Positions 1-64,000 of a stretch of DNA of 64,000 nt are shown here, one piece after another. Both the position numbers and the translations under genes were made by a program. Position 1 is the stretch's first letter, and the number at the start of each line of letters is the position of its first letter. The notes beneath the pieces are model-generated. The model was not told the DNA's origin and did no database searches. It was given only the letters and a program-made list of their open reading frames with translations. The stretch spans positions 608,001 through 672,000 of the forward strand of contig CAVQNT010000002.1 in assembly GCA_963714275.1 (NCBI GenBank), written 5' to 3'. This DNA comes from Candidatus Bathyarchaeota archaeon (GTDB taxonomy: Archaea > Thermoproteota > Bathyarchaeia > Bathyarchaeales > DTEX01).

Positions 1-1
1 G

Positions 2-121
2 GTTATAGGAACCTCTAAAGCTAAAGGAAAATGTTTTCACGGTTTTCCCTTAACGCAGGAACAGGTTGATTCTGTCCACCAAACAGTGAAAGAAAAAGTT
101 GCGATCAACAAAATCAATTAG
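2..121 (+). CDS. 3' end of an unidentified CDS running in from the left edge
   Basis: Open frame VIGTSKAKGKCFHGFPLTQEQVDSVHQTVKEKVAINKIN ending in TAG at 119-121, convergent with the next gene. Confidence 0.4.
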   Translation, partial: VIGTSKAKGKCFHGFPLTQEQVDSVHQTVKEKVAINKIN

Positions 122-125
122 GGCT

Positions 126-696
126 TCAAATTTTTTTCTCTTTAATCAATGACGGAATTCTGAGTTTTATTGCTTCGTAAATGAGGTATCCTCCAGACAT
201 GCTTAGTAAGCCATGGATTAGGTTGAACACGGCTGTTAGAGGAGTTGTTAAAAGAACCAACTCAAACGTCATTGGGTAATACAACGGGAGAACTATGAGA
301 TTCGCCAAAGCCATGACCACCACTCTTACTATGCATCCAGTAAAGAACGAAGCAGGTTTTGCAAGTCTCAGGCAGTTTTTGAACATCGTTAAGCCGATGA
401 GCATGCCGAGGACTGTAGAGAACTCGAGCTAACGCTTTCATGAATGCGCTGATAACATCTCCGCTGCGGGCAAGGATTGCTAGCATCGCCACAATGGAGG
501 TTGTGGCTCCTGACGTTAAACCCGAGAGAAAAAAGGACAGCACAATCGGGATTCCTGTGAAATCGAATTTTAGGTACGGAAGCCACGGGAAGACGACTTT
601 GAAGCCCGAAAATTTCATGGCGTAGTCAAAAACGACGACGAGGGCTCCTAAAATCGCTGTTTGGGCAATGAAGGTTGTGCTCATTTTGGCGTTCAA
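126..696 (-). CDS. ECF transporter substrate-binding (S) component, one indel near 426
   Basis: Hydrophobic protein with S-component-like motif PWLPYLKFDFTGIP; ORFs 262..696 and 126..404 join if one extra base is removed (MKALAEFSTV). Confidence 0.7.
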
Positions 697-1060
697 TTCA
701 GTTTCAGTTCTTGATTGAATCTTGCCTTCTCTTTTTTAAGTTATCTACTCATAAATTAGTAACAGGCAATACAGGTCGACTAGTAAATGGCATCTTACTA
801 TTCTGTAGATACAGCACAATAAATGTATCCAGAAACTGTGCCTTTATGGTTACACTGAATTTATATCAATATACTCCCATTATTCTTTACAGAGGGAATG
901 AGGCGAAATGTTTTTCTTTCAAAAAGCCCCAAACTGGAATGCTAAGGCAGAATGTAAATCGGCTTTCTGATAGGACTTTTTTAAGTATACGCTTCGTTCC
1001 CTTTCTTGCTTGTAACGGAAATGTTTCTCGTCGTTAGTTCGTTGTGTTATGCATTTTTGT

Positions 1061-1612
1061 TTATATACCTAGGCTTTGACTAACATTCTGAATTCCTTTC
1101 AGCGCGATTTCGAGGAATTCTTCTTTGGGTATTCCGAGGTCTTCGCAGACGACGATTCTGTTCCTGTCAGCTCCTCTGGCGAAATCCTTATCTTTAAATT
1201 TTTTCTTAACGGTTTTCGCGTCAACGTCTTTGACTTTCTTTGAGGGCATAACCAAGGCGCAAGCTGACTATTAGCCCTGACGCTGCGTCGGAGGCGATGA
1301 GTCCCTTGTCTAAACGTGACTTGGGCATTACGCCGCTGTGCTCGTGGTTGTGTGCCTTAATGGCTCTCAGGGTTTCGTCTGGAACTTTGCCTTTAAGTAT
1401 TTCCTCGGCTATTATCCCGTGTTTCTCGAAGTTTTTAGTGTTTTTTCGTAGTCAATGTCGTGAACAAGACCCGTTAACGCCCATAGACTTCCGTCTTCAT
1501 TAAGATACTCAGCTAAAGCCTCCATGATCGCTTCAACAGCAATCATGTGTCGAACAATGTTTTGGCTTTTGACTTTTGCTTTAACTAGCTCCAAAGCTTC
1601 TTCGCAGTCCAA
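1061..1612 (-). CDS. HD (HDIG-type) phosphohydrolase, indels near 1262 and 1437
   Basis: RH...GLVHDIDYE motif and C-terminal KKFKDKDFARGADR typical of this HD subfamily. Confidence 0.8.
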
Positions 1613-1720
1613 AACAGATCACTATCATCAGCAAGTCAAAAACAGTTTCAAGGCATATTATTGGAAGTGGCGGTGAATTGAGTTTTTTGTAATGTTAAAA
1701 ATTTGGGGTTTGCGTGTGTT

Positions 1721-2698
1721 TCATGTAAAATCGTGTTTCATGTGTTTCGGTAAATTCTCTCTGGTCAGTGTTTTGGGGGAATTGTAAATTCTAAGTATCT
1801 CTTCTTTGGTGTTCGTTTGAAGTAATAAATCTGCCCATGCCATCATCCAAACCCAGCGGGGCTGTTTTTTGAGGGTTTCATCGGATGGTAACACACTAAA
1901 CTCCGAAATGGCTAATGGCTTATTTTTCGCTAAGCCCACCATTCGCTCGTACCATTCTTGACGGTAAATTTCGGGATGGTCCTTCACGGGGTAAATGTCT
2001 GACCCCAAAATATCCACGTAATCGTCGCCTGGGTAAAAGTTTTCCACTCCTGGCCACGGTCTGTCGGATGCCCAGACCCAAAGTAGATTGTTCAGTTCAT
2101 GGTGTTCAGTGAAATAGTGGAACAGCTGCCTGTAAAGGGCAACGTAGCCTTCTGACCCTTTACGTCCTCCCCACCAGAACCAGTCTCCGTTCATCTCGTG
2201 GTAGGGTCGAAACAGTACTGGAATATGGGCTTCCTGAACTTTTTTCAGGATTTCCGCCACAATGTCCATCTGTTTTCGCCATACTTCATAGATTTCGGTT
2301 CCAGGCGTCGTCAAGTCTTTCCATTGTTGGTCGGTTAGTTTGCTGATGACTCCGCTTTCAAATAGGCACGGTTCTCCGATGATTGGGTTCGCTTGGTGGT
2401 AAGTCATGGTGATTATGGCTCCGCTGTTGTGTTGTTTCTTGATTTCGTCCACCAGACGCACTCGGTACTTTATGTTGTCAATGTCATGTCTTTCGTCGGA
2501 AAAGCCGAAATCGCTTCCCCACACCGCGGGATACTTGCCAGTGATTTCTTTTATTTTGTCTGTTACGACGGACATTCGACCCATGTATTCGTGTTGTCCA
2601 GTAAGCATCTTCTTTCCGCTGATGCTGTAAATGTACTTTAACAATCTCACAGCTTCAGAACTGGTTTTCGGATTAACGGGATTAACAATTTTAACCAT
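1721..2698 (-). CDS. Glycoside hydrolase family 26 (beta-mannanase-like)
   Basis: RPYHEMNGDWFWWG acid/base motif, LAISE nucleophile, YPGDDYVDILG; no signal peptide visible. Confidence 0.9.
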   Translation of the reverse strand: MVKIVNPVNPKTSSEAVRLLKYIYSISGKKMLTGQHEYMGRMSVVTDKIKEITGKYPAVWGSDFGFSDERHDIDNIKYRVRLVDEIKKQHNSGAIITMTYHQANPIIGEPCLFESGVISKLTDQQWKDLTTPGTEIYEVWRKQMDIVAEILKKVQEAHIPVLFRPYHEMNGDWFWWGGRKGSEGYVALYRQLFHYFTEHHELNNLLWVWASDRPWPGVENFYPGDDYVDILGSDIYPVKDHPEIYRQEWYERMVGLAKNKPLAISEFSVLPSDETLKKQPRWVWMMAWADLLLQTNTKEEILRIYNSPKTLTRENLPKHMKHDFT

Positions 2699-2973
2699 AC
2701 GGAACACCTCTTCTAGAGTTCTCCGATACTCTATGAATCTGCAAAGGTCAACTTATTTCTTTCCAGCTGACTACAGCTTCATCCATTATTCTAGAAACTT
2801 TCTCTCGATTTATTCATAGAAATATTGTGGGCAACTGAAACAGTTTGCGTGTCAACATTACCTTAATATGCGACGGAAACGTGTGGTTTCAGCTTGTTAA
2901 CAGACGTAAAAACAGTAAAAGTTTTACAATGACCAAAACCATGTCTTATGGAGAGAGTTTGGCACGACCATAA

Positions 2974-3875
2974 ATGCAAAGCTTGTTGACGAGATACAGA
3001 AACTGAAACAGGAGAAACAGGCAGTCATTCTCGCACACAACTACCAACGTCCAGAGATTCAGGACATAGCAGATTACGTTGGCGACAGCTTGGAGCTTTC
3101 GGTGCGTGCTGCTGAGACGGACGCTAAGATGATTGTTTTCTGCGGAGTAACGTTCATGGCTGAAACAGCTACCATCCTCAACCCAAACAAGAAGGTTTTG
3201 ATACCAGACCTGAACGCTCTTTGTCCGATGGCTGCAATGTTGCCAGCTGAACTTGTTAAGGTTTATCGAAAAGAAAATCCAGGTTCAAGAATTGTTCTCT
3301 ACATTAATACTTTGGCAGAGGCGAAGGCTGAGTGCGACGCTGTTTGCACCTCTGCGAACTCGGCTGAAATTGTGAACAAAATGGACTCGGACAATGTCAT
3401 CTTTGGTCCTGACGCAAACCTCGCCCATTACACTCAAAATTTCACCAAAAAACATTTGGTTAACATGCCAGCCTTCGGTTTTTGTCCCATTCACAAACTC
3501 TTCAACAAAGAAGATATTTTGAGACTGAAGAAGCTTCATCCTGACGCTGAGGTTTTGGTTCATCCAGAATGCAATCCTGAAGTCTGCGGAGTGGCCGATT
3601 TTGTTGGAAGCACGTCTAAAATGTGCAGGAAAGCGAAGGAGTCTTCAGCTAGAAAGTTCATTGTGGCAACGGAGATTGGCATAATTCATAAAATGCAGGC
3701 TAACCGAAAAGACGCGGTGTTTATTCCTGCTTACGACGAGGCGATATGCGTAAACATGAAGCTGCACACTCTTGAGAAGCTTTACCTTTCGTTGAAGAAT
3801 GAGCGTTACGTCGTGAAAGTCCTAGCCGACACAGCGAACAGAGCCCGAAAAGCGCTCGAAATCATGCTCAAATAA
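2974..3875 (+). CDS. nadA: Quinolinate synthase A; 5' end inferred across a probable indel near 2980
   Basis: ILAHNYQRPEIQDIADYVGDSLEL upstream of the listed ORF, FCGVTFMAETA, CPMA, HPEC, GSTS. Confidence 0.92.
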
Positions 3876-3975
3876 GCCTCTAAATAAAAAGAAGGCGAAT
3901 AAGCTAGGTTAACATCAAGGCACATTTATTTCTTTGTGTGTTAAAAACGAGAACTATTGCTCAGTCTTCACTTGG

Positions 3976-4139
3976 TCTGTTTTGTTCAACATCTGGAAGT
4001 GTATTTTGAACAACATACTGCTTTGTCTTAGACCTGTCTGTTTTGTGTGACATTAGAATTTTCCGTTTGAATGACAAACCGCGACCTGTGAAGGCCTGAT
4101 CTGTTTTGTGGCGCATTATCTCTGTTGTTTTGGGGCGCA
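3976..4139. repeat. Three tandem degenerate bipartite units, period 61-63 bp
   Basis: TCTGT-TTTG-N4-RCA-N13-TTTG-N4-RCA starting at 3976, 4037 and 4100; TTTG boxes at 3981/4005, 4042/4066, 4105/4129, each pair 24 bp apart. Confidence 0.7.
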
Positions 4140-4239
4140 AACATAGACTAATGTTTTTTTCTGTGATGTATGTAAATTTTTATTTTTTGAATGAAAAAGG
4201 GGGATATTGTACGCGGAATTTTCTTCGGATTATTGGAGG

Positions 4240-4521
4240 CTACATTGTTCTGTCAAGAACGTAGTAGAACACGGTGGAGAAGGCTTCGATTATGATTACT
4301 GCTGCGATTGAACCGACGATTTGGCCTGTTGAGAAATAGGTTACTAAAAGTGCCACAGGGTCAACGACTAGTCTATATAACAAAGTTTTTTTGACTGAAA
4401 TCCTGCGTGGACGGTTGGAAATTGGCGGGACATCAACACCACACTCTGTAAGACAAGACCTATTGTTTAAAGCATGGTATTTAAGTTTTTCAGCTTCTGA
4501 ACCCGTGAAAGGCGCATTCAA
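4240..4521 (-). CDS. Small membrane protein, DUF2061-like (true start probably further downstream)
   Basis: SVKKTLLYR followed by two hydrophobic helices and YYVLDR. Confidence 0.55.
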   Translation of the reverse strand: MNAPFTGSEAEKLKYHALNNRSCLTECGVDVPPISNRPRRISVKKTLLYRLVVDPVALLVTYFSTGQIVGSIAAVIIIEAFSTVFYYVLDRTM

Positions 4522-4526
4522 TGCTG

Positions 4527-5825
4527 TTAAGGCTGCTTACGCTCTTTTTCTCCAATAGGTCTTGAGGCAAAGAATGGAGGTTTACCTTGAAATCCTTTTG
4601 CCGCCATCTCCTTGTGGATTTTTTGCCATTCGCGGCGTGTCAGGCGGTGTCGAGGAGCCAGATGCTTGCTCAGTGCCTGCATGAAGGCTTCTGTGTCAGG
4701 GGGGCAGCCGGGAACGAATGTTCCTTGAAGTTTGTTGAAGAAGGTTGGGGCGAGACAGTTGCCGCAGAGTATACAGGCTGAGTCTTCTTCCAGAGGAGTC
4801 GGCGGCTTGGCTTCAGGACCCATGAGTACGTACAGCTTCGTTTTCGCAGAGTTTATTTCGTGTCTTTGCAGCAACACGGTGGCGAGACGGCCATAGCAGC
4901 CTGTGCAGGCACCTTCGTTGATTATTTTGACCTTTTCGCTTTCTTTGTTAATGAAGTCGACCATGTTCACTGTTTTCGCTCGGAAAGCCTCCTCAATCGT
5001 CAACCCCAGAATCTGATGTTTTTCAATTTCGGATGAGCCTAAGCCGTGTTCTTCTGCCCACCTTAGGTAGCGTAACGCCTTCGGGTCTGCCCCCATTATC
5101 TTTGCTGCGACAGCATCAACTAAAACCGCGTTGTCTCCCGCCATGGTAAGGTCCATTTTCTGCACCTCGAATGCTGGCCAGTGATGGGTTGAGAAGCCTC
5201 CGTCGACCACGACTAGGCTGCTTGGTTTAACGAGGTTCAGGTCCACAATGATTTCTTCGATTCTGTCAGATTGGTGGTAGTTGATGCGGTCCTGCAGCTC
5301 GAGGACGCCGTAAAGGTTTTTGATGGCAACAGTCACACCGACCAAATGATGGGTCTTTAACGTTCCTGCATTGATCAATATGTCGCATTCCACTAATTCT
5401 TTTGCGACCTTCACCTTCTCGAAGAAAACTGGATTCTTAACATTAACCTCGATTCGGGGGCTTCGTCCAAGATCGACCCATTCACCCCCCTCTTCTCTGG
5501 CGATTTTGGCAACAGCATCATACAACGTCATGTCCCAAGAGGTGACAGCGTCGCCGACCAAAATCTGCGAGGCTCCAGCTGACTTCGCTAACTTCACCAA
5601 GGTGCGGATGGTTTCAGGATGAACCGTTTCTCCGGTCTCGTAGGGGCTGCCATCAACAAGGTTCGCTTTGATGAGAACCTTGTCGCCTTTCTTGACGAAT
5701 CTTTCTATGCCGCCAATCAGTTGGACAGCTTTGGTTACACGGTTTACGATGTTTTCTCCCCTAACAATCGAAACTGAATATTTTTCGGGCCCCATCTTTC
5801 TGGGTGACGTTTCTTGGTGGGACAT
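4527..5825 (-). CDS. DUF362 family putative Fe-S protein
   Basis: VLIKANLV, LKTHHLVGVTVAIKNLYG, C-terminal CTGC / CILCGNC / GCPP. Confidence 0.85.
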   Translation of the reverse strand: MSHQETSPRKMGPEKYSVSIVRGENIVNRVTKAVQLIGGIERFVKKGDKVLIKANLVDGSPYETGETVHPETIRTLVKLAKSAGASQILVGDAVTSWDMTLYDAVAKIAREEGGEWVDLGRSPRIEVNVKNPVFFEKVKVAKELVECDILINAGTLKTHHLVGVTVAIKNLYGVLELQDRINYHQSDRIEEIIVDLNLVKPSSLVVVDGGFSTHHWPAFEVQKMDLTMAGDNAVLVDAVAAKIMGADPKALRYLRWAEEHGLGSSEIEKHQILGLTIEEAFRAKTVNMVDFINKESEKVKIINEGACTGCYGRLATVLLQRHEINSAKTKLYVLMGPEAKPPTPLEEDSACILCGNCLAPTFFNKLQGTFVPGCPPDTEAFMQALSKHLAPRHRLTRREWQKIHKEMAAKGFQGKPPFFASRPIGEKERKQP

Positions 5826-5908
5826 GTTTGGTCAGGCAGGTTTTTTTGTGGAACCTTGATTTGGCTTACGTGAATTTTGTGGCAATTTTTTTTTCTTTGA
5901 TCCTTTTT

Positions 5909-7106
5909 TTAGTTGAAGAAGTCTTCGTCTCCTTCAGGTAGGTGTTTCCTTGCGGCTTTTTCGTTAAATTCGACACCCATGCCTGGTTTGTCCCAGACTT
6001 CTATGAATCCGTTTTTCACCACGGGATTCGGAAGGCCTTCGACTATGTCGTACCACCACTCTGGTCTCCCAATCGGGTATTCGAAGGCAATGTAGTTTTT
6101 AGGTAATGTTGCTGACATGTGAACGAGAGCTGCGAGCCCAAACAGCCCGTTGAAGACGCCGTGCGGAGCCACGAGGATTCCGTGAAGGTCAGCGTACTCA
6201 GTCTGTCCATTTGAGTTCCGCTATGCCGCCTATGTCGCAGGGGTCTGGACCAATTATGTGAACAGCGTGTTTTTCGATGACATCCTTGAAGTTTTGTCTG
6301 AGGTAAATTTGTTCGCCAGTGTGGATGTTGGTGCTCGTGGAACGGGTGACCTCGCGGTAAACATCAGCTAAAGTATAAGGCGTGTAGTCGCCCGTGATCA
6401 TGTCTTCAAGCCACATCACGTTCAATGGCTCCAAAGCCTTGGCGAACTTGATTGCTGAAGGCACGACCCATCCTGGTCCGCAGTCTAAGGCGAGACCCAC
6501 ATCGTCCCCTAAAACGTCTTTCATTGCTTTTACGCATGCTATAATGTGTTTCAGTCCGCTTTCGGTTAAAAGCCCGCGGCTTATGTACGGTGAACCATTG
6601 TCGACTTCGCCGTAGAAAAAGTTGGGAACCACTGTGTGCATTCCTGCGTGGAAGCCGACGGGTTGCTTTATGATTGTGAAACCCTCTTTCGCATCCTTCA
6701 TTTTCCGCATGACTTCAGCGTAGTCTTCTGGAGAATTTCCTTTTATCGGAAACCTTACTCCGCCGTTGTAGACGCGGACTTTGTCTCGGATTTTTCCTCC
6801 CAAAAGCTTGTAAACTGGTAACCCAGCGGCTTTTCCAGCCAAGTCCCATAGTGCCATTTCGATTGCGCTTACTGCGCTTCCCCAGGGTTTGTAGCTTCCC
6901 AGCTTTCGGATTCTGAGCATCACTCTTTCGATGTTGGTGGGGTCTTGCCCCAGAATGTACGGTTTGTAAAAGAGTACGTGAGGTTTTATGTAGGTTTTTG
7001 GGGATTCGATTTCTCCGATTCCACTTATGCCTTCGTCGGTTGTTATGCGGATAACGGGATTCTGTCCTATGATGGTGCATTTCAGGTCGGTTATTTTCAT
7101 GTCCAT
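5909..7106 (-). CDS. Mandelate racemase/muconate lactonizing (enolase superfamily) dehydratase, indel near 6200
   Basis: SAIEMALWDLAGKAAGLPVYKLLGGK, WLED, HTGE, KPGMGVE; the two ORFs join by removing one base (KWTAEYADLHG). Confidence 0.88.
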
Positions 7107-7251
7107 TCCAGCCTCAATTAAACAGGTTGGAGAAGCATATGTTGACCTTGTATTTCATTTTTGCCCTTACCCGTTTTATAAAGAAACATGTGAAGACAAA
7201 AAAACAGTTTTTATCTTCAAAAATAACATTGATTGTTAACTTTCAAACTGC

Positions 7252-8631
7252 TTATTCCACGTATTTGTAGTATCTGTAGCCCAAGTCGTTTTCATTTATG
7301 CCGATGCTGTTTAGGGCGAACTCTTCTTTTGGCGAAATGATGCTTTCGTTGAGCTTCCGTCTTCCTTCATGCAGATCCTCGTAAACATCAATCGGTATCT
7401 TTTGCCGTTTGTTAAGTTTGTGTATGAGCTTAATTTTTTCTAAAACTTCCTTGTATTTAGGCTGGACAATGAAGCTGCACACGATTGCGCTGCTTCCGCT
7501 GCCATAGGAGCCTATGCCGATCCGTTTGCCTGTTAAGTCGTCTTTTCGGGTTTCGAAGTGGCTTGTGACGCCTAGCCAGACAGAAGCAGTGTATGAGTTG
7601 CCAATAAGGCAAATCGCCTTTAACGAATCCGCAACCTTCTTGTCGTATTCTGTTGTAAAGTCTTCGGTGTTCGTAAAGTTCTTTCTGTAATCCTTGTAGC
7701 CGTCGGAAATGTAGAACTCCATGTCAGCCAATTTTTCCCTGCTAGGCTCAGGACCTATCGTTTGCGCGATTCTGTTCCATTTAGGAAGGTTTCTCCAGTC
7801 GTGAATTAGGAAAGACGCGAAGGCGTACTGAACCATCTTCGGAAACGGCGCGTGAAAAGACACTATGTCTATTTTGTCTATCAAGCTTTCAGCGGGAGAC
7901 TTTAAAACTCCAGCCTTCAGCATGCTTTTTCTATAAAAATCCGTAGCAATCCTCATGTCTCTCAGGTAACAGCCCACAGAATATTGCCCGTTAAACACGG
8001 CTGTTGCCCTTTCGACGGGTCTGAAGAAGTCATGGTCATCCACGGTTCCAAACCCCGTGAACTGAGGCTCATACGCAAGGAGCCGTGGGTTCTCTTTCAA
8101 AAGTAGGGCGATTGCGGCTGCACCCTGAGTCGGTTCACCTGATGAGTTTAGCTCGTACTTTGCGATGTCCGTGGCGACCACGATTGAGTAAGGTGCTCTG
8201 TTCCAGCCTGAGGCAATGTAGGCTAGACGGTCAATCATGGCGTAGGTTGCGCCAACGCATGCGAACTTCGTTTCGGGTGCTCCGATGTGGTCTAAACTGC
8301 CTTTTCCATACCTTAGCTCCAGCATACCTTGCACGTAGCACGAGATGGGTTTCGCGGCATCAGGACCTGATTCGGTGGCGATGTGGATAAAGTCGATGTC
8401 TTTTGGCTGCAGGTTGTTCTTTTCCATAAGCTTCAAGGCAGCCATGGCAGCCATCGTTACTGCGTCTTCGTGGGCGTCGGGGATTGAAAGTTTGTCTATG
8501 CCTAGCCCTTTGGAAAATTTTTCAGGCGGCACACCTCGGGCTTTAGCCATGTCTCCTGCGTCTAGGTACAACTTAGGGATGTATGTGGCGATGTCGTCGA
8601 TGCCAACCGTTTTCTGCAAAGGGCTCACCAA
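7252..8631 (-). CDS. hmgS: Hydroxymethylglutaryl-CoA synthase, long type
   Basis: EDAVTMA, ATES, catalytic KFACVG, GEPTQGAAA, HAPF, GNSYTAS, SYGSGS. Confidence 0.88.
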   Translation of the reverse strand: MVSPLQKTVGIDDIATYIPKLYLDAGDMAKARGVPPEKFSKGLGIDKLSIPDAHEDAVTMAAMAALKLMEKNNLQPKDIDFIHIATESGPDAAKPISCYVQGMLELRYGKGSLDHIGAPETKFACVGATYAMIDRLAYIASGWNRAPYSIVVATDIAKYELNSSGEPTQGAAAIALLLKENPRLLAYEPQFTGFGTVDDHDFFRPVERATAVFNGQYSVGCYLRDMRIATDFYRKSMLKAGVLKSPAESLIDKIDIVSFHAPFPKMVQYAFASFLIHDWRNLPKWNRIAQTIGPEPSREKLADMEFYISDGYKDYRKNFTNTEDFTTEYDKKVADSLKAICLIGNSYTASVWLGVTSHFETRKDDLTGKRIGIGSYGSGSSAIVCSFIVQPKYKEVLEKIKLIHKLNKRQKIPIDVYEDLHEGRRKLNESIISPKEEFALNSIGINENDLGYRYYKYVE

Positions 8632-8711
8632 ACATGGAATGCTAAAGTGGACTACAAGTTAAATGAATTCTGAATATAATGTTTTCTGGAAGCTCCGTTT
8701 ATTGTTGGGGG

Positions 8712-9864
8712 TCACATAATTTTGCCGTTTTTCATGATTTTCTGTTTCGTATCCGCCCTTTCTATGGTCGCCGTGGGATGGGTGACGAAGTCCCAGTGCA
8801 TGCTTGAGATCGAGGTTCCTCCGTAGCTGAGGTTGGAGCCGAATGCGAGGTGAACTGAGCCTCCGATCTTCTCGTCTGTGAGTATGTACCCTATGGCTTT
8901 GTTGATGGCTGGGTTGCAGCCTATGCCGAGCTCAGCAATATTCGTTGTCCGAACCTCTTTCTCTTTGCTGTCGATTTCGAGGCAACGTTTGAAGGAGTCG
9001 ATCATCTGGTCTCCGTTAACCTTCGCGGTGCACTCGTCCAGAAGCAGCTCTGCCATTCTTGAAGTGCAACGTGACGTCTTTGACGATCTTGTTCGTGAAC
9101 CTGTCTATTGTGACTGGACAAAACAGCGCCCCGTCGCCGAAGGTTTCGTAGGGCGCAATGAAAAGTTCGCCAGCAGGCAGGTTGTTACCCAGATCGCCGA
9201 CTTTAATGTCGTGATCGTCAACCAAGCCATCATCCTCGTTCAATCGGCGCCCCCTAATTCGGCACGTGAAGTCTGAGCCCTTATCGTCCGTTATGTGAAG
9301 AACGTCAGCGCCTTTCAGGAGCTCCGCAAGCCTCGAAGTGTTCTGTTTCAGGGTTGAAGTGGGAACCGCCATGCCTTCCACGATCAGCTGTTCAAGGTTC
9401 TCGTAGTCCACGTCATAGAAACTCGCAGCTTCCTGCGTCGGCCAGCCTGCGTAGGTCCATTTTTTGCCGGGTCCCCCATCTTCGCCGTAAAGGATTTTCC
9501 TTATCGGTACGTTGGCTTCGGTTCGGGCTGCGATTTTTTCGGGCGGAAAACGGGTTTGGACTGCGGGGTCCTTGAAGGGTTCAACCGTTATGTAGACGTC
9601 GGCTTCTTTTATGGCTCCCAAATAGTGCTTGGGCGTGACCTTCAGCGTTTTTTCGGGTATCTCGTCGTAGACTCGGGCTGAGTACTCGTCGGTGGACGCC
9701 ATTATGATCGGTTGGGCGCCTTTGCGATAGCACAGTATACCGATTTCTTCGAGTAGTTCTTGTGTGTGGGTGCCTCCTCGAATGATGACTGCTTCGCCTC
9801 TCTTGAGGTTCATGCCGTCAATGATTGCCTCGGCGCATTTTTGTATCTTTTCCTTCGTGATCAT
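8712..9864 (-). CDS. Aminopeptidase, M29 (thermophilic metalloprotease) family, indel near 9047
   Basis: NLPAGELFIAP, AELGIGCNP, DEKIGGSVHLAFG, HWD. Confidence 0.88.
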
Positions 9865-9984
9865 CCTAAACATCACCAATCTGGATCATTGAAGACTGCA
9901 AATTCTTTTATACTTTGATTATTCATCGCTGCGTGTAACTATTTAACATCTATCTAAAATTTCTTTGCACAACCACCAGATACA

Positions 9985-10025
9985 TCTGATTTGTGTAACA
10001 ATAGAGTTTTCCGTTTGCATAACAA
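9985..10025. repeat. Fourth copy of the bipartite repeat
   Basis: 35/41 identical to 4037-4077 in the same orientation; TTTG boxes at 9990 and 10014. Confidence 0.75.
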
Positions 10026-10149
10026 TTGCAGCTTACATAATCAAGAATGATTTCAAACTTTTTTCTTCAATGTTTTTTGTTTCTTTTTGGAGAGGATTTG
10101 GGAAACCATAATAGGCATATTTAGGCATAGTTTTGGGCAGTGATAAAAG

Positions 10150-10536
10150 TTGTCAAAAACCAAGAAGCAAACTGTTGGGCAAGGGAAGGTGCTTTCGAAA
10201 GCCACTGTTCTGGGCAACCTTGTCTTCGTTTCAGGCATTGGTCCGCACGACCCGAAGACTGGGAAACAGGTTGAGGGCGGAATCAGGGAACAAACAAAAG
10301 CCGTTATGGAGCTGATGAAGGCTGCTCTTGAGGAAGCAGGCAGCAATCTAGACGACGTTTTGAAGTGCACGGTTTTCTTGACGGATATGAACCATTACGG
10401 AGCGATGAACGAGGTTTACGGTTCATTCTTTAAGGCTGCCCCCGCAAGAACTTGCGTGCAAGTCTCGAAGCTGCCGAGACCCGACGAAAACTGCCTGGTC
10501 GAAATAGACGCTGTCGCCTGCAAACCAAAGAAATAA
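10150..10536 (+). CDS. ridA: RidA/YjgF family imine deaminase
   Basis: LVFVSG, MNEVYGSFF, PARTCVQV, VEIDAVA. Confidence 0.9.
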   Translation: MSKTKKQTVGQGKVLSKATVLGNLVFVSGIGPHDPKTGKQVEGGIREQTKAVMELMKAALEEAGSNLDDVLKCTVFLTDMNHYGAMNEVYGSFFKAAPARTCVQVSKLPRPDENCLVEIDAVACKPKK

Positions 10537-10558
10537 CGGTAAACGGAAGTACAGTCAA

Positions 10559-11710
10559 ATGAGCGTCTACGACGAGCTAGGCGTAAAAAAGGTCATCAAC
10601 GCGTGGGGAACGATGACAAGCCTCGGCGGATCACTGATGCTTCCCGAAGTCGTCGAAGCCATGAACGAAGCAGCCACAGCATTCGTGGACATGGACGAAC
10701 TTCACAGGCAAGCAGGAAAAATCATAGCAGAAAAAACGGGCGCCGAAGCCGCTTATGTTACGTCTGGAGCTGCAGCTGCGCTTGTTCTGGCTGTAGCGGC
10801 ATGCATGACGGGCAAAGACCCCGAAAAGATGGCGCAGATACCGTACACTCAGGGCTTCAAGAACGAGGTCGTTTTGCCCTTGGTTCAGGACACTTCGTTT
10901 TCTCGGAACTTCGCCATTCCGTGCGCCAAACTAGTTAAGGTTGGAACAGAGGAAGATTACGCGCCCAGCGACATTGAACGGGCATTAACAGAAAATACGG
11001 TGGCGATTGGGTTCGTGTTTTTCACTTCGAAGCAGGGATGCGACATGGAAGCCCTAAAAGAAATCGTTGGGATCGGGAAAAAGCACAACGTGCCCGTCAT
11101 CGTTGATGCGGCTGCTGAGGTTCCACCCATAAGTAACCTTCGTGACATAGTTGCTACAGGCGCGGATCTGGTTGCTTTCAGCGGGGGAAAAGACATCCGA
11201 GGTCCCAACGACGCGGGCTTCATCATGGGCAGAGCTGACCTGATTGAGGCTGTTGCTGCTCACGGTTCGCCCCACAACTACATGGGTAGACCAATGAAGG
11301 TAAGCAAGGAACAGATCGTTGGGCTCGTAGTAGCCTTACAACACTATACTCCCGAAGCCGTGAAGGCTCGTCAAAGAAAATGGGAAAAAATGGCGCAATA
11401 CTTTGTCAAGGAATTATCATCAGAGAACGTTAAGGCGGAAAGCATCGTCCCAGACCCCGCGAAACATGAGTATTCCGCTCAGGGATGGCCACAGACTCGT
11501 CTGACCCTTGACGAAACTAAGCTCAGCATAACCGTGGCTGAAGTGAATAACCAATTGAGGACGGGGAATCCGCCAATCTATGCGTCCCAGTTCGACAATT
11601 GCCTAACGCTTAATCCGCAATGCCTTCAGGACGGCGAAGAAAAAATAATCGTTAAACGAATCAGAGAGATGCTTAAAAAGAAGATTCATCGCAAAACAAC
11701 TGAACGTTAA
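10559..11710 (+). CDS. SelA-like PLP enzyme (DgaE-like ammonia-lyase)
   Basis: VINAWGTMTSLGGS, VIVDAAAE, AFSGGK (PLP Lys), GRPMKVSKE. Confidence 0.85.
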   Translation: MSVYDELGVKKVINAWGTMTSLGGSLMLPEVVEAMNEAATAFVDMDELHRQAGKIIAEKTGAEAAYVTSGAAAALVLAVAACMTGKDPEKMAQIPYTQGFKNEVVLPLVQDTSFSRNFAIPCAKLVKVGTEEDYAPSDIERALTENTVAIGFVFFTSKQGCDMEALKEIVGIGKKHNVPVIVDAAAEVPPISNLRDIVATGADLVAFSGGKDIRGPNDAGFIMGRADLIEAVAAHGSPHNYMGRPMKVSKEQIVGLVVALQHYTPEAVKARQRKWEKMAQYFVKELSSENVKAESIVPDPAKHEYSAQGWPQTRLTLDETKLSITVAEVNNQLRTGNPPIYASQFDNCLTLNPQCLQDGEEKIIVKRIREMLKKKIHRKTTER

Positions 11711-11714
11711 CGAG

Positions 11715-12875
11715 GTGCATTTCAAAGTGAATGACACGATTGACGTGGTTGTAAAAAACGGAATCATAGTTGATCCTTCGCAGGGAATCCACGAACAAAG
11801 GGACATCGCCATTTCACATGGCAAAATTGTTGACGTGAGAAAGGGTATAAACGCTGCTGGCGCAAAACGCGTCGTGGACGCTTCTGGAATGCTCGTTGCC
11901 CCTGGGCTTGTTGACCTCCACGTTCACTGCAGCCATAACATTAACTATATTGCTGTTGACCCAGAGACTGCGTGTTTGGCGAAGGGATGCACCACCATCT
12001 TAGACGCGGGTTCAACTGGCGAACTCAATTTTATGGGTTTCCGAAAATACGTAATAGACACGTCAAAAACAAGGATTTTGGCGCTCCTGAACATCGAGTC
12101 TCTCGGCATGGTCGAGTTTTCCCGAGCGAACCAGAAGTGGTCTCAACTCATTACGGGTCAGGATAGCATGTTCATCAATGTTGAAGGCGCCTGCGAAGTC
12201 ATCAACAAAAATAGAGACGCCATAGTTGGCTTGAAATGGGCTCATCACGGAATAGAAGGGCTGGCGCTTGCCCGAAAAGCTGCTGACGAAGCTGGCTGCA
12301 TCGTGATGGCTGAGAACCATCATCAGCCTGAATGCCTAAAATACCTGAGGAAGGGAGATGTTGTCACTCACCTTTTTCACGGTTTACGCATGGAACAACA
12401 CGACGGACTGCTTGACGCAGATGGCAAGGTTCAACCAGAATTCTTTGAGGCGAAAAAACGGGGAGTCATGTTTGATCTGGGGCATGGCGCCCGAAGCTTC
12501 ACTTGGGAAGTGGCTGAAAAAGGTTTAAGCCAAGGAATAAAGCCTGACACTTTGGGCACAGACCTTCACGTTGAAAATTTGAGTGGACCCGTCTTCGACC
12601 TGCCGACGACCATGTCTAAGCTTCTGCTATTAGGCAGGTCTCTCGACGAAGTAATTGAAGCCTGCACCTTCACGCCTGCAAAAGTCCTGGGTAAGCACGA
12701 CAAAATTGGAACCCTGAAGGTCGGCGCATACGCAGACGTTGCCATCCTTAAGCTTCAGAAAGGAAAATACGCCTTTACTGACACGAAGGAAGAAGGAAGA
12801 ATCGGAAAACAGAAGCTGACCGTCAAAGGGGTAATCAAAGACAACGAAATAATTGTTCAGCCCGTAAAAAAATAG
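11715..12875 (+). CDS. Amidohydrolase/deacetylase (dihydroorotase-like family)
   Basis: PGLVDLHVH, DAGS, DLGHG, GTDLH, GTLKVGAYAD. Confidence 0.85.
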   Translation: MHFKVNDTIDVVVKNGIIVDPSQGIHEQRDIAISHGKIVDVRKGINAAGAKRVVDASGMLVAPGLVDLHVHCSHNINYIAVDPETACLAKGCTTILDAGSTGELNFMGFRKYVIDTSKTRILALLNIESLGMVEFSRANQKWSQLITGQDSMFINVEGACEVINKNRDAIVGLKWAHHGIEGLALARKAADEAGCIVMAENHHQPECLKYLRKGDVVTHLFHGLRMEQHDGLLDADGKVQPEFFEAKKRGVMFDLGHGARSFTWEVAEKGLSQGIKPDTLGTDLHVENLSGPVFDLPTTMSKLLLLGRSLDEVIEACTFTPAKVLGKHDKIGTLKVGAYADVAILKLQKGKYAFTDTKEEGRIGKQKLTVKGVIKDNEIIVQPVKK

Positions 12876-12965
12876 ATTGTTATCTGAACCGAAGGACATA
12901 TTTCAATCTTAAGCCAAAGATTTGTTGCAGCCAATTAACTAAGACTGTGTGGAGAAAAGGGTAAA

Positions 12966-14558
12966 ATGAACAAAAACCGCGACGACAATATTCCTCACCT
13001 GCGCAAAAAGGGCACAGCCACGCAGCTCATCGTAGACGGCGAACCGTTCGTCATGCTGGGCGGAGAACTGCACAACTCAAGCTCTTCCAGCCTAACATAC
13101 ATGGAGCCAATCTGGTCACGTCTTGTATCGCTCGGTTTAAACATGGTCTTGGCGCCGGTCTCTTGGGAGCTCGTTGAACCTGAGGAAGAAAAATTCGACT
13201 TTACCATAGTAGACGGACTCATCAAAGAAGCACGTAGGCACAAGCTTAGACTCGTCTTCCTCTGGTTCGGAACCTGGAAAAACACCAGCTCATCCTACGC
13301 GCCTACGTGGGTAAAAACCGACCTCAAACGGTTCCCCCGAGCTCACTGTCACAAGGCAGGAACACCGACGCGGTTTCATGTTTCAGTAAGGCTGCCTGCC
13401 TAGCTGATGCCCGTGCGTTCAGCGCATTAATGAAGCACATCCGCGAGGTCGACGACCAAGAACACACCGTCATCATGATGCAGGTTGAAAACGAGGTAGG
13501 CATCCTAAGGACTCCGCGCGACCGCTGCCAAATGGCTGAAGAACGTTTCGCCCAGCAAGCCCCGAAGGAGTTAATGAAGAATCTGCAGGCTCACGCTGAT
13601 TGTCTTATCCCTTACCTTCAACATATGTGGGAGGCAGCAGGCAGTAAGACAGACTGGGACGTGGAAGGAGATTTTCGGTTCAGGCGCAGACGAGGTTTTC
13701 ATGGCATGGTACATCGCAAAATATGTAAACGCAGTGACTAGAGCGGGCAAGGCTGAGTATCCGATTCCCATGTATGCTAACGCGTGGCTGGGACCCCAAC
13801 ACGAAGGGCAGCAGCCCGGCGACTACCCAAGCGGCGGACCAATTGCACGCATGATGGACGTGTGGCGGGCAGCTGCTCCAAACATCGACTTCTTGGCTCC
13901 TGACATCTACCTTGAGGATTTCCGCGGAGTCTGCTGCGAGTATACGCAGTCCGGGAACCCGTTGATGATTCCTGAGGCTCGAGGCGATGAACAAGCTGCA
14001 GCAAACGTTTTTTACGCTGTTGCCATGCACGACGCGTTGTGTTTTTCGCCGTTCGCTGTAGACTCGATCGTTGAGCCGCATCCGTTGACCGCAAGTTACA
14101 TGCTGCTTTCGGAAATGATGCCCGTCATAGCAGAGCATCACGGCATGGGGCGGATGATCGGCTTCGCGGATGACCCATCGTATGGTCCAAGGTACAACGT
14201 TTTCACAGGTGGAATGACGAGAGGCTTCGACTGCGAACTAGGCGGCTACTGGCTGCGCGTACGCTTCAACAGGCCACTTGAAACGGGGAAGGTTCCAGCT
14301 GCAGGACTCATCATCGCTTCGGAGGACGACGAATACATCGTGGCTGGCGCAGGTTTCACGCTCAGTTTTGCACCTAAGCCTGGAGAAGAGGTAAACATCG
14401 AAATATTGACGCTTGACGAGGGCAGATTCGAAAAAGGCAGGTGGATTCCAAGCCGACGCTTAAACGGCGACGAGTCCCAAGGCGGCAAACTTGTCTACAT
14501 GGGCGACGAACTATGCGTCCGCAAAGCCAAAATATACAGTTACTCCTTGACACAGTGA
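12966..14558 (+). CDS. GH35 beta-galactosidase-like protein with DUF5597 C-terminus, indels near 13345 and 13652
   Basis: GGELHNSSSS, LWFGTWKN, MQVENE, YPSGGP, APDIY, IPE, RRLNGDE across three ORFs. Confidence 0.88.
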
Positions 14559-14608
14559 AACAAACGAAATTAATCTATGTTGCGGAAAATTTTTTTGGGA
14601 GTGTACGT

Positions 14609-15145
14609 ATGAAGCAGGCTGTGATAGTGTATTGGTCCAAAACTGGGAACACGGAGAAGGTGGCACAAGCAATTAGAGAGGGCTTAGAGGAAGCTGGCAT
14701 AAAAGTCACGGTTAAGAGACTGGAGGACGCTGAAGACCTTGATTTCTTTGGTTACGACCTTGTTTGCGTGGGCTTTCCATCCGTCCAGTGGCATCCTCCC
14801 AAGCCGATGACGGAGTTTCTACAAAAGAAGTTCATTCAGTACCGCGAGCAGGGAAAAGTAAAACTCAGCGCTCCAAATGTGGCGGGAAAGAACGCCCTCG
14901 TTTTCTGTACGTATTCGGGTCCCCACACTGGAATCGACGAGGCTGTCCCTGCAGGCAAGTACGTTGGACAGTTCTTTGAGCATCTAGGCTTCAATGTCAT
15001 AGACGAATGGTATGTCCTCAGCGAGTTCCACGGTTCAGAAGAAAACAGCACAAAAGGCAAAATGGGCAACATAAAAGGCAAACCAAACAACGAAGACCTA
15101 AGAAAAATAATGAACAAAGCCCAAACAATAGCCAGTCAACTTTAA
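14609..15145 (+). CDS. Flavodoxin-like protein
   Basis: YWSKTGNTEKVA FMN-binding loop; ATG at 14609 after GGGAG. Confidence 0.85.
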   Translation: MKQAVIVYWSKTGNTEKVAQAIREGLEEAGIKVTVKRLEDAEDLDFFGYDLVCVGFPSVQWHPPKPMTEFLQKKFIQYREQGKVKLSAPNVAGKNALVFCTYSGPHTGIDEAVPAGKYVGQFFEHLGFNVIDEWYVLSEFHGSEENSTKGKMGNIKGKPNNEDLRKIMNKAQTIASQL

Positions 15146-15199
15146 TTTACTTCTAATATACTCTTTCTAAAAATTCCTTCTTTTTCAGCAATATAGATT

Positions 15200-15366
15200 T
15201 GGCGCCGGGGGTGGGATTTGAACCCACGCGGCCACATGGGCCACAGACTGTTTGGCTTTTTTGCGCCATTTTTGGAGACTCCAGGCTTAAGCTCCCTTTC
15301 TATATGGGGATCTGCTCCATACCTGGTTTCCCGCCTTGTTTTCTTAAGGCTCTAGGAGACCCCGGC
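15200..15366 (-). tRNA. tRNA-Ser(GGA) with three introns (15/16, 29/30, 37/38), CCA encoded
   Basis: Acceptor GCCGGGG/CCCCGGC, discriminator G, long variable arm, TTCAAAT loop; removing 15327-15351, 15287-15311 and 15250-15278 gives an 88-nt cloverleaf. Confidence 0.9.
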
Positions 15367-15439
15367 TTTTGGGTGCGCCTTGAATGTTTTTGGTGTTTGA
15401 GTCTATTTAATCTTTCACAAAAAAAACAAAGTTGCAGTT

Positions 15440-16471
15440 CTATTGTTTGGTGTGCCAGAGCTTCGGGTACGTTCCTCGGGGCATGAGGACCCTGTTGTTT
15501 CTTGCGACTATACCGTGGTTTTTCTTGAGGATCTCCTGAGTCTTTGCGGTTGCAGTCGCTAGAGCTACGGCTTCGCCCTTCAACGTATAGATGCATGTCT
15601 CGGTATCTGGTTCGATGCCTGTTTCCAGCGAGACAACGCCTGGCGCGGTTAAGTGAGCTCCATGACACAAAGCGTCCACGGCTGAGTCCCTGACATTAAT
15701 TTTAGGCAACAGTTCTAGGGCTTTCTCCATGGGCATGATGAACTTTCTGAGAATGTTTAGGTCCTGGGTTTTCTGCCATTCGCTATGCAGGTAAACCATG
15801 TCGTGCAGGGTGACGATGTTCGCTGTTTCGGTGAAGGGTCCTGACCTCGTCCTCCTGAGCTCGTGCATGTGGGCTCCGCATCCCAGAACCTCTCCTACGT
15901 CGTGGCAAAGCTCCTGATATAAGTGCCAGCTTCGCAGTCGACCTTGAAAAGGACGTTTCTTCCATCAACCTCTAGGACATCGAGAAAATAGATTTTACGA
16001 ATCCTAATCTGTCTTTTCACCGACGCGCGGATAGGCGGTCTCTGAAAAATTTTTCCCTGAAACTCCTCAAGAACTTGTTTAACGCGGTTCTCAGGCAAAT
16101 CTTGATGAACCTTCATGACGCAAACGTATTCTTTCCCAGAACCCAGCAACGCATGAACAACCTTCGTTGCTTCCTCGAGGGCCACAGGTAACACGCCTGT
16201 CACTTTGGGATATCCTTGACCAACTATGTGCCTAGGTCTCTAAGGTCCCGCCGTGACCCGCCTGTTTCACGCCTAGAAGGCGTCTCACCCAAGCTGCGAC
16301 CTCGTGGCTTGAGGGTCCCGGAGGCTTGTCCAAGTTTATGACGCCGAACCTGAGCATGTCGGGATATGGTCTTTCTTCAGGCTTGCATCCGCTGTTCGGG
16401 TCGGTTTCCACCTCCGACTTGGTAAGGAACTCCCGTTTCACGGTCCATGGAGGGGGGATACTGGGCATCAT
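15440..16471 (-). CDS. cbf5: H/ACA pseudouridine synthase Cbf5, with a 28-nt intron plus an indel near 15910
   Basis: LDKPPGPSSHEV, GHGGTL[D]PKVTGVLP, GTYIR, ELRRTRSG, PUA domain. Confidence 0.95.
16212..16239 (-). other. BHB-type pre-mRNA intron in cbf5
   Basis: GGGA-CCTT-AG|A-GACC...GGTC-AAGG-AT|A-TCCC forms a strict BHB; excision restores TTA GAT CCC AAA GTG (LDPKV). Confidence 0.92.
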
Positions 16472-16532
16472 GTTTTCCTCTAGACAGAATGAAGGTGAAT
16501 TGCGGGTTAAAAAGGTTAAGGATTCCGCCCGT

Positions 16533-16808
16533 TTATTCTGCCTTTTTCTTTTTAGGTTTTTCGGATTTTTCGGGCACGCCGAGGGCTTGAGCGACCTCTT
16601 CGTCTGTTGCTCCGCGCTTTATTTTTACTATTTCTTCAGTAAGTTTCAGGTGGTTTACGTTGACTCGTCTTCGTTTCACGCCGGAAGCAGATTTCGGTCC
16701 AGTTACGAGGACGAAGTTTTTGTCGACGACATCGACGATGACACATTTTTTGTCAGCTTCTCTGCCCGTCGTCTTTACGCACACTCTTCCAACCTCAATA
16801 GCAGGCAT
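16533..16808 (-). CDS. rpl14e: 50S ribosomal protein eL14
   Basis: MPAIEVGRVCVKTTGREA...VKRRRVNVNHL; upstream of cbf5 as in many archaea. Confidence 0.95.
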   Translation of the reverse strand: MPAIEVGRVCVKTTGREADKKCVIVDVVDKNFVLVTGPKSASGVKRRRVNVNHLKLTEEIVKIKRGATDEEVAQALGVPEKSEKPKKKKAE

Positions 16809-16901
16809 CACGGAACCTCCATTTCCTCTCTGAAGAAACAATCAACTCATAAATAAACATTAAGGAAAATGTTTCATGCACGTTCTCTGATGCTTGAATT
16901 A

Positions 16902-17745
16902 TTAGGATTTTCTGGGCTTCTCCATTAGATTTTTCTTGAAGCTAAGGGTTCCATCCTTGAAATGGGGCTTTCTGAGAACAGTGTCGCTGCTTTTCTCGAT
17001 TTCGCGGGCTTCATCCACAAGTCTGGCGGCTGCCCTCATCATTTCGTGGGCTGCAGCAACCATGGGCACATAGGCGTTTGGGTCCTGAACTTTGAAACAT
17101 GCTTCCGTTGTTATTTTTGCTACTTGACAAGCCGTCTCGTAGGCTGCTAATGCTTTTGCTTTCGCGTATGGGTTTGAGAATCCAGCTGCTTCCACCGCTT
17201 TGGCTCCATCTATGACTATTCTAGGAGTCTCAAGTTTTGTGCCAGATTTTATGGAATTTATTGTCTTTTCTATGGTTTCGACGATGAGGTTGAAGGCTCC
17301 TGTTTCAGCCAAGACTTTTATTATGTCGGAGTTGTAGGCTGCCATCTCGGTTGGGTCGAGGAACTCTCTTCGGGCGCCAATTATCGAGTCGGCTTCCACG
17401 ATTATGTATCCTAAGCCTATATCCTCCATTTCCTTAGCGACCTTCTTGGTGGGACTGTCGGAAACCACTATTGCAGGCGTCTTTGCGGCAGTCTATCATT
17501 CTGCGGGCTTCGGTTGGTCCCGGCGTTGCCTGCGCTGGACCGACGAGAATTATGAGGTTTGTTTTCTGTTCCAACAGTTGTTTCGTGGCTTCTGCGCACT
17601 GTTTTGGTCCGAGCTTGGCACCTGAACCTGAAACTCTGACGTCGATATCGGTTCTTTCAGCCCTTTCATCCAAAAGAAATTCAATTAACGGCAAGGTTCC
17701 GATGCAGCCGAGCTTCAGGACGCCTATTTTTAATGCTTCGGTCAT
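16902..17745 (-). CDS. mtd: F420-dependent methylene-H4MPT dehydrogenase, indel near 17491
   Basis: KLGCIGT, LLDERAER, GSGAKL, IGARREFLDPTEMA, FSNPYAKAKA. Confidence 0.92.
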
Positions 17746-18747
17746 TTCGGCTTCTCCACCATTTTCTGCGCGATTTCCTGAGCCTTCACAGCATCCTCCG
17801 CCGTCACCTGAGGCTGCCTGTTTTGTTGTACGCATTCTATGAAGTGGTTGTCGAGTCTGGTAATGCCCCCACATCCTCGTGCCCTTCACCTCAACAGGCA
17901 CTTCTTTCGGTTCAGGATCCGAGCCATAGACAACTATCTTGTTGTTCCAGACCGCGTGTAGAACGTTCGTGTTGTCTCCGTAGACTTCAAGCCTGCTTGT
18001 GCTAGCCAACTGATTCACGGTGGCGCCGTAATGCAGAGAACCCACGATTCCTTTTCGGAGTTTGATTGTGCCCATCGTGTTGTAGCCGAGGATTCCGCCG
18101 AATTCTTTAAGCGGGGCGTAATTGGTCATCCACTCAACCTTCGCTATTTCGTCCTCGAACAGCCACCTCAGCATATCAATCGACCAAACTGAAAGCGTGA
18201 AATCGGGATACCCGCCGCTTTTGCTGATGTCCCACGCCCACGAGTCAGCAGGCCACTGTTCAGCTAAAGCAGCCGCGGGAATGAACTCCCTGAAATGCAC
18301 CGCAACGGGGTTCCTGACAACGCCTTCCTGAATCATCTCTTTCACCTTAACGTAAACGGGAGCAAACCTGAAGTTCAGAACAGGCATCAGTATAACGCTG
18401 TTTTTTTGGGCTGTCTCCGCCATCTTCTTAACTTGCTCAATCGTCGGCGCCAACGGCATTTCGCATAAAACGTGCTTGCCCTTTTCTATGGCTTTCATCG
18501 CCGATTCGTAGTGGAACGGCGTTGGCACAGACAAAACCACCGCATCAACTTCGGGATCACTTAGAATCTTTTCGTAGTCTAGGCAGTACTTTACGCCGTA
18601 CTTTTCTGAAAGCGCCTTCACTCTTTTTTCTGTCCTTGCGCCTATGACAATCAGGTTTGAGCCAGGTATCTTCCTGAAAGCCGGGACATGCGCTTTTCCG
18701 CCAACGAATCCCACTCCAATCACGGCTACTCCAATGTTGTCAGCCAT
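17742..18747 (-). CDS. Gfo/Idh/MocA oxidoreductase, indel near 17856
   Basis: IGVGFVG Rossmann motif, GKHVLCEMP, NFRF; the corrected frame ends at a TGA overlapping the mtd ATG. Confidence 0.88.
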
Positions 18748-18895
18748 TGCATTTCATCACCAAACATTCCTTAGATAGTAGAAGACGGTTTAAAAACCTA
18801 ATCGCTTTTTTAAGCTATAGGCAAAACATAAATCGTAACAAAAAAGCATACATTCACCGTTGTTCTTTAAAAAATAATGTAAAGGTGTCGGATTC

Positions 18896-19657
18896 ATGAA
18901 GCTCATAGACACGCATGCACACTTAGAGGACATAGAACGATTAGACGAAGCTCTCGTAAGGGCTGAAGATGCAGGAGTAACCGCGGTCATCACGATGGGC
19001 GCTGATAACAAATCCAACAACTGGGTACTGAATGAAGGCGTAAAACATGGAAGACATGGGCTGAAAATCTACCCAGCTCTGGGCATTCATCCGGGCTGGA
19101 TAGATGTTTCAAGGGTTGACGCTGACATACAGTTCACTGAAGACAACATCAGCAAGGTCGCAGCCGTAGGCGAAATAGGGCTGGACTACTGGTACAAGGC
19201 GGTCAGAAAGGACGAGGAGAAAAAAGCCCTGCAACGAGCCACCTTCAGAAGACTGCTCGAAATCGCGGAGAAACACGGCAAACCCGTCTCGATTCACAGC
19301 AGAGGAGCGTGGGCAGACTGCGTCAACATAACCGTTGAAACAGGAACCAAGAAAGCGGTCTTCCACTGGTTCACGGGTTCCTTGGACGATTTAGGGAGGC
19401 TTCTGGACCATGGCTACTACGTTTCAGCTACGCCTGCAGCAGCCTACAGCAAAGAACACAGAGCCACGATCGAAAACGCTCCTTTGGAACGGATTCTGTT
19501 AGAAACCGATTCGCCCGTCTCGTACAAGGGTGAACCCGCGGAGCCCAGCCATGTTCACAAAGCTCTCGCTGCAGTGGCTGAGCTGAAAAAAGAGAAACAG
19601 GAAATAGTGGCAGAAGTGACCACGGAGAACGCTGAGACCGTGTTTGGAATCGGATGA
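18896..19657 (+). CDS. tatD: TatD family nuclease
   Basis: DTHAH, GIHP, GEIGLD, IHSR, LETDSP. Confidence 0.92.
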   Translation: MKLIDTHAHLEDIERLDEALVRAEDAGVTAVITMGADNKSNNWVLNEGVKHGRHGLKIYPALGIHPGWIDVSRVDADIQFTEDNISKVAAVGEIGLDYWYKAVRKDEEKKALQRATFRRLLEIAEKHGKPVSIHSRGAWADCVNITVETGTKKAVFHWFTGSLDDLGRLLDHGYYVSATPAAAYSKEHRATIENAPLERILLETDSPVSYKGEPAEPSHVHKALAAVAELKKEKQEIVAEVTTENAETVFGIG

Positions 19658-19680
19658 ACATTTTTTAGCGACGATGGGTC

Positions 19681-20571
19681 TTAACTTATTATTTTAACAA
19701 CGTTTCCGTTTCTAGGTACGCTTAACGTGTCAGCGACCAATGAGCACTTTGCCCTCAGGACATATACTATGGGTTTCGGTAAGACATGTTCAACTTCAGT
19801 TAGGCTTTCGTAGTTTCCCTGTCCCTTGGCAATTATGACGTCAGCGGTGTGCAGATGTTCCAGAAGTTCAAATGACGATTCATCAAGGTTCATGCCAATG
19901 TGGTCGTTTCCCGTCGTGATTACCTCAGCGACCTCTTCAAGCCCAACTTGCTTGGCGTCCTCTAAGGTTGCGTCGTTCAGGATTGGACCTGATTTTACGA
20001 CTGCGTAGACCTTGACTGGAAAGTTGTCGGTGATTGTTTTGATGAAGAATGTGTCAAACACGATTTCTCCAGCGTTGTCTAACAAATAAACGACCCTTTT
20101 CGACCTTGAGAGAGCTTCCGCAAGCTTCGGCGTGTCATCTATAGCTAAAGTTCCATCCAAGCATGCACAGAGAGAAGACTCCAGCTCATCCATGGAGAAC
20201 TGGTGCCCCTCTACCTCGAAGTCAATCGTGTTCCCACAAATGGCGCCCAAGGCTGCAAGCCTGAAAGCGTCCGTGAACTCAAGCTGGGCACATTTCTTTT
20301 CCAACACTTTGACGACACGTAGCGCAATTTCGTTAGAAGCCTTCTTCAATTCCTTAAACGGGTCTGGATTGCCTGTGATTTTTTTAGCCATCCTTTGGAC
20401 GTGAGTGTGAAATGCAGCTGGTGTCTCATTCAGCACCCCGGGATTTTCAGCCAACCACTTCATCGTTTCAAAAACTAGTTTACCCTGAAGCTCCTTGTCT
20501 TTGGTTGCCTTCATGGCGATGTCGAGGGCTGTCCTAACTGTGCATGGGAGGCAAAGCAGCTCGCCTTTCAT
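19681..20571 (-). CDS. DUF89/ARMT1-like damage-control phosphatase
   Basis: CxxC N-terminus, GNTIDF, DNAGEIVFD, PILNDAT, KGQGNYESL. Confidence 0.9.
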   Translation of the reverse strand: MKGELLCLPCTVRTALDIAMKATKDKELQGKLVFETMKWLAENPGVLNETPAAFHTHVQRMAKKITGNPDPFKELKKASNEIALRVVKVLEKKCAQLEFTDAFRLAALGAICGNTIDFEVEGHQFSMDELESSLCACLDGTLAIDDTPKLAEALSRSKRVVYLLDNAGEIVFDTFFIKTITDNFPVKVYAVVKSGPILNDATLEDAKQVGLEEVAEVITTGNDHIGMNLDESSFELLEHLHTADVIIAKGQGNYESLTEVEHVLPKPIVYVLRAKCSLVADTLSVPRNGNVVKIIS

Positions 20572-20699
20572 TGGCTTGTTCTCCTCGAAGGTTCATTAGT
20601 TTCGCATCACTAAACAGGTTGAGGTTAATAAACGCTGAGTGCCGAGGTTTGTAACGCTTTTGAGCTCTTTCAGCTGATAAGCTTGTTGGATGAGGATTC

Positions 20700-21392
20700 A
20701 TGTCTGCGAGAAACCGAGTTGTCGTTGACGAACGGGAGAAACCTTCAGGCGTGCCCCTGCTGTTGAGGGATCTCGGATTGATGGTTGACTTCCGAATGCT
20801 CGATGTCGGAGACTACGTTGTACCCGGATATGCCATTGAACGCAAAGAAGCAAAGGATTTCCTGAAGTCCCTTTATTCACACCGCATTTTCGATCAGGCT
20901 CACAGGCTACGTGAAGTTTACGAAAATCCCGTTCTAATCGTAGAAGGAGATGTTGCCCAGATCATAAACCGCGGAATAAAGCCACAAGCCTACTGGGGAG
21001 CCATAGCAGCCTTGTCTTTCAACTTTGGATTAAAAGTGTTTTTTACTCCCAACCAGACGCAAACAGCCAACTTGATTTTTGCGTTGAGGAGAAAGAAGCC
21101 GCCCGTGTTGAAGGGGCCAATTGTTAAAAGGACACGTAGAGTCGAGAACATTGAAACAATGCAGCTTCAGCTTGTTTCCGCCCTTCCTGGTGTAGGCTTG
21201 AAGCTTGCGGATCGAATACTTACAAAATTTCAGACAGTCCGTTCGGTCTTTTCAGCCTCTGCAGCTGAGCTTTCAACGGTCAAGGGAGTAGGTAAAGTCA
21301 CAGCAGGCAAGGTCTTAAGTGCCTTTGACACTCCTTACCGTCCGTTTCTTAAACGTCCGCAACAACTTAGGCTTGACGGGAGCAATCCTTAA
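20700..21392 (+). CDS. xpf: Short XPF (ERCC4 nuclease + HhH) endonuclease
   Basis: VDERE, GDY, IERK, tandem HhH motifs. Confidence 0.9.
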   Translation: MSARNRVVVDEREKPSGVPLLLRDLGLMVDFRMLDVGDYVVPGYAIERKEAKDFLKSLYSHRIFDQAHRLREVYENPVLIVEGDVAQIINRGIKPQAYWGAIAALSFNFGLKVFFTPNQTQTANLIFALRRKKPPVLKGPIVKRTRRVENIETMQLQLVSALPGVGLKLADRILTKFQTVRSVFSASAAELSTVKGVGKVTAGKVLSAFDTPYRPFLKRPQQLRLDGSNP

Positions 21393-21607
21393 GGTTTCTC
21401 GCCTTTAAGCATTTTTAGTTCTCTTTCGCCTTCCTGCGTTAAAGAATAGTAACCGTCCGAGAACACTAATATGCACTCTTTGTCTTTCAGTGCTTTCAGT
21501 TCTGACGCAAGGGTGTCGGTGTGGAGGTTGAGGTCTCTGGTCATCTGGGCGAAATTTGGATTCTTCTCTTTCTTTATGTAATCCAGTATCTTCATCCTTC
21601 GACTCAT
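21389..21607 (-). CDS. Small winged-helix DNA-binding protein
   Basis: HTH-like spacing and YSLTQEG wing motif. Confidence 0.65.
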   Translation of the reverse strand: MSRRMKILDYIKKEKNPNFAQMTRDLNLHTDTLASELKALKDKECILVFSDGYYSLTQEGERELKMLKGEKP

Positions 21608-21881
21608 GAACTATCTGCCCAATATAAAATTATTAAAGGCAAATATATTTTTTTTCACCGCCACACAGGCATGCAAGGTTCCAAAAAACCAGAGACAAAC
21701 AAAATACGTGTTTTAAGGCAACCAGAAAGTAAAAGCACTATGTCATCAACGTCTTATGGTTTTCCAAAAGGTTTAAAAGGTTAGAACATGAGAATTCTCA
21801 AAAGCCCATGTTTGGGATTTGCCAGCATCGTTCTTGAACGTTGCTGGACCATTGATGAGAATCTAAGGAAGATGAATGCGG

Positions 21882-21959
21882 ATGAGGGCCAAGTGGAAAA
21901 AGAAACGCATGCGGCGCGAAAAAAAGAAGAGAGAGAAAAGACGCGCTAGATACAAGTAA
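21882..21959 (+). CDS. rpl41e: Ribosomal protein eL41 (25 aa; absent from the ORF track)
   Basis: MRAKWKKKRMRREKKKREKRRARYK, closely resembling eukaryotic eL41 MRAKWRKKRMRR. Confidence 0.88.
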   Translation: MRAKWKKKRMRREKKKREKRRARYK

Positions 21960-22038
21960 AAATGCTCCGAGACATCGTGTAAGATTATTAGGTTCCACTT
22001 CTGATTTTATAGTTAAGCCGTAACGGACTGAAGAGATT

Positions 22039-24249
22039 ATGCCACGTTTCAGGCAGTTCCCCGACATAGTCAGGCTAATGGGCACAAAAGAAAACATCCG
22101 CAACGTCGGAATACTTGCCCACATCGACCACGGCAAAACGACAATGACCGACTCGCTTCTGGCAGAAGCTGGAATCCTGTCAAGAAACATTGCGGGACAA
22201 GCCCGAGCCCTCGACTATCTTGAGGAGGAACAGAAAAGGGGCATAACCATAAAAACCGCAAACATTTCCTTGCTGTACAAGGCTGAAAACCGTTCTTACG
22301 TGATTAACCTTGTCGACACGCCGGGGCACGTGGATTTCACGGGCAAAGTCACCCGTGCGTTGAGGGCGATTGACGGTACCATCGTGGTTGTGGACGCGGT
22401 TGAGGAACTCATGGTTCAAACAGAAACCGTGACAAAACAAGCCTTAAACGAACGCGTCAAACCAGTCCTTTTCGTAAATAAGATTGATAGGCTAATCCGA
22501 GAACTCAGACTGACCAGCGAAGAGATTCAAAAAAAGATGACGCGGATAATCAGCGACTTCAACAACCTAATCGAAACCTACGGCGAACCTAAATTCAAAC
22601 GTGAATGGAAGGTGGACCCAGCCAAGGGAAATGTGGCATTCGGTTCTGCGCTGCACAAATGGGGATTCACCGTTCACACCGCTAAAAAAAAGGACGTAAG
22701 ATTCGACGATGTGATTAAGGCATACCAAAATGAAGACTACGTAAAATTAATGGATACTGTTCCCCTTCACGAAGCAATCTTGGACATGGCCGTCAGGCAA
22801 CTACCCGACCCGTCTGAAGCTGCTAAATACAGAATTCCGAAAATTTGGAAAGGCTGTCTTGATTCGGAGATTGGTCAAGCCATGTTGAACTGCGACCCGA
22901 AAGGTCCAACCGTAATGTGCGTCACTAATATGCAGACAGACCCGAGCTTAGGGCTGATTGTAACGGGCAGACTGTTTTCTGGAAGCATCAAGACAGGTGA
23001 CCAAGTTTACCTAGTCGGCACTTCAAAACAATATAACGTTCAACAGGTGTCCGTTTGCATGGGTGCCTTCCGAGAAGCTGTCGATCACGTTGACGCAGGA
23101 AACATCGCTGCGCTGCTTGGGCTTGAAAAGGTGAAGGCTGGAGAAACCCTTGTGGACAGCTCGTACGCTGAGGGCATGGTTCCTTTCGAGCGGATCACCT
23201 ACGTGTCTGAGCCTGTTATAACAGCTGCCTTAGAGCCGAAGAACCCTAAAGATTTGAGGCGACTCGTGAAGGCGATGCAGAATCTGACAGTTGATGATCC
23301 GAATTTATCAGCGTCAATCCATAAAGAAACTGGCGAATACCTTCTCAGCGGAATAGGCGAGCTGCATCTGGAAATCGCCATAAAATCTTTGAAGGATCAC
23401 GCGCCGGGGTTGGAGGTAACAACGTCTTCGCCTATCGTTGTCTATCGGGAAACGGTGCCTAAAAAAAGTCCAGTGGTGCTTGCGAAGAGCCCGAACAAAC
23501 AAAACCTGTTCTGGGTTCAGGTTGAACCATTAGATGAAAAAGTCATTGAGATGATTGAGTCTGGAAACAAGAATGCCAACGTCGACCTTAAACGCATTAA
23601 AGAAAGCCTGAACCGCGAAGCAGGATGGCCAGCTGATGAAGCGGAAAACGTTTGGGCTGTCGATGAACACAGAAACGTCCTTGTGGTCCTAACAAAAAAC
23701 CTCAAACGCACAAAAAATGTTAAAAAGGCAGTCATAGACGGGTTCAAATGGGGTTGTCAAGCTGGACCGCTCTGCGAAGAGCCAATGAGAGGTATAAAAG
23801 TAAAACTGTTGAACGCCCAGCTCCACGAAGACACAGCTCAAAGTGGACCAGTACAAGTAACTCCCGCCGTGCGAAAAACGATATTTAGTGCCTTCTTATC
23901 AGCGGACCCTGTGCTTCTTGAGCCAGTTTACAGGATACAAGTCACGGTTCCCACGATGCGTATCGGTGAAGTCGACAGGTTGTTAGCCAAAAAACATGGA
24001 AAAATAGTTTCGACCGCCCTAAAAGGAACGGTCATGGTGATTGATGGCTACATTCCTGTGGCTGAAACCTTAGGATTAGCTTCGGAATTAAGGACATTAA
24101 CGTCAGGCTCTGCCTTATGGCAAACCCAGTTTGACCATTGGGGAAAAGTTGCCAAAACTCTTTCAGCCCAAAAAATTGTGGAGATTCGTAAAAGGAAGGG
24201 TCTGCCTCCCGAAGTTCTATCAGCAAAAAGGTTTTTGGACAAAGCCTAG
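22039..24249 (+). CDS. Elongation factor 2 paralog (aEF-2p type, lacks the diphthamide His)
   Basis: Intact AHIDHGKTT, RGITI, DTPGHVDF, NKID; domain IV reads LHEDTAQSG rather than ...HRG. Confidence 0.9.
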   Translation: MPRFRQFPDIVRLMGTKENIRNVGILAHIDHGKTTMTDSLLAEAGILSRNIAGQARALDYLEEEQKRGITIKTANISLLYKAENRSYVINLVDTPGHVDFTGKVTRALRAIDGTIVVVDAVEELMVQTETVTKQALNERVKPVLFVNKIDRLIRELRLTSEEIQKKMTRIISDFNNLIETYGEPKFKREWKVDPAKGNVAFGSALHKWGFTVHTAKKKDVRFDDVIKAYQNEDYVKLMDTVPLHEAILDMAVRQLPDPSEAAKYRIPKIWKGCLDSEIGQAMLNCDPKGPTVMCVTNMQTDPSLGLIVTGRLFSGSIKTGDQVYLVGTSKQYNVQQVSVCMGAFREAVDHVDAGNIAALLGLEKVKAGETLVDSSYAEGMVPFERITYVSEPVITAALEPKNPKDLRRLVKAMQNLTVDDPNLSASIHKETGEYLLSGIGELHLEIAIKSLKDHAPGLEVTTSSPIVVYRETVPKKSPVVLAKSPNKQNLFWVQVEPLDEKVIEMIESGNKNANVDLKRIKESLNREAGWPADEAENVWAVDEHRNVLVVLTKNLKRTKNVKKAVIDGFKWGCQAGPLCEEPMRGIKVKLLNAQLHEDTAQSGPVQVTPAVRKTIFSAFLSADPVLLEPVYRIQVTVPTMRIGEVDRLLAKKHGKIVSTALKGTVMVIDGYIPVAETLGLASELRTLTSGSALWQTQFDHWGKVAKTLSAQKIVEIRKRKGLPPEVLSAKRFLDKA

Positions 24250-24274
24250 AGTTTGAATACTAATTCCCTTAATT

Positions 24275-25155
24275 CTATGAATTTTTCACAGGTTGCCTAC
24301 AGTAGATTGAGCCGTCGCAGATTGAATTGTTGAGGCTGAAGAAATCCTTCTCTGCAGGTTGCAAACTTCAGCCCATGCTTGAGAACAATGTCTTTCAGCT
24401 CGCAAAGAATGTTCCACCTTACGGTTCGGTCCAAGTATTTGTACCCAGAAACCCATTCTCCCTCATTGTAAGCATCCTGCAGAACATCAAAAAGCTGTGG
24501 ATCTACGCTTTTAATCATTGGAAAAAGTCCTCTAACAAGCTTCAGCGTCGACGCGGTTACTTGTTTCACGCCGATGTCAGACTGAACGAGACACAATCAC
24601 TTCGAGTTCTTCGAGGTTCCAGTTCACGGACGGAATAATCGGGTCAATCCTTACAACGGTTGGAACGCCTTCGTCAGCAACCTGTTCTAAAGCCTTAAAC
24701 CTTGAACCTGGTGGTGAAGCATGGGGCTCAATTGTTCTGGCTGTTTCTTCCCGCGGAGTTGTGATGGTCATCGAGACAACTGTCTGGGTCTTCTTAAACA
24801 GGTCTAGGTCGCGAGTTACGAGGTCGGACTTAGTTACGACGAGAATGGGAAAGCCACGTTCAACAAGAACCTCAAGGCATCTCCTCGTTATCTCGTACTC
24901 TTCCTCAAGAGGCTGGTACGGATCAGTGGTGTCGCTGAGCATGACTGGTCGCCGATTTTTTGTCCGATCAGCCATTTTGGCTATGTCCTCTTTCAGCTTC
25001 AACCTAGGAATTACTGAACCTCTGAAACTCGGAAATTTGACTGCATAACAATAGATGCATCCGTGCGTGCACCTGCCTAGATAGGGATTGATGTTATATT
25101 TTGGAAGACACGTGCAGAATGCAGACTTGACAACGTTGAAGACTGGGAGCTGCAT
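24275..25155 (-). CDS. Radical SAM protein, spore-photoproduct-lyase-like, indels near 24580 and 24335
   Basis: CTHGCIYCYA, TDPYQPLE, VVTKSDL, RIDPIIP, C-terminal CRE...CDG. Confidence 0.85.
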
Positions 25156-25290
25156 GACACCTAACCACTATAAAAAATGTTCACGACCTGTCTTAATAGG
25201 GATGTGATGTTTCGTGTTTTTATAAATAGATGTAAAATGTTAAAAGACAAAAAAGCATCCCTAGTAAGGTAAGAAGAGGAGAATGACAAA

Positions 25291-28200
25291 ATGAACATGA
25301 AAGAGTTTAGGAACCCAAGCAAGGAATACAGGCCATCGCCTTTCTGGTCGTGGAACGACGCTTTGGACCCTGAAGAACTGTGCTGGCAAGTACGAGAATT
25401 CGCTGACAAAGGGTTCGGCGGATACTTCATGCATTCCCGAGTTGGGCTTGCCACCGCCTACCTTTCTGAAGAATGGATGAAATGCATAAAAGCCTGCCTG
25501 AAAGAGGGCAAAAAAGTCGGCACAGAGTCTTGGCTCTACGACGAAGACAAGTGGCCAAGCGGATTCGCAGGAGGCTTCGTGCCAGCAAAAAGCGACGAGT
25601 ACCGAAGCAAATTCGTTTCCTACAAAGAAATAAAAGCGGAAGAAGTAGCTAAGGTTTTGAAAGACCCATCTCTACTTGGACTGTACGAAATCGAGTTTTC
25701 TTCACTTACGACGATAGAGAGCTTTAAGCGTGCGAAAAAGAAAACTGACGTTAAGGGCGACAAACGTCTTTTCATGTTCAAGGTCCAAACGGTTGAACGG
25801 GACAACTGGTTCAACGGCGAGAGCTACGTTGACCTTCTGAACCCAGAGGTAACCGAGGAGTTTCTAAAGGTAACCCATGACGCTTATGCCAAAAAGTTCA
25901 GGAAAGATTTTGGGGAGTATATGCCTGGCATGTTCACGGATGAACCCAATTACATAAGGGGTAATGCGTTTCCTTGGACAGAAGGCTTTGACTATTATTT
26001 TCTGAGGCACAACAACTACGATGTTTTTGAGAAGCTTCCGCTTTTACTTTACGACGGCAAAGGCTGCAAGAAGGTGCGGTACGATTTCTGGAGAACCGTC
26101 ACTTTACGTTTCGTTGAGGCTTGGACAATTCCTTACGCGGAAAGATGCGAAAAACTTGGCTTAATGATGACTGGCCACTACCTCTCTGAGGACACTCTTG
26201 ACTCCCAAATCAGAGTGATCGGCGCAGCCATGCCACATTACGAGTATCAGCAGCTACCTGGCATAGACCATCTGGGACGAAACATCCGAGACCCCCTTAC
26301 TTTAAAGCAATGCTCCAGCGTTTCGCACCAGTTCGGGAGGACACGGGTTCTTTCGGAGATTTTCGGAACCAGCGGACAATGCATGACGTTTGAGGACCAG
26401 AAGTGGATGGGCGACTTCCACCTTGCCCTCGGAATAACGTTCTTCTGTCCGCACCTCGCGCTTTACACGATGAAAGGCGAAGCGAAAAGAGATTGGCCAC
26501 CGACAAACAGTTATCATCAACCATACTGGGAAAACTACAGGCTCGTTAACGACTACCACTCGCGAGGAGGATACCTGTGTTCCCAAGGAAAGTTCAACGC
26601 AGACATCATTTTGCTTCATTCGATAGGTAGTGCGTGGGCAACCTTCACGCCTATTGTTGAAGGGCACGAGACGCCAGTCTGGAAATACCACAACGCGCTT
26701 GTTAAGCTCCAAGACGACCTTCTTGCGCTGCACAGAGACTTTGACTACGGCGACGAAATCATCCTTTCCCGTCATGGGCATGTGAGAGGAAAAGAGTTCA
26801 TCGTGAAGGAGGGTCGATACAGAATCGTCGTTGTGCCTCCGTCCTTAACGTGGGCAAAAACCACCATCAAACTATTGACCAAATTCATGAACGCAGGCGG
26901 CAAGGTGCTGTTTGTCGGCGAAATCCCAACTATGATTGACGGCTGCTCATGTTCAGTTTGCAGCAGAAAAATAAAAGCTGTTCTTGCGCATCCCAATGCT
27001 GTTAAGGTCAGTGCAGAAAAAGAGGACATTGCTCAAGCTTTGGACAAGATTCTGCCGAGAGCAGTCAGCGTTGCCGACGAAAAAGGCATCGAAATCGGCG
27101 ACATACTCGTGCACCACAGGGTTGTGGGAAAACGGCACATTTACTTTTTCGCGAACACAAGCCGAACCAACAGCTACGATGTAACAATCGAACTTTCTGA
27201 AAAAGGCGAAGCGACAGAATGGGACCTGTACACTGGAGATGTTTCATCGGTTGACGCTTCGACCAGTCAGGGAAAGACCATCATTAAAACACGGTTCTAT
27301 CCTACGGGCAGTCATGCGTTTGTTGTGGACGCCACGAAGCCAGCTGTAAAAAAGACCTCGCCCTCTGTCGCGAAGGCGGAAGAGAAGGTTACGAAGCTGC
27401 CGCTGAATGGAGCTTCAATCGCTTGCATCCGAATTCGTTGACGTTGGACACCTGCAAATATTCTCTCGAATGCGGAGGATGGACTGAGTACATGCCCGTT
27501 TGGAAGACTCGCAGGGAAATCTGGAAAGACACGGGACTAGGAAACTACATCGGCATACAGCCGTGGACCTTGATGCAGAAGAAGATTAAGCCCAAGAAAA
27601 CTTACAAATTACAGATACAAACAAAGTTTCTGTCGGAAGTAAAGGACAAAAAAGTGTTCCTCGTCGTCGAAAATGCTCCGTTGTGGAAGCTGACAATCAA
27701 CGGAAAAATCTTCTCCACCTACGTTAAAGAGTGGCATTGGGACAAGCAGTTCGGAAAAATCGACATATCTAAAGCCGTCAAAATCGGCGAAAACGTTGTT
27801 GAGCTTTCATGCCAGTTCAACATCGACACTCCAATAGAAGACGTGTACCTTGTCGGCGAGTTCGGAGTCAAAAAACTTTCAGACACCGAATACACACTTA
27901 CAGACGAACCCAAAACTCTAAAGAACGGAGACTGGGTTAAGCAAGGCTACCCGTTCTACGCTGGGACAATGCGATACAAGGCAACCTTTAACCTCGAAGA
28001 GAACCCGAAAGATGGCGAACGCATCTTGATACGTTTGCCTGAAGCCAAAGGAACCCTCTTCCAAGTTAAAGTGAACAGAAAAGGACCCGTGCCCATTGTC
28101 TGGCGTCCCTTGGAGGCTGACGTAACCGACTACGTGCAGAAGGGCAAGAACGAGCTAACAGTGGACGTTATAAGCTCGTTGAGGAACACCTTCGGTCCGT

Positions 28201-28352
28201 TGCACAATAAACTGGCTACCCCGTACTTCCCTTTACATTACTTGGTTGGTCCCTTCTCCTTCACGGACGAACACAACTGGACCGACGCCTACATACATGT
28301 CCCATACGGCCTAATCAACGGCGCAGAAATGGTCATAAGAAAACAGGATTGA
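25291..28352 (+). CDS. Large glycoside hydrolase, GH106 (alpha-L-rhamnosidase)-like, indel near 27401
   Basis: PFWSWN, MHSRVG, WLYDEDKWPSG, FTDEP, PGIDHL, RVLSE; beta-sandwich C-terminus with RNTFGPLH. Confidence 0.82.
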
Positions 28353-28420
28353 ACTCCCACATGAGAATTGGCAACACCTCCGCAGCGGGTTGAATGATGA
28401 GAACCCGAAACCTTTTTTCT

Positions 28421-28945
28421 TTACCAGGGGGTCTTTTTCAGCCTTAACAAATAGGCCATGATATTGACCATAAAATGAATCGGAGCGGTCAAGACGATGA
28501 TGATGAAAGCGTACGTGAGGGTGGGCGGCTGGACTGGTAGGCTGAAAAGAAGCGCCATCAACATGAAATCCAGTTGGTCAGATATGGGTAAATGTACGCC
28601 TGATTTGAGGTTCATTCGGCGTTTAATGAAAGACCCAAGTAAGTCACCCATTAAAGCTCCAAGGGACAGGACAAACCCGAGGACAACGCTTCCTTTAGGC
28701 AACCCCACGCTTGGTCCGAGGATTTCTTGGACCCACCCTACGAAGGTTCCGATTAAGATGCCAAAGACGAAGCCACGGATTGTCTTATGTGAGCCAAAAA
28801 CGGGTTTTCCGTCTCGAAACATTTTTCCGCCATCAATGGGTCTGCCACCTCCGAACAGTACGGGTGCTCCGTTGGCGCAGTAGGCAGGGAAAATGTAGTA
28901 TAGGGCGTTGAATATTTCGAGGGCAACAGTGTTGGCTACGCTCAT
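28421..28945 (-). CDS. carS: CDP-archaeol synthase
   Basis: PAYCANGAPV, FGSHKTIRG, GDLLGSFIKRR, DQLDF. Confidence 0.93.
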   Translation of the reverse strand: MSVANTVALEIFNALYYIFPAYCANGAPVLFGGGRPIDGGKMFRDGKPVFGSHKTIRGFVFGILIGTFVGWVQEILGPSVGLPKGSVVLGFVLSLGALMGDLLGSFIKRRMNLKSGVHLPISDQLDFMLMALLFSLPVQPPTLTYAFIIIVLTAPIHFMVNIMAYLLRLKKTPW

Positions 28946-29091
28946 TGCTCCGGTCTCACTTGGCTTTTAACTTATTTCTTTCCTTTTCATAAGGTTGGGC
29001 ATTAATTAAGCTTAATCAATCGCAGCTTAGTATGTCATGCCAAAAAGAATAAGTGTTTAATTGAATACCTTTTTTGTCTGAAGTGACGTTT

Positions 29092-29280
29092 GTGCCTGTT
29101 GTGATTATTGAGATGTGGGAAGGAAGAACACCTGAAGACAAAGAGAAGCTGATTAAGGGCATAACCAGAGCCTTCGAGGAAATCGGCGTAAAGTCTGAGT
29201 GGCTTCACATTATCATGCACGACATTCCGAGAACGAACTGGGGCAACAAGGGACAACAAGCATCCAAAATGACGCCCTAA
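29092..29280 (+). CDS. 4-oxalocrotonate tautomerase family
   Basis: GTG start gives the catalytic Pro-1 (PVVIIEMWEGRT...NWG). Confidence 0.85.
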   Translation: MPVVIIEMWEGRTPEDKEKLIKGITRAFEEIGVKSEWLHIIMHDIPRTNWGNKGQQASKMTP

Positions 29281-29282
29281 AA

Positions 29283-29942
29283 TCACGTTTCGAACCATGC
29301 CTTCCGTAAATCCATAACCTCAACCTGCGTTGTCCCTTTAAGTTCATCAATGAACACTTGGGTCTTACTTAGCTCAGGTTCAGGTAACTTATTGTTGTAA
29401 TTGTCATATCCAACGTAGACTGTTTCAGGCTTAATCTCTTTTATCCAGTCGGCGAATTCTGGGTCATAGTTCAGAATCGGTTCTACGACAACCGCCTTGT
29501 GTTTCCAATCCAAACTTTTCATCGCCTCGAACCTCTCTTTCTGTGGAGGAGCCAATGAAAGCTTGTAGGTTCTGTTCGTTTCTATTGTCGCTCCGAGTAC
29601 CATGTTATCCGTGAACATGCCCAGAAACTCGCTGTATCTCTTAGGATTTTTTGTCAAAAACAGGAAACGCATCTTCGGCTTTGCAGTCAGCACATTTAGG
29701 ACTTTATTTATCCATTCTTTCGGAACCCATTCGCCCCACATTTCCCCCATGTCTGAAACAAAAATGAACTCGCCTTTCGGAAGCTTCTGTTTCAGCCGCC
29801 AATCAGCGAAGGTTGGCTTAAACCCGTTCGTCTTGTAGGGTTCAATGTCCATGGCAGCTAATCTTTTCGCATAATTTCTAGCCCAGCAGTAAACGCAATT
29901 GTATATGCAGCCAGTAATCGGATTCCAAGTGTCCATCAGCAT
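29283..29942 (-). CDS. DUF5131 (Gp37/Gp68-like) radical-SAM-type protein
   Basis: TWNPITGCIYNCVYCWA, FVSDMGE, FLTKNP. Confidence 0.8.
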   Translation of the reverse strand: MLMDTWNPITGCIYNCVYCWARNYAKRLAAMDIEPYKTNGFKPTFADWRLKQKLPKGEFIFVSDMGEMWGEWVPKEWINKVLNVLTAKPKMRFLFLTKNPKRYSEFLGMFTDNMVLGATIETNRTYKLSLAPPQKERFEAMKSLDWKHKAVVVEPILNYDPEFADWIKEIKPETVYVGYDNYNNKLPEPELSKTQVFIDELKGTTQVEVMDLRKAWFET

Positions 29943-29949
29943 CTCTCCA

Positions 29950-30625
29950 TCATGGTTTCGAGCGAGAAGAAAAGATGAAATCAAGGATTTTTTTAGTTTC
30001 GTTTAAAGAATCTACGATTAGGTCCGGCTTTTCCTTCTCGAGTTCCGCTTTTGTGTATGCGCCTGACGGAATCGCAATGCACCTCATGTTCGCACTTCTC
30101 GCAGCTACCACGCCGAACACCGAATCCTCAAAAACCACGCAGTTTTCAGGCGGACACCCCATTTTCGATGCGCAGTCGAGAAAAATTTCAGGGTCAGGTT
30201 TTGGTTTTTTCACCTCGTCTGCTGTGATAACGAAATCGAAAAAGCCATCAAGCCCTTTCATCCTGAGAAGCCTGTCAATGACAGGTCTGTTGCTCATGGT
30301 TGCCAAACCGATTTTGAGTCTAAAACGCAGCGAATCCAGCAGCTCAATGGCTCCATCGAAAAGTTCGATTTCGCCAAACAATTCAGATTGAATTATTGTT
30401 TTCTTCTCCATAAGTCCATCAACCATTGACTCGTCAAAGGCAATGTCATTAGAGCTGAAGTGCGTCCTTGAACATGTTCCGTGCGCCTATCCCGATTCGT
30501 CTAACCAGAAACTCGTCGCTGACAACGCAGCCAATTCCGCGCAGAACCTTTTGGAACGAAAAAACAACAACGGGCATGGTGTCAGCTAAGGTTCCGTCCC
30601 AATCGAAAATTACAGCCCCAAACAT
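29950..30625 (-). CDS. HAD-superfamily phosphatase, indel near 30455
   Basis: FDWDGTL (read upstream of the listed ORF), KPDPEIF, FEDSVFG. Confidence 0.88.
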
Positions 30626-30647
30626 CGCTACACACTTCTTTGTTCAA

Positions 30648-31349
30648 TTAGGTTTTTAAACGGTAATCCTGCAGTCCCTCTTCTCCGATGACCAAGTAAA
30701 AAGATGTTTTTGTGTCTTTTCCCCCGCTTTTCTCCACGGACACCTTAACCATGTTCCGCGTACCTACCCGTAACAAGCCAACGATGGAGTCACACCAAAA
30801 CTTCATAACTCTCGTTGCGACGGGAGCAATGTCAGCCTCAGGCATCACGCTTCTAACCTGGCTTACAAGAAGAATAGACAATTCAAGTTTCCTGGCAATC
30901 TCAGCCAACGTTGCGACTTGACGGTTTAATTCGCGGTTCAGGTTGAATGTTTCCTTCTTGTTCAGAAGCTCCGAACGGTAAAGTGACGTGACCGTGTCGA
31001 AAACGATTAAACCGAACCTTCTGCCCACGAACCTTTCAAGATTGTCTACAAGCGCAACCTGATCCTCAAATGCTGTGGGTTTCGCGACGATGATTGAGTC
31101 AGAAACCACCACGAAATCCTGAGCAGCAATCTGAGACAACCTCTCAGGCAAAAAAGTTCCTTCACAATCCACGTACAAAGTCTTGAAGCCTAAGCGGGCA
31201 CAGTTCACCGCGCACTGCATAGCCAAAGCGGACTTACCTGTCTCTGCCTCGCCGTACAACAAGCACATTTCACGCTGCGGTAACCCGCCATCTAACGCTT
31301 GGTCAAGCAAACTGCTTCCAGTCGGTATCAGACGCTTCACGACTTTCAC
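30648..31349 (-). CDS. radB: DNA repair protein RadB
   Basis: LDQALDGG, GEAETGKS Walker A, YVDCEG, SQV. Confidence 0.85.
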   Translation of the reverse strand: MKVVKRLIPTGSSLLDQALDGGLPQREMCLLYGEAETGKSALAMQCAVNCARLGFKTLYVDCEGTFLPERLSQIAAQDFVVVSDSIIVAKPTAFEDQVALVDNLERFVGRRFGLIVFDTVTSLYRSELLNKKETFNLNRELNRQVATLAEIARKLELSILLVSQVRSVMPEADIAPVATRVMKFWCDSIVGLLRVGTRNMVKVSVEKSGGKDTKTSFYLVIGEEGLQDYRLKT

Positions 31350-31487
31350 ATCAATAGAAAAATGGACTTTTAAGACTTAAATCCTACTCTGATTGATGGC
31401 TGTTTCTGTAATTATTATTGTAAGTGGGAACCAATGTAAAGCTTAAATTCTGTTCGCGGTTTTGTTACAAGTATCAAGGGGCGTACC

Positions 31488-32117
31488 ATGAGTTCCAAAA
31501 TAGCAGTGGCCACGGTCTCAGGTAAAGCTTACTATTTGTTAGTGAACGAGCTTAGGCAGAGAAAACTGCTTTTCCTAAGCTGCATCCCAGACAAGCCAAT
31601 TCCGCCTTCAATACAGGTTGTCATAACAACGGAAACCGAAAGACCAGCCGTGAAATATCCCAATGTCTTGGTTTACAATCCCGAAAGTGAACCCTCCGAA
31701 ATCATCGACGAAGCTATACGCATAATCCAAAGCAAAGAAGCCTACAAGGAAGTTACTGTCGGAATCGACCCGGGCAAAAACTTCGGCGTAGCAGTTCTCG
31801 GCGATGGTAGAATTCTGAAGAAGACTCAAAGCTTTTCCTTAGAAAAAGCGGTTGACACGGTTCTGATGGAAATCAAGAAGAATCCGGCTCAAAGGCGCCA
31901 TGTAAAGGTTGGGAACGGAATCCCGGAACTTGCTGAGGAAATTGCGTCTCGGCTGAACACGGCATTACCTGACGACGTGTCGATAGAATTGGTGAGCGAA
32001 GTTGGTACGAGCATCTTGAAAAGCGATGGATCAAAAAGGAAGGCAACCGACGCAGACTCAGCCATAGAGATAGCCAGAAAAAACGGGCAAATAAAGACTA
32101 GAAGGAAGAATGGCTGA
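31488..32117 (+). CDS. RNase H-fold protein of unknown function
   Basis: VGIDPGKNFGVAV, KVGNG, VSEVGTS, DADSAIEIA. Confidence 0.65.
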   Translation: MSSKIAVATVSGKAYYLLVNELRQRKLLFLSCIPDKPIPPSIQVVITTETERPAVKYPNVLVYNPESEPSEIIDEAIRIIQSKEAYKEVTVGIDPGKNFGVAVLGDGRILKKTQSFSLEKAVDTVLMEIKKNPAQRRHVKVGNGIPELAEEIASRLNTALPDDVSIELVSEVGTSILKSDGSKRKATDADSAIEIARKNGQIKTRRKNG

Positions 32118-33394
32118 TGTTGACTCTGGAGAAAGGAAAGACGCTGCTTGTGGATGGTCCCGCAAGAGTTCATCTACGGTCAGGAAAAGTGTCCGTTTTA
32201 GGAGCCCAAGTGAAAATCGGAGAACAAATCGTAGTCCGCAGAGGAAAATGCATGCCCATAATGGGTTTAGTGGACTGCGAAGTGGAACTAATTCTTGGAG
32301 AAAACGCCTCGCACACAATAAACAGCGAAAACACAATTCCACCCTCGTGGCTGCAGGCAGCTGAAAAAATATTAGCCCATAAAGAACCCGCAACCGTGCT
32401 TGTCGTCGGCAGTGTTGACTGCGGAAAAACGGGGTTCTGCACGTTTCTTGCCAACTTAGCTTTTGGGAAGAAGCAAAAAACCGTCATCATCGACGGGGAT
32501 ATGGGTCAGTCAGACATTGGACCACCCGGAACCGTTAGCCTTTGCATGTTCAATGAGCCTGTTGCTGACCTTTTCAAACTGCGTTCAGAGGAATTAAAGT
32601 TCATAGGCGTCACAAGCCCATCTGGCAAAATTAATGCTGTTTTGGACGCTGTTAGCTACTTGAAGCAAAAAGCGGTGGAACAGTCAGCGGATTTCATCAT
32701 CGTCAATACTGACGGTTGGGTTGATGGAGACGCAGCCACAGAATATAAGGTGGGTTTAATCGAAAGAGTTGCTCCAGACATAATCGTTGCAGTTCAATGC
32801 GAAGACGAACTGTCCCCAATCCTAAATGCGCTGAAAAAATTTCAGGTCATGGTTATTCAATCTCCACAAATTATTAAGAAACGTGACCAAGAGACCAGAA
32901 AACTTCTTCGGGAATCAGCATACAAGAAGTACCTTAAAGAGGTGAAGGTCCGTTCCTTCCCCCTGAGCTGGGTTGCGGTTGAAGGAGACTTAAAATTAAA
33001 CAGCAATAACAATTCGCTGCTAAAAAAACAGATAGAGAACATAATTGGAAAAGAAGTCCTCTTTTGTCAGGAAGGACCAGACCGTATAACCATCATGCTG
33101 GGAAAAAAAGTCTCAATGAAAGAAGAGCATATTAATAAGCTTGAGTCGGAGCTCGGCAAACACGTATTATGGCTTCGCTGTGGAGACGAAGAAGGACTGC
33201 TAGTTGCCTTGGAAGACGCGAATGGTAAAGTTTTAGGATTAGGAACAATGGGCACAATAGATTTCGACAAAGGAACCATTGCACTCAACACAAGCGTTGA
33301 GGAACCCGTCTCTAAGATCATAATTGGTCAGATAAGGCTTGACGCTGAGGGACACGAAATAGGTCTTGTCTTTGAGAATTCAGGTTTCAGCTGA
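32117..33394 (+). CDS. Clp1/Nol9-like polynucleotide 5'-OH kinase
   Basis: GSVDCGKT, DGDMGQSDIGPPG, NTDGWV; start overlaps the upstream stop. Confidence 0.88.
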   Translation: MLTLEKGKTLLVDGPARVHLRSGKVSVLGAQVKIGEQIVVRRGKCMPIMGLVDCEVELILGENASHTINSENTIPPSWLQAAEKILAHKEPATVLVVGSVDCGKTGFCTFLANLAFGKKQKTVIIDGDMGQSDIGPPGTVSLCMFNEPVADLFKLRSEELKFIGVTSPSGKINAVLDAVSYLKQKAVEQSADFIIVNTDGWVDGDAATEYKVGLIERVAPDIIVAVQCEDELSPILNALKKFQVMVIQSPQIIKKRDQETRKLLRESAYKKYLKEVKVRSFPLSWVAVEGDLKLNSNNNSLLKKQIENIIGKEVLFCQEGPDRITIMLGKKVSMKEEHINKLESELGKHVLWLRCGDEEGLLVALEDANGKVLGLGTMGTIDFDKGTIALNTSVEEPVSKIIIGQIRLDAEGHEIGLVFENSGFS

Positions 33395-34045
33395 TTGACA
33401 CAAGTCCCTAACTGGGCAGGCGGAATGCAGAGGTTTTAGGGCTTTACAGTATTTCCGTCCTAAAGCGATGAAGAGCATGTGTACATTGAAATATTCTTTA
33501 GATGGATACAGCCTTTGCAGAGTTTCCCGAACCGTTTCGTAGCCACCATTTTGGGGAACTATCTTTAACCTTTTCGAAACCCGATTAACATGAGTATCAA
33601 CTGGCAATGTTGGCTTTCCAGCGGAAAAGAGGAGCACAATGTCAGCTGTTTTGGGTCCAACGCCTGGCAGGCTCATGAGCTTGGTTCTGGCTTCTTCCAT
33701 CGGTGAAGTGTAGATGAAGTCGAGGGACCCTTTGAACCTTTCAAGAATCAAATCAGCAACTTTTTTTAGGTTTCTGGATTTGTTTCTGTAAAGCCCCGCA
33801 GACCTCAATGCGTCTTCGATTTCTGCCTCTTCAGTCTCCGCTAACGATGTTGGGTTGATAGACGTTTTTCGGGAAAGGTTCTGGTAGGCTCTTCGGGTGT
33901 TCGCTTCTGCTGTGGACTGGCTTATGATTGTTCTCACCAAGACCTTAAAGGGGTCGCTTGCGATGTCCCAAGGTTCAGGCGCTTCAAAGTTGTGTTTTAG
34001 TATCCGCAGTATCTTATTTGCTCTTTCAGCATTGTTGCTTGTCAT
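33380..34045 (-). CDS. nth: Endonuclease III (HhH-GPD glycosylase)
   Basis: LPGVGPKTA, VDTHVNR, C-terminal FeS motif with one Cys replaced by His. Confidence 0.9.
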   Translation of the reverse strand: MTSNNAERANKILRILKHNFEAPEPWDIASDPFKVLVRTIISQSTAEANTRRAYQNLSRKTSINPTSLAETEEAEIEDALRSAGLYRNKSRNLKKVADLILERFKGSLDFIYTSPMEEARTKLMSLPGVGPKTADIVLLFSAGKPTLPVDTHVNRVSKRLKIVPQNGGYETVRETLQRLYPSKEYFNVHMLFIALGRKYCKALKPLHSACPVRDLCQSAET

Positions 34046-34212
34046 TGATGACGCCTTTTTGTTTCATTTATACAATGATTCAAGGTTATAGAGAATTCTT
34101 TTTAGAGGTTTTACGTCAAAGAACATTTTCCGTTGTAGTACAGGGCTAAAACACTAAAATACCAATAAACATCATGATATTGTTATCGCTACGTTTAGAG
34201 GGTTAGTGCAAC

Positions 34213-35384
34213 ATGCAGACGAACCAGCCTATAGGTAAAGTTTATAGTTTCCAGCTGCCCAAAAAGGTCCTTTTCGGGGTGAAAGCCTCCGAGAACGTTG
34301 GTTTGGAAGCCAAAGCCTTAGGCGGGAAAGTAGCTCTCCTCGTCACCGACGAAAACATGGTAAAGATGGGTATCTCGGGAAAAATCGAGGAAGCCCTAGT
34401 CAAAGAAGGACTGACCGTTGACGTTTTCAACAAGGTTGAACCGGAACCTGTCATAGAAGTAGCTGAAACCGTAGCTGAAGCTGTTAGAAAAAGGCGATAC
34501 AACATAGTAGTAGGGGTTGGTGGCGGAAGCGTTCTTGACATGGCAAAAGTCGCAGCCATAGCCCTCACGAATCCTAACCCAATGAGAAACTATGTTAGCG
34601 TAGACCTCGTGAAAAATCCTGGCGTCCCAAGCATCCTGCTGCCGACCACGTCGGGTACAGGCTCAGAGGTCACTAATGTGGCGGTTGTGACGATCGCTGA
34701 AAACGAGTTGAAGACATCCATAATAAGCCCTAACATGTTTGGGCACGTGGCTATAATTGATCCAAGCCTCACTTACAGTTTGCCCCCCGTCTTACCGCTT
34801 CAACGGGTCTTGATGCGCTAAGCCATGCCTTGGAGGCAATTTTGTCTGTTAATTCTAACCCTATTACCGATGCGTTGGCGTTGCAGGCTGTCAAGCTTAT
34901 TTTCAATAATCTGCTTAACGCCTACCAGAGCGGGGAACCTGAAAGCAGGTATGGTATGAGCCTAGGCTCGTTAATGGCTGGGATGGCCTTTGGGAACGCT
35001 GGCGTATGTCTTGGCCACGCAGCAGCCTACACTTTCGCTGTGTCCCATAAAGTTACGCATGGAGTGTCGTGTGGACTGGTCTTGCCTTACATTTTCAGAT
35101 TTAGTGCTCCAGCAATTTCTTGGAAGATTCCTGAGGTCGTTAGAGTCATGAACCTTGACGCAAAGAACCTGAGGCCCGATGGAATGGGTCTCGTAGTTTC
35201 GGATTCTGTCCTCGAGTTGATGGGTGAATTGCAGATGCCGAAGAGGCTGAGAGACTTGGGAATACCCAGAGAGGCTATGTCTAAGCTGGCGGATAAACTT
35301 CTTACGTTTAAACGCCTGATTCTGAGGAGCCCAAGACAGCCGTCCAGAGAAGAGGCTTTAAGGCTTTTCGAGGAAATGTGGTGA
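34213..35384 (+). CDS. Iron-containing alcohol dehydrogenase, C-run indel near 34785
   Basis: GGGSVLD, PTTSGTGSE, DALSHA, HGVS. Confidence 0.9.
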
Positions 35385-35541
35385 TCCTGTAAAAGCTGAA
35401 CATGAAATTCCTTAAAAAAAAGTTTGCACGGTGGATGCATATAACTATTCATTATATTGATTTTTTAGGCGGATTCGTAGTAATTTTTAAGTTATGTAGG
35501 CTCAATATGAAGGTGTTTGCTTCGAAAAGGATTGATAAGAC

Positions 35542-36327
35542 TTGAAAGAAAACAGGCTTAGGGAATTGATGAAAAAGAGCGAACCGACTATTGGCACCCG
35601 AATCATGATTGCGTGGCCAGGTCTGGTTGAGATGGTTGGGAACACGGGCGCCTACGATTATGTTGAGTTTCTAGGCGAGTACGGTCCTTTCGACCTTTAC
35701 GACCTTGACAATTTGGCTCGGGCTGCTGAGCTGGTCGGCGTTTCGTCCATGATAAAGATTGACCAGGAACCGAGAACGTTTTTGGCTGGAAGAGCCTTAG
35801 CAGCTGGAATCCAGAACGTGCTTTTCGCCGACATTCGAACAGTCGAGGATGCTGAGGAGGCTGTGCGAGCGGTGAGGATGGAGCCCAAAGGTTTCAGCGG
35901 ATTCAGGATGGACCGAAGAGTCGGGTACATAGGTTCCACAGGTTCAGCGGCAGACGTTGTTAAAATGTGCGACGACTCTGTTGTCGCGTTAATGGTTGAA
36001 AAGAAACAGGCTGTCGAAAACTTAGAAGAAATTCTTTCCGTAAGAGGAGTGGACATGGTTCAGTTCGGTCCGTCCGACTATTCTGTAAGCATCGGCTTGC
36101 CCGGCGACGTAATGAACCCGAAGGTGAGGGAAGCGGAGTTGAAAACCATCAAGACGGCGTTGAAGATGGATGTGGCGCCCAGAGCCGAGATTGGCAGACC
36201 CGAAGACGCTAAAAGGTACCTTGACCTCGGGGTACGGAACTTTAGCCTAGGCACAGACGTAGGGATTTTGAACATATACTGGAAGAACAACGGGGCAGAA
36301 CTGAAAAAACTTTTTTCCAAAACATGA
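35542..36327 (+). CDS. HpcH/HpaI class II aldolase
   Basis: MVE, FGPSDYSVSIG, GTD. Confidence 0.85.
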   Translation: MKENRLRELMKKSEPTIGTRIMIAWPGLVEMVGNTGAYDYVEFLGEYGPFDLYDLDNLARAAELVGVSSMIKIDQEPRTFLAGRALAAGIQNVLFADIRTVEDAEEAVRAVRMEPKGFSGFRMDRRVGYIGSTGSAADVVKMCDDSVVALMVEKKQAVENLEEILSVRGVDMVQFGPSDYSVSIGLPGDVMNPKVREAELKTIKTALKMDVAPRAEIGRPEDAKRYLDLGVRNFSLGTDVGILNIYWKNNGAELKKLFSKT

Positions 36328-36399
36328 ACAGCTTATGGCAAATTGGTAAAGAAATAATAAATACGAAAAACTTTATCGTCAAGTGTAGGTGAGTTTGCA

Positions 36400-36777
36400 A
36401 TGTCGCAGGCAAAGATTATTCGTGAAGAAACAAAAATTGGGGACAACGTTTTCTCCGCGGTGCTCATTGAAACTAAGAATGGCTATGTTGTGCTTTTAAG
36501 CGAGGGGCAAGACAACATCGGAACCTTGGCGGTATCAATCCCCCAAACGCCGGGGATGGTGGGACCGCCATTGTCATCCGCACTTCTGGGCGACAGAAAC
36601 GTGATGCTTGCCAGAATGTTGGCGGAACGGCTTGCCAACAGCTTGAAGAAGATGGTTTTGGTTTCAGTCTTCGTTAAGACAACTAAAGAGGCGGAGGCTG
36701 GACGGACATTCCTTAGGCTTCTTGAAAAAACCTTGAAGAGGATGATGGCGGATAATGAGTCTCAGAAGCTTTCTTGA
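36400..36777 (+). CDS. Hypothetical protein (possible proteasome assembly chaperone-like fold)
   Basis: Clean ORF with GGTGA SD; GTLAVSIP...LAERLA...VSVF pattern. Confidence 0.55.
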   Translation: MSQAKIIREETKIGDNVFSAVLIETKNGYVVLLSEGQDNIGTLAVSIPQTPGMVGPPLSSALLGDRNVMLARMLAERLANSLKKMVLVSVFVKTTKEAEAGRTFLRLLEKTLKRMMADNESQKLS

Positions 36778-36895
36778 TAGCATGGAAAAGCAAGGGCAAG
36801 TACTCCACATTAAAGACGGGGTGTCCACGAAACACGAGATATCATCAATCATGAACGCTTTTCCAGATGGTCCAGTTCTGTTTTTCGAGGAGTGA
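36755..36895 (+). pseudogene. N-terminal remnant of a UbiD-family decarboxylase
   Basis: MSLRSFLDSMEKQGQVLHIKDGVSTKHEISSIMNAFPDGPVLFFEE then TGA; no room for the remaining ~380 aa before the next gene. Confidence 0.7.
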
Positions 36896-36978
36896 GCTGA
36901 CTTTTTCATCCGTCCTTTTCATGCCAAGTAAAGTGGACATTATAAATCTTTTGATAAATTACTTAAATGAACTCTTTT

Positions 36979-37371
36979 TTATCTGTGTGACGCGAAGACT
37001 TCTTCTTGCCTTTTTTCAGCCACCGTAAGTAGGGCTTTGTAGTATTCTCCTGTCTCTATTTTTATACAGATGTTGTCTAAGGCTTCGTGGACGCTTCGGA
37101 AATACTCCCTGTCTGAATCTTTGAGTTTACCATCTTGTACCATCATTACACGGTCTTGGATGCCCAGTCCAGCTTCCCTCAGCGAAACGTAAAGAACACG
37201 GTGTTCAACTTGAATCAGCTGCGGATAAATGTCCTTGGCTAGCTCAACAAGGTCCTCGCCTACAGTTTGAAGCTGCGGAACATCCCAAGACAGCATGTAA
37301 CCTTCATTTCTGGTCAAAATTTCTCTCAGCTGAGTCTGAATTATGTTCAGTACTGGAAGAAATTTTTCCAT
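36979..37371 (-). CDS. Hypothetical helical protein
   Basis: 130-aa ORF with GGAGG SD; no family recognised. Confidence 0.6.
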   Translation of the reverse strand: MEKFLPVLNIIQTQLREILTRNEGYMLSWDVPQLQTVGEDLVELAKDIYPQLIQVEHRVLYVSLREAGLGIQDRVMMVQDGKLKDSDREYFRSVHEALDNICIKIETGEYYKALLTVAEKRQEEVFASHR

Positions 37372-37515
37372 GCCAACCTCCTAATTAGTAGGCAAGTTAA
37401 ACGTTTAAAGATTGCTTAAAAAACAAAAAAACAACCAGTCTCTAAATTAATCCGCAATAATCGCTTTTTTGCTGTATGTTTTTTAAGGTTCGTAACAAAT
37501 TAAGGTTGAAAAGTT

Positions 37516-38253
37516 ATGCCTCGATATGCCATTGAGACCTTTGACCTGACGAAGCGGTTCAGCGAACACACCGCAGTTGACCATCTAAACCTAAAGGTCG
37601 AAGAAGGAACCATCCACAGCCTTTTGGGACCAAACGGAGCAGGAAAGACAACCGTGCTGAACATGCTTTCTGGCATCCTTAAGCCCACAAGCGGATCAGC
37701 GCAAATATTGGGCTACGACATTGGAAAGGAGCCTGAAAAAGCCAAAAGCCTGGTCGGCTACTTGCCTGAGGAACCTCAAATCTACGAGATACTGACGGTA
37801 AGAGAGTTTCTGAGGCTGATCGGTCGAGCATACTCTGTGCCTAAGTATGAGCTTGAGGGACGAATCGACGAGTACTTGAAACTTTTCGACTTGAAACGTG
37901 TTGAGCAGGTCTTCTGTGGAGCCCTTTCGCACGGCATGAAGCAACGTGTCGTGGTATGCTCGGTTCTGATCCATGACCCCAAAGTAATTTTGTTGGATGA
38001 ACCTTTCTATGGGTTGGACCCTGCATCAGGTAGGCTTTTCAAGGAGTTCCTGAGAGACAGGGCGGCGGACGGCAGCACCATCCTTGTTTCAACCCACATT
38101 CTTGAGATTGCTGAAAGGTTCAGCGGCAAGGTCACGATTCTTAACGAAAGCAGGATTGTCGCAGAAGGCACATTGGAGGAGCTGAGGGAGAAAGCAGGCA
38201 TCGGTGGAGATTCATCGCTTGAGGACGTTTTTCTCGCGCTTACAGAGAGGTAA
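37516..38253 (+). CDS. ABC transporter ATP-binding protein
   Basis: GPNGAGKT, LSHGMKQR, LLDEP. Confidence 0.93.
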   Translation: MPRYAIETFDLTKRFSEHTAVDHLNLKVEEGTIHSLLGPNGAGKTTVLNMLSGILKPTSGSAQILGYDIGKEPEKAKSLVGYLPEEPQIYEILTVREFLRLIGRAYSVPKYELEGRIDEYLKLFDLKRVEQVFCGALSHGMKQRVVVCSVLIHDPKVILLDEPFYGLDPASGRLFKEFLRDRAADGSTILVSTHILEIAERFSGKVTILNESRIVAEGTLEELREKAGIGGDSSLEDVFLALTER

Positions 38254-38259
38254 AGACGA

Positions 38260-39950
38260 TTGACTGGAAAAACGGTTCTCATGGTCAAGTATGAGTTACA
38301 CATGCTTCGGATGTCTTTCGAACTTAATGCGAGGAAGCCAAGTACGTTGCCAGCCATATTGCTCTACTTTTGACGTGCCTGATAATCGGGGTTTCGTTTG
38401 CTCTGACGCCTCTATACTTGTTTCCAGACCAGAATCCGCTTGGCTTAACCAGCCCAGATGCCATTGCCCGAAACGTCTTGAGCACGTTTTTCGCTTTGAT
38501 GTTGCTCTACACCATTCTTCGAGGCGTCTTCAGTAAAGGAGTCCGCAACTACATGACGCTGGCGGACGCTGATCTTTTAGCTTTGACTCCAGTTAAACCA
38601 AGGTCGCTTGTTATGGCGAAATGCGTGAGAGCCCTTGTTTCCAGAATTTCCATGACTTTCCTTGCGTTTTTTATTATGTTTCCTGTTTCTTTGACTTTAG
38701 GGACACCGTTGCTTCTGTTTTTCGTGGCATTATTGTCATTTACTCTTTACATTGAGTTTCTTCAGGTTGCCAGTATAGCAATTCAGTCAGTTTCGGATGT
38801 TGCACGGTTAAAGCTTCCCTCCATAATAAAATTCACGTTAAAAATTTCTGCAGTCGCAGCATCGTCAGCAGTCATAATCGTGGCAATATTGAGTCCGTAT
38901 TTTCCAATCCAACAATACGTGGCGGTTTTAGGTCAAGCTGCTGAAGACCTTTGGGTTAGCCTTCCAAGCTCAATCGCTGCTTCTTCGATTGCGAAGCTAA
39001 TGTTTGGCAACACAGAAACATTGTCTCAAGACATCATTTTTTTAGCAGCCTTCATTGGCGTTTCCTTAGTCGCCACACACCTTTCTTTGGGACCATTTCA
39101 TCCTGAACAGCTTTTGCCCATTCCCTCGCCTGTTGGGATACAAAATCCGTTTGGGCTCCGCATTGAAAAACTCCTCGAAGACAGGTTCAGTTGGCAAAAG
39201 CCTTCTCAGATTGTATTTTTGAAAGATTTGAAGTTGACTTTGAGAGGAGCTTTGATTGATTTCTCGCTGTTAAACTTCATATTAATGTACGGAGTTTCGT
39301 TTGCAGCGTGGTTCCTCCTCGAATCGGTTCTTCCCATTCAAGCAATTCCTGATTTTGAGGAGCTTCTGGGACCGCTAAGAATATTCGTTAAGGAGTTTGT
39401 TCTCATACTTGCCCTTATGCCGTTCATCCCTTCCTTAACGTCGTTCAGCCGCGAAATGGGCAAAATCTGGATTCTGAAATCCTTTCCGTTCAAAAGCCAC
39501 TCGTCAGCTGAAGGAAAATTCCTGTTTGCGTTGACTATTTCTGCTGTTTCGCTTGCTCCCATGGCTTTGGTGGCTGGGTGGGTTTTCAGAGTCTCCTTCT
39601 CAGAGTGGATACTCGGTGTGCTTCTCCCCTTTATCCTCCTAATCGCAAATTCGTTCGGCGTCCTAATCGGCGCCTACATTCCTCCGTACGATTTGAACAA
39701 CCAGATTTCGCTTAAGTCAGCAAGTGCCTTTTTTATTTCCCTGATAATTTTGCTGGCGCCTTTCATTTTTGTCGTCTCCGTTCATTCAGTCTTGTTTCAA
39801 GCAGTCATCGTGGTAGCGATTGTGGCGTATTCGTTGTTGGCAACAAACCTTTTTCTCAAGGTAGCCAGTAGAGGATTCGATAAAATGGAACTGAAAAAGG
39901 TATTTCCCCGCAACCCACGCCTAGAACAATCTACTGTCGAGGAACAATAA
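38260..39950 (+). CDS. ABC exporter permease, T-run indel near 38368
   Basis: Many transmembrane helices, follows the ATPase. Confidence 0.75.
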
Positions 39951-39970
39951 CTGGCGAACTTGGCATCGTT

Positions 39971-41294
39971 CTAGAAAGTAGTTTTCTTGCCGAAGAAGGG
40001 AAGTCTCTTTCTTCGCAGGGTCTTCATCATCCTTCTAGCCATAGTGTATTGCTGAAGCAAGGTTTTCACGTCTTTCTCCGTTGTGCCTGAACCTCTGGCA
40101 ACCCGTTTAATCCTCGAAGCGCTCAGAATCTTGGGCTGCTCCCTTTCGTCAGGCGTCATGGACTGGATGATGACGCGCCACTTCTTCATCTGGTCCTCTG
40201 CAACGTCCATCTTATCGGTTGGAATCTCGTAGCCGAACCCTGGCACCATCTTCAAAATTTTGTCCAGCGGACCCATGCTTCGCATAGCCTCGAACTGCTC
40301 GTACATGTCAGCAAGCGTGAATTTTCCGCTTAGAATGGCTTTAGCCTTCTTTTCGGGGACCTTGATTTCGGCTTCTCTAACCTTCTCGATGAGGCTTTGC
40401 AGGTCGCCCATACCCAAGAGCCTGCCAACGAACCGGGGCGGGTCAAACGGTTCAATGGCGTCGGTTTTTTCGCCTGTGCCCAAAAATTTTATTGGCACGC
40501 CTGTGGCTGCGACAGCTGAAAGGGCTCCTCCTCCGCGGGCTGAACCGTCAAGTTTTGCGACGACGATTGAGCCTAAAGGCGTGGCTTTGTGGAAAGCTTC
40601 AGCTTGGATGGCTGCCTGTTGCCCGATTGTTCCGTCTATGACCATGATGACCTCGTCAGGCTGCACGGTTTTCTCGAGCGATTTCATCTCTTTTATGAGG
40701 CTTTCCTCGTCTTTGTGCCTACCAGCGGTATCAACGATGACAACATCATAATTCTCGAACTTTCTGAGACCTTCCGCCGCGACCTTGGCAGCGTTCTTTT
40801 CTTTCTCGTCCCCATAAATTGGGATGTTAATCTGGTCTGCGAGCTGCCTTAGCTGAGCAAAGGCGCCAGCCCTGAAAGTGTCAGTGCACACAAGTGCTAT
40901 TTTATGTCCCCGTTTCTGTAGATACCTAGCTCAGCTTGGCGGTTGTGGTCGTTTTTCCTGAGCCTTGGATTCCAACAAGCATAAAAATGGTTCTTTTCCC
41001 AGGCTTCGTCGCCAGCGGAATGGGTTTTTCGCCTAGGAACCGAGTTATCTCTTCGTAGACGACTTTTACGACATGTTCTCTTCTCGGAATTCCTGGCGGA
41101 ACTTTTTCCTGCAGCGCACGTTCCTCTATCCTTTTCGAAAGGTCCAAGACAAGCTTAACGTTCACGTCAGCCTGCAGCAGCGACCTTTGCAGGTCACGGA
41201 CGAGCTCCTTAACGACCGCCTCGTCGACAACGGAAACTCTGAGAAGCTTCTTTAACGAATCGTAAAGCGACGAACCCAGACCTTCCAGAACCAA
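39971..41294 (-). CDS. srp54: Signal recognition particle protein SRP54, indel near 40930
   Basis: GIQGSGKTTT, DTAGRH, KLDGSARGGGALS, SRIKRVARGSG. Confidence 0.95.
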
Positions 41295-41401
41295 CTCGGT
41301 CCAGCCAACCAAAGGATACTTACAATCGGACTATGAACTCATTTACTGAATCACTAGTTGAGAGCATGCCCATAAATCTATCTTTAAAAGAACACCTTTT
41401 T

Positions 41402-42244
41402 TCAGGGAAGTTTCTGGCAGCTTGGACAATAATACGATGCTCCGCCAAGGTATTGCATCTTTCCGATGGGTGTTCCGCATTCAGGACACGGCTTACCCAC
41501 CTGTCTGCTGTCAAGAATTCTCTTGTATTTTCCAGGACGGTTGTAAAGGTCGAATTCGGTGTCTCTGCCACCTAGTTCCACTGCTTGTTTTAGGGTTTCT
41601 CTAATTGCCTTATGAAGCGCTCTCTTTTCTTTCTCGGTAAGGTTGATGCACCTTTTCCTGGGATGAACCTTAGCCCTGAAAAGGATGTCCTGCAGATAAC
41701 CATTTCCGACGCCCCAGATGCCGGGTTTACTGATTATAAAGAACTTGACACTTCTGGAATCCGCATCTACGAGCTCTCCGAAAAGTCCATGAAAATACTC
41801 AAATGTAAACTTATCACTTAAAGGAGAAACCGCCTTTCTGCCAAGATGATATCCCCTTTTTCCTTCAATTTCGGATTGGTGAAAGAGCTGGGCAAACCCC
41901 CATCCTTGAACTGTGACCGTAAGGTATGTGTTGTCCTCAAAATGTAGTAGGAGCTGGTGCTTTTTTGGTAGTGTGCTTTCGTTTTGGTGAAACAGTATTC
42001 TTTCTCCGCCCCATCCAAGCAATAATACATAATCGGGTTCTACTGAAGCCCAAATCGAGGAACCTTGTTCAATCGCAGGTCCCATCGTTTTACCTTTAAG
42101 AATGGCTTCGTATTCTTCTGGTGGACGATTGTAGAATGCGAATTTATGTGGCGAATTTCCACGGATGCAAGATTCGACCTTTTTTCCTTTCAGTTCCTCG
42201 GTCATTTGGCGGGCTATTATCATTGCCTCAGGAAGTTCAATCAT
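41402..42244 (-). CDS. Fpg/Nei family DNA glycosylase (MIELPE N-terminus)
   Basis: ELPE, GVGNGY H2TH motif, CPEC...CPSCQ zinc finger. Confidence 0.88.
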   Translation of the reverse strand: MIELPEAMIIARQMTEELKGKKVESCIRGNSPHKFAFYNRPPEEYEAILKGKTMGPAIEQGSSIWASVEPDYVLLLGWGGERILFHQNESTLPKKHQLLLHFEDNTYLTVTVQGWGFAQLFHQSEIEGKRGYHLGRKAVSPLSDKFTFEYFHGLFGELVDADSRSVKFFIISKPGIWGVGNGYLQDILFRAKVHPRKRCINLTEKEKRALHKAIRETLKQAVELGGRDTEFDLYNRPGKYKRILDSRQVGKPCPECGTPIGKMQYLGGASYYCPSCQKLP

Positions 42245-42387
42245 CTTCGTTCAATCCTCCTTTCCTAATATAGACTCTTTTTTATTTTATGTTTCTACTA
42301 CCTTATGAAAAAAAATTCATCTTAAAAGGAAGGATTAAAGTTTATCAACGTTTCAAACATTCTATTGCTTAAGGTGAGTATAGCTGA

Positions 42388-43442
42388 ATGAAACTGATTG
42401 ACCTAAGAAGCGACACAGTGACCTTGCCCACCGAGGAGATGCTTGAAGTTATAAGGCACGCGGAGCTCGGCGACGACGTTTATGGTGAGGACCCGACGGT
42501 TAACCAGCTCGAAGAAATGGCAGCAAAAAAAATGGGTAAGGAAGCAGCCATGCTTGTGCCAAGCGGGACGATGGCGAACCTTGTCTCCGTGATGTGCAAC
42601 ACGAAACGGGGAGACAGCGCAATACTGGAAGCAGACTCGCACATCTACTGGTATGAGCTAGGCGGAATCTCAGCCATCGCAGGAGTTTTGCCTTTACCAG
42701 TTAAGGGAACAATGGGCGTCCTTGACCCTTTGAACATTGAGGCTGTGATTAGACCAAAGGGCTTGCATTCAGCTGAGGACGACGCTTATTTGTATAGAGA
42801 ACACGCATAACAGGGCTGGAGGTACAATCGTCACCCCGTCTCAGATTGAAGCGATAAGCAGGGTCGCAAAGAAGCATAAGCTGAGACTTTACATGGACGG
42901 AGCCCGAATTTTCAACGCTGCGGTTGCCTTGAAGGTTGATGTGCAACAGTTCACGAGACACGTTGACAACCTGATGTTCTGCCTCTCGAAAGGGCTAAGC
43001 TGCCCCATAGGCTCCATTGTAGTAGGCACCGAAGAACACATCCAGAAAGCCCGAAGAGCCAGAAAAATTTTAGGCGGAGGAATGCGGCAAGCGGGCGTCA
43101 TAGCAGACTCCAGGCATTATCGCGCTGGAAAAGATGATAAATCGATTAGAGGATGATCACTGCAATGCCCGTTTGCTGGCTGAGGGATTATCGAAAATTG
43201 AAGGAGTCAAGGTGGACATGAAGACTGTTCAGACCAACATGGCCATGTTCGATGTAGATGGTTTGGGGATCAAAGCCGACGTTTTCGTGAAGCAGCTGAA
43301 GGGACACGGCGTCCTCGCTGGAAATATGAGCAAAACAAGGGTTAGAATGGTTACGTACCGAGGTATCGAAAAGGAAGATATCGAAAAATCGTTGGCAGCA
43401 ATCGAGAAAACAATAAAAGAACTACTAACAAAGATTAGTTGA
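42388..43442 (+). CDS. ltaE: Low-specificity L-threonine aldolase, indels near 42770 and 43106
   Basis: [38 protein letters not shown]. Confidence 0.92.
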
Positions 43443-43458
43443 AACCCACAAGATTCTT

Positions 43459-43851
43459 TTACTTTACACGCATGACTCTGTTTTTGCCTAGGATGCTCCA
43501 GTACTCGACCTCTACACCTTCGGTTATGCGGGGTTTAAGGTCTTCGTCGTCCGGGAGTGGAGTCTCAAAAATTTCGTACGTCTCCATGTCCATTATCTGC
43601 AGGGCATTGGGAAGAATGGCAATCAGCTGACCCGTCTTTTTTTCGATCATGGGCATGTCAACCTTGGCATCCACGGGCTTAACGAAGCTGCGTTTGAGAC
43701 TATCGAAGACTCCGATTGCCACTACGCGCGCTTTCGCTGCGCCGTGTTTTCCGGGTTTCGACTTTGTAACTTCCACTATTCGGCACGCTATGTCATCGAC
43801 AATAACGTAACTTCCAGTTTTCAGGCTTCCAACTTCCACAGGTCTGCTCAT
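43459..43851 (-). CDS. eif5a: Translation factor aIF5A
   Basis: SKPGKHGAAK hypusine motif. Confidence 0.96.
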   Translation of the reverse strand: MSRPVEVGSLKTGSYVIVDDIACRIVEVTKSKPGKHGAAKARVVAIGVFDSLKRSFVKPVDAKVDMPMIEKKTGQLIAILPNALQIMDMETYEIFETPLPDDEDLKPRITEGVEVEYWSILGKNRVMRVK

Positions 43852-43952
43852 AACCTTCGTCCTCAAAGTAAAGTAAAACCATAATCTTTTACATACGAAG
43901 GCTTAATTACTATAATAAGTTTCCGCCCACCAATCTCGAGGCGCATACAAAA

Positions 43953-44807
43953 TTGACAAAAAACATTGGCATAGTAGCCCGAACAGACCGCAAAGAAGCA
44001 GTAACCCTCGCGTCTGAGCTAGCAGTCAAATTCAAAAACGAAGGATTCAACGTCCTCGTGGAACCAAACCTAGCGAAACGCCTGAACTGGGCTGAAAACT
44101 CAACTCCAATTAAAGATATGAAGGCAAACCTGATAGTCACGATTGGCGGAGATGGCACCATACTGAGAACGTGCCTCAGACTTCCGAAGCCTGAACCTCC
44201 AATTTTAGCCATCGACATGGGTGTCCGCGGGTTTCTCACCGAAATCCCGCCTGAAAGGGCGCTTGACGCGGTAGAGAGATACCTAAAAGGAAACTACACG
44301 GTTGAGCATTACAGCAAGCTCGTCTCCTACATAGGCGAAACTAGGCTCCCAGATGCGCTGAACGAAGTTTTCATCACATCCCGTTACTTGGCGAAGCTGC
44401 TTCACGTCAGAATATGGAAAGACAACAAGCCTGTAGCGGACTGCCGAGCCGACGGAGTCATCATATCGTCCCAAGTTGGGTCCACGGGATACACGTTTTC
44501 CGCGGGAGGTCCCATTCTTGACCCTGAGCTCGAAGCTTTCGTTTTGACCCCTGTCTGCCCAATCACGTTCATGCGTTCAATCGTCTTTTCTTTAGGTTCG
44601 CAGGTGACTGTGGAGCTGCTTGATCCTAAGGTGGCAAGGGTTGTAATTGATGGCGACTACCAGAAACCCATGAATCCAAAAACGCACTCGATTCTCGTAA
44701 AGAAGTCAGAGTACGAGTCTTCCTTCATAAGGTTTGATGGCCACTTCTACCAGCGTTTGAAGGCTAGGCTGCTTTTTTCGAGAGAGGAAGGCTACGAGAA
44801 TGGGTAG
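43953..44807 (+). CDS. nadK: NAD kinase
   Basis: GGDGT, LNE, DG...GSTGY...SAGGP. Confidence 0.92.
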   Translation: MTKNIGIVARTDRKEAVTLASELAVKFKNEGFNVLVEPNLAKRLNWAENSTPIKDMKANLIVTIGGDGTILRTCLRLPKPEPPILAIDMGVRGFLTEIPPERALDAVERYLKGNYTVEHYSKLVSYIGETRLPDALNEVFITSRYLAKLLHVRIWKDNKPVADCRADGVIISSQVGSTGYTFSAGGPILDPELEAFVLTPVCPITFMRSIVFSLGSQVTVELLDPKVARVVIDGDYQKPMNPKTHSILVKKSEYESSFIRFDGHFYQRLKARLLFSREEGYENG

Positions 44808-45336
44808 CCGAAGAACCCTCGTCCTAGACACTTCAGCTTTTATCGCTGGCTTTAACCCGTCTGCAGTTGTCTGCGACCTTTACTCGGTGCCAGAGGTGGA
44901 ACACGAACTTACTAAAGCCGATTTAATTAAAGTCAGGTTTCAAGCAGCCGTTGAATCTGGGAAACTTAGGATTCTTTCACCCGATGCCCATTACTTAGAT
45001 GCGGTTAGAGAAGCTTCGAAGGAGATTGGGGACATGCGTTACCTTTCAGAAGCGGATATGCACGTAATCGCCTTAGCGGCTCAGCTCAAAGACGAAGACC
45101 GTTCGCCAACGATTGTTACTGACGATTACTCCATCCAGAACATGGCAACAAAAATCGGCGTCAACTTCACCTCGTTAGCAACCTTCGGCATACGATATCA
45201 GCTACACTGGTTGCTGTATTGCCCAGCGTGCCGACGGAAATACCCGTCGGACTACAAACACAGAGACTGCGAAATCTGCGGAACCCGCCTAAAAAGAAAA
45301 CCTCAAACCAAAAAACCAGCAAACGAATCCGTTTAG
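44800..45336 (+). CDS. nob1: Nob1 rRNA endonuclease (PIN + Zn ribbon)
   Basis: LDTSAFI, LSEAD, TDDYSIQN, CPAC...CEICG. Confidence 0.92.
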   Translation: MGSRRTLVLDTSAFIAGFNPSAVVCDLYSVPEVEHELTKADLIKVRFQAAVESGKLRILSPDAHYLDAVREASKEIGDMRYLSEADMHVIALAAQLKDEDRSPTIVTDDYSIQNMATKIGVNFTSLATFGIRYQLHWLLYCPACRRKYPSDYKHRDCEICGTRLKRKPQTKKPANESV

Positions 45337-45389
45337 ACTGGTTGGAAAGAAGCAACTCCCCAAAACGATTAATTTTGTCTCACACGACC

Positions 45390-45480
45390 AAAAATCTAGA
45401 CGTACAAACGAATACCGGGAAACCCAAGCTGCCGGGGAGATGAGAAGGGGGTATATTTAGACAGGTTGAGCTTCCCGGAG
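45390..45480 (-). ncRNA. Candidate small RNA: long GC-rich hairpin with a C-rich loop
   Basis: Minus-strand BRE/TATA (CGAAAAA-TTTATAAT) at 45503-45517, 13+5 bp stem spanning 45415-45478 with G-U pairs on this strand, T-tract near 45390. Confidence 0.45.
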
Positions 45481-45644
45481 ATTTATCCTCTACATTTTCC
45501 CTATTATAAATTTTTCGATGTTATATTATTGGCGAATTGGAGTTTTCTTCGCGGATTTTGCTATTCGATAGGTTTAACAGTGTCTAATGTTTAAAAAAGG
45601 AGTGTAGTGTTTTGCTCCTTAAATGTGTGAAGGTTGCTGTAACG

Positions 45645-46721
45645 ATGAGGATTCTTCGTAGCGATGTTAAACATGGCACGGTTGCGGTGCTTCCTGAGGT
45701 GCTTGATGACTTTTGGGTTCTGTACAATGTCATCAAAAAGGGCGACAGAGTCTACGCCCACACCACTAGGGAGGTTAGGTTCGGAGACCGCTACGACAAA
45801 CCCGAGAAGGGAAAACGAATTACAGTTTTTCTCGGCGTCTCCATAGAAGACGTGTCATGGGACCGTTACCTAAATCGGCTGCGGGTTCACGGAATCATCT
45901 GCGAAGCTCCTGAAGACGTTGGACCAGGTTCTCATCACACTTTGAACGTGACTTTGAACAAGCCTTTAACGATTGTTAAGGACAAATGGATGAAGTACGA
46001 GCTCGACCAGCTTAAAAGGGCAACTGAAACTGGGGCTCCACCGATCGCCGTAATAGTTGTCGACGACGAGGGATACTGCGTCGCAGTTTTAAGAGGCTTC
46101 GGATTCGACACAAAAGCAGAGGAAACCATCAGTCTACCCGGAAAACGCATGGCGGATGAAAGGACGAGGACCCTTCAGGAACTCTTTAAATCCGCATCTA
46201 AAGTCCTCGAACCCCTTATATCTGAACACAAAATGTCGATTGTTGTGCTCGGGGTAGGTTTCGTCAAGAACCAGTTCATCAAGTTCTTGGAAGACAACAA
46301 GCCTGAACTCCGCAAAGCAGTGGTCGACGTGAAGAGCGTCAACAGCACAGGCAAGTCGGGAATCAACGAGGCTTTACGGTCAGGAGTATTAGGTAAAGCC
46401 CTAAAGCATGTCCGTATCGCTGATGAATCTGAAGTCGTGGAGGAGGTTCTGGAAAGGCTTGGAAAGGAAAATGTAAATGTCACATACGGGTCTGCGGAAG
46501 TCGAAAAAGCCAACAGCCTTGGCGCTGTGGACAGATTGTTGCTTGCGGATGTTAAGTTGAGAGAAGCTTCAGACGAGGAAAGGCAAGTTCTCGAAAAGCT
46601 GATGCGGGAGGTTGAGAACAAAGGGGGAAGAGTCATCATAATCAGCACCGAGCACGAGGCAGGAACAAAACTCAACTCGCTCGGAGGTATAGCAGCGCTG
46701 TTAAGGTTCTACATAAATTAA
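45645..46721 (+). CDS. pelA: Pelota/Dom34 ribosome rescue factor
   Basis: DDFWVLYNVI, LRVHGII, HHTL, LGGIAALLRF. Confidence 0.93.
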   Translation: MRILRSDVKHGTVAVLPEVLDDFWVLYNVIKKGDRVYAHTTREVRFGDRYDKPEKGKRITVFLGVSIEDVSWDRYLNRLRVHGIICEAPEDVGPGSHHTLNVTLNKPLTIVKDKWMKYELDQLKRATETGAPPIAVIVVDDEGYCVAVLRGFGFDTKAEETISLPGKRMADERTRTLQELFKSASKVLEPLISEHKMSIVVLGVGFVKNQFIKFLEDNKPELRKAVVDVKSVNSTGKSGINEALRSGVLGKALKHVRIADESEVVEEVLERLGKENVNVTYGSAEVEKANSLGAVDRLLLADVKLREASDEERQVLEKLMREVENKGGRVIIISTEHEAGTKLNSLGGIAALLRFYIN

Positions 46722-46729
46722 TTAAGAAT

Positions 46730-48091
46730 CTACTCAGGCTTTTTTATTGTGTCAATTATTTTCTTTTCAGCGAAATTTGCCAATTTTTGTAAAGTTTCTT
46801 GGGTTTTCGCTTCAACTGTCAGTCTGACCAGCGATTGCGTGTTGGAGGGTCTTATGAGGAACCAGCCTTCATCTTCAATGACTTTGACCCCGTCAATGGT
46901 AACCGTTTCATAACCCATACTCATAAATTCTTTAGCCAGTTTCTCGACTATCAGAAACTTCTTTTCTTCAGCGCACTCGTAACTTTTACCAGGAATCCTA
47001 GGATACTTGGGCAGAGAGTCCACGATCTCCGAGAATTTCTGTTCTCTTTTCGAAAGAACCTCGGCAACCTTGAGACACGTGAACATGGCGTCGTCGAAGC
47101 CGTAAACATCCATAAAATAGAAGTGACCGCTTGTTTCTCCGCCAAACACAGCCTTCTCCTTAAGCATCTTATCCGCAATATAAGTATGCCCAACCCGGCT
47201 GAGCACGGGCTTACCGCCGTAGGCTTCGATTGTTTCCTCTACAGCCAACGAACAGCTAACCTCGTACACGATGGCGGCGCCTTTCCGCCTTTCAAGGTAG
47301 TGTTCTGTAAGTAGTAGAAATATGTCTGTGCTTGAAACCATGCCCCCCTTGTCGTCTACGAACACTGCTCGGTCACCGTCCCCGTCGAAGCCTACGCCAA
47401 AGTTAGACTTCTTCTTGTAAACCAGCCGCTTGACCTCAGACAGAGTTTCCTCGTTCGGCTCCGGTGAATGAACCGGAAAGGTTCCGTCAGGTTCACCGTT
47501 AATGACATCCACGTTTATCCCTGTTTTCTGGAAAAGGCTTGGCGTCAGCAGGGAGCATGAGCCGTTTCCAGGGTCAGCAATGATGCTCAGATCTTTCTTG
47601 ATTTCCACTTTTTCTGAGACATAGCTCTCATAGTCTCTGATTGCGTTGGCATACTTTGAGAGATGTCCGCGGGATGAATATGAAAATTTGCCTTTGACTG
47701 CTAGGTCTCTCAGGGCTTCCATGCCCATGCCCATGCTTATGAAGCTGTTTCCCGCCCAGATTTTAAGCCCGTTCCACTCAGGCGGGTTGTGGGAAGCAGT
47801 AACCATGACGCCGCCATCCTTTTCATAGTGCACTGAAGCCCAGTTAAGCAGTGGAGTTGTCACCGTCCCGATGTCTTCAACGTTGAGTCCACCAGAAAGC
47901 ATTCCTTCGGAAACAGCTTTGCCTAAAGGGTTGCTGCTCATCCTGACGTCTTTACCTACGAGCATCGTTTTTTGTTTGCCGCCAACGTATGCTGCGAGTG
48001 CCCTGCCGATTGTTTGAACGGTGTTTTCTGTGATTTCTTTTCCGTAGACGCCTCGGATGTCATACGCCCTAAAAATGCCTTCTGAAATCAT
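46730..48091 (-). CDS. Phosphomannomutase/phosphoglucomutase
   Basis: FRAYDIRG, TASHNP, DGDGDR, GETSGH, RPSNT. Confidence 0.93.
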   Translation of the reverse strand: MISEGIFRAYDIRGVYGKEITENTVQTIGRALAAYVGGKQKTMLVGKDVRMSSNPLGKAVSEGMLSGGLNVEDIGTVTTPLLNWASVHYEKDGGVMVTASHNPPEWNGLKIWAGNSFISMGMGMEALRDLAVKGKFSYSSRGHLSKYANAIRDYESYVSEKVEIKKDLSIIADPGNGSCSLLTPSLFQKTGINVDVINGEPDGTFPVHSPEPNEETLSEVKRLVYKKKSNFGVGFDGDGDRAVFVDDKGGMVSSTDIFLLLTEHYLERRKGAAIVYEVSCSLAVEETIEAYGGKPVLSRVGHTYIADKMLKEKAVFGGETSGHFYFMDVYGFDDAMFTCLKVAEVLSKREQKFSEIVDSLPKYPRIPGKSYECAEEKKFLIVEKLAKEFMSMGYETVTIDGVKVIEDEGWFLIRPSNTQSLVRLTVEAKTQETLQKLANFAEKKIIDTIKKPE

Positions 48092-48181
48092 GCAACGAAC
48101 TTCCAAGGTTATTCTACGCTTAGGTAAACTATTAAAATTTCCGCACATAAGATTTCAGCTTGGAATCGCTGGTGGTGGGTA

Positions 48182-48613
48182 GTGGAAATAACTGAAGTGG
48201 TTACGGCGTACGGGCACAGTCTCGTCCAAGCGACCCACAGAACAACTTTAGAGGTAACCAAAGACTCGCATCTGACAAAGAAGGGAGACTGCATAATCGC
48301 GGTGAAGGCTGACAAAAGCCTTGTGGACCTAAGCCGAGACTTCAAAGAAGCAGCGAGAACCCCAAAAGCGAAGATTACAGTTACAATCGAAGCTGGAGAA
48401 GTAAAGGAAACCGTTACAGCCAACGGCGATGTGGGCTTTCTGTTTAATCATCCGACAGACATGGTTGTGAGGAAAAGCAGCTACATGTGCAGCCGAACGT
48501 TGGCTGTTAAAGCCGACAAAGCCGCACAGGACCTATCCAGAAAGCTTGTCGAAAAGCTCATGAACCCAGACCAAAAAGTCAAGATAACGTTGACCGTGAA
48601 CGTTCCAGAATAG
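48182..48613 (+). CDS. DUF371 family protein
   Basis: GH...ATHRTTLEVTKD...GDCII, RKS, ADKAA. Confidence 0.85.
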   Translation: MEITEVVTAYGHSLVQATHRTTLEVTKDSHLTKKGDCIIAVKADKSLVDLSRDFKEAARTPKAKITVTIEAGEVKETVTANGDVGFLFNHPTDMVVRKSSYMCSRTLAVKADKAAQDLSRKLVEKLMNPDQKVKITLTVNVPE

Positions 48614-48625
48614 AACAAGAACTTC

Positions 48626-49709
48626 TCAATAGACGGTTGCGTCAACGACAACATGCCACTTGAACGGAGCGACCTCTCGTACGGTTTTTACTGACAGATA
48701 TCCGCTAATGTTGCGACCAGTTTTACTTATAGCCTCGGTCAAATGTCTTTTCGCTGCCTTCATCGCGTTCGCTCCTTCTGAAAACTCGTAATAGTGGATG
48801 ATTCCGCCTTCAGGCTTCAAAACCTCACAAGCAATGTCCACGTACTCCTCAGGCTCTTTCTGGAAGATTCATAATTACGCGGTCAGTGGTCCCACGTATC
48901 TTCCCTTTTACGACCTTTCTTACATCGCCAAGAACGGGCACAACTTTTCCCAGAACGCTGTTAGCAGTCACGTTCTTTTCCAAATATCGAACTGCGTCTG
49001 GATTCACGTCAACCGCATAAACCTTAACATCATTGCATAGTTTGGCTATTAATACGGAAAATGGTCCAACCCCTGCGAACATGTCGATTACGGTTTCGTT
49101 TTCTTTAACCTGCAAGGCGACCCTTTGATGCTCGTGAGAAAGCCTTGGCGAAAAGTAAACTTTACTTAAATCAACAAAATACCTGCACCCGTGCTCCTTG
49201 TGAACAGTTTCTGTGTTAGGTAATCCTGCGATGACTTCGTATTCCCTTAATCGGCATATTCCTTCCACAGCGCTAGACTTTGCCAGCACCGTCTGAATGT
49301 TTTTGTGGACTTCGAGGATTGCTTCGCCGACAACGGTTTTGTGTTCAGCCAGCTCAGCGGGGATTTCCACGACGGCTATTTCGCCCACAAAGTCTATGGC
49401 GTGAGGGAAACTTGCCCGAAGATTGGGAGGCAACCGTTCAGCAGCAACGTCAAGGGCACTTTTTGAGCGCTTATCTTGAACGACGAACTCGTGGACGACA
49501 ATTTCTAAGGCAACAAAATCCTTCCTAATTTCTTCGACATGCCCAGAATCAAGTTTCTTGACCACGGGAATAAGCAGAGAACCATTTTCAAGAATGATTT
49601 TAAGGTTTTTATCAAGTAAGCCCAAACTGGCAACTAGGCGGATGGCTTTTTCGCCTTGTTTTTTCGGTACTTTTAGGGCATAAGCCTTTGTTTTTGTTTG
49701 TTGACCCAT
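48626..49709 (-). CDS. trm5: tRNA m1G37 methyltransferase Trm5, indel near 48852
   Basis: VYFSPRL, DMFAGVGPF, IMNLP. Confidence 0.88.
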
Positions 49710-49774
49710 GAAACGGTTTGTTTCTCCTTGATTGCGCAGATTTATTTTTCAAATGACTACGTTTGTCTGCAGCT

Positions 49775-50794
49775 TTATGCCTTTTCCACGATTTTTTGGA
49801 TTTTCACTTGCTTTCTGATTCCTAGTCCTTGTTCTTCGAGAAGCTTTTTCACGTTGGATTCAGTCACCGCAGTCGTTGTTCCGACCATCGTGACGCACGA
49901 TGCTCCAGCAGCTTCGCCTTCCAACAAAATCTGGATTAACTCTTCGACTGAAAAGTCGGATAACTCGCGCCTTTTTTTACTCATTGCCTTAATCAGTCCT
50001 TTTATCATGCCTGAGCAGAGGGCGTCTCCTGCACCCGTAGGGTCCACCACCGGCACTTTGAAGGTTGGCATTTCAAAAAAAGTATTCCGAGTTTCGGCGA
50101 TGAGCCCTTTTTCGCCCATGCTTATGACTACGAGCTGAATGCCCTTGCGGTTTAAAGCCTTCGCTGCTTCGTGGGGGTCATCCATTCCTGTTATGCCTTT
50201 GGCTTCGTCTTGGTTGCAGTGAAAAATATCCATAAACTTGAAAGATGGAAAAATCAGGTCCCAATCTCGCTTGTACGGTTTCACTGCGTCCACAAAAGTT
50301 AAGCACCCGTAATCTTTGGCTTTCTCCAGAACCATTGGCAGCTTCTCGTCGAATTTTCCTGTGATGCCGACTCCGCCCACGTATAATAATGCTGGTTTCT
50401 CTTTTTCAAAGACGGAAAGAACGTGGTCTGTGCTGAGATGCCAGTTGGCTCCGATGTCTGTGTGGAACCGTCTGTCCTCGCCTGTTACCACAAGCACAAT
50501 AGTTTTTGACGTGCCCGCTTCCTTAACTCTCTGTAGATGTGTGACTATTCCATGTTTTTTCAGTAGGTTCTCTAAAAAATCTCCGAACACATCGTCCCCG
50601 ACTACACTGACGCAGCTAACCTCGCCCTCGTGTAAACCGAGCTTCCTCAGGTTGACCGAAACGTTCCCCGAATGCCCGCCCATGTGCACCTCGATTCCTT
50701 GAGGTGAAAACGTGAGCTCGCCCGGCTCTGAGACTTTTGGCAAATTCGCTGCGATGATATCTACTACGAGAATGCCGACACACGTAACCTGCAA
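49775..50794 (-). CDS. PfkB carbohydrate kinase
   Basis: GGHSGNV, VGDDVFG, DPTGAGDA; start uncertain. Confidence 0.88.
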   Translation of the reverse strand: MQVTCVGILVVDIIAANLPKVSEPGELTFSPQGIEVHMGGHSGNVSVNLRKLGLHEGEVSCVSVVGDDVFGDFLENLLKKHGIVTHLQRVKEAGTSKTIVLVVTGEDRRFHTDIGANWHLSTDHVLSVFEKEKPALLYVGGVGITGKFDEKLPMVLEKAKDYGCLTFVDAVKPYKRDWDLIFPSFKFMDIFHCNQDEAKGITGMDDPHEAAKALNRKGIQLVVISMGEKGLIAETRNTFFEMPTFKVPVVDPTGAGDALCSGMIKGLIKAMSKKRRELSDFSVEELIQILLEGEAAGASCVTMVGTTTAVTESNVKKLLEEQGLGIRKQVKIQKIVEKA

Positions 50795-50998
50795 ACCACA
50801 TTTCTCCTTTCGTTTCATAAGAATAATTGGATTGAATTCATTTATCGTTTTCCAGAACATCATGGCACAATTAAGCGTAAAGGTTAACTTTAGCTGACGA
50901 TTCAGGTAAAGTTTTGGGTTGACCGGCTTATTCGCCTTCGTAGAAGCTGACCTTAACAAATATGAGCCCAAAAATGTCCAGATTGCGCGCTTGTTTTT

Positions 50999-52015
50999 CT
51001 AGTAATCTGCCCAGCCTTCAAGCGCCTTTTTGGCGTACCCCCGAATGTAGGCTCGAGTGCGGGCTATGTCCCCTTTTTTGTTTAATGTTTTTAATTTTTC
51101 TTTGCCTCCTAGGCTTTCAGCGATTTCAAGGCATTTTCTGAGTATTCCGTCGTCTACCTCGCCTTCTTTCGAAACGGCACCAATGTTTTCTTCGAGTTCA
51201 GCCATCGTGTTGGTTCCGGGCACAATCGTGCTTACTTCAGGAGACTTCAGTATCCACCTTAAGGCCATCTGGGCAGGCGAAAAATCCCGTGTCTCATAAC
51301 CTTCTGGGCAAAAGTTCGTAAAGGCTATCCCGTAATATGGCCAACAGAAGGGTTTCATGACAACTATGCCGACATCCAACGCTTTGCAGAGGGGAAAGAG
51401 GATTTTGGCTTCTTGGCGGTGGAAGTTGTATGGAATCATGACGGAGTCGAAGCAGTCGAACTTCCGCACCAACTCAGCGACGAAACTCGGCTGGTGGTCA
51501 GCGATGCCGATGGCTCGGATTTTTCCTTGGCTTCTAATTTCTTTCAGCACGTCAACGACGAATTCGAACCTTTCTCGCGAATACCCACCTGACACCTCAT
51601 GAACGTTGAAAACGTCAATGTGTTTGGTTCCGAGAACCTTGAGTCTCTCGTCAACTCCTTCCATTATCGTGTCTCTCCATCTGGCTCTTGAGACAGTCTT
51701 CAGTCTGGCAACGGGACTCATCGTCTCGGCGGCTATGTGAACTTCGTTTCTTCTACCAAGAGTTTTTAGGCTTAAACCCAATGATTGGCACTCTTCGATC
51801 AGACCAGTATCGAAATAGTTTACTCCCGCGTTGATGGCGCATTCGATGAGCTTGGTCCTCGACGATTGGGTATTTATTAGTTCATCGTGCTCTAGGGGTT
51901 CTTCGGGTTTTTTTTCTGGAAAATGGTAGGGATTAAGGAAACGGGCGTATTCGTGTCCCCCCAGCCCCAGTTCCGAGACCTTAAATCCTGTTCTACCTAA
52001 AATTCGGTACTTCAT
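50999..52015 (-). CDS. Aldo/keto reductase
   Basis: LGRTGFKVSELGLG, NYFDT, MKP. Confidence 0.88.
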   Translation of the reverse strand: MKYRILGRTGFKVSELGLGGHEYARFLNPYHFPEKKPEEPLEHDELINTQSSRTKLIECAINAGVNYFDTGLIEECQSLGLSLKTLGRRNEVHIAAETMSPVARLKTVSRARWRDTIMEGVDERLKVLGTKHIDVFNVHEVSGGYSRERFEFVVDVLKEIRSQGKIRAIGIADHQPSFVAELVRKFDCFDSVMIPYNFHRQEAKILFPLCKALDVGIVVMKPFCWPYYGIAFTNFCPEGYETRDFSPAQMALRWILKSPEVSTIVPGTNTMAELEENIGAVSKEGEVDDGILRKCLEIAESLGGKEKLKTLNKKGDIARTRAYIRGYAKKALEGWADY

Positions 52016-52178
52016 GTTAAAAAGTTCCTCATCACATGTCTATTAATGTTCAATGATTCATACTTGTATGCATGTTGCTTATGGGTTTACATCTTCCGTA
52101 AGCATTAATTGAAGAGGTTTGTCGTCTGAGACTTAAATATTCATCCCACAATTTTCACTTGACATTCGCTGAGATTAC

Positions 52179-53473
52179 ATGAACAGTGAGCAAGCACAAC
52201 GGAAACAGAAACGAGGTTCAGTTAAGGGTGAAAAGCGTTTGAAAACAACAATTAAAACGAAAAATAGTCGGTCAAGTTCCATTAAGGTAAGTGAGAATGG
52301 CAGATATTTTGTTGATTCTGGAGGCAGACCCGTCTTCTGGCTAGGCACCACGCAGTGGCAAATCTTTAGGGAGCACCCGTTGGCAGAGGCTGAGTTGATC
52401 CTCGAAAAGACGAAGAAGAATGGATTTAGCTTCGTCCAAGCAATGTTACTAGGCGTAGGCGACGGCACCAAACCCAACGTCTATGGCGAGACTCCGTGGA
52501 ATAACGATGACCCTGCAACGCCGAACGAAGCATTTTTCGAGCACGTGGACTCCGTGGTTCAAGTTGCCCACAAAAAAGGGCTAATTCTCGTGGCTGGGAT
52601 TTACCATCAAACGATGGGCAACCACGTAAACGAAAAAAACGCTCGAACGTGGGCACGATGGATTGCTGAACGGTACAGAGATGTGCCGAACCTGATTTGG
52701 TCGATGTATCCCCGAGCTGAACCCGAGTACACTCCGCTTATGAGGGAGATGAGCTGCGGGGCTTCAGCAGAGCGACAAAGGTTTCCACTTGATTACCGTT
52801 CATCCTGACCCTTCGCCGACTTCATCTAGCACCTACCTGCATGATGAGGGCTGGCTGGCTTTCAATTCGATGCAACCTTGGGGGTACGTCGAATTAATGT
52901 ATTCCATGATCACCCACGACTACGGTCTGAAGCCCGTGAAGCCCGTGGTTATGGCAGAGGGCGCCTACGAGCAGGGCACAGAGTACGGGTTCGACGTTAC
53001 ACCGTTGTGGGTTCGCAGACAAGCCTACTATTCGTATTTGGCTGGCGCACACCACAGCTACGGGCACAACGACAGCTGGCGAATGCTCCCAACGTGGAAG
53101 GAGGCTTTGGATGCGCCCGGCGCAAAACAGATGGGCATCCTAAAGAAATTTTTCCTTGACCTTGAAGAATGGTGGAACCTTTTCCCTGACCAAACAATCC
53201 TTGCAAGTGGCGGACAAACCGATGGTAGACTGCTGAACCTCGCTGCACGCCATAAGGACGGAAAATGGGTAATCGCATATTTTGCCTACAAAGCCTCGTT
53301 CAAAGTCGACATGGGAAAGGTTACGGCGGGAAACAAGGCTGAAGCCTTCTGGATTGACCCAAGAAACGGCGAATCAACTCCAATGGGCAGTTTCACAACC
53401 AAGGTGATAAAAATCGTTCTCGACGCCTGATGGATGGGAGGATTCACTGTTATTGCTGAAAGCAAAGGATTGA
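52179..53473 (+). CDS. DUF4038 (apiosidase-like) glycoside hydrolase, indels near 52752 and 53410
   Basis: FWLGTTQW, TVHP, AEGAYE, VRRQAY, WIDPRNG. Confidence 0.8.
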
Positions 53474-53569
53474 GGATATATATTAAAAATAAAACTCAAC
53501 GAAAACGTGCAGTATCCAAGAAAAAATATATCATCTTTTGACATTATAATTGTAGGGTAGGAGCGTGAA

Positions 53570-54121
53570 TTGTTGAAAGTAGTTGCGGTCCAGTCAAGCC
53601 CAAACGTGGATGGGTTGACGTGCCAACTGGCTAAAGCTGTCTTAGAGGGGGCCAAAAGTAAAGGCGCTGAAACAGAATTAGAACACTTGAACAAGTTGAA
53701 AATTGATTCCTGCATGGCTCACGATCGAGGATGGGGAACGTGCCAAACTGAAGGAAAATGCATGATACAAGACGACTTCCAAAACCTAAGAGAAAAAATC
53801 AACAAGGCAGATGCATTAGTGTTTAGCACACCTGTCTATTTTGGCGACCTAAGTGAGTCCGCTAAACGGTTTCTTGACAGATGGCGCAGATGCGAAATTT
53901 TCAATCGTGAAGCCACTCTCCTGAAAGGAAAACTTGCAGTCGGAATAGCAGCAGCTGGAGGGTCGGGCGGAGGAGCAGTGAACGCCCTGCATAATCTGGA
54001 AAATTATCTGTGGTGGCTACAATTCACGATTTTTGACCTTGTTCCCGTAACTAGAATGTCGAAGGAACATAAGCTTGACATGCTAAAGGCAGTAGGCAAG
54101 AGGTTAACAACCCAAAAGTAA
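53570..54121 (+). CDS. Iron-sulfur flavoprotein / flavodoxin family
   Basis: SSPNVDGLT, Cys cluster, STPVYFG. Confidence 0.85.
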   Translation: MLKVVAVQSSPNVDGLTCQLAKAVLEGAKSKGAETELEHLNKLKIDSCMAHDRGWGTCQTEGKCMIQDDFQNLREKINKADALVFSTPVYFGDLSESAKRFLDRWRRCEIFNREATLLKGKLAVGIAAAGGSGGGAVNALHNLENYLWWLQFTIFDLVPVTRMSKEHKLDMLKAVGKRLTTQK

Positions 54122-54157
54122 CTACGCCATTTCTTTTTGGCAAGAGTGTGTTTTGGC

Positions 54158-54992
54158 ATGCCTGAACTTCCCGAGATTAAGGTCATTGCAGACTCAGATG
54201 GACAGGGAGCTTTCTGGAAAACGGGTCGCTGAAGTTGAGTCGAGGCAGCCGAAGAACCTTAATGTGGCTGTGGAGGACTTTGTCGAGGCGGTTAAGGGCA
54301 AAACCGTCAGCAACGTTACAGGCAGGGGCAAGTGGATATTCATGAAGCTTAAACCCGCGTATTTTTTGCTCATTAATCTCGGAATGTACGGCGAACTCCT
54401 CTACTACACGAAGGGGCAGAAGCTTCCTGAACGTTACCAATTCAGACTGACGTTTACTGACGGAAGCGGCTTCACGATTTTCTTCTCGTGGTTCGGGTAT
54501 GTCCATCTTGTCGCAGAAAAAGACGCCGCAAAACACAAGATGACAGCCAAGCTTGGCGTTGACCCCTTCGACGACGGTTTCACGTTCGAAAAATTCGACA
54601 ATCTGTTGATGTCCAAGAGAAGGACAAGGCTAAAAAGTTTCATCTTGGACCAGAAGAACGTCGCAGGCATCGGAAACGTCTACGCGCAGGACACGCTTTT
54701 CGAAGCTGGGCTGCATCCTGACCGCCAAATTTCAACATTAACAAAAGAAGAAAAGGAAAGTTTGTACAGCGCCATAAAACGGGTACTGAACCGAAGCGTC
54801 CAACTCGGTGGCTTGGCTTACGAGAAAGACTTCTACGGGCGGAACGGAAGGTTCGGCGGAAACGAGTTCCAAGTGGGCTACAGGGAAGGCAAGCCTTGCC
54901 CAATGTGTCAGACGACAATACAAAAAATCAGGACGGGAAGCACCTCCACATACATCTGCCCAAAATGCCAACCTCTAAAATCGGTTGGCTAA
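54158..54992 (+). CDS. Fpg/MutM family DNA glycosylase, indel near 54190
   Basis: MPELPE at ATG 54158, RGK, AGIGNVY, CPMC...CPKCQ. Confidence 0.88.
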
Positions 54993-55121
54993 TCGTCTAT
55001 CCCCATTTGGTTTATAAAAACATAAATGAAAAAAAGGTCTTTTTTAGGGCAATCAATCACTTAAGATAATGCCTATAGAAGAATGTCCCCCAAAAAAAGC
55101 ATGTAAGGCAATGTAAGACTT

Positions 55122-56634
55122 CTATGGTTTCCCGATTTTTTCCCATATCGGCGGAATCCTTTTGTTCGCTTCCGGACCGAGTATGACGGGTTCTACGCCA
55201 CTGATTTCGCATAGGTACTCGAGTTTGCGGAGGTGGTTGCCTGAAACCGCTAGTATGTGGTTGCTGGGGAACAGCTTTGTGAACTCGTCGAACCCGCAGT
55301 GCAGCCTTGCGTGGACGTGTGGCCAAGTTGGGTTGGTTTCCTCGTTTATTGCCTTTCTTTCCTTGGGTGGCAGGTCGAGGGCTTCGCCTGAAACGATGAC
55401 CATGTAGAACTTGTCGTCCCAGAGCCCGAGGCGTGCAAAGGTTAATTCGCCAGCTGCAGCGTCAAACTCGACTGAGGCTCCGCCTGCTTTGAAATAGTAT
55501 TCCAGGGCTGGGTGAAAGGTTACCTTTTTGAAGTTCTCTTCGGGACTTGTACTTCGCGCCGCGTACCAGCTCGCGTGGTTTCCCGAGTTGCAGAAGTCCC
55601 ACATGTCCTTGTCGGGATGGTACAGTCGGACGTCCATGAAAAGCACGGGCAAGCCTCCGGTGATGTACTTGAGGAGCTGCATTGTGACGGCTGCGAGTGA
55701 GTCAGCTTCGGTTGCGCAGACGGTTGTTTCTTTCGTTCCGTTCCAGTCGTAGGGGTCGTTCATAAGCATCTCGGGAACGTCGCCGAGACACACGTACTCC
55801 GTTAGTTCACGCTGCCCTTTCAGCCCGCAGAAGTCGAATCCTTTCTCTTCGTTAACCATCTTCATGGATAAGTAGAGCTTAATCTGGGTCTTCAGGGTTT
55901 CTGGGGTAAGCATTTTCCCGTCGTACTTTAAGCGTGGACCCAGAAGATGTTCGAACCATTTCAGTCCCTTTTCTACTTGTTTCGGGTCAACCTCTTCCAT
56001 CTTCTTAACGAGTAAAAGCTGGTCAATCTGGCGGACCGTGACGCCGAACGTTTTGATTGTCGGGACGAGGTGGAAGTATCCTGTTTCCATGCCCATCGAG
56101 TGGCCTCCGTACATGCCGTAAACCTCGTTTTGGATAGTCGAATAGGCTTGGGACGCGTAAACCCAGTCAACTACTTTGGCTTGTGTCTCAGGGTCGTCCA
56201 TTCCGCCAACAATCCGTTGAGTCTTAATTCCAGCTTGACGCGAAGCCTCCGTCCGTGGCGAGTAACCCGACGTTTCCGGGGAACTTTCCGCTGTTGTTCG
56301 AAAGGCACAGGATTGGTTTGTTTCGACCTAGGCTGTTGATGAAGGGCCACACAAAGAACGGGAAATTCCACACGTAATAACACAGAATCACCTGCTTGCA
56401 GTTTGCCCTCGACAGTTCTTCACCGACCTTCTGAGCGGACCTGACTGAGGTTATGATTTCTGAGCCCATGACGACTTCCGGAGAGGTGCCGTCGACGTTT
56501 TTTGCTTCTTTTCTGATGATTTCAGCCCAACCCTTAACAACCTTAATGCATTCTTGGGTATTTGCCTTCCAGACATGTTCCCTTTCGTCATTAAACATGA
56601 CAAGACCGATAGGTGTGCTCTTCAAAGGTTTCAC
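55122..56634 (-). CDS. L-fucose/D-arabinose isomerase-like protein, indel near 56245
   Basis: ATEAD, FMDVR, CNSG, TFARL, WPH, SNH. Confidence 0.82.
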
Positions 56635-56689
56635 CGCTTGAATAATGGAAGCCGAACAAGATTAAAGCGTTATGGCATGCGTTCACAGG

Positions 56690-56821
56690 TGGCGGGCCCG
56701 GAGGGAATTGAACCCTCGACCTACGGGTAACTCCGCGGACAATGGCTTAGCGCGTAAGAGCCTCAGCCCAGCTTATTATCGTGTTCTGGTCCGCCGCTCT
56801 ACCTGGCTAAGCTACGGGCCC
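56690..56821 (-). tRNA. tRNA-Lys(CTT) with two introns (30/31 and 37/38), CCA encoded
   Basis: GGGCCCG acceptor; removing 56762-56790 and 56729-56754 (both BHB) gives a 77-nt cloverleaf. Confidence 0.93.
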
Positions 56822-56931
56822 AATTTTACGTCGCTGAATAGGTTACTTATGGAAATTACTAATAACCTTTTCTTTCAATCTTACAACGATAATAGGCTTA
56901 AAAGTGGTTCTTTAGCTGGTGGTGTAAAGGT

Positions 56932-57739
56932 TTGGGTGAGCTTGTCTTCGTTGGGTTAGGACTTTTCGACGAGAACGATGTGTCTCTTCGTGGACTGAAG
57001 GAGGCTAAGTTGGCGGATTATGTTTTCGCTGAGTTCTATACGAGTTTGATGGGTGGTCTTTCATTGGAAAGATTGGAGAAAAAGGTCGGAAGGAAGGTCA
57101 CAATTGTTACAAGGAAAACACTTGAAGAAGAGAACGGAGAACTTATCTTGCATAAAGCTGCGAACATGAAGGTTGTTTTTCTGGTTTCGGGCGACCCTTT
57201 GATTGCGACTACTCATGTTGATCTGAGGGTTCGGGCGGAGAAGCGCGGGATAAAGACAAGTGTTGTGCATGGCACCTCAATCGTTTCAGCGGCGATGGGT
57301 GATTCTGGGCTTCAGAACTACAGGTTTGGGAGAAGCGTAACAGTTCCGTTACCTGAAGGGGGCGTGGTTTCTGAGACCCCTTACAACGTGGTCGGAGAGA
57401 ACAGGGCTCGAGACCTACATACCCTCTGTTTTCTGGACGTTAAAGCCGAAAAAAAGACTTTTCATGACTGTCAGGGAAGCCCTTGATATTTTATTGTCAA
57501 TAGAAAAGAAGAAACAAAAGCACGCCATAACCTTGGACAACATCGCTGTTGGCTTAGCCCGAGTTGGAGCTAAAGATGAAGTCGTGAAGGCTGACAGGAT
57601 AAAGGCTCTTTTAGGCTTCGATTTTGGCAGTCCGCCGCACATCCTTGTCTTTCCTGCACCTAGGCTTCACTTCATGGAGGCTGAGTCTCTCATTAGTCTT
57701 GCGGGTGCACCTGAACACGTGAACGAGTTGGTTGGGTAA
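56932..57739 (+). CDS. dph5: Diphthine synthase, indel near 57457
   Basis: FVGLGL, EFYTS, GDPLIATTH, GLQNYRFG, LHTLCFLD. Confidence 0.93.
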
Positions 57740-57741
57740 CA

Positions 57742-58002
57742 TTGATGAGTTCGAAGGAGCTTGCTGCCAAATATATTTTGAAGGCTGAACATGCCTTGAC
57801 CGAGCTTAAGACAGTCAACGGTGAAAGGCGTCTCAACATTGATAAGGTCAAAACAGTCATTGACGAGGCGAAGAGATATCTTGAGGACGCGAAGTATTAT
57901 TTTGCGAATAAAAGGTTTGAGACGAGCTTGGCTTCGGTTGCGTACTGCGAGGGGCTGCTGGATGCTTTGCGGATGTTGGGCTATGTGGAGTTTTCGTGGT
58001 AG
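57742..58002 (+). CDS. DUF357 family protein
   Basis: YLEDAKYY...AYCEGLLDA. Confidence 0.82.
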   Translation: MMSSKELAAKYILKAEHALTELKTVNGERRLNIDKVKTVIDEAKRYLEDAKYYFANKRFETSLASVAYCEGLLDALRMLGYVEFSW

Positions 58003-58015
58003 GTGAACGGCGAAG

Positions 58016-58482
58016 ATGGCTGAAAAAAAGAAGGAAAAGGTGGTCTTGGCCTCGGGGGCTTTCGACCTGCTACATTATGGGCACGTGTACTATTTGTCTG
58101 AGGCGAAGAAGGCGGGGGGCGAAAACGCGAAGCTAGTCGTCATCGTCGCCAAGGACAGGACGGTTGAAAAGTTCAAGGGCGCGAAGCCCATTATCTCCGA
58201 GGACCAGCGGAGGGCAGTTGTCGAATCCCTAAAGGTAGTTGACGAGGCAATCCTCGGCTACGAAGACATGGACATGCTTAGGGTCATAGAAAAAGTGAAG
58301 CCCGACATCGTCGCACTCGGTTACGACGAGGAAAGAATAGAGAAAGACCTCAGAAGCTTTTAGCTGAAAAAGGACTCGGCATCAAAGTCTTGAGGGTCAG
58401 CCAGTTCACCGAAAGGGACCTTGTTAGCTCCTCAAAAATCAAAAGACGAATCATCGAAAACTACAGGGCGAACGTAAAGTAA
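58016..58482 (+). CDS. ribL: Archaeal FAD synthase (cytidylyltransferase family), indel near 58355
   Basis: GAFDLLHYGH, VAKD, LGYD, SSSKI. Confidence 0.85.
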
Positions 58483-58483
58483 C

Positions 58484-58916
58484 CTAGGCCTCCTCGCTTT
58501 CCCGCTTGCTGAAGTATTTTATGCCTTCTCACTCTTCATAGCCAAGTTTTTTGAACAGCTCTTTAGATACCCTGTTGTGGTCCATGATTAAGGCACTGAA
58601 GATTTTGACGCCATTTTTGCGCAAAACCTTCTCCGCTTCAGCGATCAAAGCCTTGGCGACGCCTTGTCTCCTATGCTTTGGGTGAACGGCCAAGCGGTTT
58701 ATCCAGCCTTTCCGCCCGTCGCTGCTCGCGATGACGGTTCCTACGAGATGAGCATCCGTGAAGGCTCCGATGAAAAACTCAGGGCACATTCTCATTTGTG
58801 CTTCTATAGATGCTTTGCTGTCTCTTCCTCTGGGCCTAATCGGTAAATCCGCTTCTTTCCAGAGATTCACCATCTATCGTAGTCGCAAAAGTTAACGTTC
58901 GGATACAAAAATCCAA
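58484..58916 (-). CDS. GNAT acetyltransferase with indels at the 5' end and an in-frame TGA at 58529-58531
   Basis: DGRKGWINRLAVHPKHRRQGVA; the frame continues EGIKYFSKRESEEA after the TGA. Confidence 0.8.
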
Positions 58917-59015
58917 TCTTACCAATCCCAAGAAAACCTTTCAGCGTTCTAACTATTTTTGGCAATAAATATCTGTTAGTGAAAAAGGTTATTTTTAAGA
59001 TTTACCTCGTCGAAC

Positions 59016-60958
59016 CTAGGGCAACCCAAGAAGGGACAATATTCTGAATGTTACTCCGCCAACCAACAGCGCGAAGAGTATCTCGAACACCGTGATGAGT
59101 AGCGCTTTCTTCCAGCCGATTTCTTTAACGAGCGTAGCAATAGTAGCCACACATGGAATGTACAGCATGATCACAAGGGTGAACACAACCATCTGTACAG
59201 GCATCAAAACTGCAAGGTTTGACCCAAGCAAAGTAGCAAGCATAATTAACGTGGAGCTCCTTCCTGATCACGCCGAAGAAAAGGGCGATGCCCATCTCAG
59301 GCCTCAACCCGAGCCATGTCACCGTCAGGGGGCTCATGGCTTGAACAATCGGTCCCAACAAGCCAAAAATGTCCGCTGCCTTGATTGCGAGGGTACTTAC
59401 GATTATCAGCGGAAGAGCCATCTTGATGTATTCGCCTAGCCTGAACGAGGTTTGAGTCAACGCCGTCTTCAAGTGGGGAACCCGGTACTCACTCATCTCC
59501 ATTATGAGGTCAGTCGGTTCGCCGGGAAAAGCCTTGAACGCGAACCTTCCAAGCATCATAACAATGACCAAATTTACTAAGTAAAGCATCAACACCCATC
59601 CGAAGCCGACATATTTTCCGACTAAGCCAAGCACGACAACGGTCACGGCGGCGCAAGGCACCAAAGTAACGACGAAGATGGCTAGAAGCCGCTCCCGTTC
59701 AGTCTCCATTATCTTACATGCTAAACACGCGGGGACGTTGCAGCCGAAAGCAAGCATCACGGGGATGAAGGCTTTACCATGTAGCCCAATCTTGTGCATC
59801 ACCGCATCCATGAGGTAAGCGATTCGACTGAGGTAACCTGAGTCCTCAAGGAGGTAAAGTGCAAGATAAAACGGTACAATGTACGGAATAGCAATGGTGA
59901 CAGAAGCTTATGACGCCTTCCATGACTCCTCCCCAAAGCAGACTCCTTAACTAAGCCTTCTCCGAAAACTGCTGTGAAGATGGGTTCCAAACCGTAAAGG
60001 AGGCTGCCGAAGTAGCTGGAGACAAAGCCTCCGAAGGCGAAAATGGACCAGAAAACAAGAAGCAGGACGCCCGCCATTATGAGGTAGCCTGAGACGCTTT
60101 TGGTCGTGAGTTCATGGATACGTTCAGTTATGGTCTGCTTTGTATGTGGCTGAATCTTCTGAACTTGGCTCGCGATGCATCGGGCGGTCTCGTATCTTTC
60201 AGAGGCTACCACTGTTTCCATGTGTGTCGGTGAATTTTTCAATTTCTGTTGCTAGTTTTTTTGTGGTTTCAAGGATTTCGGGGGTTTTCTCGCGGATTTG
60301 CTTCTCGATTTCTTCGTCGCCTTCCAGCAGTTTGATGGCTGTCCATCGGGCTGGATACTTGAATTTTGATTCTTCAACGAGATTAACGAGCTTCTCGATC
60401 CTTTCCTCGATCTCTTTTCCGTACGTGATCCGGGTGGGTTTTACTTCACCTTTCTCGATTGTCTCAACAGCCTTTTCCAGCAGTCCGTAGACTCCGTTGC
60501 CTTTGATGGCTACTGTTGGAACAACGGGTACGCCCAGAATTTCAGCGAGTCTTTGGGAATCTACCTCTATGCCTTTCTTGGTGGCGATGTCCACCTGGTT
60601 TAACGCCAGGACCATTGGAACTTCCAGTTCCATCAGCTGCAGAGTGAAGAAGAGGTTTCTTTCAAGAACCGAGGCGTCGACAACGTTGATCACAAGGTCA
60701 GGCTCTATTCGAAGGCTATGTACTCCCTGGTAGACCCAGCTCCTCCAGAGAAAAAGTTGAAAGCGAGTAGATGCCAGGGAAGGTCGATAACATCGATCAG
60801 GTAACCCTCTAAATAAAGGGTTCCTTCCGCCTTCTCAACAGTCTTGCCAGGCCAGTTTCCAATGTGCTGATGCAGTCCTGTTAAATGATTGAAGATGACT
60901 GATTTGCCGACATTTGCGTTTCCAGCTAACGCGATGGTGAGTTTCTTTGCTGCTACTT
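59016..60958 (-). CDS. feoB: Ferrous iron transporter FeoB, multiple indels
   Basis: [39 protein letters not shown]. Confidence 0.9.
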
Positions 60959-61239
60959 GTCTTCTCCACGAGGATCTTTTCCGCCATGCCTCTTCCAAGC
61001 GCGAGCCTGGACCCTCTGACAATCACCTCTATCGGTCCGTGGAAGGGCGCTGCCTTCGAGATTTCGACTTGTGTTCCAGGAGTCAGACCCATGTCCATGA
61101 GCCTTCTGACGAACCCGTGGCCTTCGCCATGTCCCAATCCTTTTCCCCTGGGGTTCGGCGTTATTGAGACGATTACGCCTGTTTCTCCAGCCTTGAGTGT
61201 CGTCAATGGTGTCTTTAATCCGCTGTCTTGTGGTTCCAT
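60950..61239 (-). CDS. feoA: FeoA (3' end uncertain)
   Basis: [27 protein letters not shown]. Confidence 0.88.
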
Positions 61240-61937
61240 TTTTCCACCCCTGCGTGAGCATGAAAATCAACTCCTGATTTTTTCACTTTTACTCGAATGG
61301 CTGAGGCGATCTTTGAGGTTGTCTTTTTGTAAGTTCCGTTGGTTTGAAAAGTGACGGTGCCGTTGCGGAGGTTTCTATCGACGACCTTGACGTGAACTCC
61401 TGGTTTCAGCCCCAGCCTTTCAATGTGCTCAAGCATTGTTTGTCTCTCGTCGGTGATGCGGGTCACGGTTCCCTCTGCACCGAGGACTGAGGGTTGACAG
61501 CGGTGCCGTTGATTCTTCAGCGATCCGCCTGACAGCGTCGGTATAGGGTTTCCGTGGGGGCAGGTTGGGGGCTGTTCGAGGAGTTTCTCGATGTTTCTGG
61601 CGACTTCTTCGGTTACGCCGTGTTCAAGGTGGCAGGCAGTCGTGGATTCGGTCCCATTTCATCCTGAGCACGTCTGAAAGGAGCCTTTCGGATAATCGGT
61701 GTTTCTTAGAACTTGGAGGGCAATAGTTCGACCTTCCTTGGTGAGTTTTACACCTTGGTAGGCTTCGTGTTTGATTAAGCTCTTTTTTTCTAAGCGTTCA
61801 ACCGTGTTTGTGACTATCCCGGGTGCGATGTGAAGCATTTTTACGAGTTTGCTTGTTCGGGCTGCTCCGTCTCTTTCTTGGAGTCTGTAGATGGATTCGA
61901 GGAACTCTTCGATTTGGCTCGTTACTTCCTCAGTCAA
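61215..61937 (-). CDS. DtxR/MntR metal-dependent repressor with FeoA-like C-domain, several indels
   Basis: EEFLESIY, LTKEG, HRLSERLL, LEH, CPHGNPIP across frames. Confidence 0.85.
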
Positions 61938-61964
61938 GATAAATCACTTTTTGTATACAGTAAA

Positions 61965-61980
61965 TTACGATGGGTCGGAA
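61965..61980. promoter_or_regulatory. Possible DtxR-family operator
   Basis: Imperfect palindrome TTACGA-N4-TCGGAA directly downstream of a minus-strand TTTAAT box, upstream of the dtxR-like gene. Confidence 0.3.
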
Positions 61981-62091
61981 ATTAAACTTGTTGCATGACC
62001 AATCGGCGATGGTAAAGGCTAAAATCGTTCTTAAGGATTTAAGACTTTGAGTGATAATAAAAATATGAGGTTATGTATAGAGGTGTGAGTC

Positions 62092-62319
62092 ATGGATAAG
62101 CATTATTTTAAGGAACGTTGGGCTAGATCATTGATTAAGGCAATTACATATAGAGTTATTATTATCGTATTGGATTTTATTGTGGTTTACCTTCTTTCTG
62201 GAAAGGTTGAAACTGCATTTTGGTTCATGTTAATCAGCAACATCTACACAAGCGCAGCATATTTTGTTCATGAAAGAGTCTGGGACGGCATAAACTGGGG
62301 GAAAAAGCACGTTAGCTGA
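62092..62319 (+). CDS. DUF2061 membrane protein
   Basis: RSLIKAITYR...YFVHERVW..I.WG. Confidence 0.85.
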   Translation: MDKHYFKERWARSLIKAITYRVIIIVLDFIVVYLLSGKVETAFWFMLISNIYTSAAYFVHERVWDGINWGKKHVS

Positions 62320-62383
62320 ATTTGTTCAATCCCAAAGAGTTAACAGAACTAAGAATCAGTTAAGTCTTTAAGGTGGATCATCT

Positions 62384-63226
62384 GTGAAGGTTGGGTTTCA
62401 TGTTTCAATCGCTGGCACACTGGATGAGGCTGTGGACAGGGCAGTGGAGATAGGCTGCAACACGTTCCAGATGTTCACTCGGACTCCCAGGGCTTGGGCT
62501 GCCGCGTATTTGGCTGAAGCTGAGGTCAAGGCTTTCGTTGACAAGGTGAACAGTTTCGACGTGAAGCCTGTTTTTGCGCATATCCCCTACCTACTGAACT
62601 TAGCTTCCGCGAGGCGGGACGTTTACGTTAAGTCCGTTATGACATTAAAGGAGGAGCTAGGCAGGTGCAGGAGTCTCGAGATTCCTTTCTTGGTTACGCA
62701 TTTGGGCAGCCATTTGGGTTCTGGGAAGAAGTTGGGCTTTGAACGTATAGTCGACGCTGTTAATGAGGTTTTCAGGTCTGGCGAATGTGGGGTCATGTTG
62801 CTGCTTGAGAACACGGCTGGGACAAGAAACAGCATGGGCGACCGGTTCGAAGATATAAAATACATAATCGACAGCTTAGCTCGTCCTGAGGCTGTGGGTG
62901 TCTGTTTCGACACTTCGCACGGTTTTGCTGCAGGCTACGACCTTCGCAGCGAAAAAGCTGTCAATCAGACCTTGCGCATGTTCGACGAGGTTATCGGGTT
63001 CGACAAGCTTCAGCTCGTTCACCTGAACGATTCTTTGGGCGGGTTAGGTTCGCGGGTTGACCGTCACCAGCACATTGGCTTGGGCGAAATCGGCGAAAGA
63101 GGCTTCAGGGCTATTTTGCACAGTAGGTTTAGGGAGGTGCCTTTAGTCATGGAGACTCCTTGGGACGAAGCTGGAAGCGACATTGATAATCTTCGGAAAG
63201 TTAAAGAGTCAGCTGGAGAGCTTTGA
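62384..63226 (+). CDS. nfo: Endonuclease IV
   Basis: GFHVSI, HIPYLLNL, ENTAG, DTSH, HLNDS, DRHQHIG, ETP. Confidence 0.94.
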   Translation: MKVGFHVSIAGTLDEAVDRAVEIGCNTFQMFTRTPRAWAAAYLAEAEVKAFVDKVNSFDVKPVFAHIPYLLNLASARRDVYVKSVMTLKEELGRCRSLEIPFLVTHLGSHLGSGKKLGFERIVDAVNEVFRSGECGVMLLLENTAGTRNSMGDRFEDIKYIIDSLARPEAVGVCFDTSHGFAAGYDLRSEKAVNQTLRMFDEVIGFDKLQLVHLNDSLGGLGSRVDRHQHIGLGEIGERGFRAILHSRFREVPLVMETPWDEAGSDIDNLRKVKESAGEL

Positions 63227-63241
63227 CGGGGCGAATGCCCA

Positions 63242-63415
63242 TTGACTGAGAAAAGGCGTTGTGAGGGTTGCGGTGCGGTCATGTCTGAAGAGAACGTTAT
63301 GAAGCTTCAGCTTGACGATGGGTCTTGGGAGACGGTTCCTCTTCCTTTGTGCCCGAAGTGCTTCAAGGAGTCGCTGGTTCAGCTCGCCAAGAAAGAAAGG
63401 CAAGGTAAACGTTAA
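63242..63415 (+). CDS. Small zinc-ribbon protein (57 aa; absent from the ORF track)
   Basis: MTEKRRCEGC...LCPKCFKE; CxxC and CPxC pair. Confidence 0.6.
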   Translation: MTEKRRCEGCGAVMSEENVMKLQLDDGSWETVPLPLCPKCFKESLVQLAKKERQGKR

Positions 63416-63501
63416 GCCTTGTCTTTGGTCTTGAGCTTTTGTGGGGTGTTAGTTTTTTAGGTTCGTTCGTTGTTTGTTTCCTGTGGTGTTAAGCGTTGGT
63501 T

Positions 63502-64000
63502 TTGCCTGTTAAGGTGTTCGAGATTACGGAGGACGTTGACTTCGGGTTTTTGGTTCAGAAGCTAAAGAACTTCCGTGAGGAGGAGGCTTACCGGATTGAG
63601 TCGGGTCAAGAGATATCTTTGGTCACCGAAATCCTTGACCTGAAAGTCGAGGGCGAGGTCATTTCGGGGGTTTTCAGTAAGGACTTTGTTGGTGCCAGTT
63701 TCTACAAGCGGGAGCTGGTTGAGACTCCGGGAACTGAGGAGGCTCCTTTCTGGATCGTTTCTTACGACAAGCGCAAATTTCTGATCGTTTTGGCTCCTTC
63801 GGTTGCCCGTGGCGTGAAGAAGCTGCTTACGGGAACCGTCGCGAACAAGCTCAGCCGAGTCCTGTTTATTCAGATCGGCGCGATTGTTGAGGTGAACATT
63901 CCGAATGAGGTTTTGCGGGAGCTGCACGAGTCGAATCCTGCTGCGACGAAGCTGATTTGGTTTGACAACGTCGACATTCCCGGCGTCGAGAAGCTGTGCC
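63502..64000 (+). CDS. Hypothetical protein, truncated by the window end
   Basis: Open frame MPVKVFEITEDVDFGFLVQKLKNFREEE... with coding-like composition; not traced fully to the edge. Confidence 0.55.
   Translation, partial: MPVKVFEITEDVDFGFLVQKLKNFREEEAYRIESGQEISLVTEILDLKVEGEVISGVFSKDFVGASFYKRELVETPGTEEAPFWIVSYDKRKFLIVLAPSVARGVKKLLTGTVANKLSRVLFIQIGAIVEVNIPNEVLRELHESNPAATKLIWFDNVDIPGVEKLC

What the first reader, a model, noticed from the sequence alone, without database searches (positions are those of the whole stretch)
420..61660. Frameshifts cluster at AGCT: probable footprint of a genome-wide DNA modification
Seen: by manual reconstruction, about 28 of roughly 40 reading-frame breaks lie in or directly beside an AGCT that the corrected frame contains. 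Insertions inside the motif occur near 6200, 13652, 17491, 17856, 24335, 24580, 43106, 48852, 54190, 56245, 57457 and 59941. Bases lost from it occur near 1437, 13345, 27401 and 61640. A flanking base is gained or lost near 426, 1262, 2980, 9047, 15910, 30455, 40930, 42770, 52752, 58355, 59257 and 59907. Most other breaks are homopolymer runs. Established: nanopore basecallers make motif-specific errors at modified bases, and AGCT cytosine methylation is reported in some TACK archaea (Nitrososphaeria). Inference: this organism modifies AGCT, and the broken essential genes (srp54, cbf5) are intact in vivo. AGCT looks common here rather than avoided, which fits an orphan methyltransferase. The repairs were made by eye and could be biased toward the motif.
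Basis: partly seen in the sequence, partly recalled or inferred. Interest (0 to 1): 0.75.

Follow-up and report, generated by a model that had tools for sequence, protein, structure and literature searches.

The report
Assembly frameshifts clustered at AGCT sites
Most of the broken genes in this archaeal genome are not really broken: the assembly has gained or lost one base at the four-letter word AGCT, the pattern expected where long-read sequencing misreads chemically modified DNA.

Summary
I aligned the window to a same-genus genome, G002 (83-91% DNA identity). In an unbiased test over all 4-mers, AGCT ranks first for isolated one-base coding indels. Inside the window, 15 of 22 insertions are in or beside AGCT (1.4 expected). 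In 250 kb elsewhere in the genome the figure is 63 of 101 (6 expected). Overall 106 of 191 such indels are AGCT-linked, about 7% of AGCT sites.

The indels are artefacts. Contigs from four independent public runs, some otherwise identical to the window, lack them at 40932, 42386, 42775, 43107, 54192, 57457 and 58352. They split srp54 and cbf5.

The organism is a Bathyarchaeia archaeon. No C5 methyltransferase gene was found. A solitary N6_N4 methyltransferase (contig C5:127525-128244) is the reciprocal best hit of the only such enzyme in ammonia-oxidising archaea, where AGCT m4C is published. This makes it the best candidate. A mobile SPPY methylase plus HNH nuclease pair is the alternative.

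The modification itself and the sequencing platform were not testable. This is a known kind of artefact at a new motif and lineage. Earlier notes of this scan report the same artefact at other motifs in other genomes.

The parts
426..430 (.). extra G directly 5' of AGCT
   Evidence: window has one base more than G002
1262..1266 (.). AGCT followed by an extra G
6200..6204 (.). AGTCT, read as AG[T]CT; the gap placement is ambiguous and G002 has AGCC here
9046..9050 (.). one extra base directly after or inside AGCT (AGCTCT against G002 AGCCT); splits an M29 peptidase gene
13344..13347 (.). CA-CT where G002 has CAGCT: G lost from AGCT
13651..13655 (.). AG[A]CT, insertion in the centre of AGCT
15909..15912 (.). 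AGCT where G002 has AGCTT (T lost); splits cbf5/truB (TruB_N against TruB_C_2 plus PUA)
17490..17494 (.). AG[T]CT; splits the methylene-H4MPT dehydrogenase gene (mtd)
17854..17858 (.). AG[T]CT
24332..24336 (.). AG[G]CT
24579..24583 (.). AG[A]CT; splits a radical SAM gene
27395..27401 (.). AGCTG then one C lost; splits a glycoside hydrolase gene
30451..30456 (.). extra A 2 nt 5' of AGCT
38341..38344 (.). AG-T where G002 has AGCT: C lost
40928..40936 (.). AGCT[C]AGCT; splits srp54 (SRP54_N against GTPase plus M domain)
   Evidence: the base is left out in contigs of 4 of 4 runs
42382..42386 (.). AGCT followed by an extra G
   Evidence: left out in 4 of 4 runs; G002 alignment
42771..42775 (.). 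AGCT followed by an extra G; splits a Beta_elim_lyase gene
   Evidence: left out in 3 of 3 covering runs
43105..43109 (.). AG[A]CT; second break in the same lyase gene
   Evidence: left out in 3 of 3 covering runs
48851..48855 (.). AG[G]CT; splits a Trm5/TYW2 gene
   Evidence: not among the rows shown
49769..49774 (.). T lost 2 nt 5' of AGCT
52752..52755 (.). extra base at the A of AGCT; splits an apiosidase-like gene
   Evidence: Mixed read support: left out in part of X4 (11.2 of 20.3 depth), not in X1 or X2
54190..54194 (.). AG[A]CT
   Evidence: left out in 3 of 3 covering runs
56244..56248 (.). AG[C]CT; splits the L-fucose isomerase gene
   Evidence: left out in X1, not in X3
57448..57459 (.). 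A-run followed by AG[A]CT, one base too many
   Evidence: left out in 2 of 2 covering runs
58352..58358 (.). G lost 3 nt 5' of AGCT
   Evidence: G put in by 4 of 4 runs
59254..59258 (.). extra G directly 5' of AGCT
   Evidence: alignment to G004
59905..59909 (.). AGCT followed by an extra T
   Evidence: alignment to G004
59939..59943 (.). AG[A]CT
   Evidence: alignment to G004, which has CATCT here
61638..61641 (.). AG--T where G002 and G004 have AGCTT / GGCTT: two bases (CT) lost

Best explanation
The frame breaks are consensus errors of a long-read (most likely nanopore) metagenome assembly, not mutations.

Proposed mechanism: the organism, a Bathyarchaeia archaeon, carries a base modification at AGCT, most likely N4-methylcytosine on both strands. 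The basecaller or polisher miscounts bases there.

Error types:
- Most often one base is inserted between G and C (AG[A/T]CT).
- Sometimes a G or C is added directly beside the motif.
- Sometimes a motif base is lost.
- About 7% of AGCT sites are hit. Most remaining errors are at homopolymers.

The enzyme most likely responsible is a solitary 239-aa N6_N4 methyltransferase at G000 contig C5:127525-128244. It is vertically inherited in this Bathyarchaeia family and orthologous to the single such enzyme of ammonia-oxidising archaea (AOA), whose AGCT is m4C-methylated.

Shown here: the motif bias; that the indels are artefacts; the gene inventory and its orthology. Inferred: the platform, the modification, and which enzyme makes it.
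For: (1) Motif bias in the window: AGCT ranks first of all canonical 4-mers (7 of 22 exact and 15 of 22 lenient insertions).

(2) Independent replication in 250 kb of G000 contigs C1, C2, C3 and C6, outside the window, against 20 further G002 stretches. Insertions: 34 of 101 exact (1.64 expected, p 4e-35) and 63 of 101 lenient (6.05 expected, p 9e-51). Deletions: 13 of 48 (2.82 expected, p 2.7e-6). AGCT ranks first each time.

(3) Pooled classification: 106 of 191 events are AGCT-linked. Insertions are 78 of 123, against 6.3% at 20,000 random positions. Deletions are 28 of 68, against 17.4%. Spectrum: AG^CT +A 19, +T 15, +C 4; A^GCT +G 5; all 33 flank insertions are G or C. There are 1439 intact AGCT in the 308 kb aligned.

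(4) G000 is the broken partner: the median stop-free frame across the AGCT-linked sites is 384 codons in G002 against 102 in G000.

(5) Reference-free check on the whole genome: AGACT/AGTCT is the top 5-mer of those tested for excess in +1 against -1 frame-switch zones (191 against 85, p 3e-7).

(6) Contigs of four public runs from four studies lack the indels: 40932 and 42386 in 4 of 4 runs; 42775, 43107 and 54192 in 3 of 3 covering runs; 57457 in 2 of 2; a G is put in at 58352 in 4 of 4. One 505-nt contig differs from the window only by the gap at 40932.

(7) Broken genes include srp54 and cbf5.

(8) Enzymes:
- No PF00145 match in the genome.
- Candidate B is present in 16 of 18 same-family relatives.
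- In the phylum sample it is in 8 of 8 of family f1 and 45 of 56 of family f21 at 42-47% identity.
- f21 carries amoA in 5 of 5 closed genomes tested.
- Each of those 5 has one strong B-like PF01555 gene and one strong Dam-family gene. The further weak PF01555 match is a TIGR01177/Trm14-like RNA methylase where inspected, in one genome, G222.
- The AOA enzyme's best hit in G000 is B (41.6%, 3.5e-43); the next is 26%.
- B's neighbours are housekeeping genes.

(9) Literature:
- AGCT m4C at 96% of sites, with exactly two methylases (AGCT-like and GATC-like), in a Thaumarchaeota genome (PMC6329791 passages).
- 82-91% of AGCT modified in two Thaumarchaeota MAGs (PMC8919816 passages).
- About 70% of nanopore consensus errors fell in Dcm motifs, then homopolymers (PMC6591954 passages).
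Against: - No direct evidence of modification: no raw signal or kinetics could be examined.
- The platform of the assembly is not known to me.
- Published R10.4.1 methylation errors are mainly substitutions (C-to-T, G-to-A; PMC11610603 passages). Here I scored only indels. My substitution test was confounded by a GC difference between the two genomes.
- Candidate B has a DPPF motif IV, and its nearest curated models and solved structures are adenine methylases such as CcrM and DpnA. Its assignment to m4C at AGCT therefore rests on elimination in AOA genomes, not on its own sequence.
- The only SPPY-type enzyme (cytosine-N4-like by my knowledge), P0001, is an alternative. It is not orphan.
- Read support is mixed at 52752 and 56246. 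22 of the 34 indel rows were not shown, so 48851, 49770, 59254, 59908 and 59941 are unchecked by reads.
- Window deletions alone show no AGCT signal.
Confidence: 0.8

Rival explanations
1. The errors are bound to the sequence AGCT itself (a weakness of the basecaller or polisher at this k-mer) and need no DNA modification.
For: The motif bias alone cannot separate sequence from modification. No signal data were available. The bias toward C before AGCT (44 of 90 flanks against 32% background, p 0.0015) shows some dependence on sequence context.
Against: Published work attributes motif-bound consensus errors to methylation absent from the training data (PMC6591954 passages; PMC11610603 passages). 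Earlier notes of this scan report the same artefact at other motifs (GANTC, GATC, CAGCKG) in other genomes, not at AGCT (unchecked AI notes). Two other highly contiguous assemblies, with 1862 and 2022 AGCT sites in 400 kb each, show no AGCT signal, but their platforms are unknown. A candidate AGCT methylase is present.
Confidence: 0.1
2. AGCT is modified, but by the mobile SPPY-type methylase P0001 (G000 C2:149557-150387), which forms a restriction-modification pair with the HNH nuclease downstream. Candidate B is not the enzyme, and the system is not orphan.
For: P0001 and all 26 aligned homologues keep an invariant S-P-P-Y motif IV, which by my knowledge is typical of N4-cytosine methylases. 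PDB matches include cytosine-N4 methyltransferases. AGCT is the only motif with an error footprint, and P0001 is the only SPPY enzyme found. An HNH ORF lies directly downstream in 58 of 86 homologous loci.
Against: P0001 is patchy: 11 of 31 relatives and 42 of 401 in the phylum. It is not conserved in the AOA family where AGCT m4C is documented (6 of 56). It is only 25-26% identical to the AOA enzyme. AGCT is not depleted although a nuclease is present. A genome with a 69% identical homologue shows no AGCT error signal, but its platform is unknown.
Confidence: 0.25
3. The indels are real: site-targeted mutagenesis or gene decay at AGCT in this strain.
For: Only the assembly itself. The runs laid need not be the source sample.
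Against: Near-identical contigs from four studies lack the indels. Essential single-copy genes (srp54, cbf5, trm5) are split. About 0.6 one-base coding indels per kb (191 in 308 kb) would leave few intact genes.
Confidence: 0.02

Closest known systems
Dcm (CCWGG) motif errors in Oxford Nanopore consensus sequences (Wick et al. 2019, PMC6591954; passages read)
   Same: One short methylation motif carries the majority of consensus errors (about 70% there, 55% or more here), and homopolymers take most of the rest. The motif depends on the organism.
   Different: The motif is AGCT, the presumed modification is m4C rather than m5C, and the lineage is an uncultured archaeon. Here the errors scored are indels. 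The platform and basecaller are unknown.
AGCT N4-methylcytosine methylation of ammonia-oxidising Thaumarchaeota (M.Nca01I, M.NspBD3I, M.TarMY3I). Sources: table in PMC11033074 (passages); Hiraoka et al. 2019, PMC6329791 (passages). Ahlgren et al. 2017 was not seen, only as cited there.
   Same: A solitary PF01555 methylase that is the reciprocal best hit of the AOA enzyme. AGCT is not depleted. A Dam-family gene is also present.
   Different: Identity is only 42-47%. The host is a Bathyarchaeia family. Methylation is not measured here. My two searches found no paper holding both 'Bathyarchae' and 'AGCT' and none reporting AGCT methylation in Bathyarchaeia.
Methylation-induced errors in R10.4.1 assemblies (Hammerhead paper, PMC11610603, passages; Lohde et al., 10.1101/2023.09.15.556300, search listing and start of abstract only)
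   Same: Native-DNA modification causes recurrent errors that survive polishing.
   Different: Those papers describe mainly substitutions. Here one-base insertions dominate (123 insertions against 68 deletions).

Membership tests
Modification-motif consensus errors of long-read (nanopore) assemblies | Errors concentrate on one short sequence motif far above chance | tested here: met
   AGCT ranks first of all 4-mers in the window and in an independent 250 kb; 106 of 191 events
Modification-motif consensus errors of long-read (nanopore) assemblies | The differences are absent from independent sequence data of the same or a near-identical strain | tested here: met
   Seven AGCT-linked indels are absent in all covering runs of four studies. 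Support at 52752 and 56246 is mixed. 22 rows were not shown. The runs are Logan contigs with library type not on record.
Modification-motif consensus errors of long-read (nanopore) assemblies | The assembly was made from native-DNA nanopore reads | not testable with these tools
   The platform is not given. Only the error profile (motif plus homopolymers) and 10 contigs point that way.
Modification-motif consensus errors of long-read (nanopore) assemblies | The motif is chemically modified in the organism | not testable with these tools
   No raw signal or kinetics were available.
Modification-motif consensus errors of long-read (nanopore) assemblies | A matching methyltransferase gene is present | tested here: inconclusive
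   Four DNA-methylase-type PF01555 genes and one Dam-family gene are present. B is linked to AGCT by orthology and elimination. Specificity was not measured.
AGCT m4C solitary methylase of ammonia-oxidising archaea | Orthology to the conserved AOA PF01555 enzyme | tested here: met
   Reciprocal best hit at 41.6% over 209 aa, 3.5e-43; 45 of 56 genomes of the amoA-bearing family have the homologue
AGCT m4C solitary methylase of ammonia-oxidising archaea | No cognate nuclease beside the gene | tested here: met
   The neighbours are a transaldolase-like gene, a radical-SAM-like fragment and an ABC ATPase, read by eye from the translations without a family search. Only about 1.4 kb on each side was inspected.
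AGCT m4C solitary methylase of ammonia-oxidising archaea | Methylates the C of AGCT at N4 | not testable with these tools
   Motif IV is DPPF, and the nearest curated models are adenine methylases. In AOA the assignment follows by elimination: two motifs and two DNA methylases.
Type II restriction-modification pair (P0001 plus HNH) | Methylase and nuclease genes adjacent and co-conserved | tested here: met
   An HNH ORF overlaps the methylase stop by 8 nt, matches PF01844/PF14279, and is adjacent in 58 of 86 loci from many phyla
Type II restriction-modification pair (P0001 plus HNH) | Recognition sequence known | not testable with these tools
Real mutational hot spot or programmed frameshift | The indel is present in the DNA of natural populations | tested here: not met
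   Absent from contigs of four runs

The most novel reading that the evidence does not exclude
A family of Bathyarchaeia shares with ammonia-oxidising archaea a solitary, vertically inherited methyltransferase that marks essentially every AGCT with N4-methylcytosine. Genome-wide AGCT m4C would then be a housekeeping epigenetic mark spanning two classes of Thermoproteota, not a defence trait. It could also be read from assembly-error footprints alone, in lineages with no culture and no methylome data.
Probability: 0.5. Interest if true: 0.45.

Novelty: new member of a known kind. Interest (0 to 1): 0.3.

Why it matters
Practical: extrapolating 106 AGCT-linked and 191 total one-base coding indels in 308 kb gives roughly 900 and 1600 in this 2.64 Mb genome. 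Gene calls, pseudogene counts and the 91% completeness figure for this MAG are therefore distorted. Genes such as srp54, cbf5, mtd and trm5 should be treated as intact, and motif-aware or short-read polishing would repair most of the errors.

Biological: the footprint is indirect evidence that a Bathyarchaeia lineage modifies AGCT. My searches found no report of this. It also points to a testable candidate enzyme shared with ammonia oxidisers.

Tried and rejected
(1) Substitution errors at AGCT: I compared how well each 4-mer is conserved in either direction between G000 and G002. The asymmetry is dominated by a GC-content difference, with CG-rich words at the top. AGCT is unremarkable (0.59 against 0.65). 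Uninformative.

(2) Plain enrichment of k-mers in frame-switch zones against the genome: dominated by composition (CTCC and CTCGA rank first; AGCTG is 2nd and AGACT 12th of the 5-mers). I replaced it with the +1 against -1 zone contrast.

(3) Cross-genome test of P0001: 400 kb of a closed Bdellovibrionales chromosome that carries a 69% identical homologue. 225 zones, no AGCT-related 5-mer (AGACT 5 against 3). The platform is unknown, so there is no verdict.

(4) Cross-genome test of candidate B: 400 kb of a 20-contig same-family genome with B and without P0001. 192 zones, AGACT 4 against 7. The platform is unknown, so there is no verdict. A 400-kb sample of G000 itself gives AGACT as the top word at only p 0.006, so the test is weak.

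(5) Naming P0001's specificity. The genome scan returned 64-92% identical copies in many phyla but none from an organism whose methylome I know.

(6) A second error motif among the 85 events not linked to AGCT: none seen. There are homopolymers, and several sites still contain AGTCT or AGCCT nearby.

(7) An extended motif: all four bases occur on either side of hit AGCT sites, with only a preference for C before the motif.

(8) ARAGORN found no tRNA in the window, while Rfam found one.

(9) Earlier findings on this genome and on look-alike stretches: none fit.


Full report
MATERIAL. The window is G000:C2:608001-672000 of a 2.64 Mb genome in 10 contigs, with GC of about 0.44, completeness 91% and contamination 3.7%. 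AGCT occurs 327 times in the window, exactly at the second-order Markov expectation, and at 0.95 of expectation genome-wide. GGCC (0.20 in the window, 0.34 genome-wide), CCGG and GATC are avoided. Names given by public sources to close homologues of one of its proteins, and the titles of the closest named records, read 'Candidatus Bathyarchaeia'. I take the organism to be a Bathyarchaeia archaeon.

CHECKING THE OBSERVATION. A same-genus genome, G002 (170 contigs), is collinear with window 2-58885 at 83-91% DNA identity. blastn gave 129 indel events. Many are plain at the nucleotide level. The window reads AG[A]CT, AG[T]CT, AG[G]CT or AG[C]CT where G002 reads AGCT (13653, 17492, 17856, 24334, 24581, 56246). 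It reads AGCT[C]AGCT at 40932 and [G]AGCT at 426. Motif bases are lost at 13346 and 38343. For the tail of the window, G004 and G002 confirm 59254, 59908, 59941 and a two-base loss at 61640. 2980 does not, and the motif reading at 1437 cannot be verified.

IS IT MORE THAN CHANCE?
- On all 92 one-base events, AGCT ranks first only with exact placement (12 against 3.33 expected). It is overtaken by AT-rich words once slack is allowed, because intergenic indels between the two species are real and AT-rich.
- I then restricted the set to 42 events that are isolated and lie in a long stop-free frame of G002. AGCT ranks first there: insertions 7 of 22 exact (0.33 expected, p 2.5e-8) and 15 of 22 lenient (1.38 expected, p 1e-13); all events 21 of 42 (4.87 expected).
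- The 20 deletions in the window alone show no AGCT signal.

REPLICATION OUTSIDE THE WINDOW. I fetched the first 20 kb of 20 further G002 contigs; 250 kb aligned to G000 contigs C1, C2, C3 and C6, none of it in the window. This gave 521 indel events, of which 149 passed the same filter. AGCT again ranks first. Insertions: 34 of 101 exact (1.64 expected, p 4e-35) and 63 of 101 lenient (6.05 expected, p 9e-51). Deletions: 13 of 48 (2.82 expected, p 2.7e-6).

POOLED RESULT.
- 106 of 191 events are AGCT-linked. Insertions are 78 of 123 against 6.3% at random positions; deletions are 28 of 68 against 17.4%.
- Spectrum: a base inserted between G and C (A 19, T 15, C 4, plus 5 ambiguous G), and 33 flank insertions that are all G or C.
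- Several events classed as 'other' still contain AGTCT or AGCCT within a few bases, so 106 is a lower bound. The rest are mostly homopolymers, and no second motif appears.
- With 1439 intact AGCT in the 308 kb compared, about 7% of sites are hit.
- All four bases flank the hit sites, with a preference for C before the motif.
- A reference-free contrast of +1 against -1 frame-switch zones over the whole genome puts AGACT/AGTCT first of the 5-mers tested (191 against 85, p 3e-7).

ARE THE INDELS REAL? No.
- The broken partner is G000: the median stop-free frame across the AGCT-linked sites is 384 codons in G002 and 102 in G000.
- Twenty public runs from 17 studies (sediment, wetland and peat metagenomes) hold part of the stretch.
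- I laid the contigs of four of them, from four studies, on window 40500-60400. They leave out the extra base at 40932 and 42386 (4 of 4 runs), at 42775, 43107 and 54192 (3 of 3 covering runs) and at 57457 (2 of 2). They put in the missing G at 58352 (4 of 4).
- One 505-nt contig differs from the window by that single gap only.
- Support is mixed at 52752 (part of one run) and 56246 (one of two runs). 22 of the 34 indel rows were not shown.
- The split genes include srp54 (at 40932), cbf5/truB (15912), mtd (17492), trm5/tyw2 (48851), a threonine-aldolase-type lyase (42775 and 43107) and fucose isomerase (56246).

WHY AGCT? Published work ties motif-bound consensus errors in nanopore assemblies to methylation that the basecaller was not trained on. 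About 70% of consensus errors fell in Dcm motifs, followed by homopolymers (PMC6591954 passages), which is the profile seen here. For R10.4.1 the reported errors are mainly substitutions (PMC11610603 passages). My attempt to score substitutions was confounded by GC content. Earlier notes of this scan describe the same artefact at GANTC, GATC and CAGCKG in other genomes (unchecked). This fits a motif set by each organism's methylome rather than a weakness at AGCT as such.

WHICH ENZYME? The genome has no PF00145 (C5) match. It has eight PF01555 matches that resolve into five genes and one Dam-family gene.
- Candidate A (P0001, 277 aa, motif IV SPPY) sits directly upstream of an HNH nuclease ORF. 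The pair is co-conserved in 58 of 86 loci from many bacterial and archaeal phyla at 64-92% identity. It is patchy among relatives: 11 of 31 and 42 of 401 in the phylum. It is a mobile restriction-modification module of unknown specificity.
- Candidate B (239 aa, motif IV DPPF) is flanked by housekeeping genes. It is present in 16 of 18 same-family relatives, with identity falling with kinship. In a phylum-wide sample it is in 8 of 8 of its own family and 45 of 56 of family f21 at 42-47% identity.
- Five closed f21 genomes all carry amoA, so f21 is a family of ammonia oxidisers. Each has one strong B-like PF01555 gene and one strong Dam-family gene. The additional weak PF01555 match, inspected in one of them (G222), is a TIGR01177/Trm14-like RNA methylase.
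- The literature reports exactly two motifs (AGCT m4C, GATC m6A) and two methylases in such genomes, with 96% of AGCT sites modified (PMC6329791 passages; PMC8919816 passages; table in PMC11033074).
- The Dam family is the GATC adenine methylase family (established knowledge). By elimination, the B-like enzyme is the AGCT enzyme.
- The AOA enzyme's best hit in G000 is B (41.6%, 3.5e-43), with P0001 far behind (26%).
- Caveat: by sequence B looks like an adenine methylase, so this assignment is an inference.
- Two natural-experiment tests on other contiguous assemblies gave no AGCT signal (one with a P0001 homologue, one with B only), but their platforms are unknown. They decide nothing.

VERDICT. 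The frame breaks are assembly artefacts. The most likely cause is modification of AGCT, probably m4C made by the solitary candidate B. Confidence is about 0.95 for the artefact, about 0.8 for modification as the cause, and about 0.6 for B as the enzyme. This is a known kind of artefact at a motif and in a lineage for which my searches found no report: no paper holds both 'Bathyarchae' and 'AGCT', and the three papers holding Bathyarchae, nanopore, methylation and motif do not report it (for two of them I saw only the listing). Supplements were not consulted.

Noticed in passing
window 3973-4160: Intergenic dispersed repeat made of about three 60-nt sub-units. It has 45 blastn hits in G000 (contigs C2-C6) and dozens of copies at 70-91% identity in G002 and G004. 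Its nature (MITE-like element, regulatory element or RNA) was not examined.
   Followed up: partly
window 56693-56821 (-): A 129-nt tRNA match in Rfam (49.4 bits, model 1-71), hence probably intron-bearing. ARAGORN found no tRNA in the window. Public contigs pile up here and break off with loose ends at 56687-56729.
   Followed up: no
G000 C2:148974-150387 (L028:858-2271, minus strand): SPPY-type N4/N6 methylase plus a 195-aa HNH nuclease, overlapping by 8 nt. The pair recurs at 64-92% (methylase) and 47-86% (nuclease) identity in Bathyarchaeia, Anaerolineae, Nitrospirota, Omnitrophota, Patescibacteria, Methanosarcinales and others. It is a very mobile restriction-modification module of unknown specificity.
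   Followed up: partly
whole genome and window: GGCC is strongly avoided (observed/expected 0.20 in the window, 0.34 genome-wide). CCGG and GATC are moderately avoided (0.36 and 0.42 in the window; 0.65 and 0.66 genome-wide). AGCT, TCGA and TTAA are not avoided.
   Followed up: no
G000 C2:291517-293428: A Dam-family methylase gene lies directly upstream of a circularly permuted PF01555 methylase (motif HPPY), which may be a two-methylase GATC-type module. A further PF01555 gene at C6:356263-357406 is itself broken into three frames.
   Followed up: no
G259:C1:1005339-1006853, G222:C1:1366355-1367845, G036:C1:386925-388457, G054:C1:1345865-1347431: In four of the five closed ammonia-oxidiser genomes examined, the Dam-family methylase gene lies within about 300 nt of amoA.
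   Followed up: no
window 16902-18747 (-): A methylene-tetrahydromethanopterin dehydrogenase (mtd) gene, split at 17492, lies next to a GFO/IDH/MocA oxidoreductase. The long ORF 17434-18747 reads from the oxidoreductase into the start of mtd.
   Followed up: no
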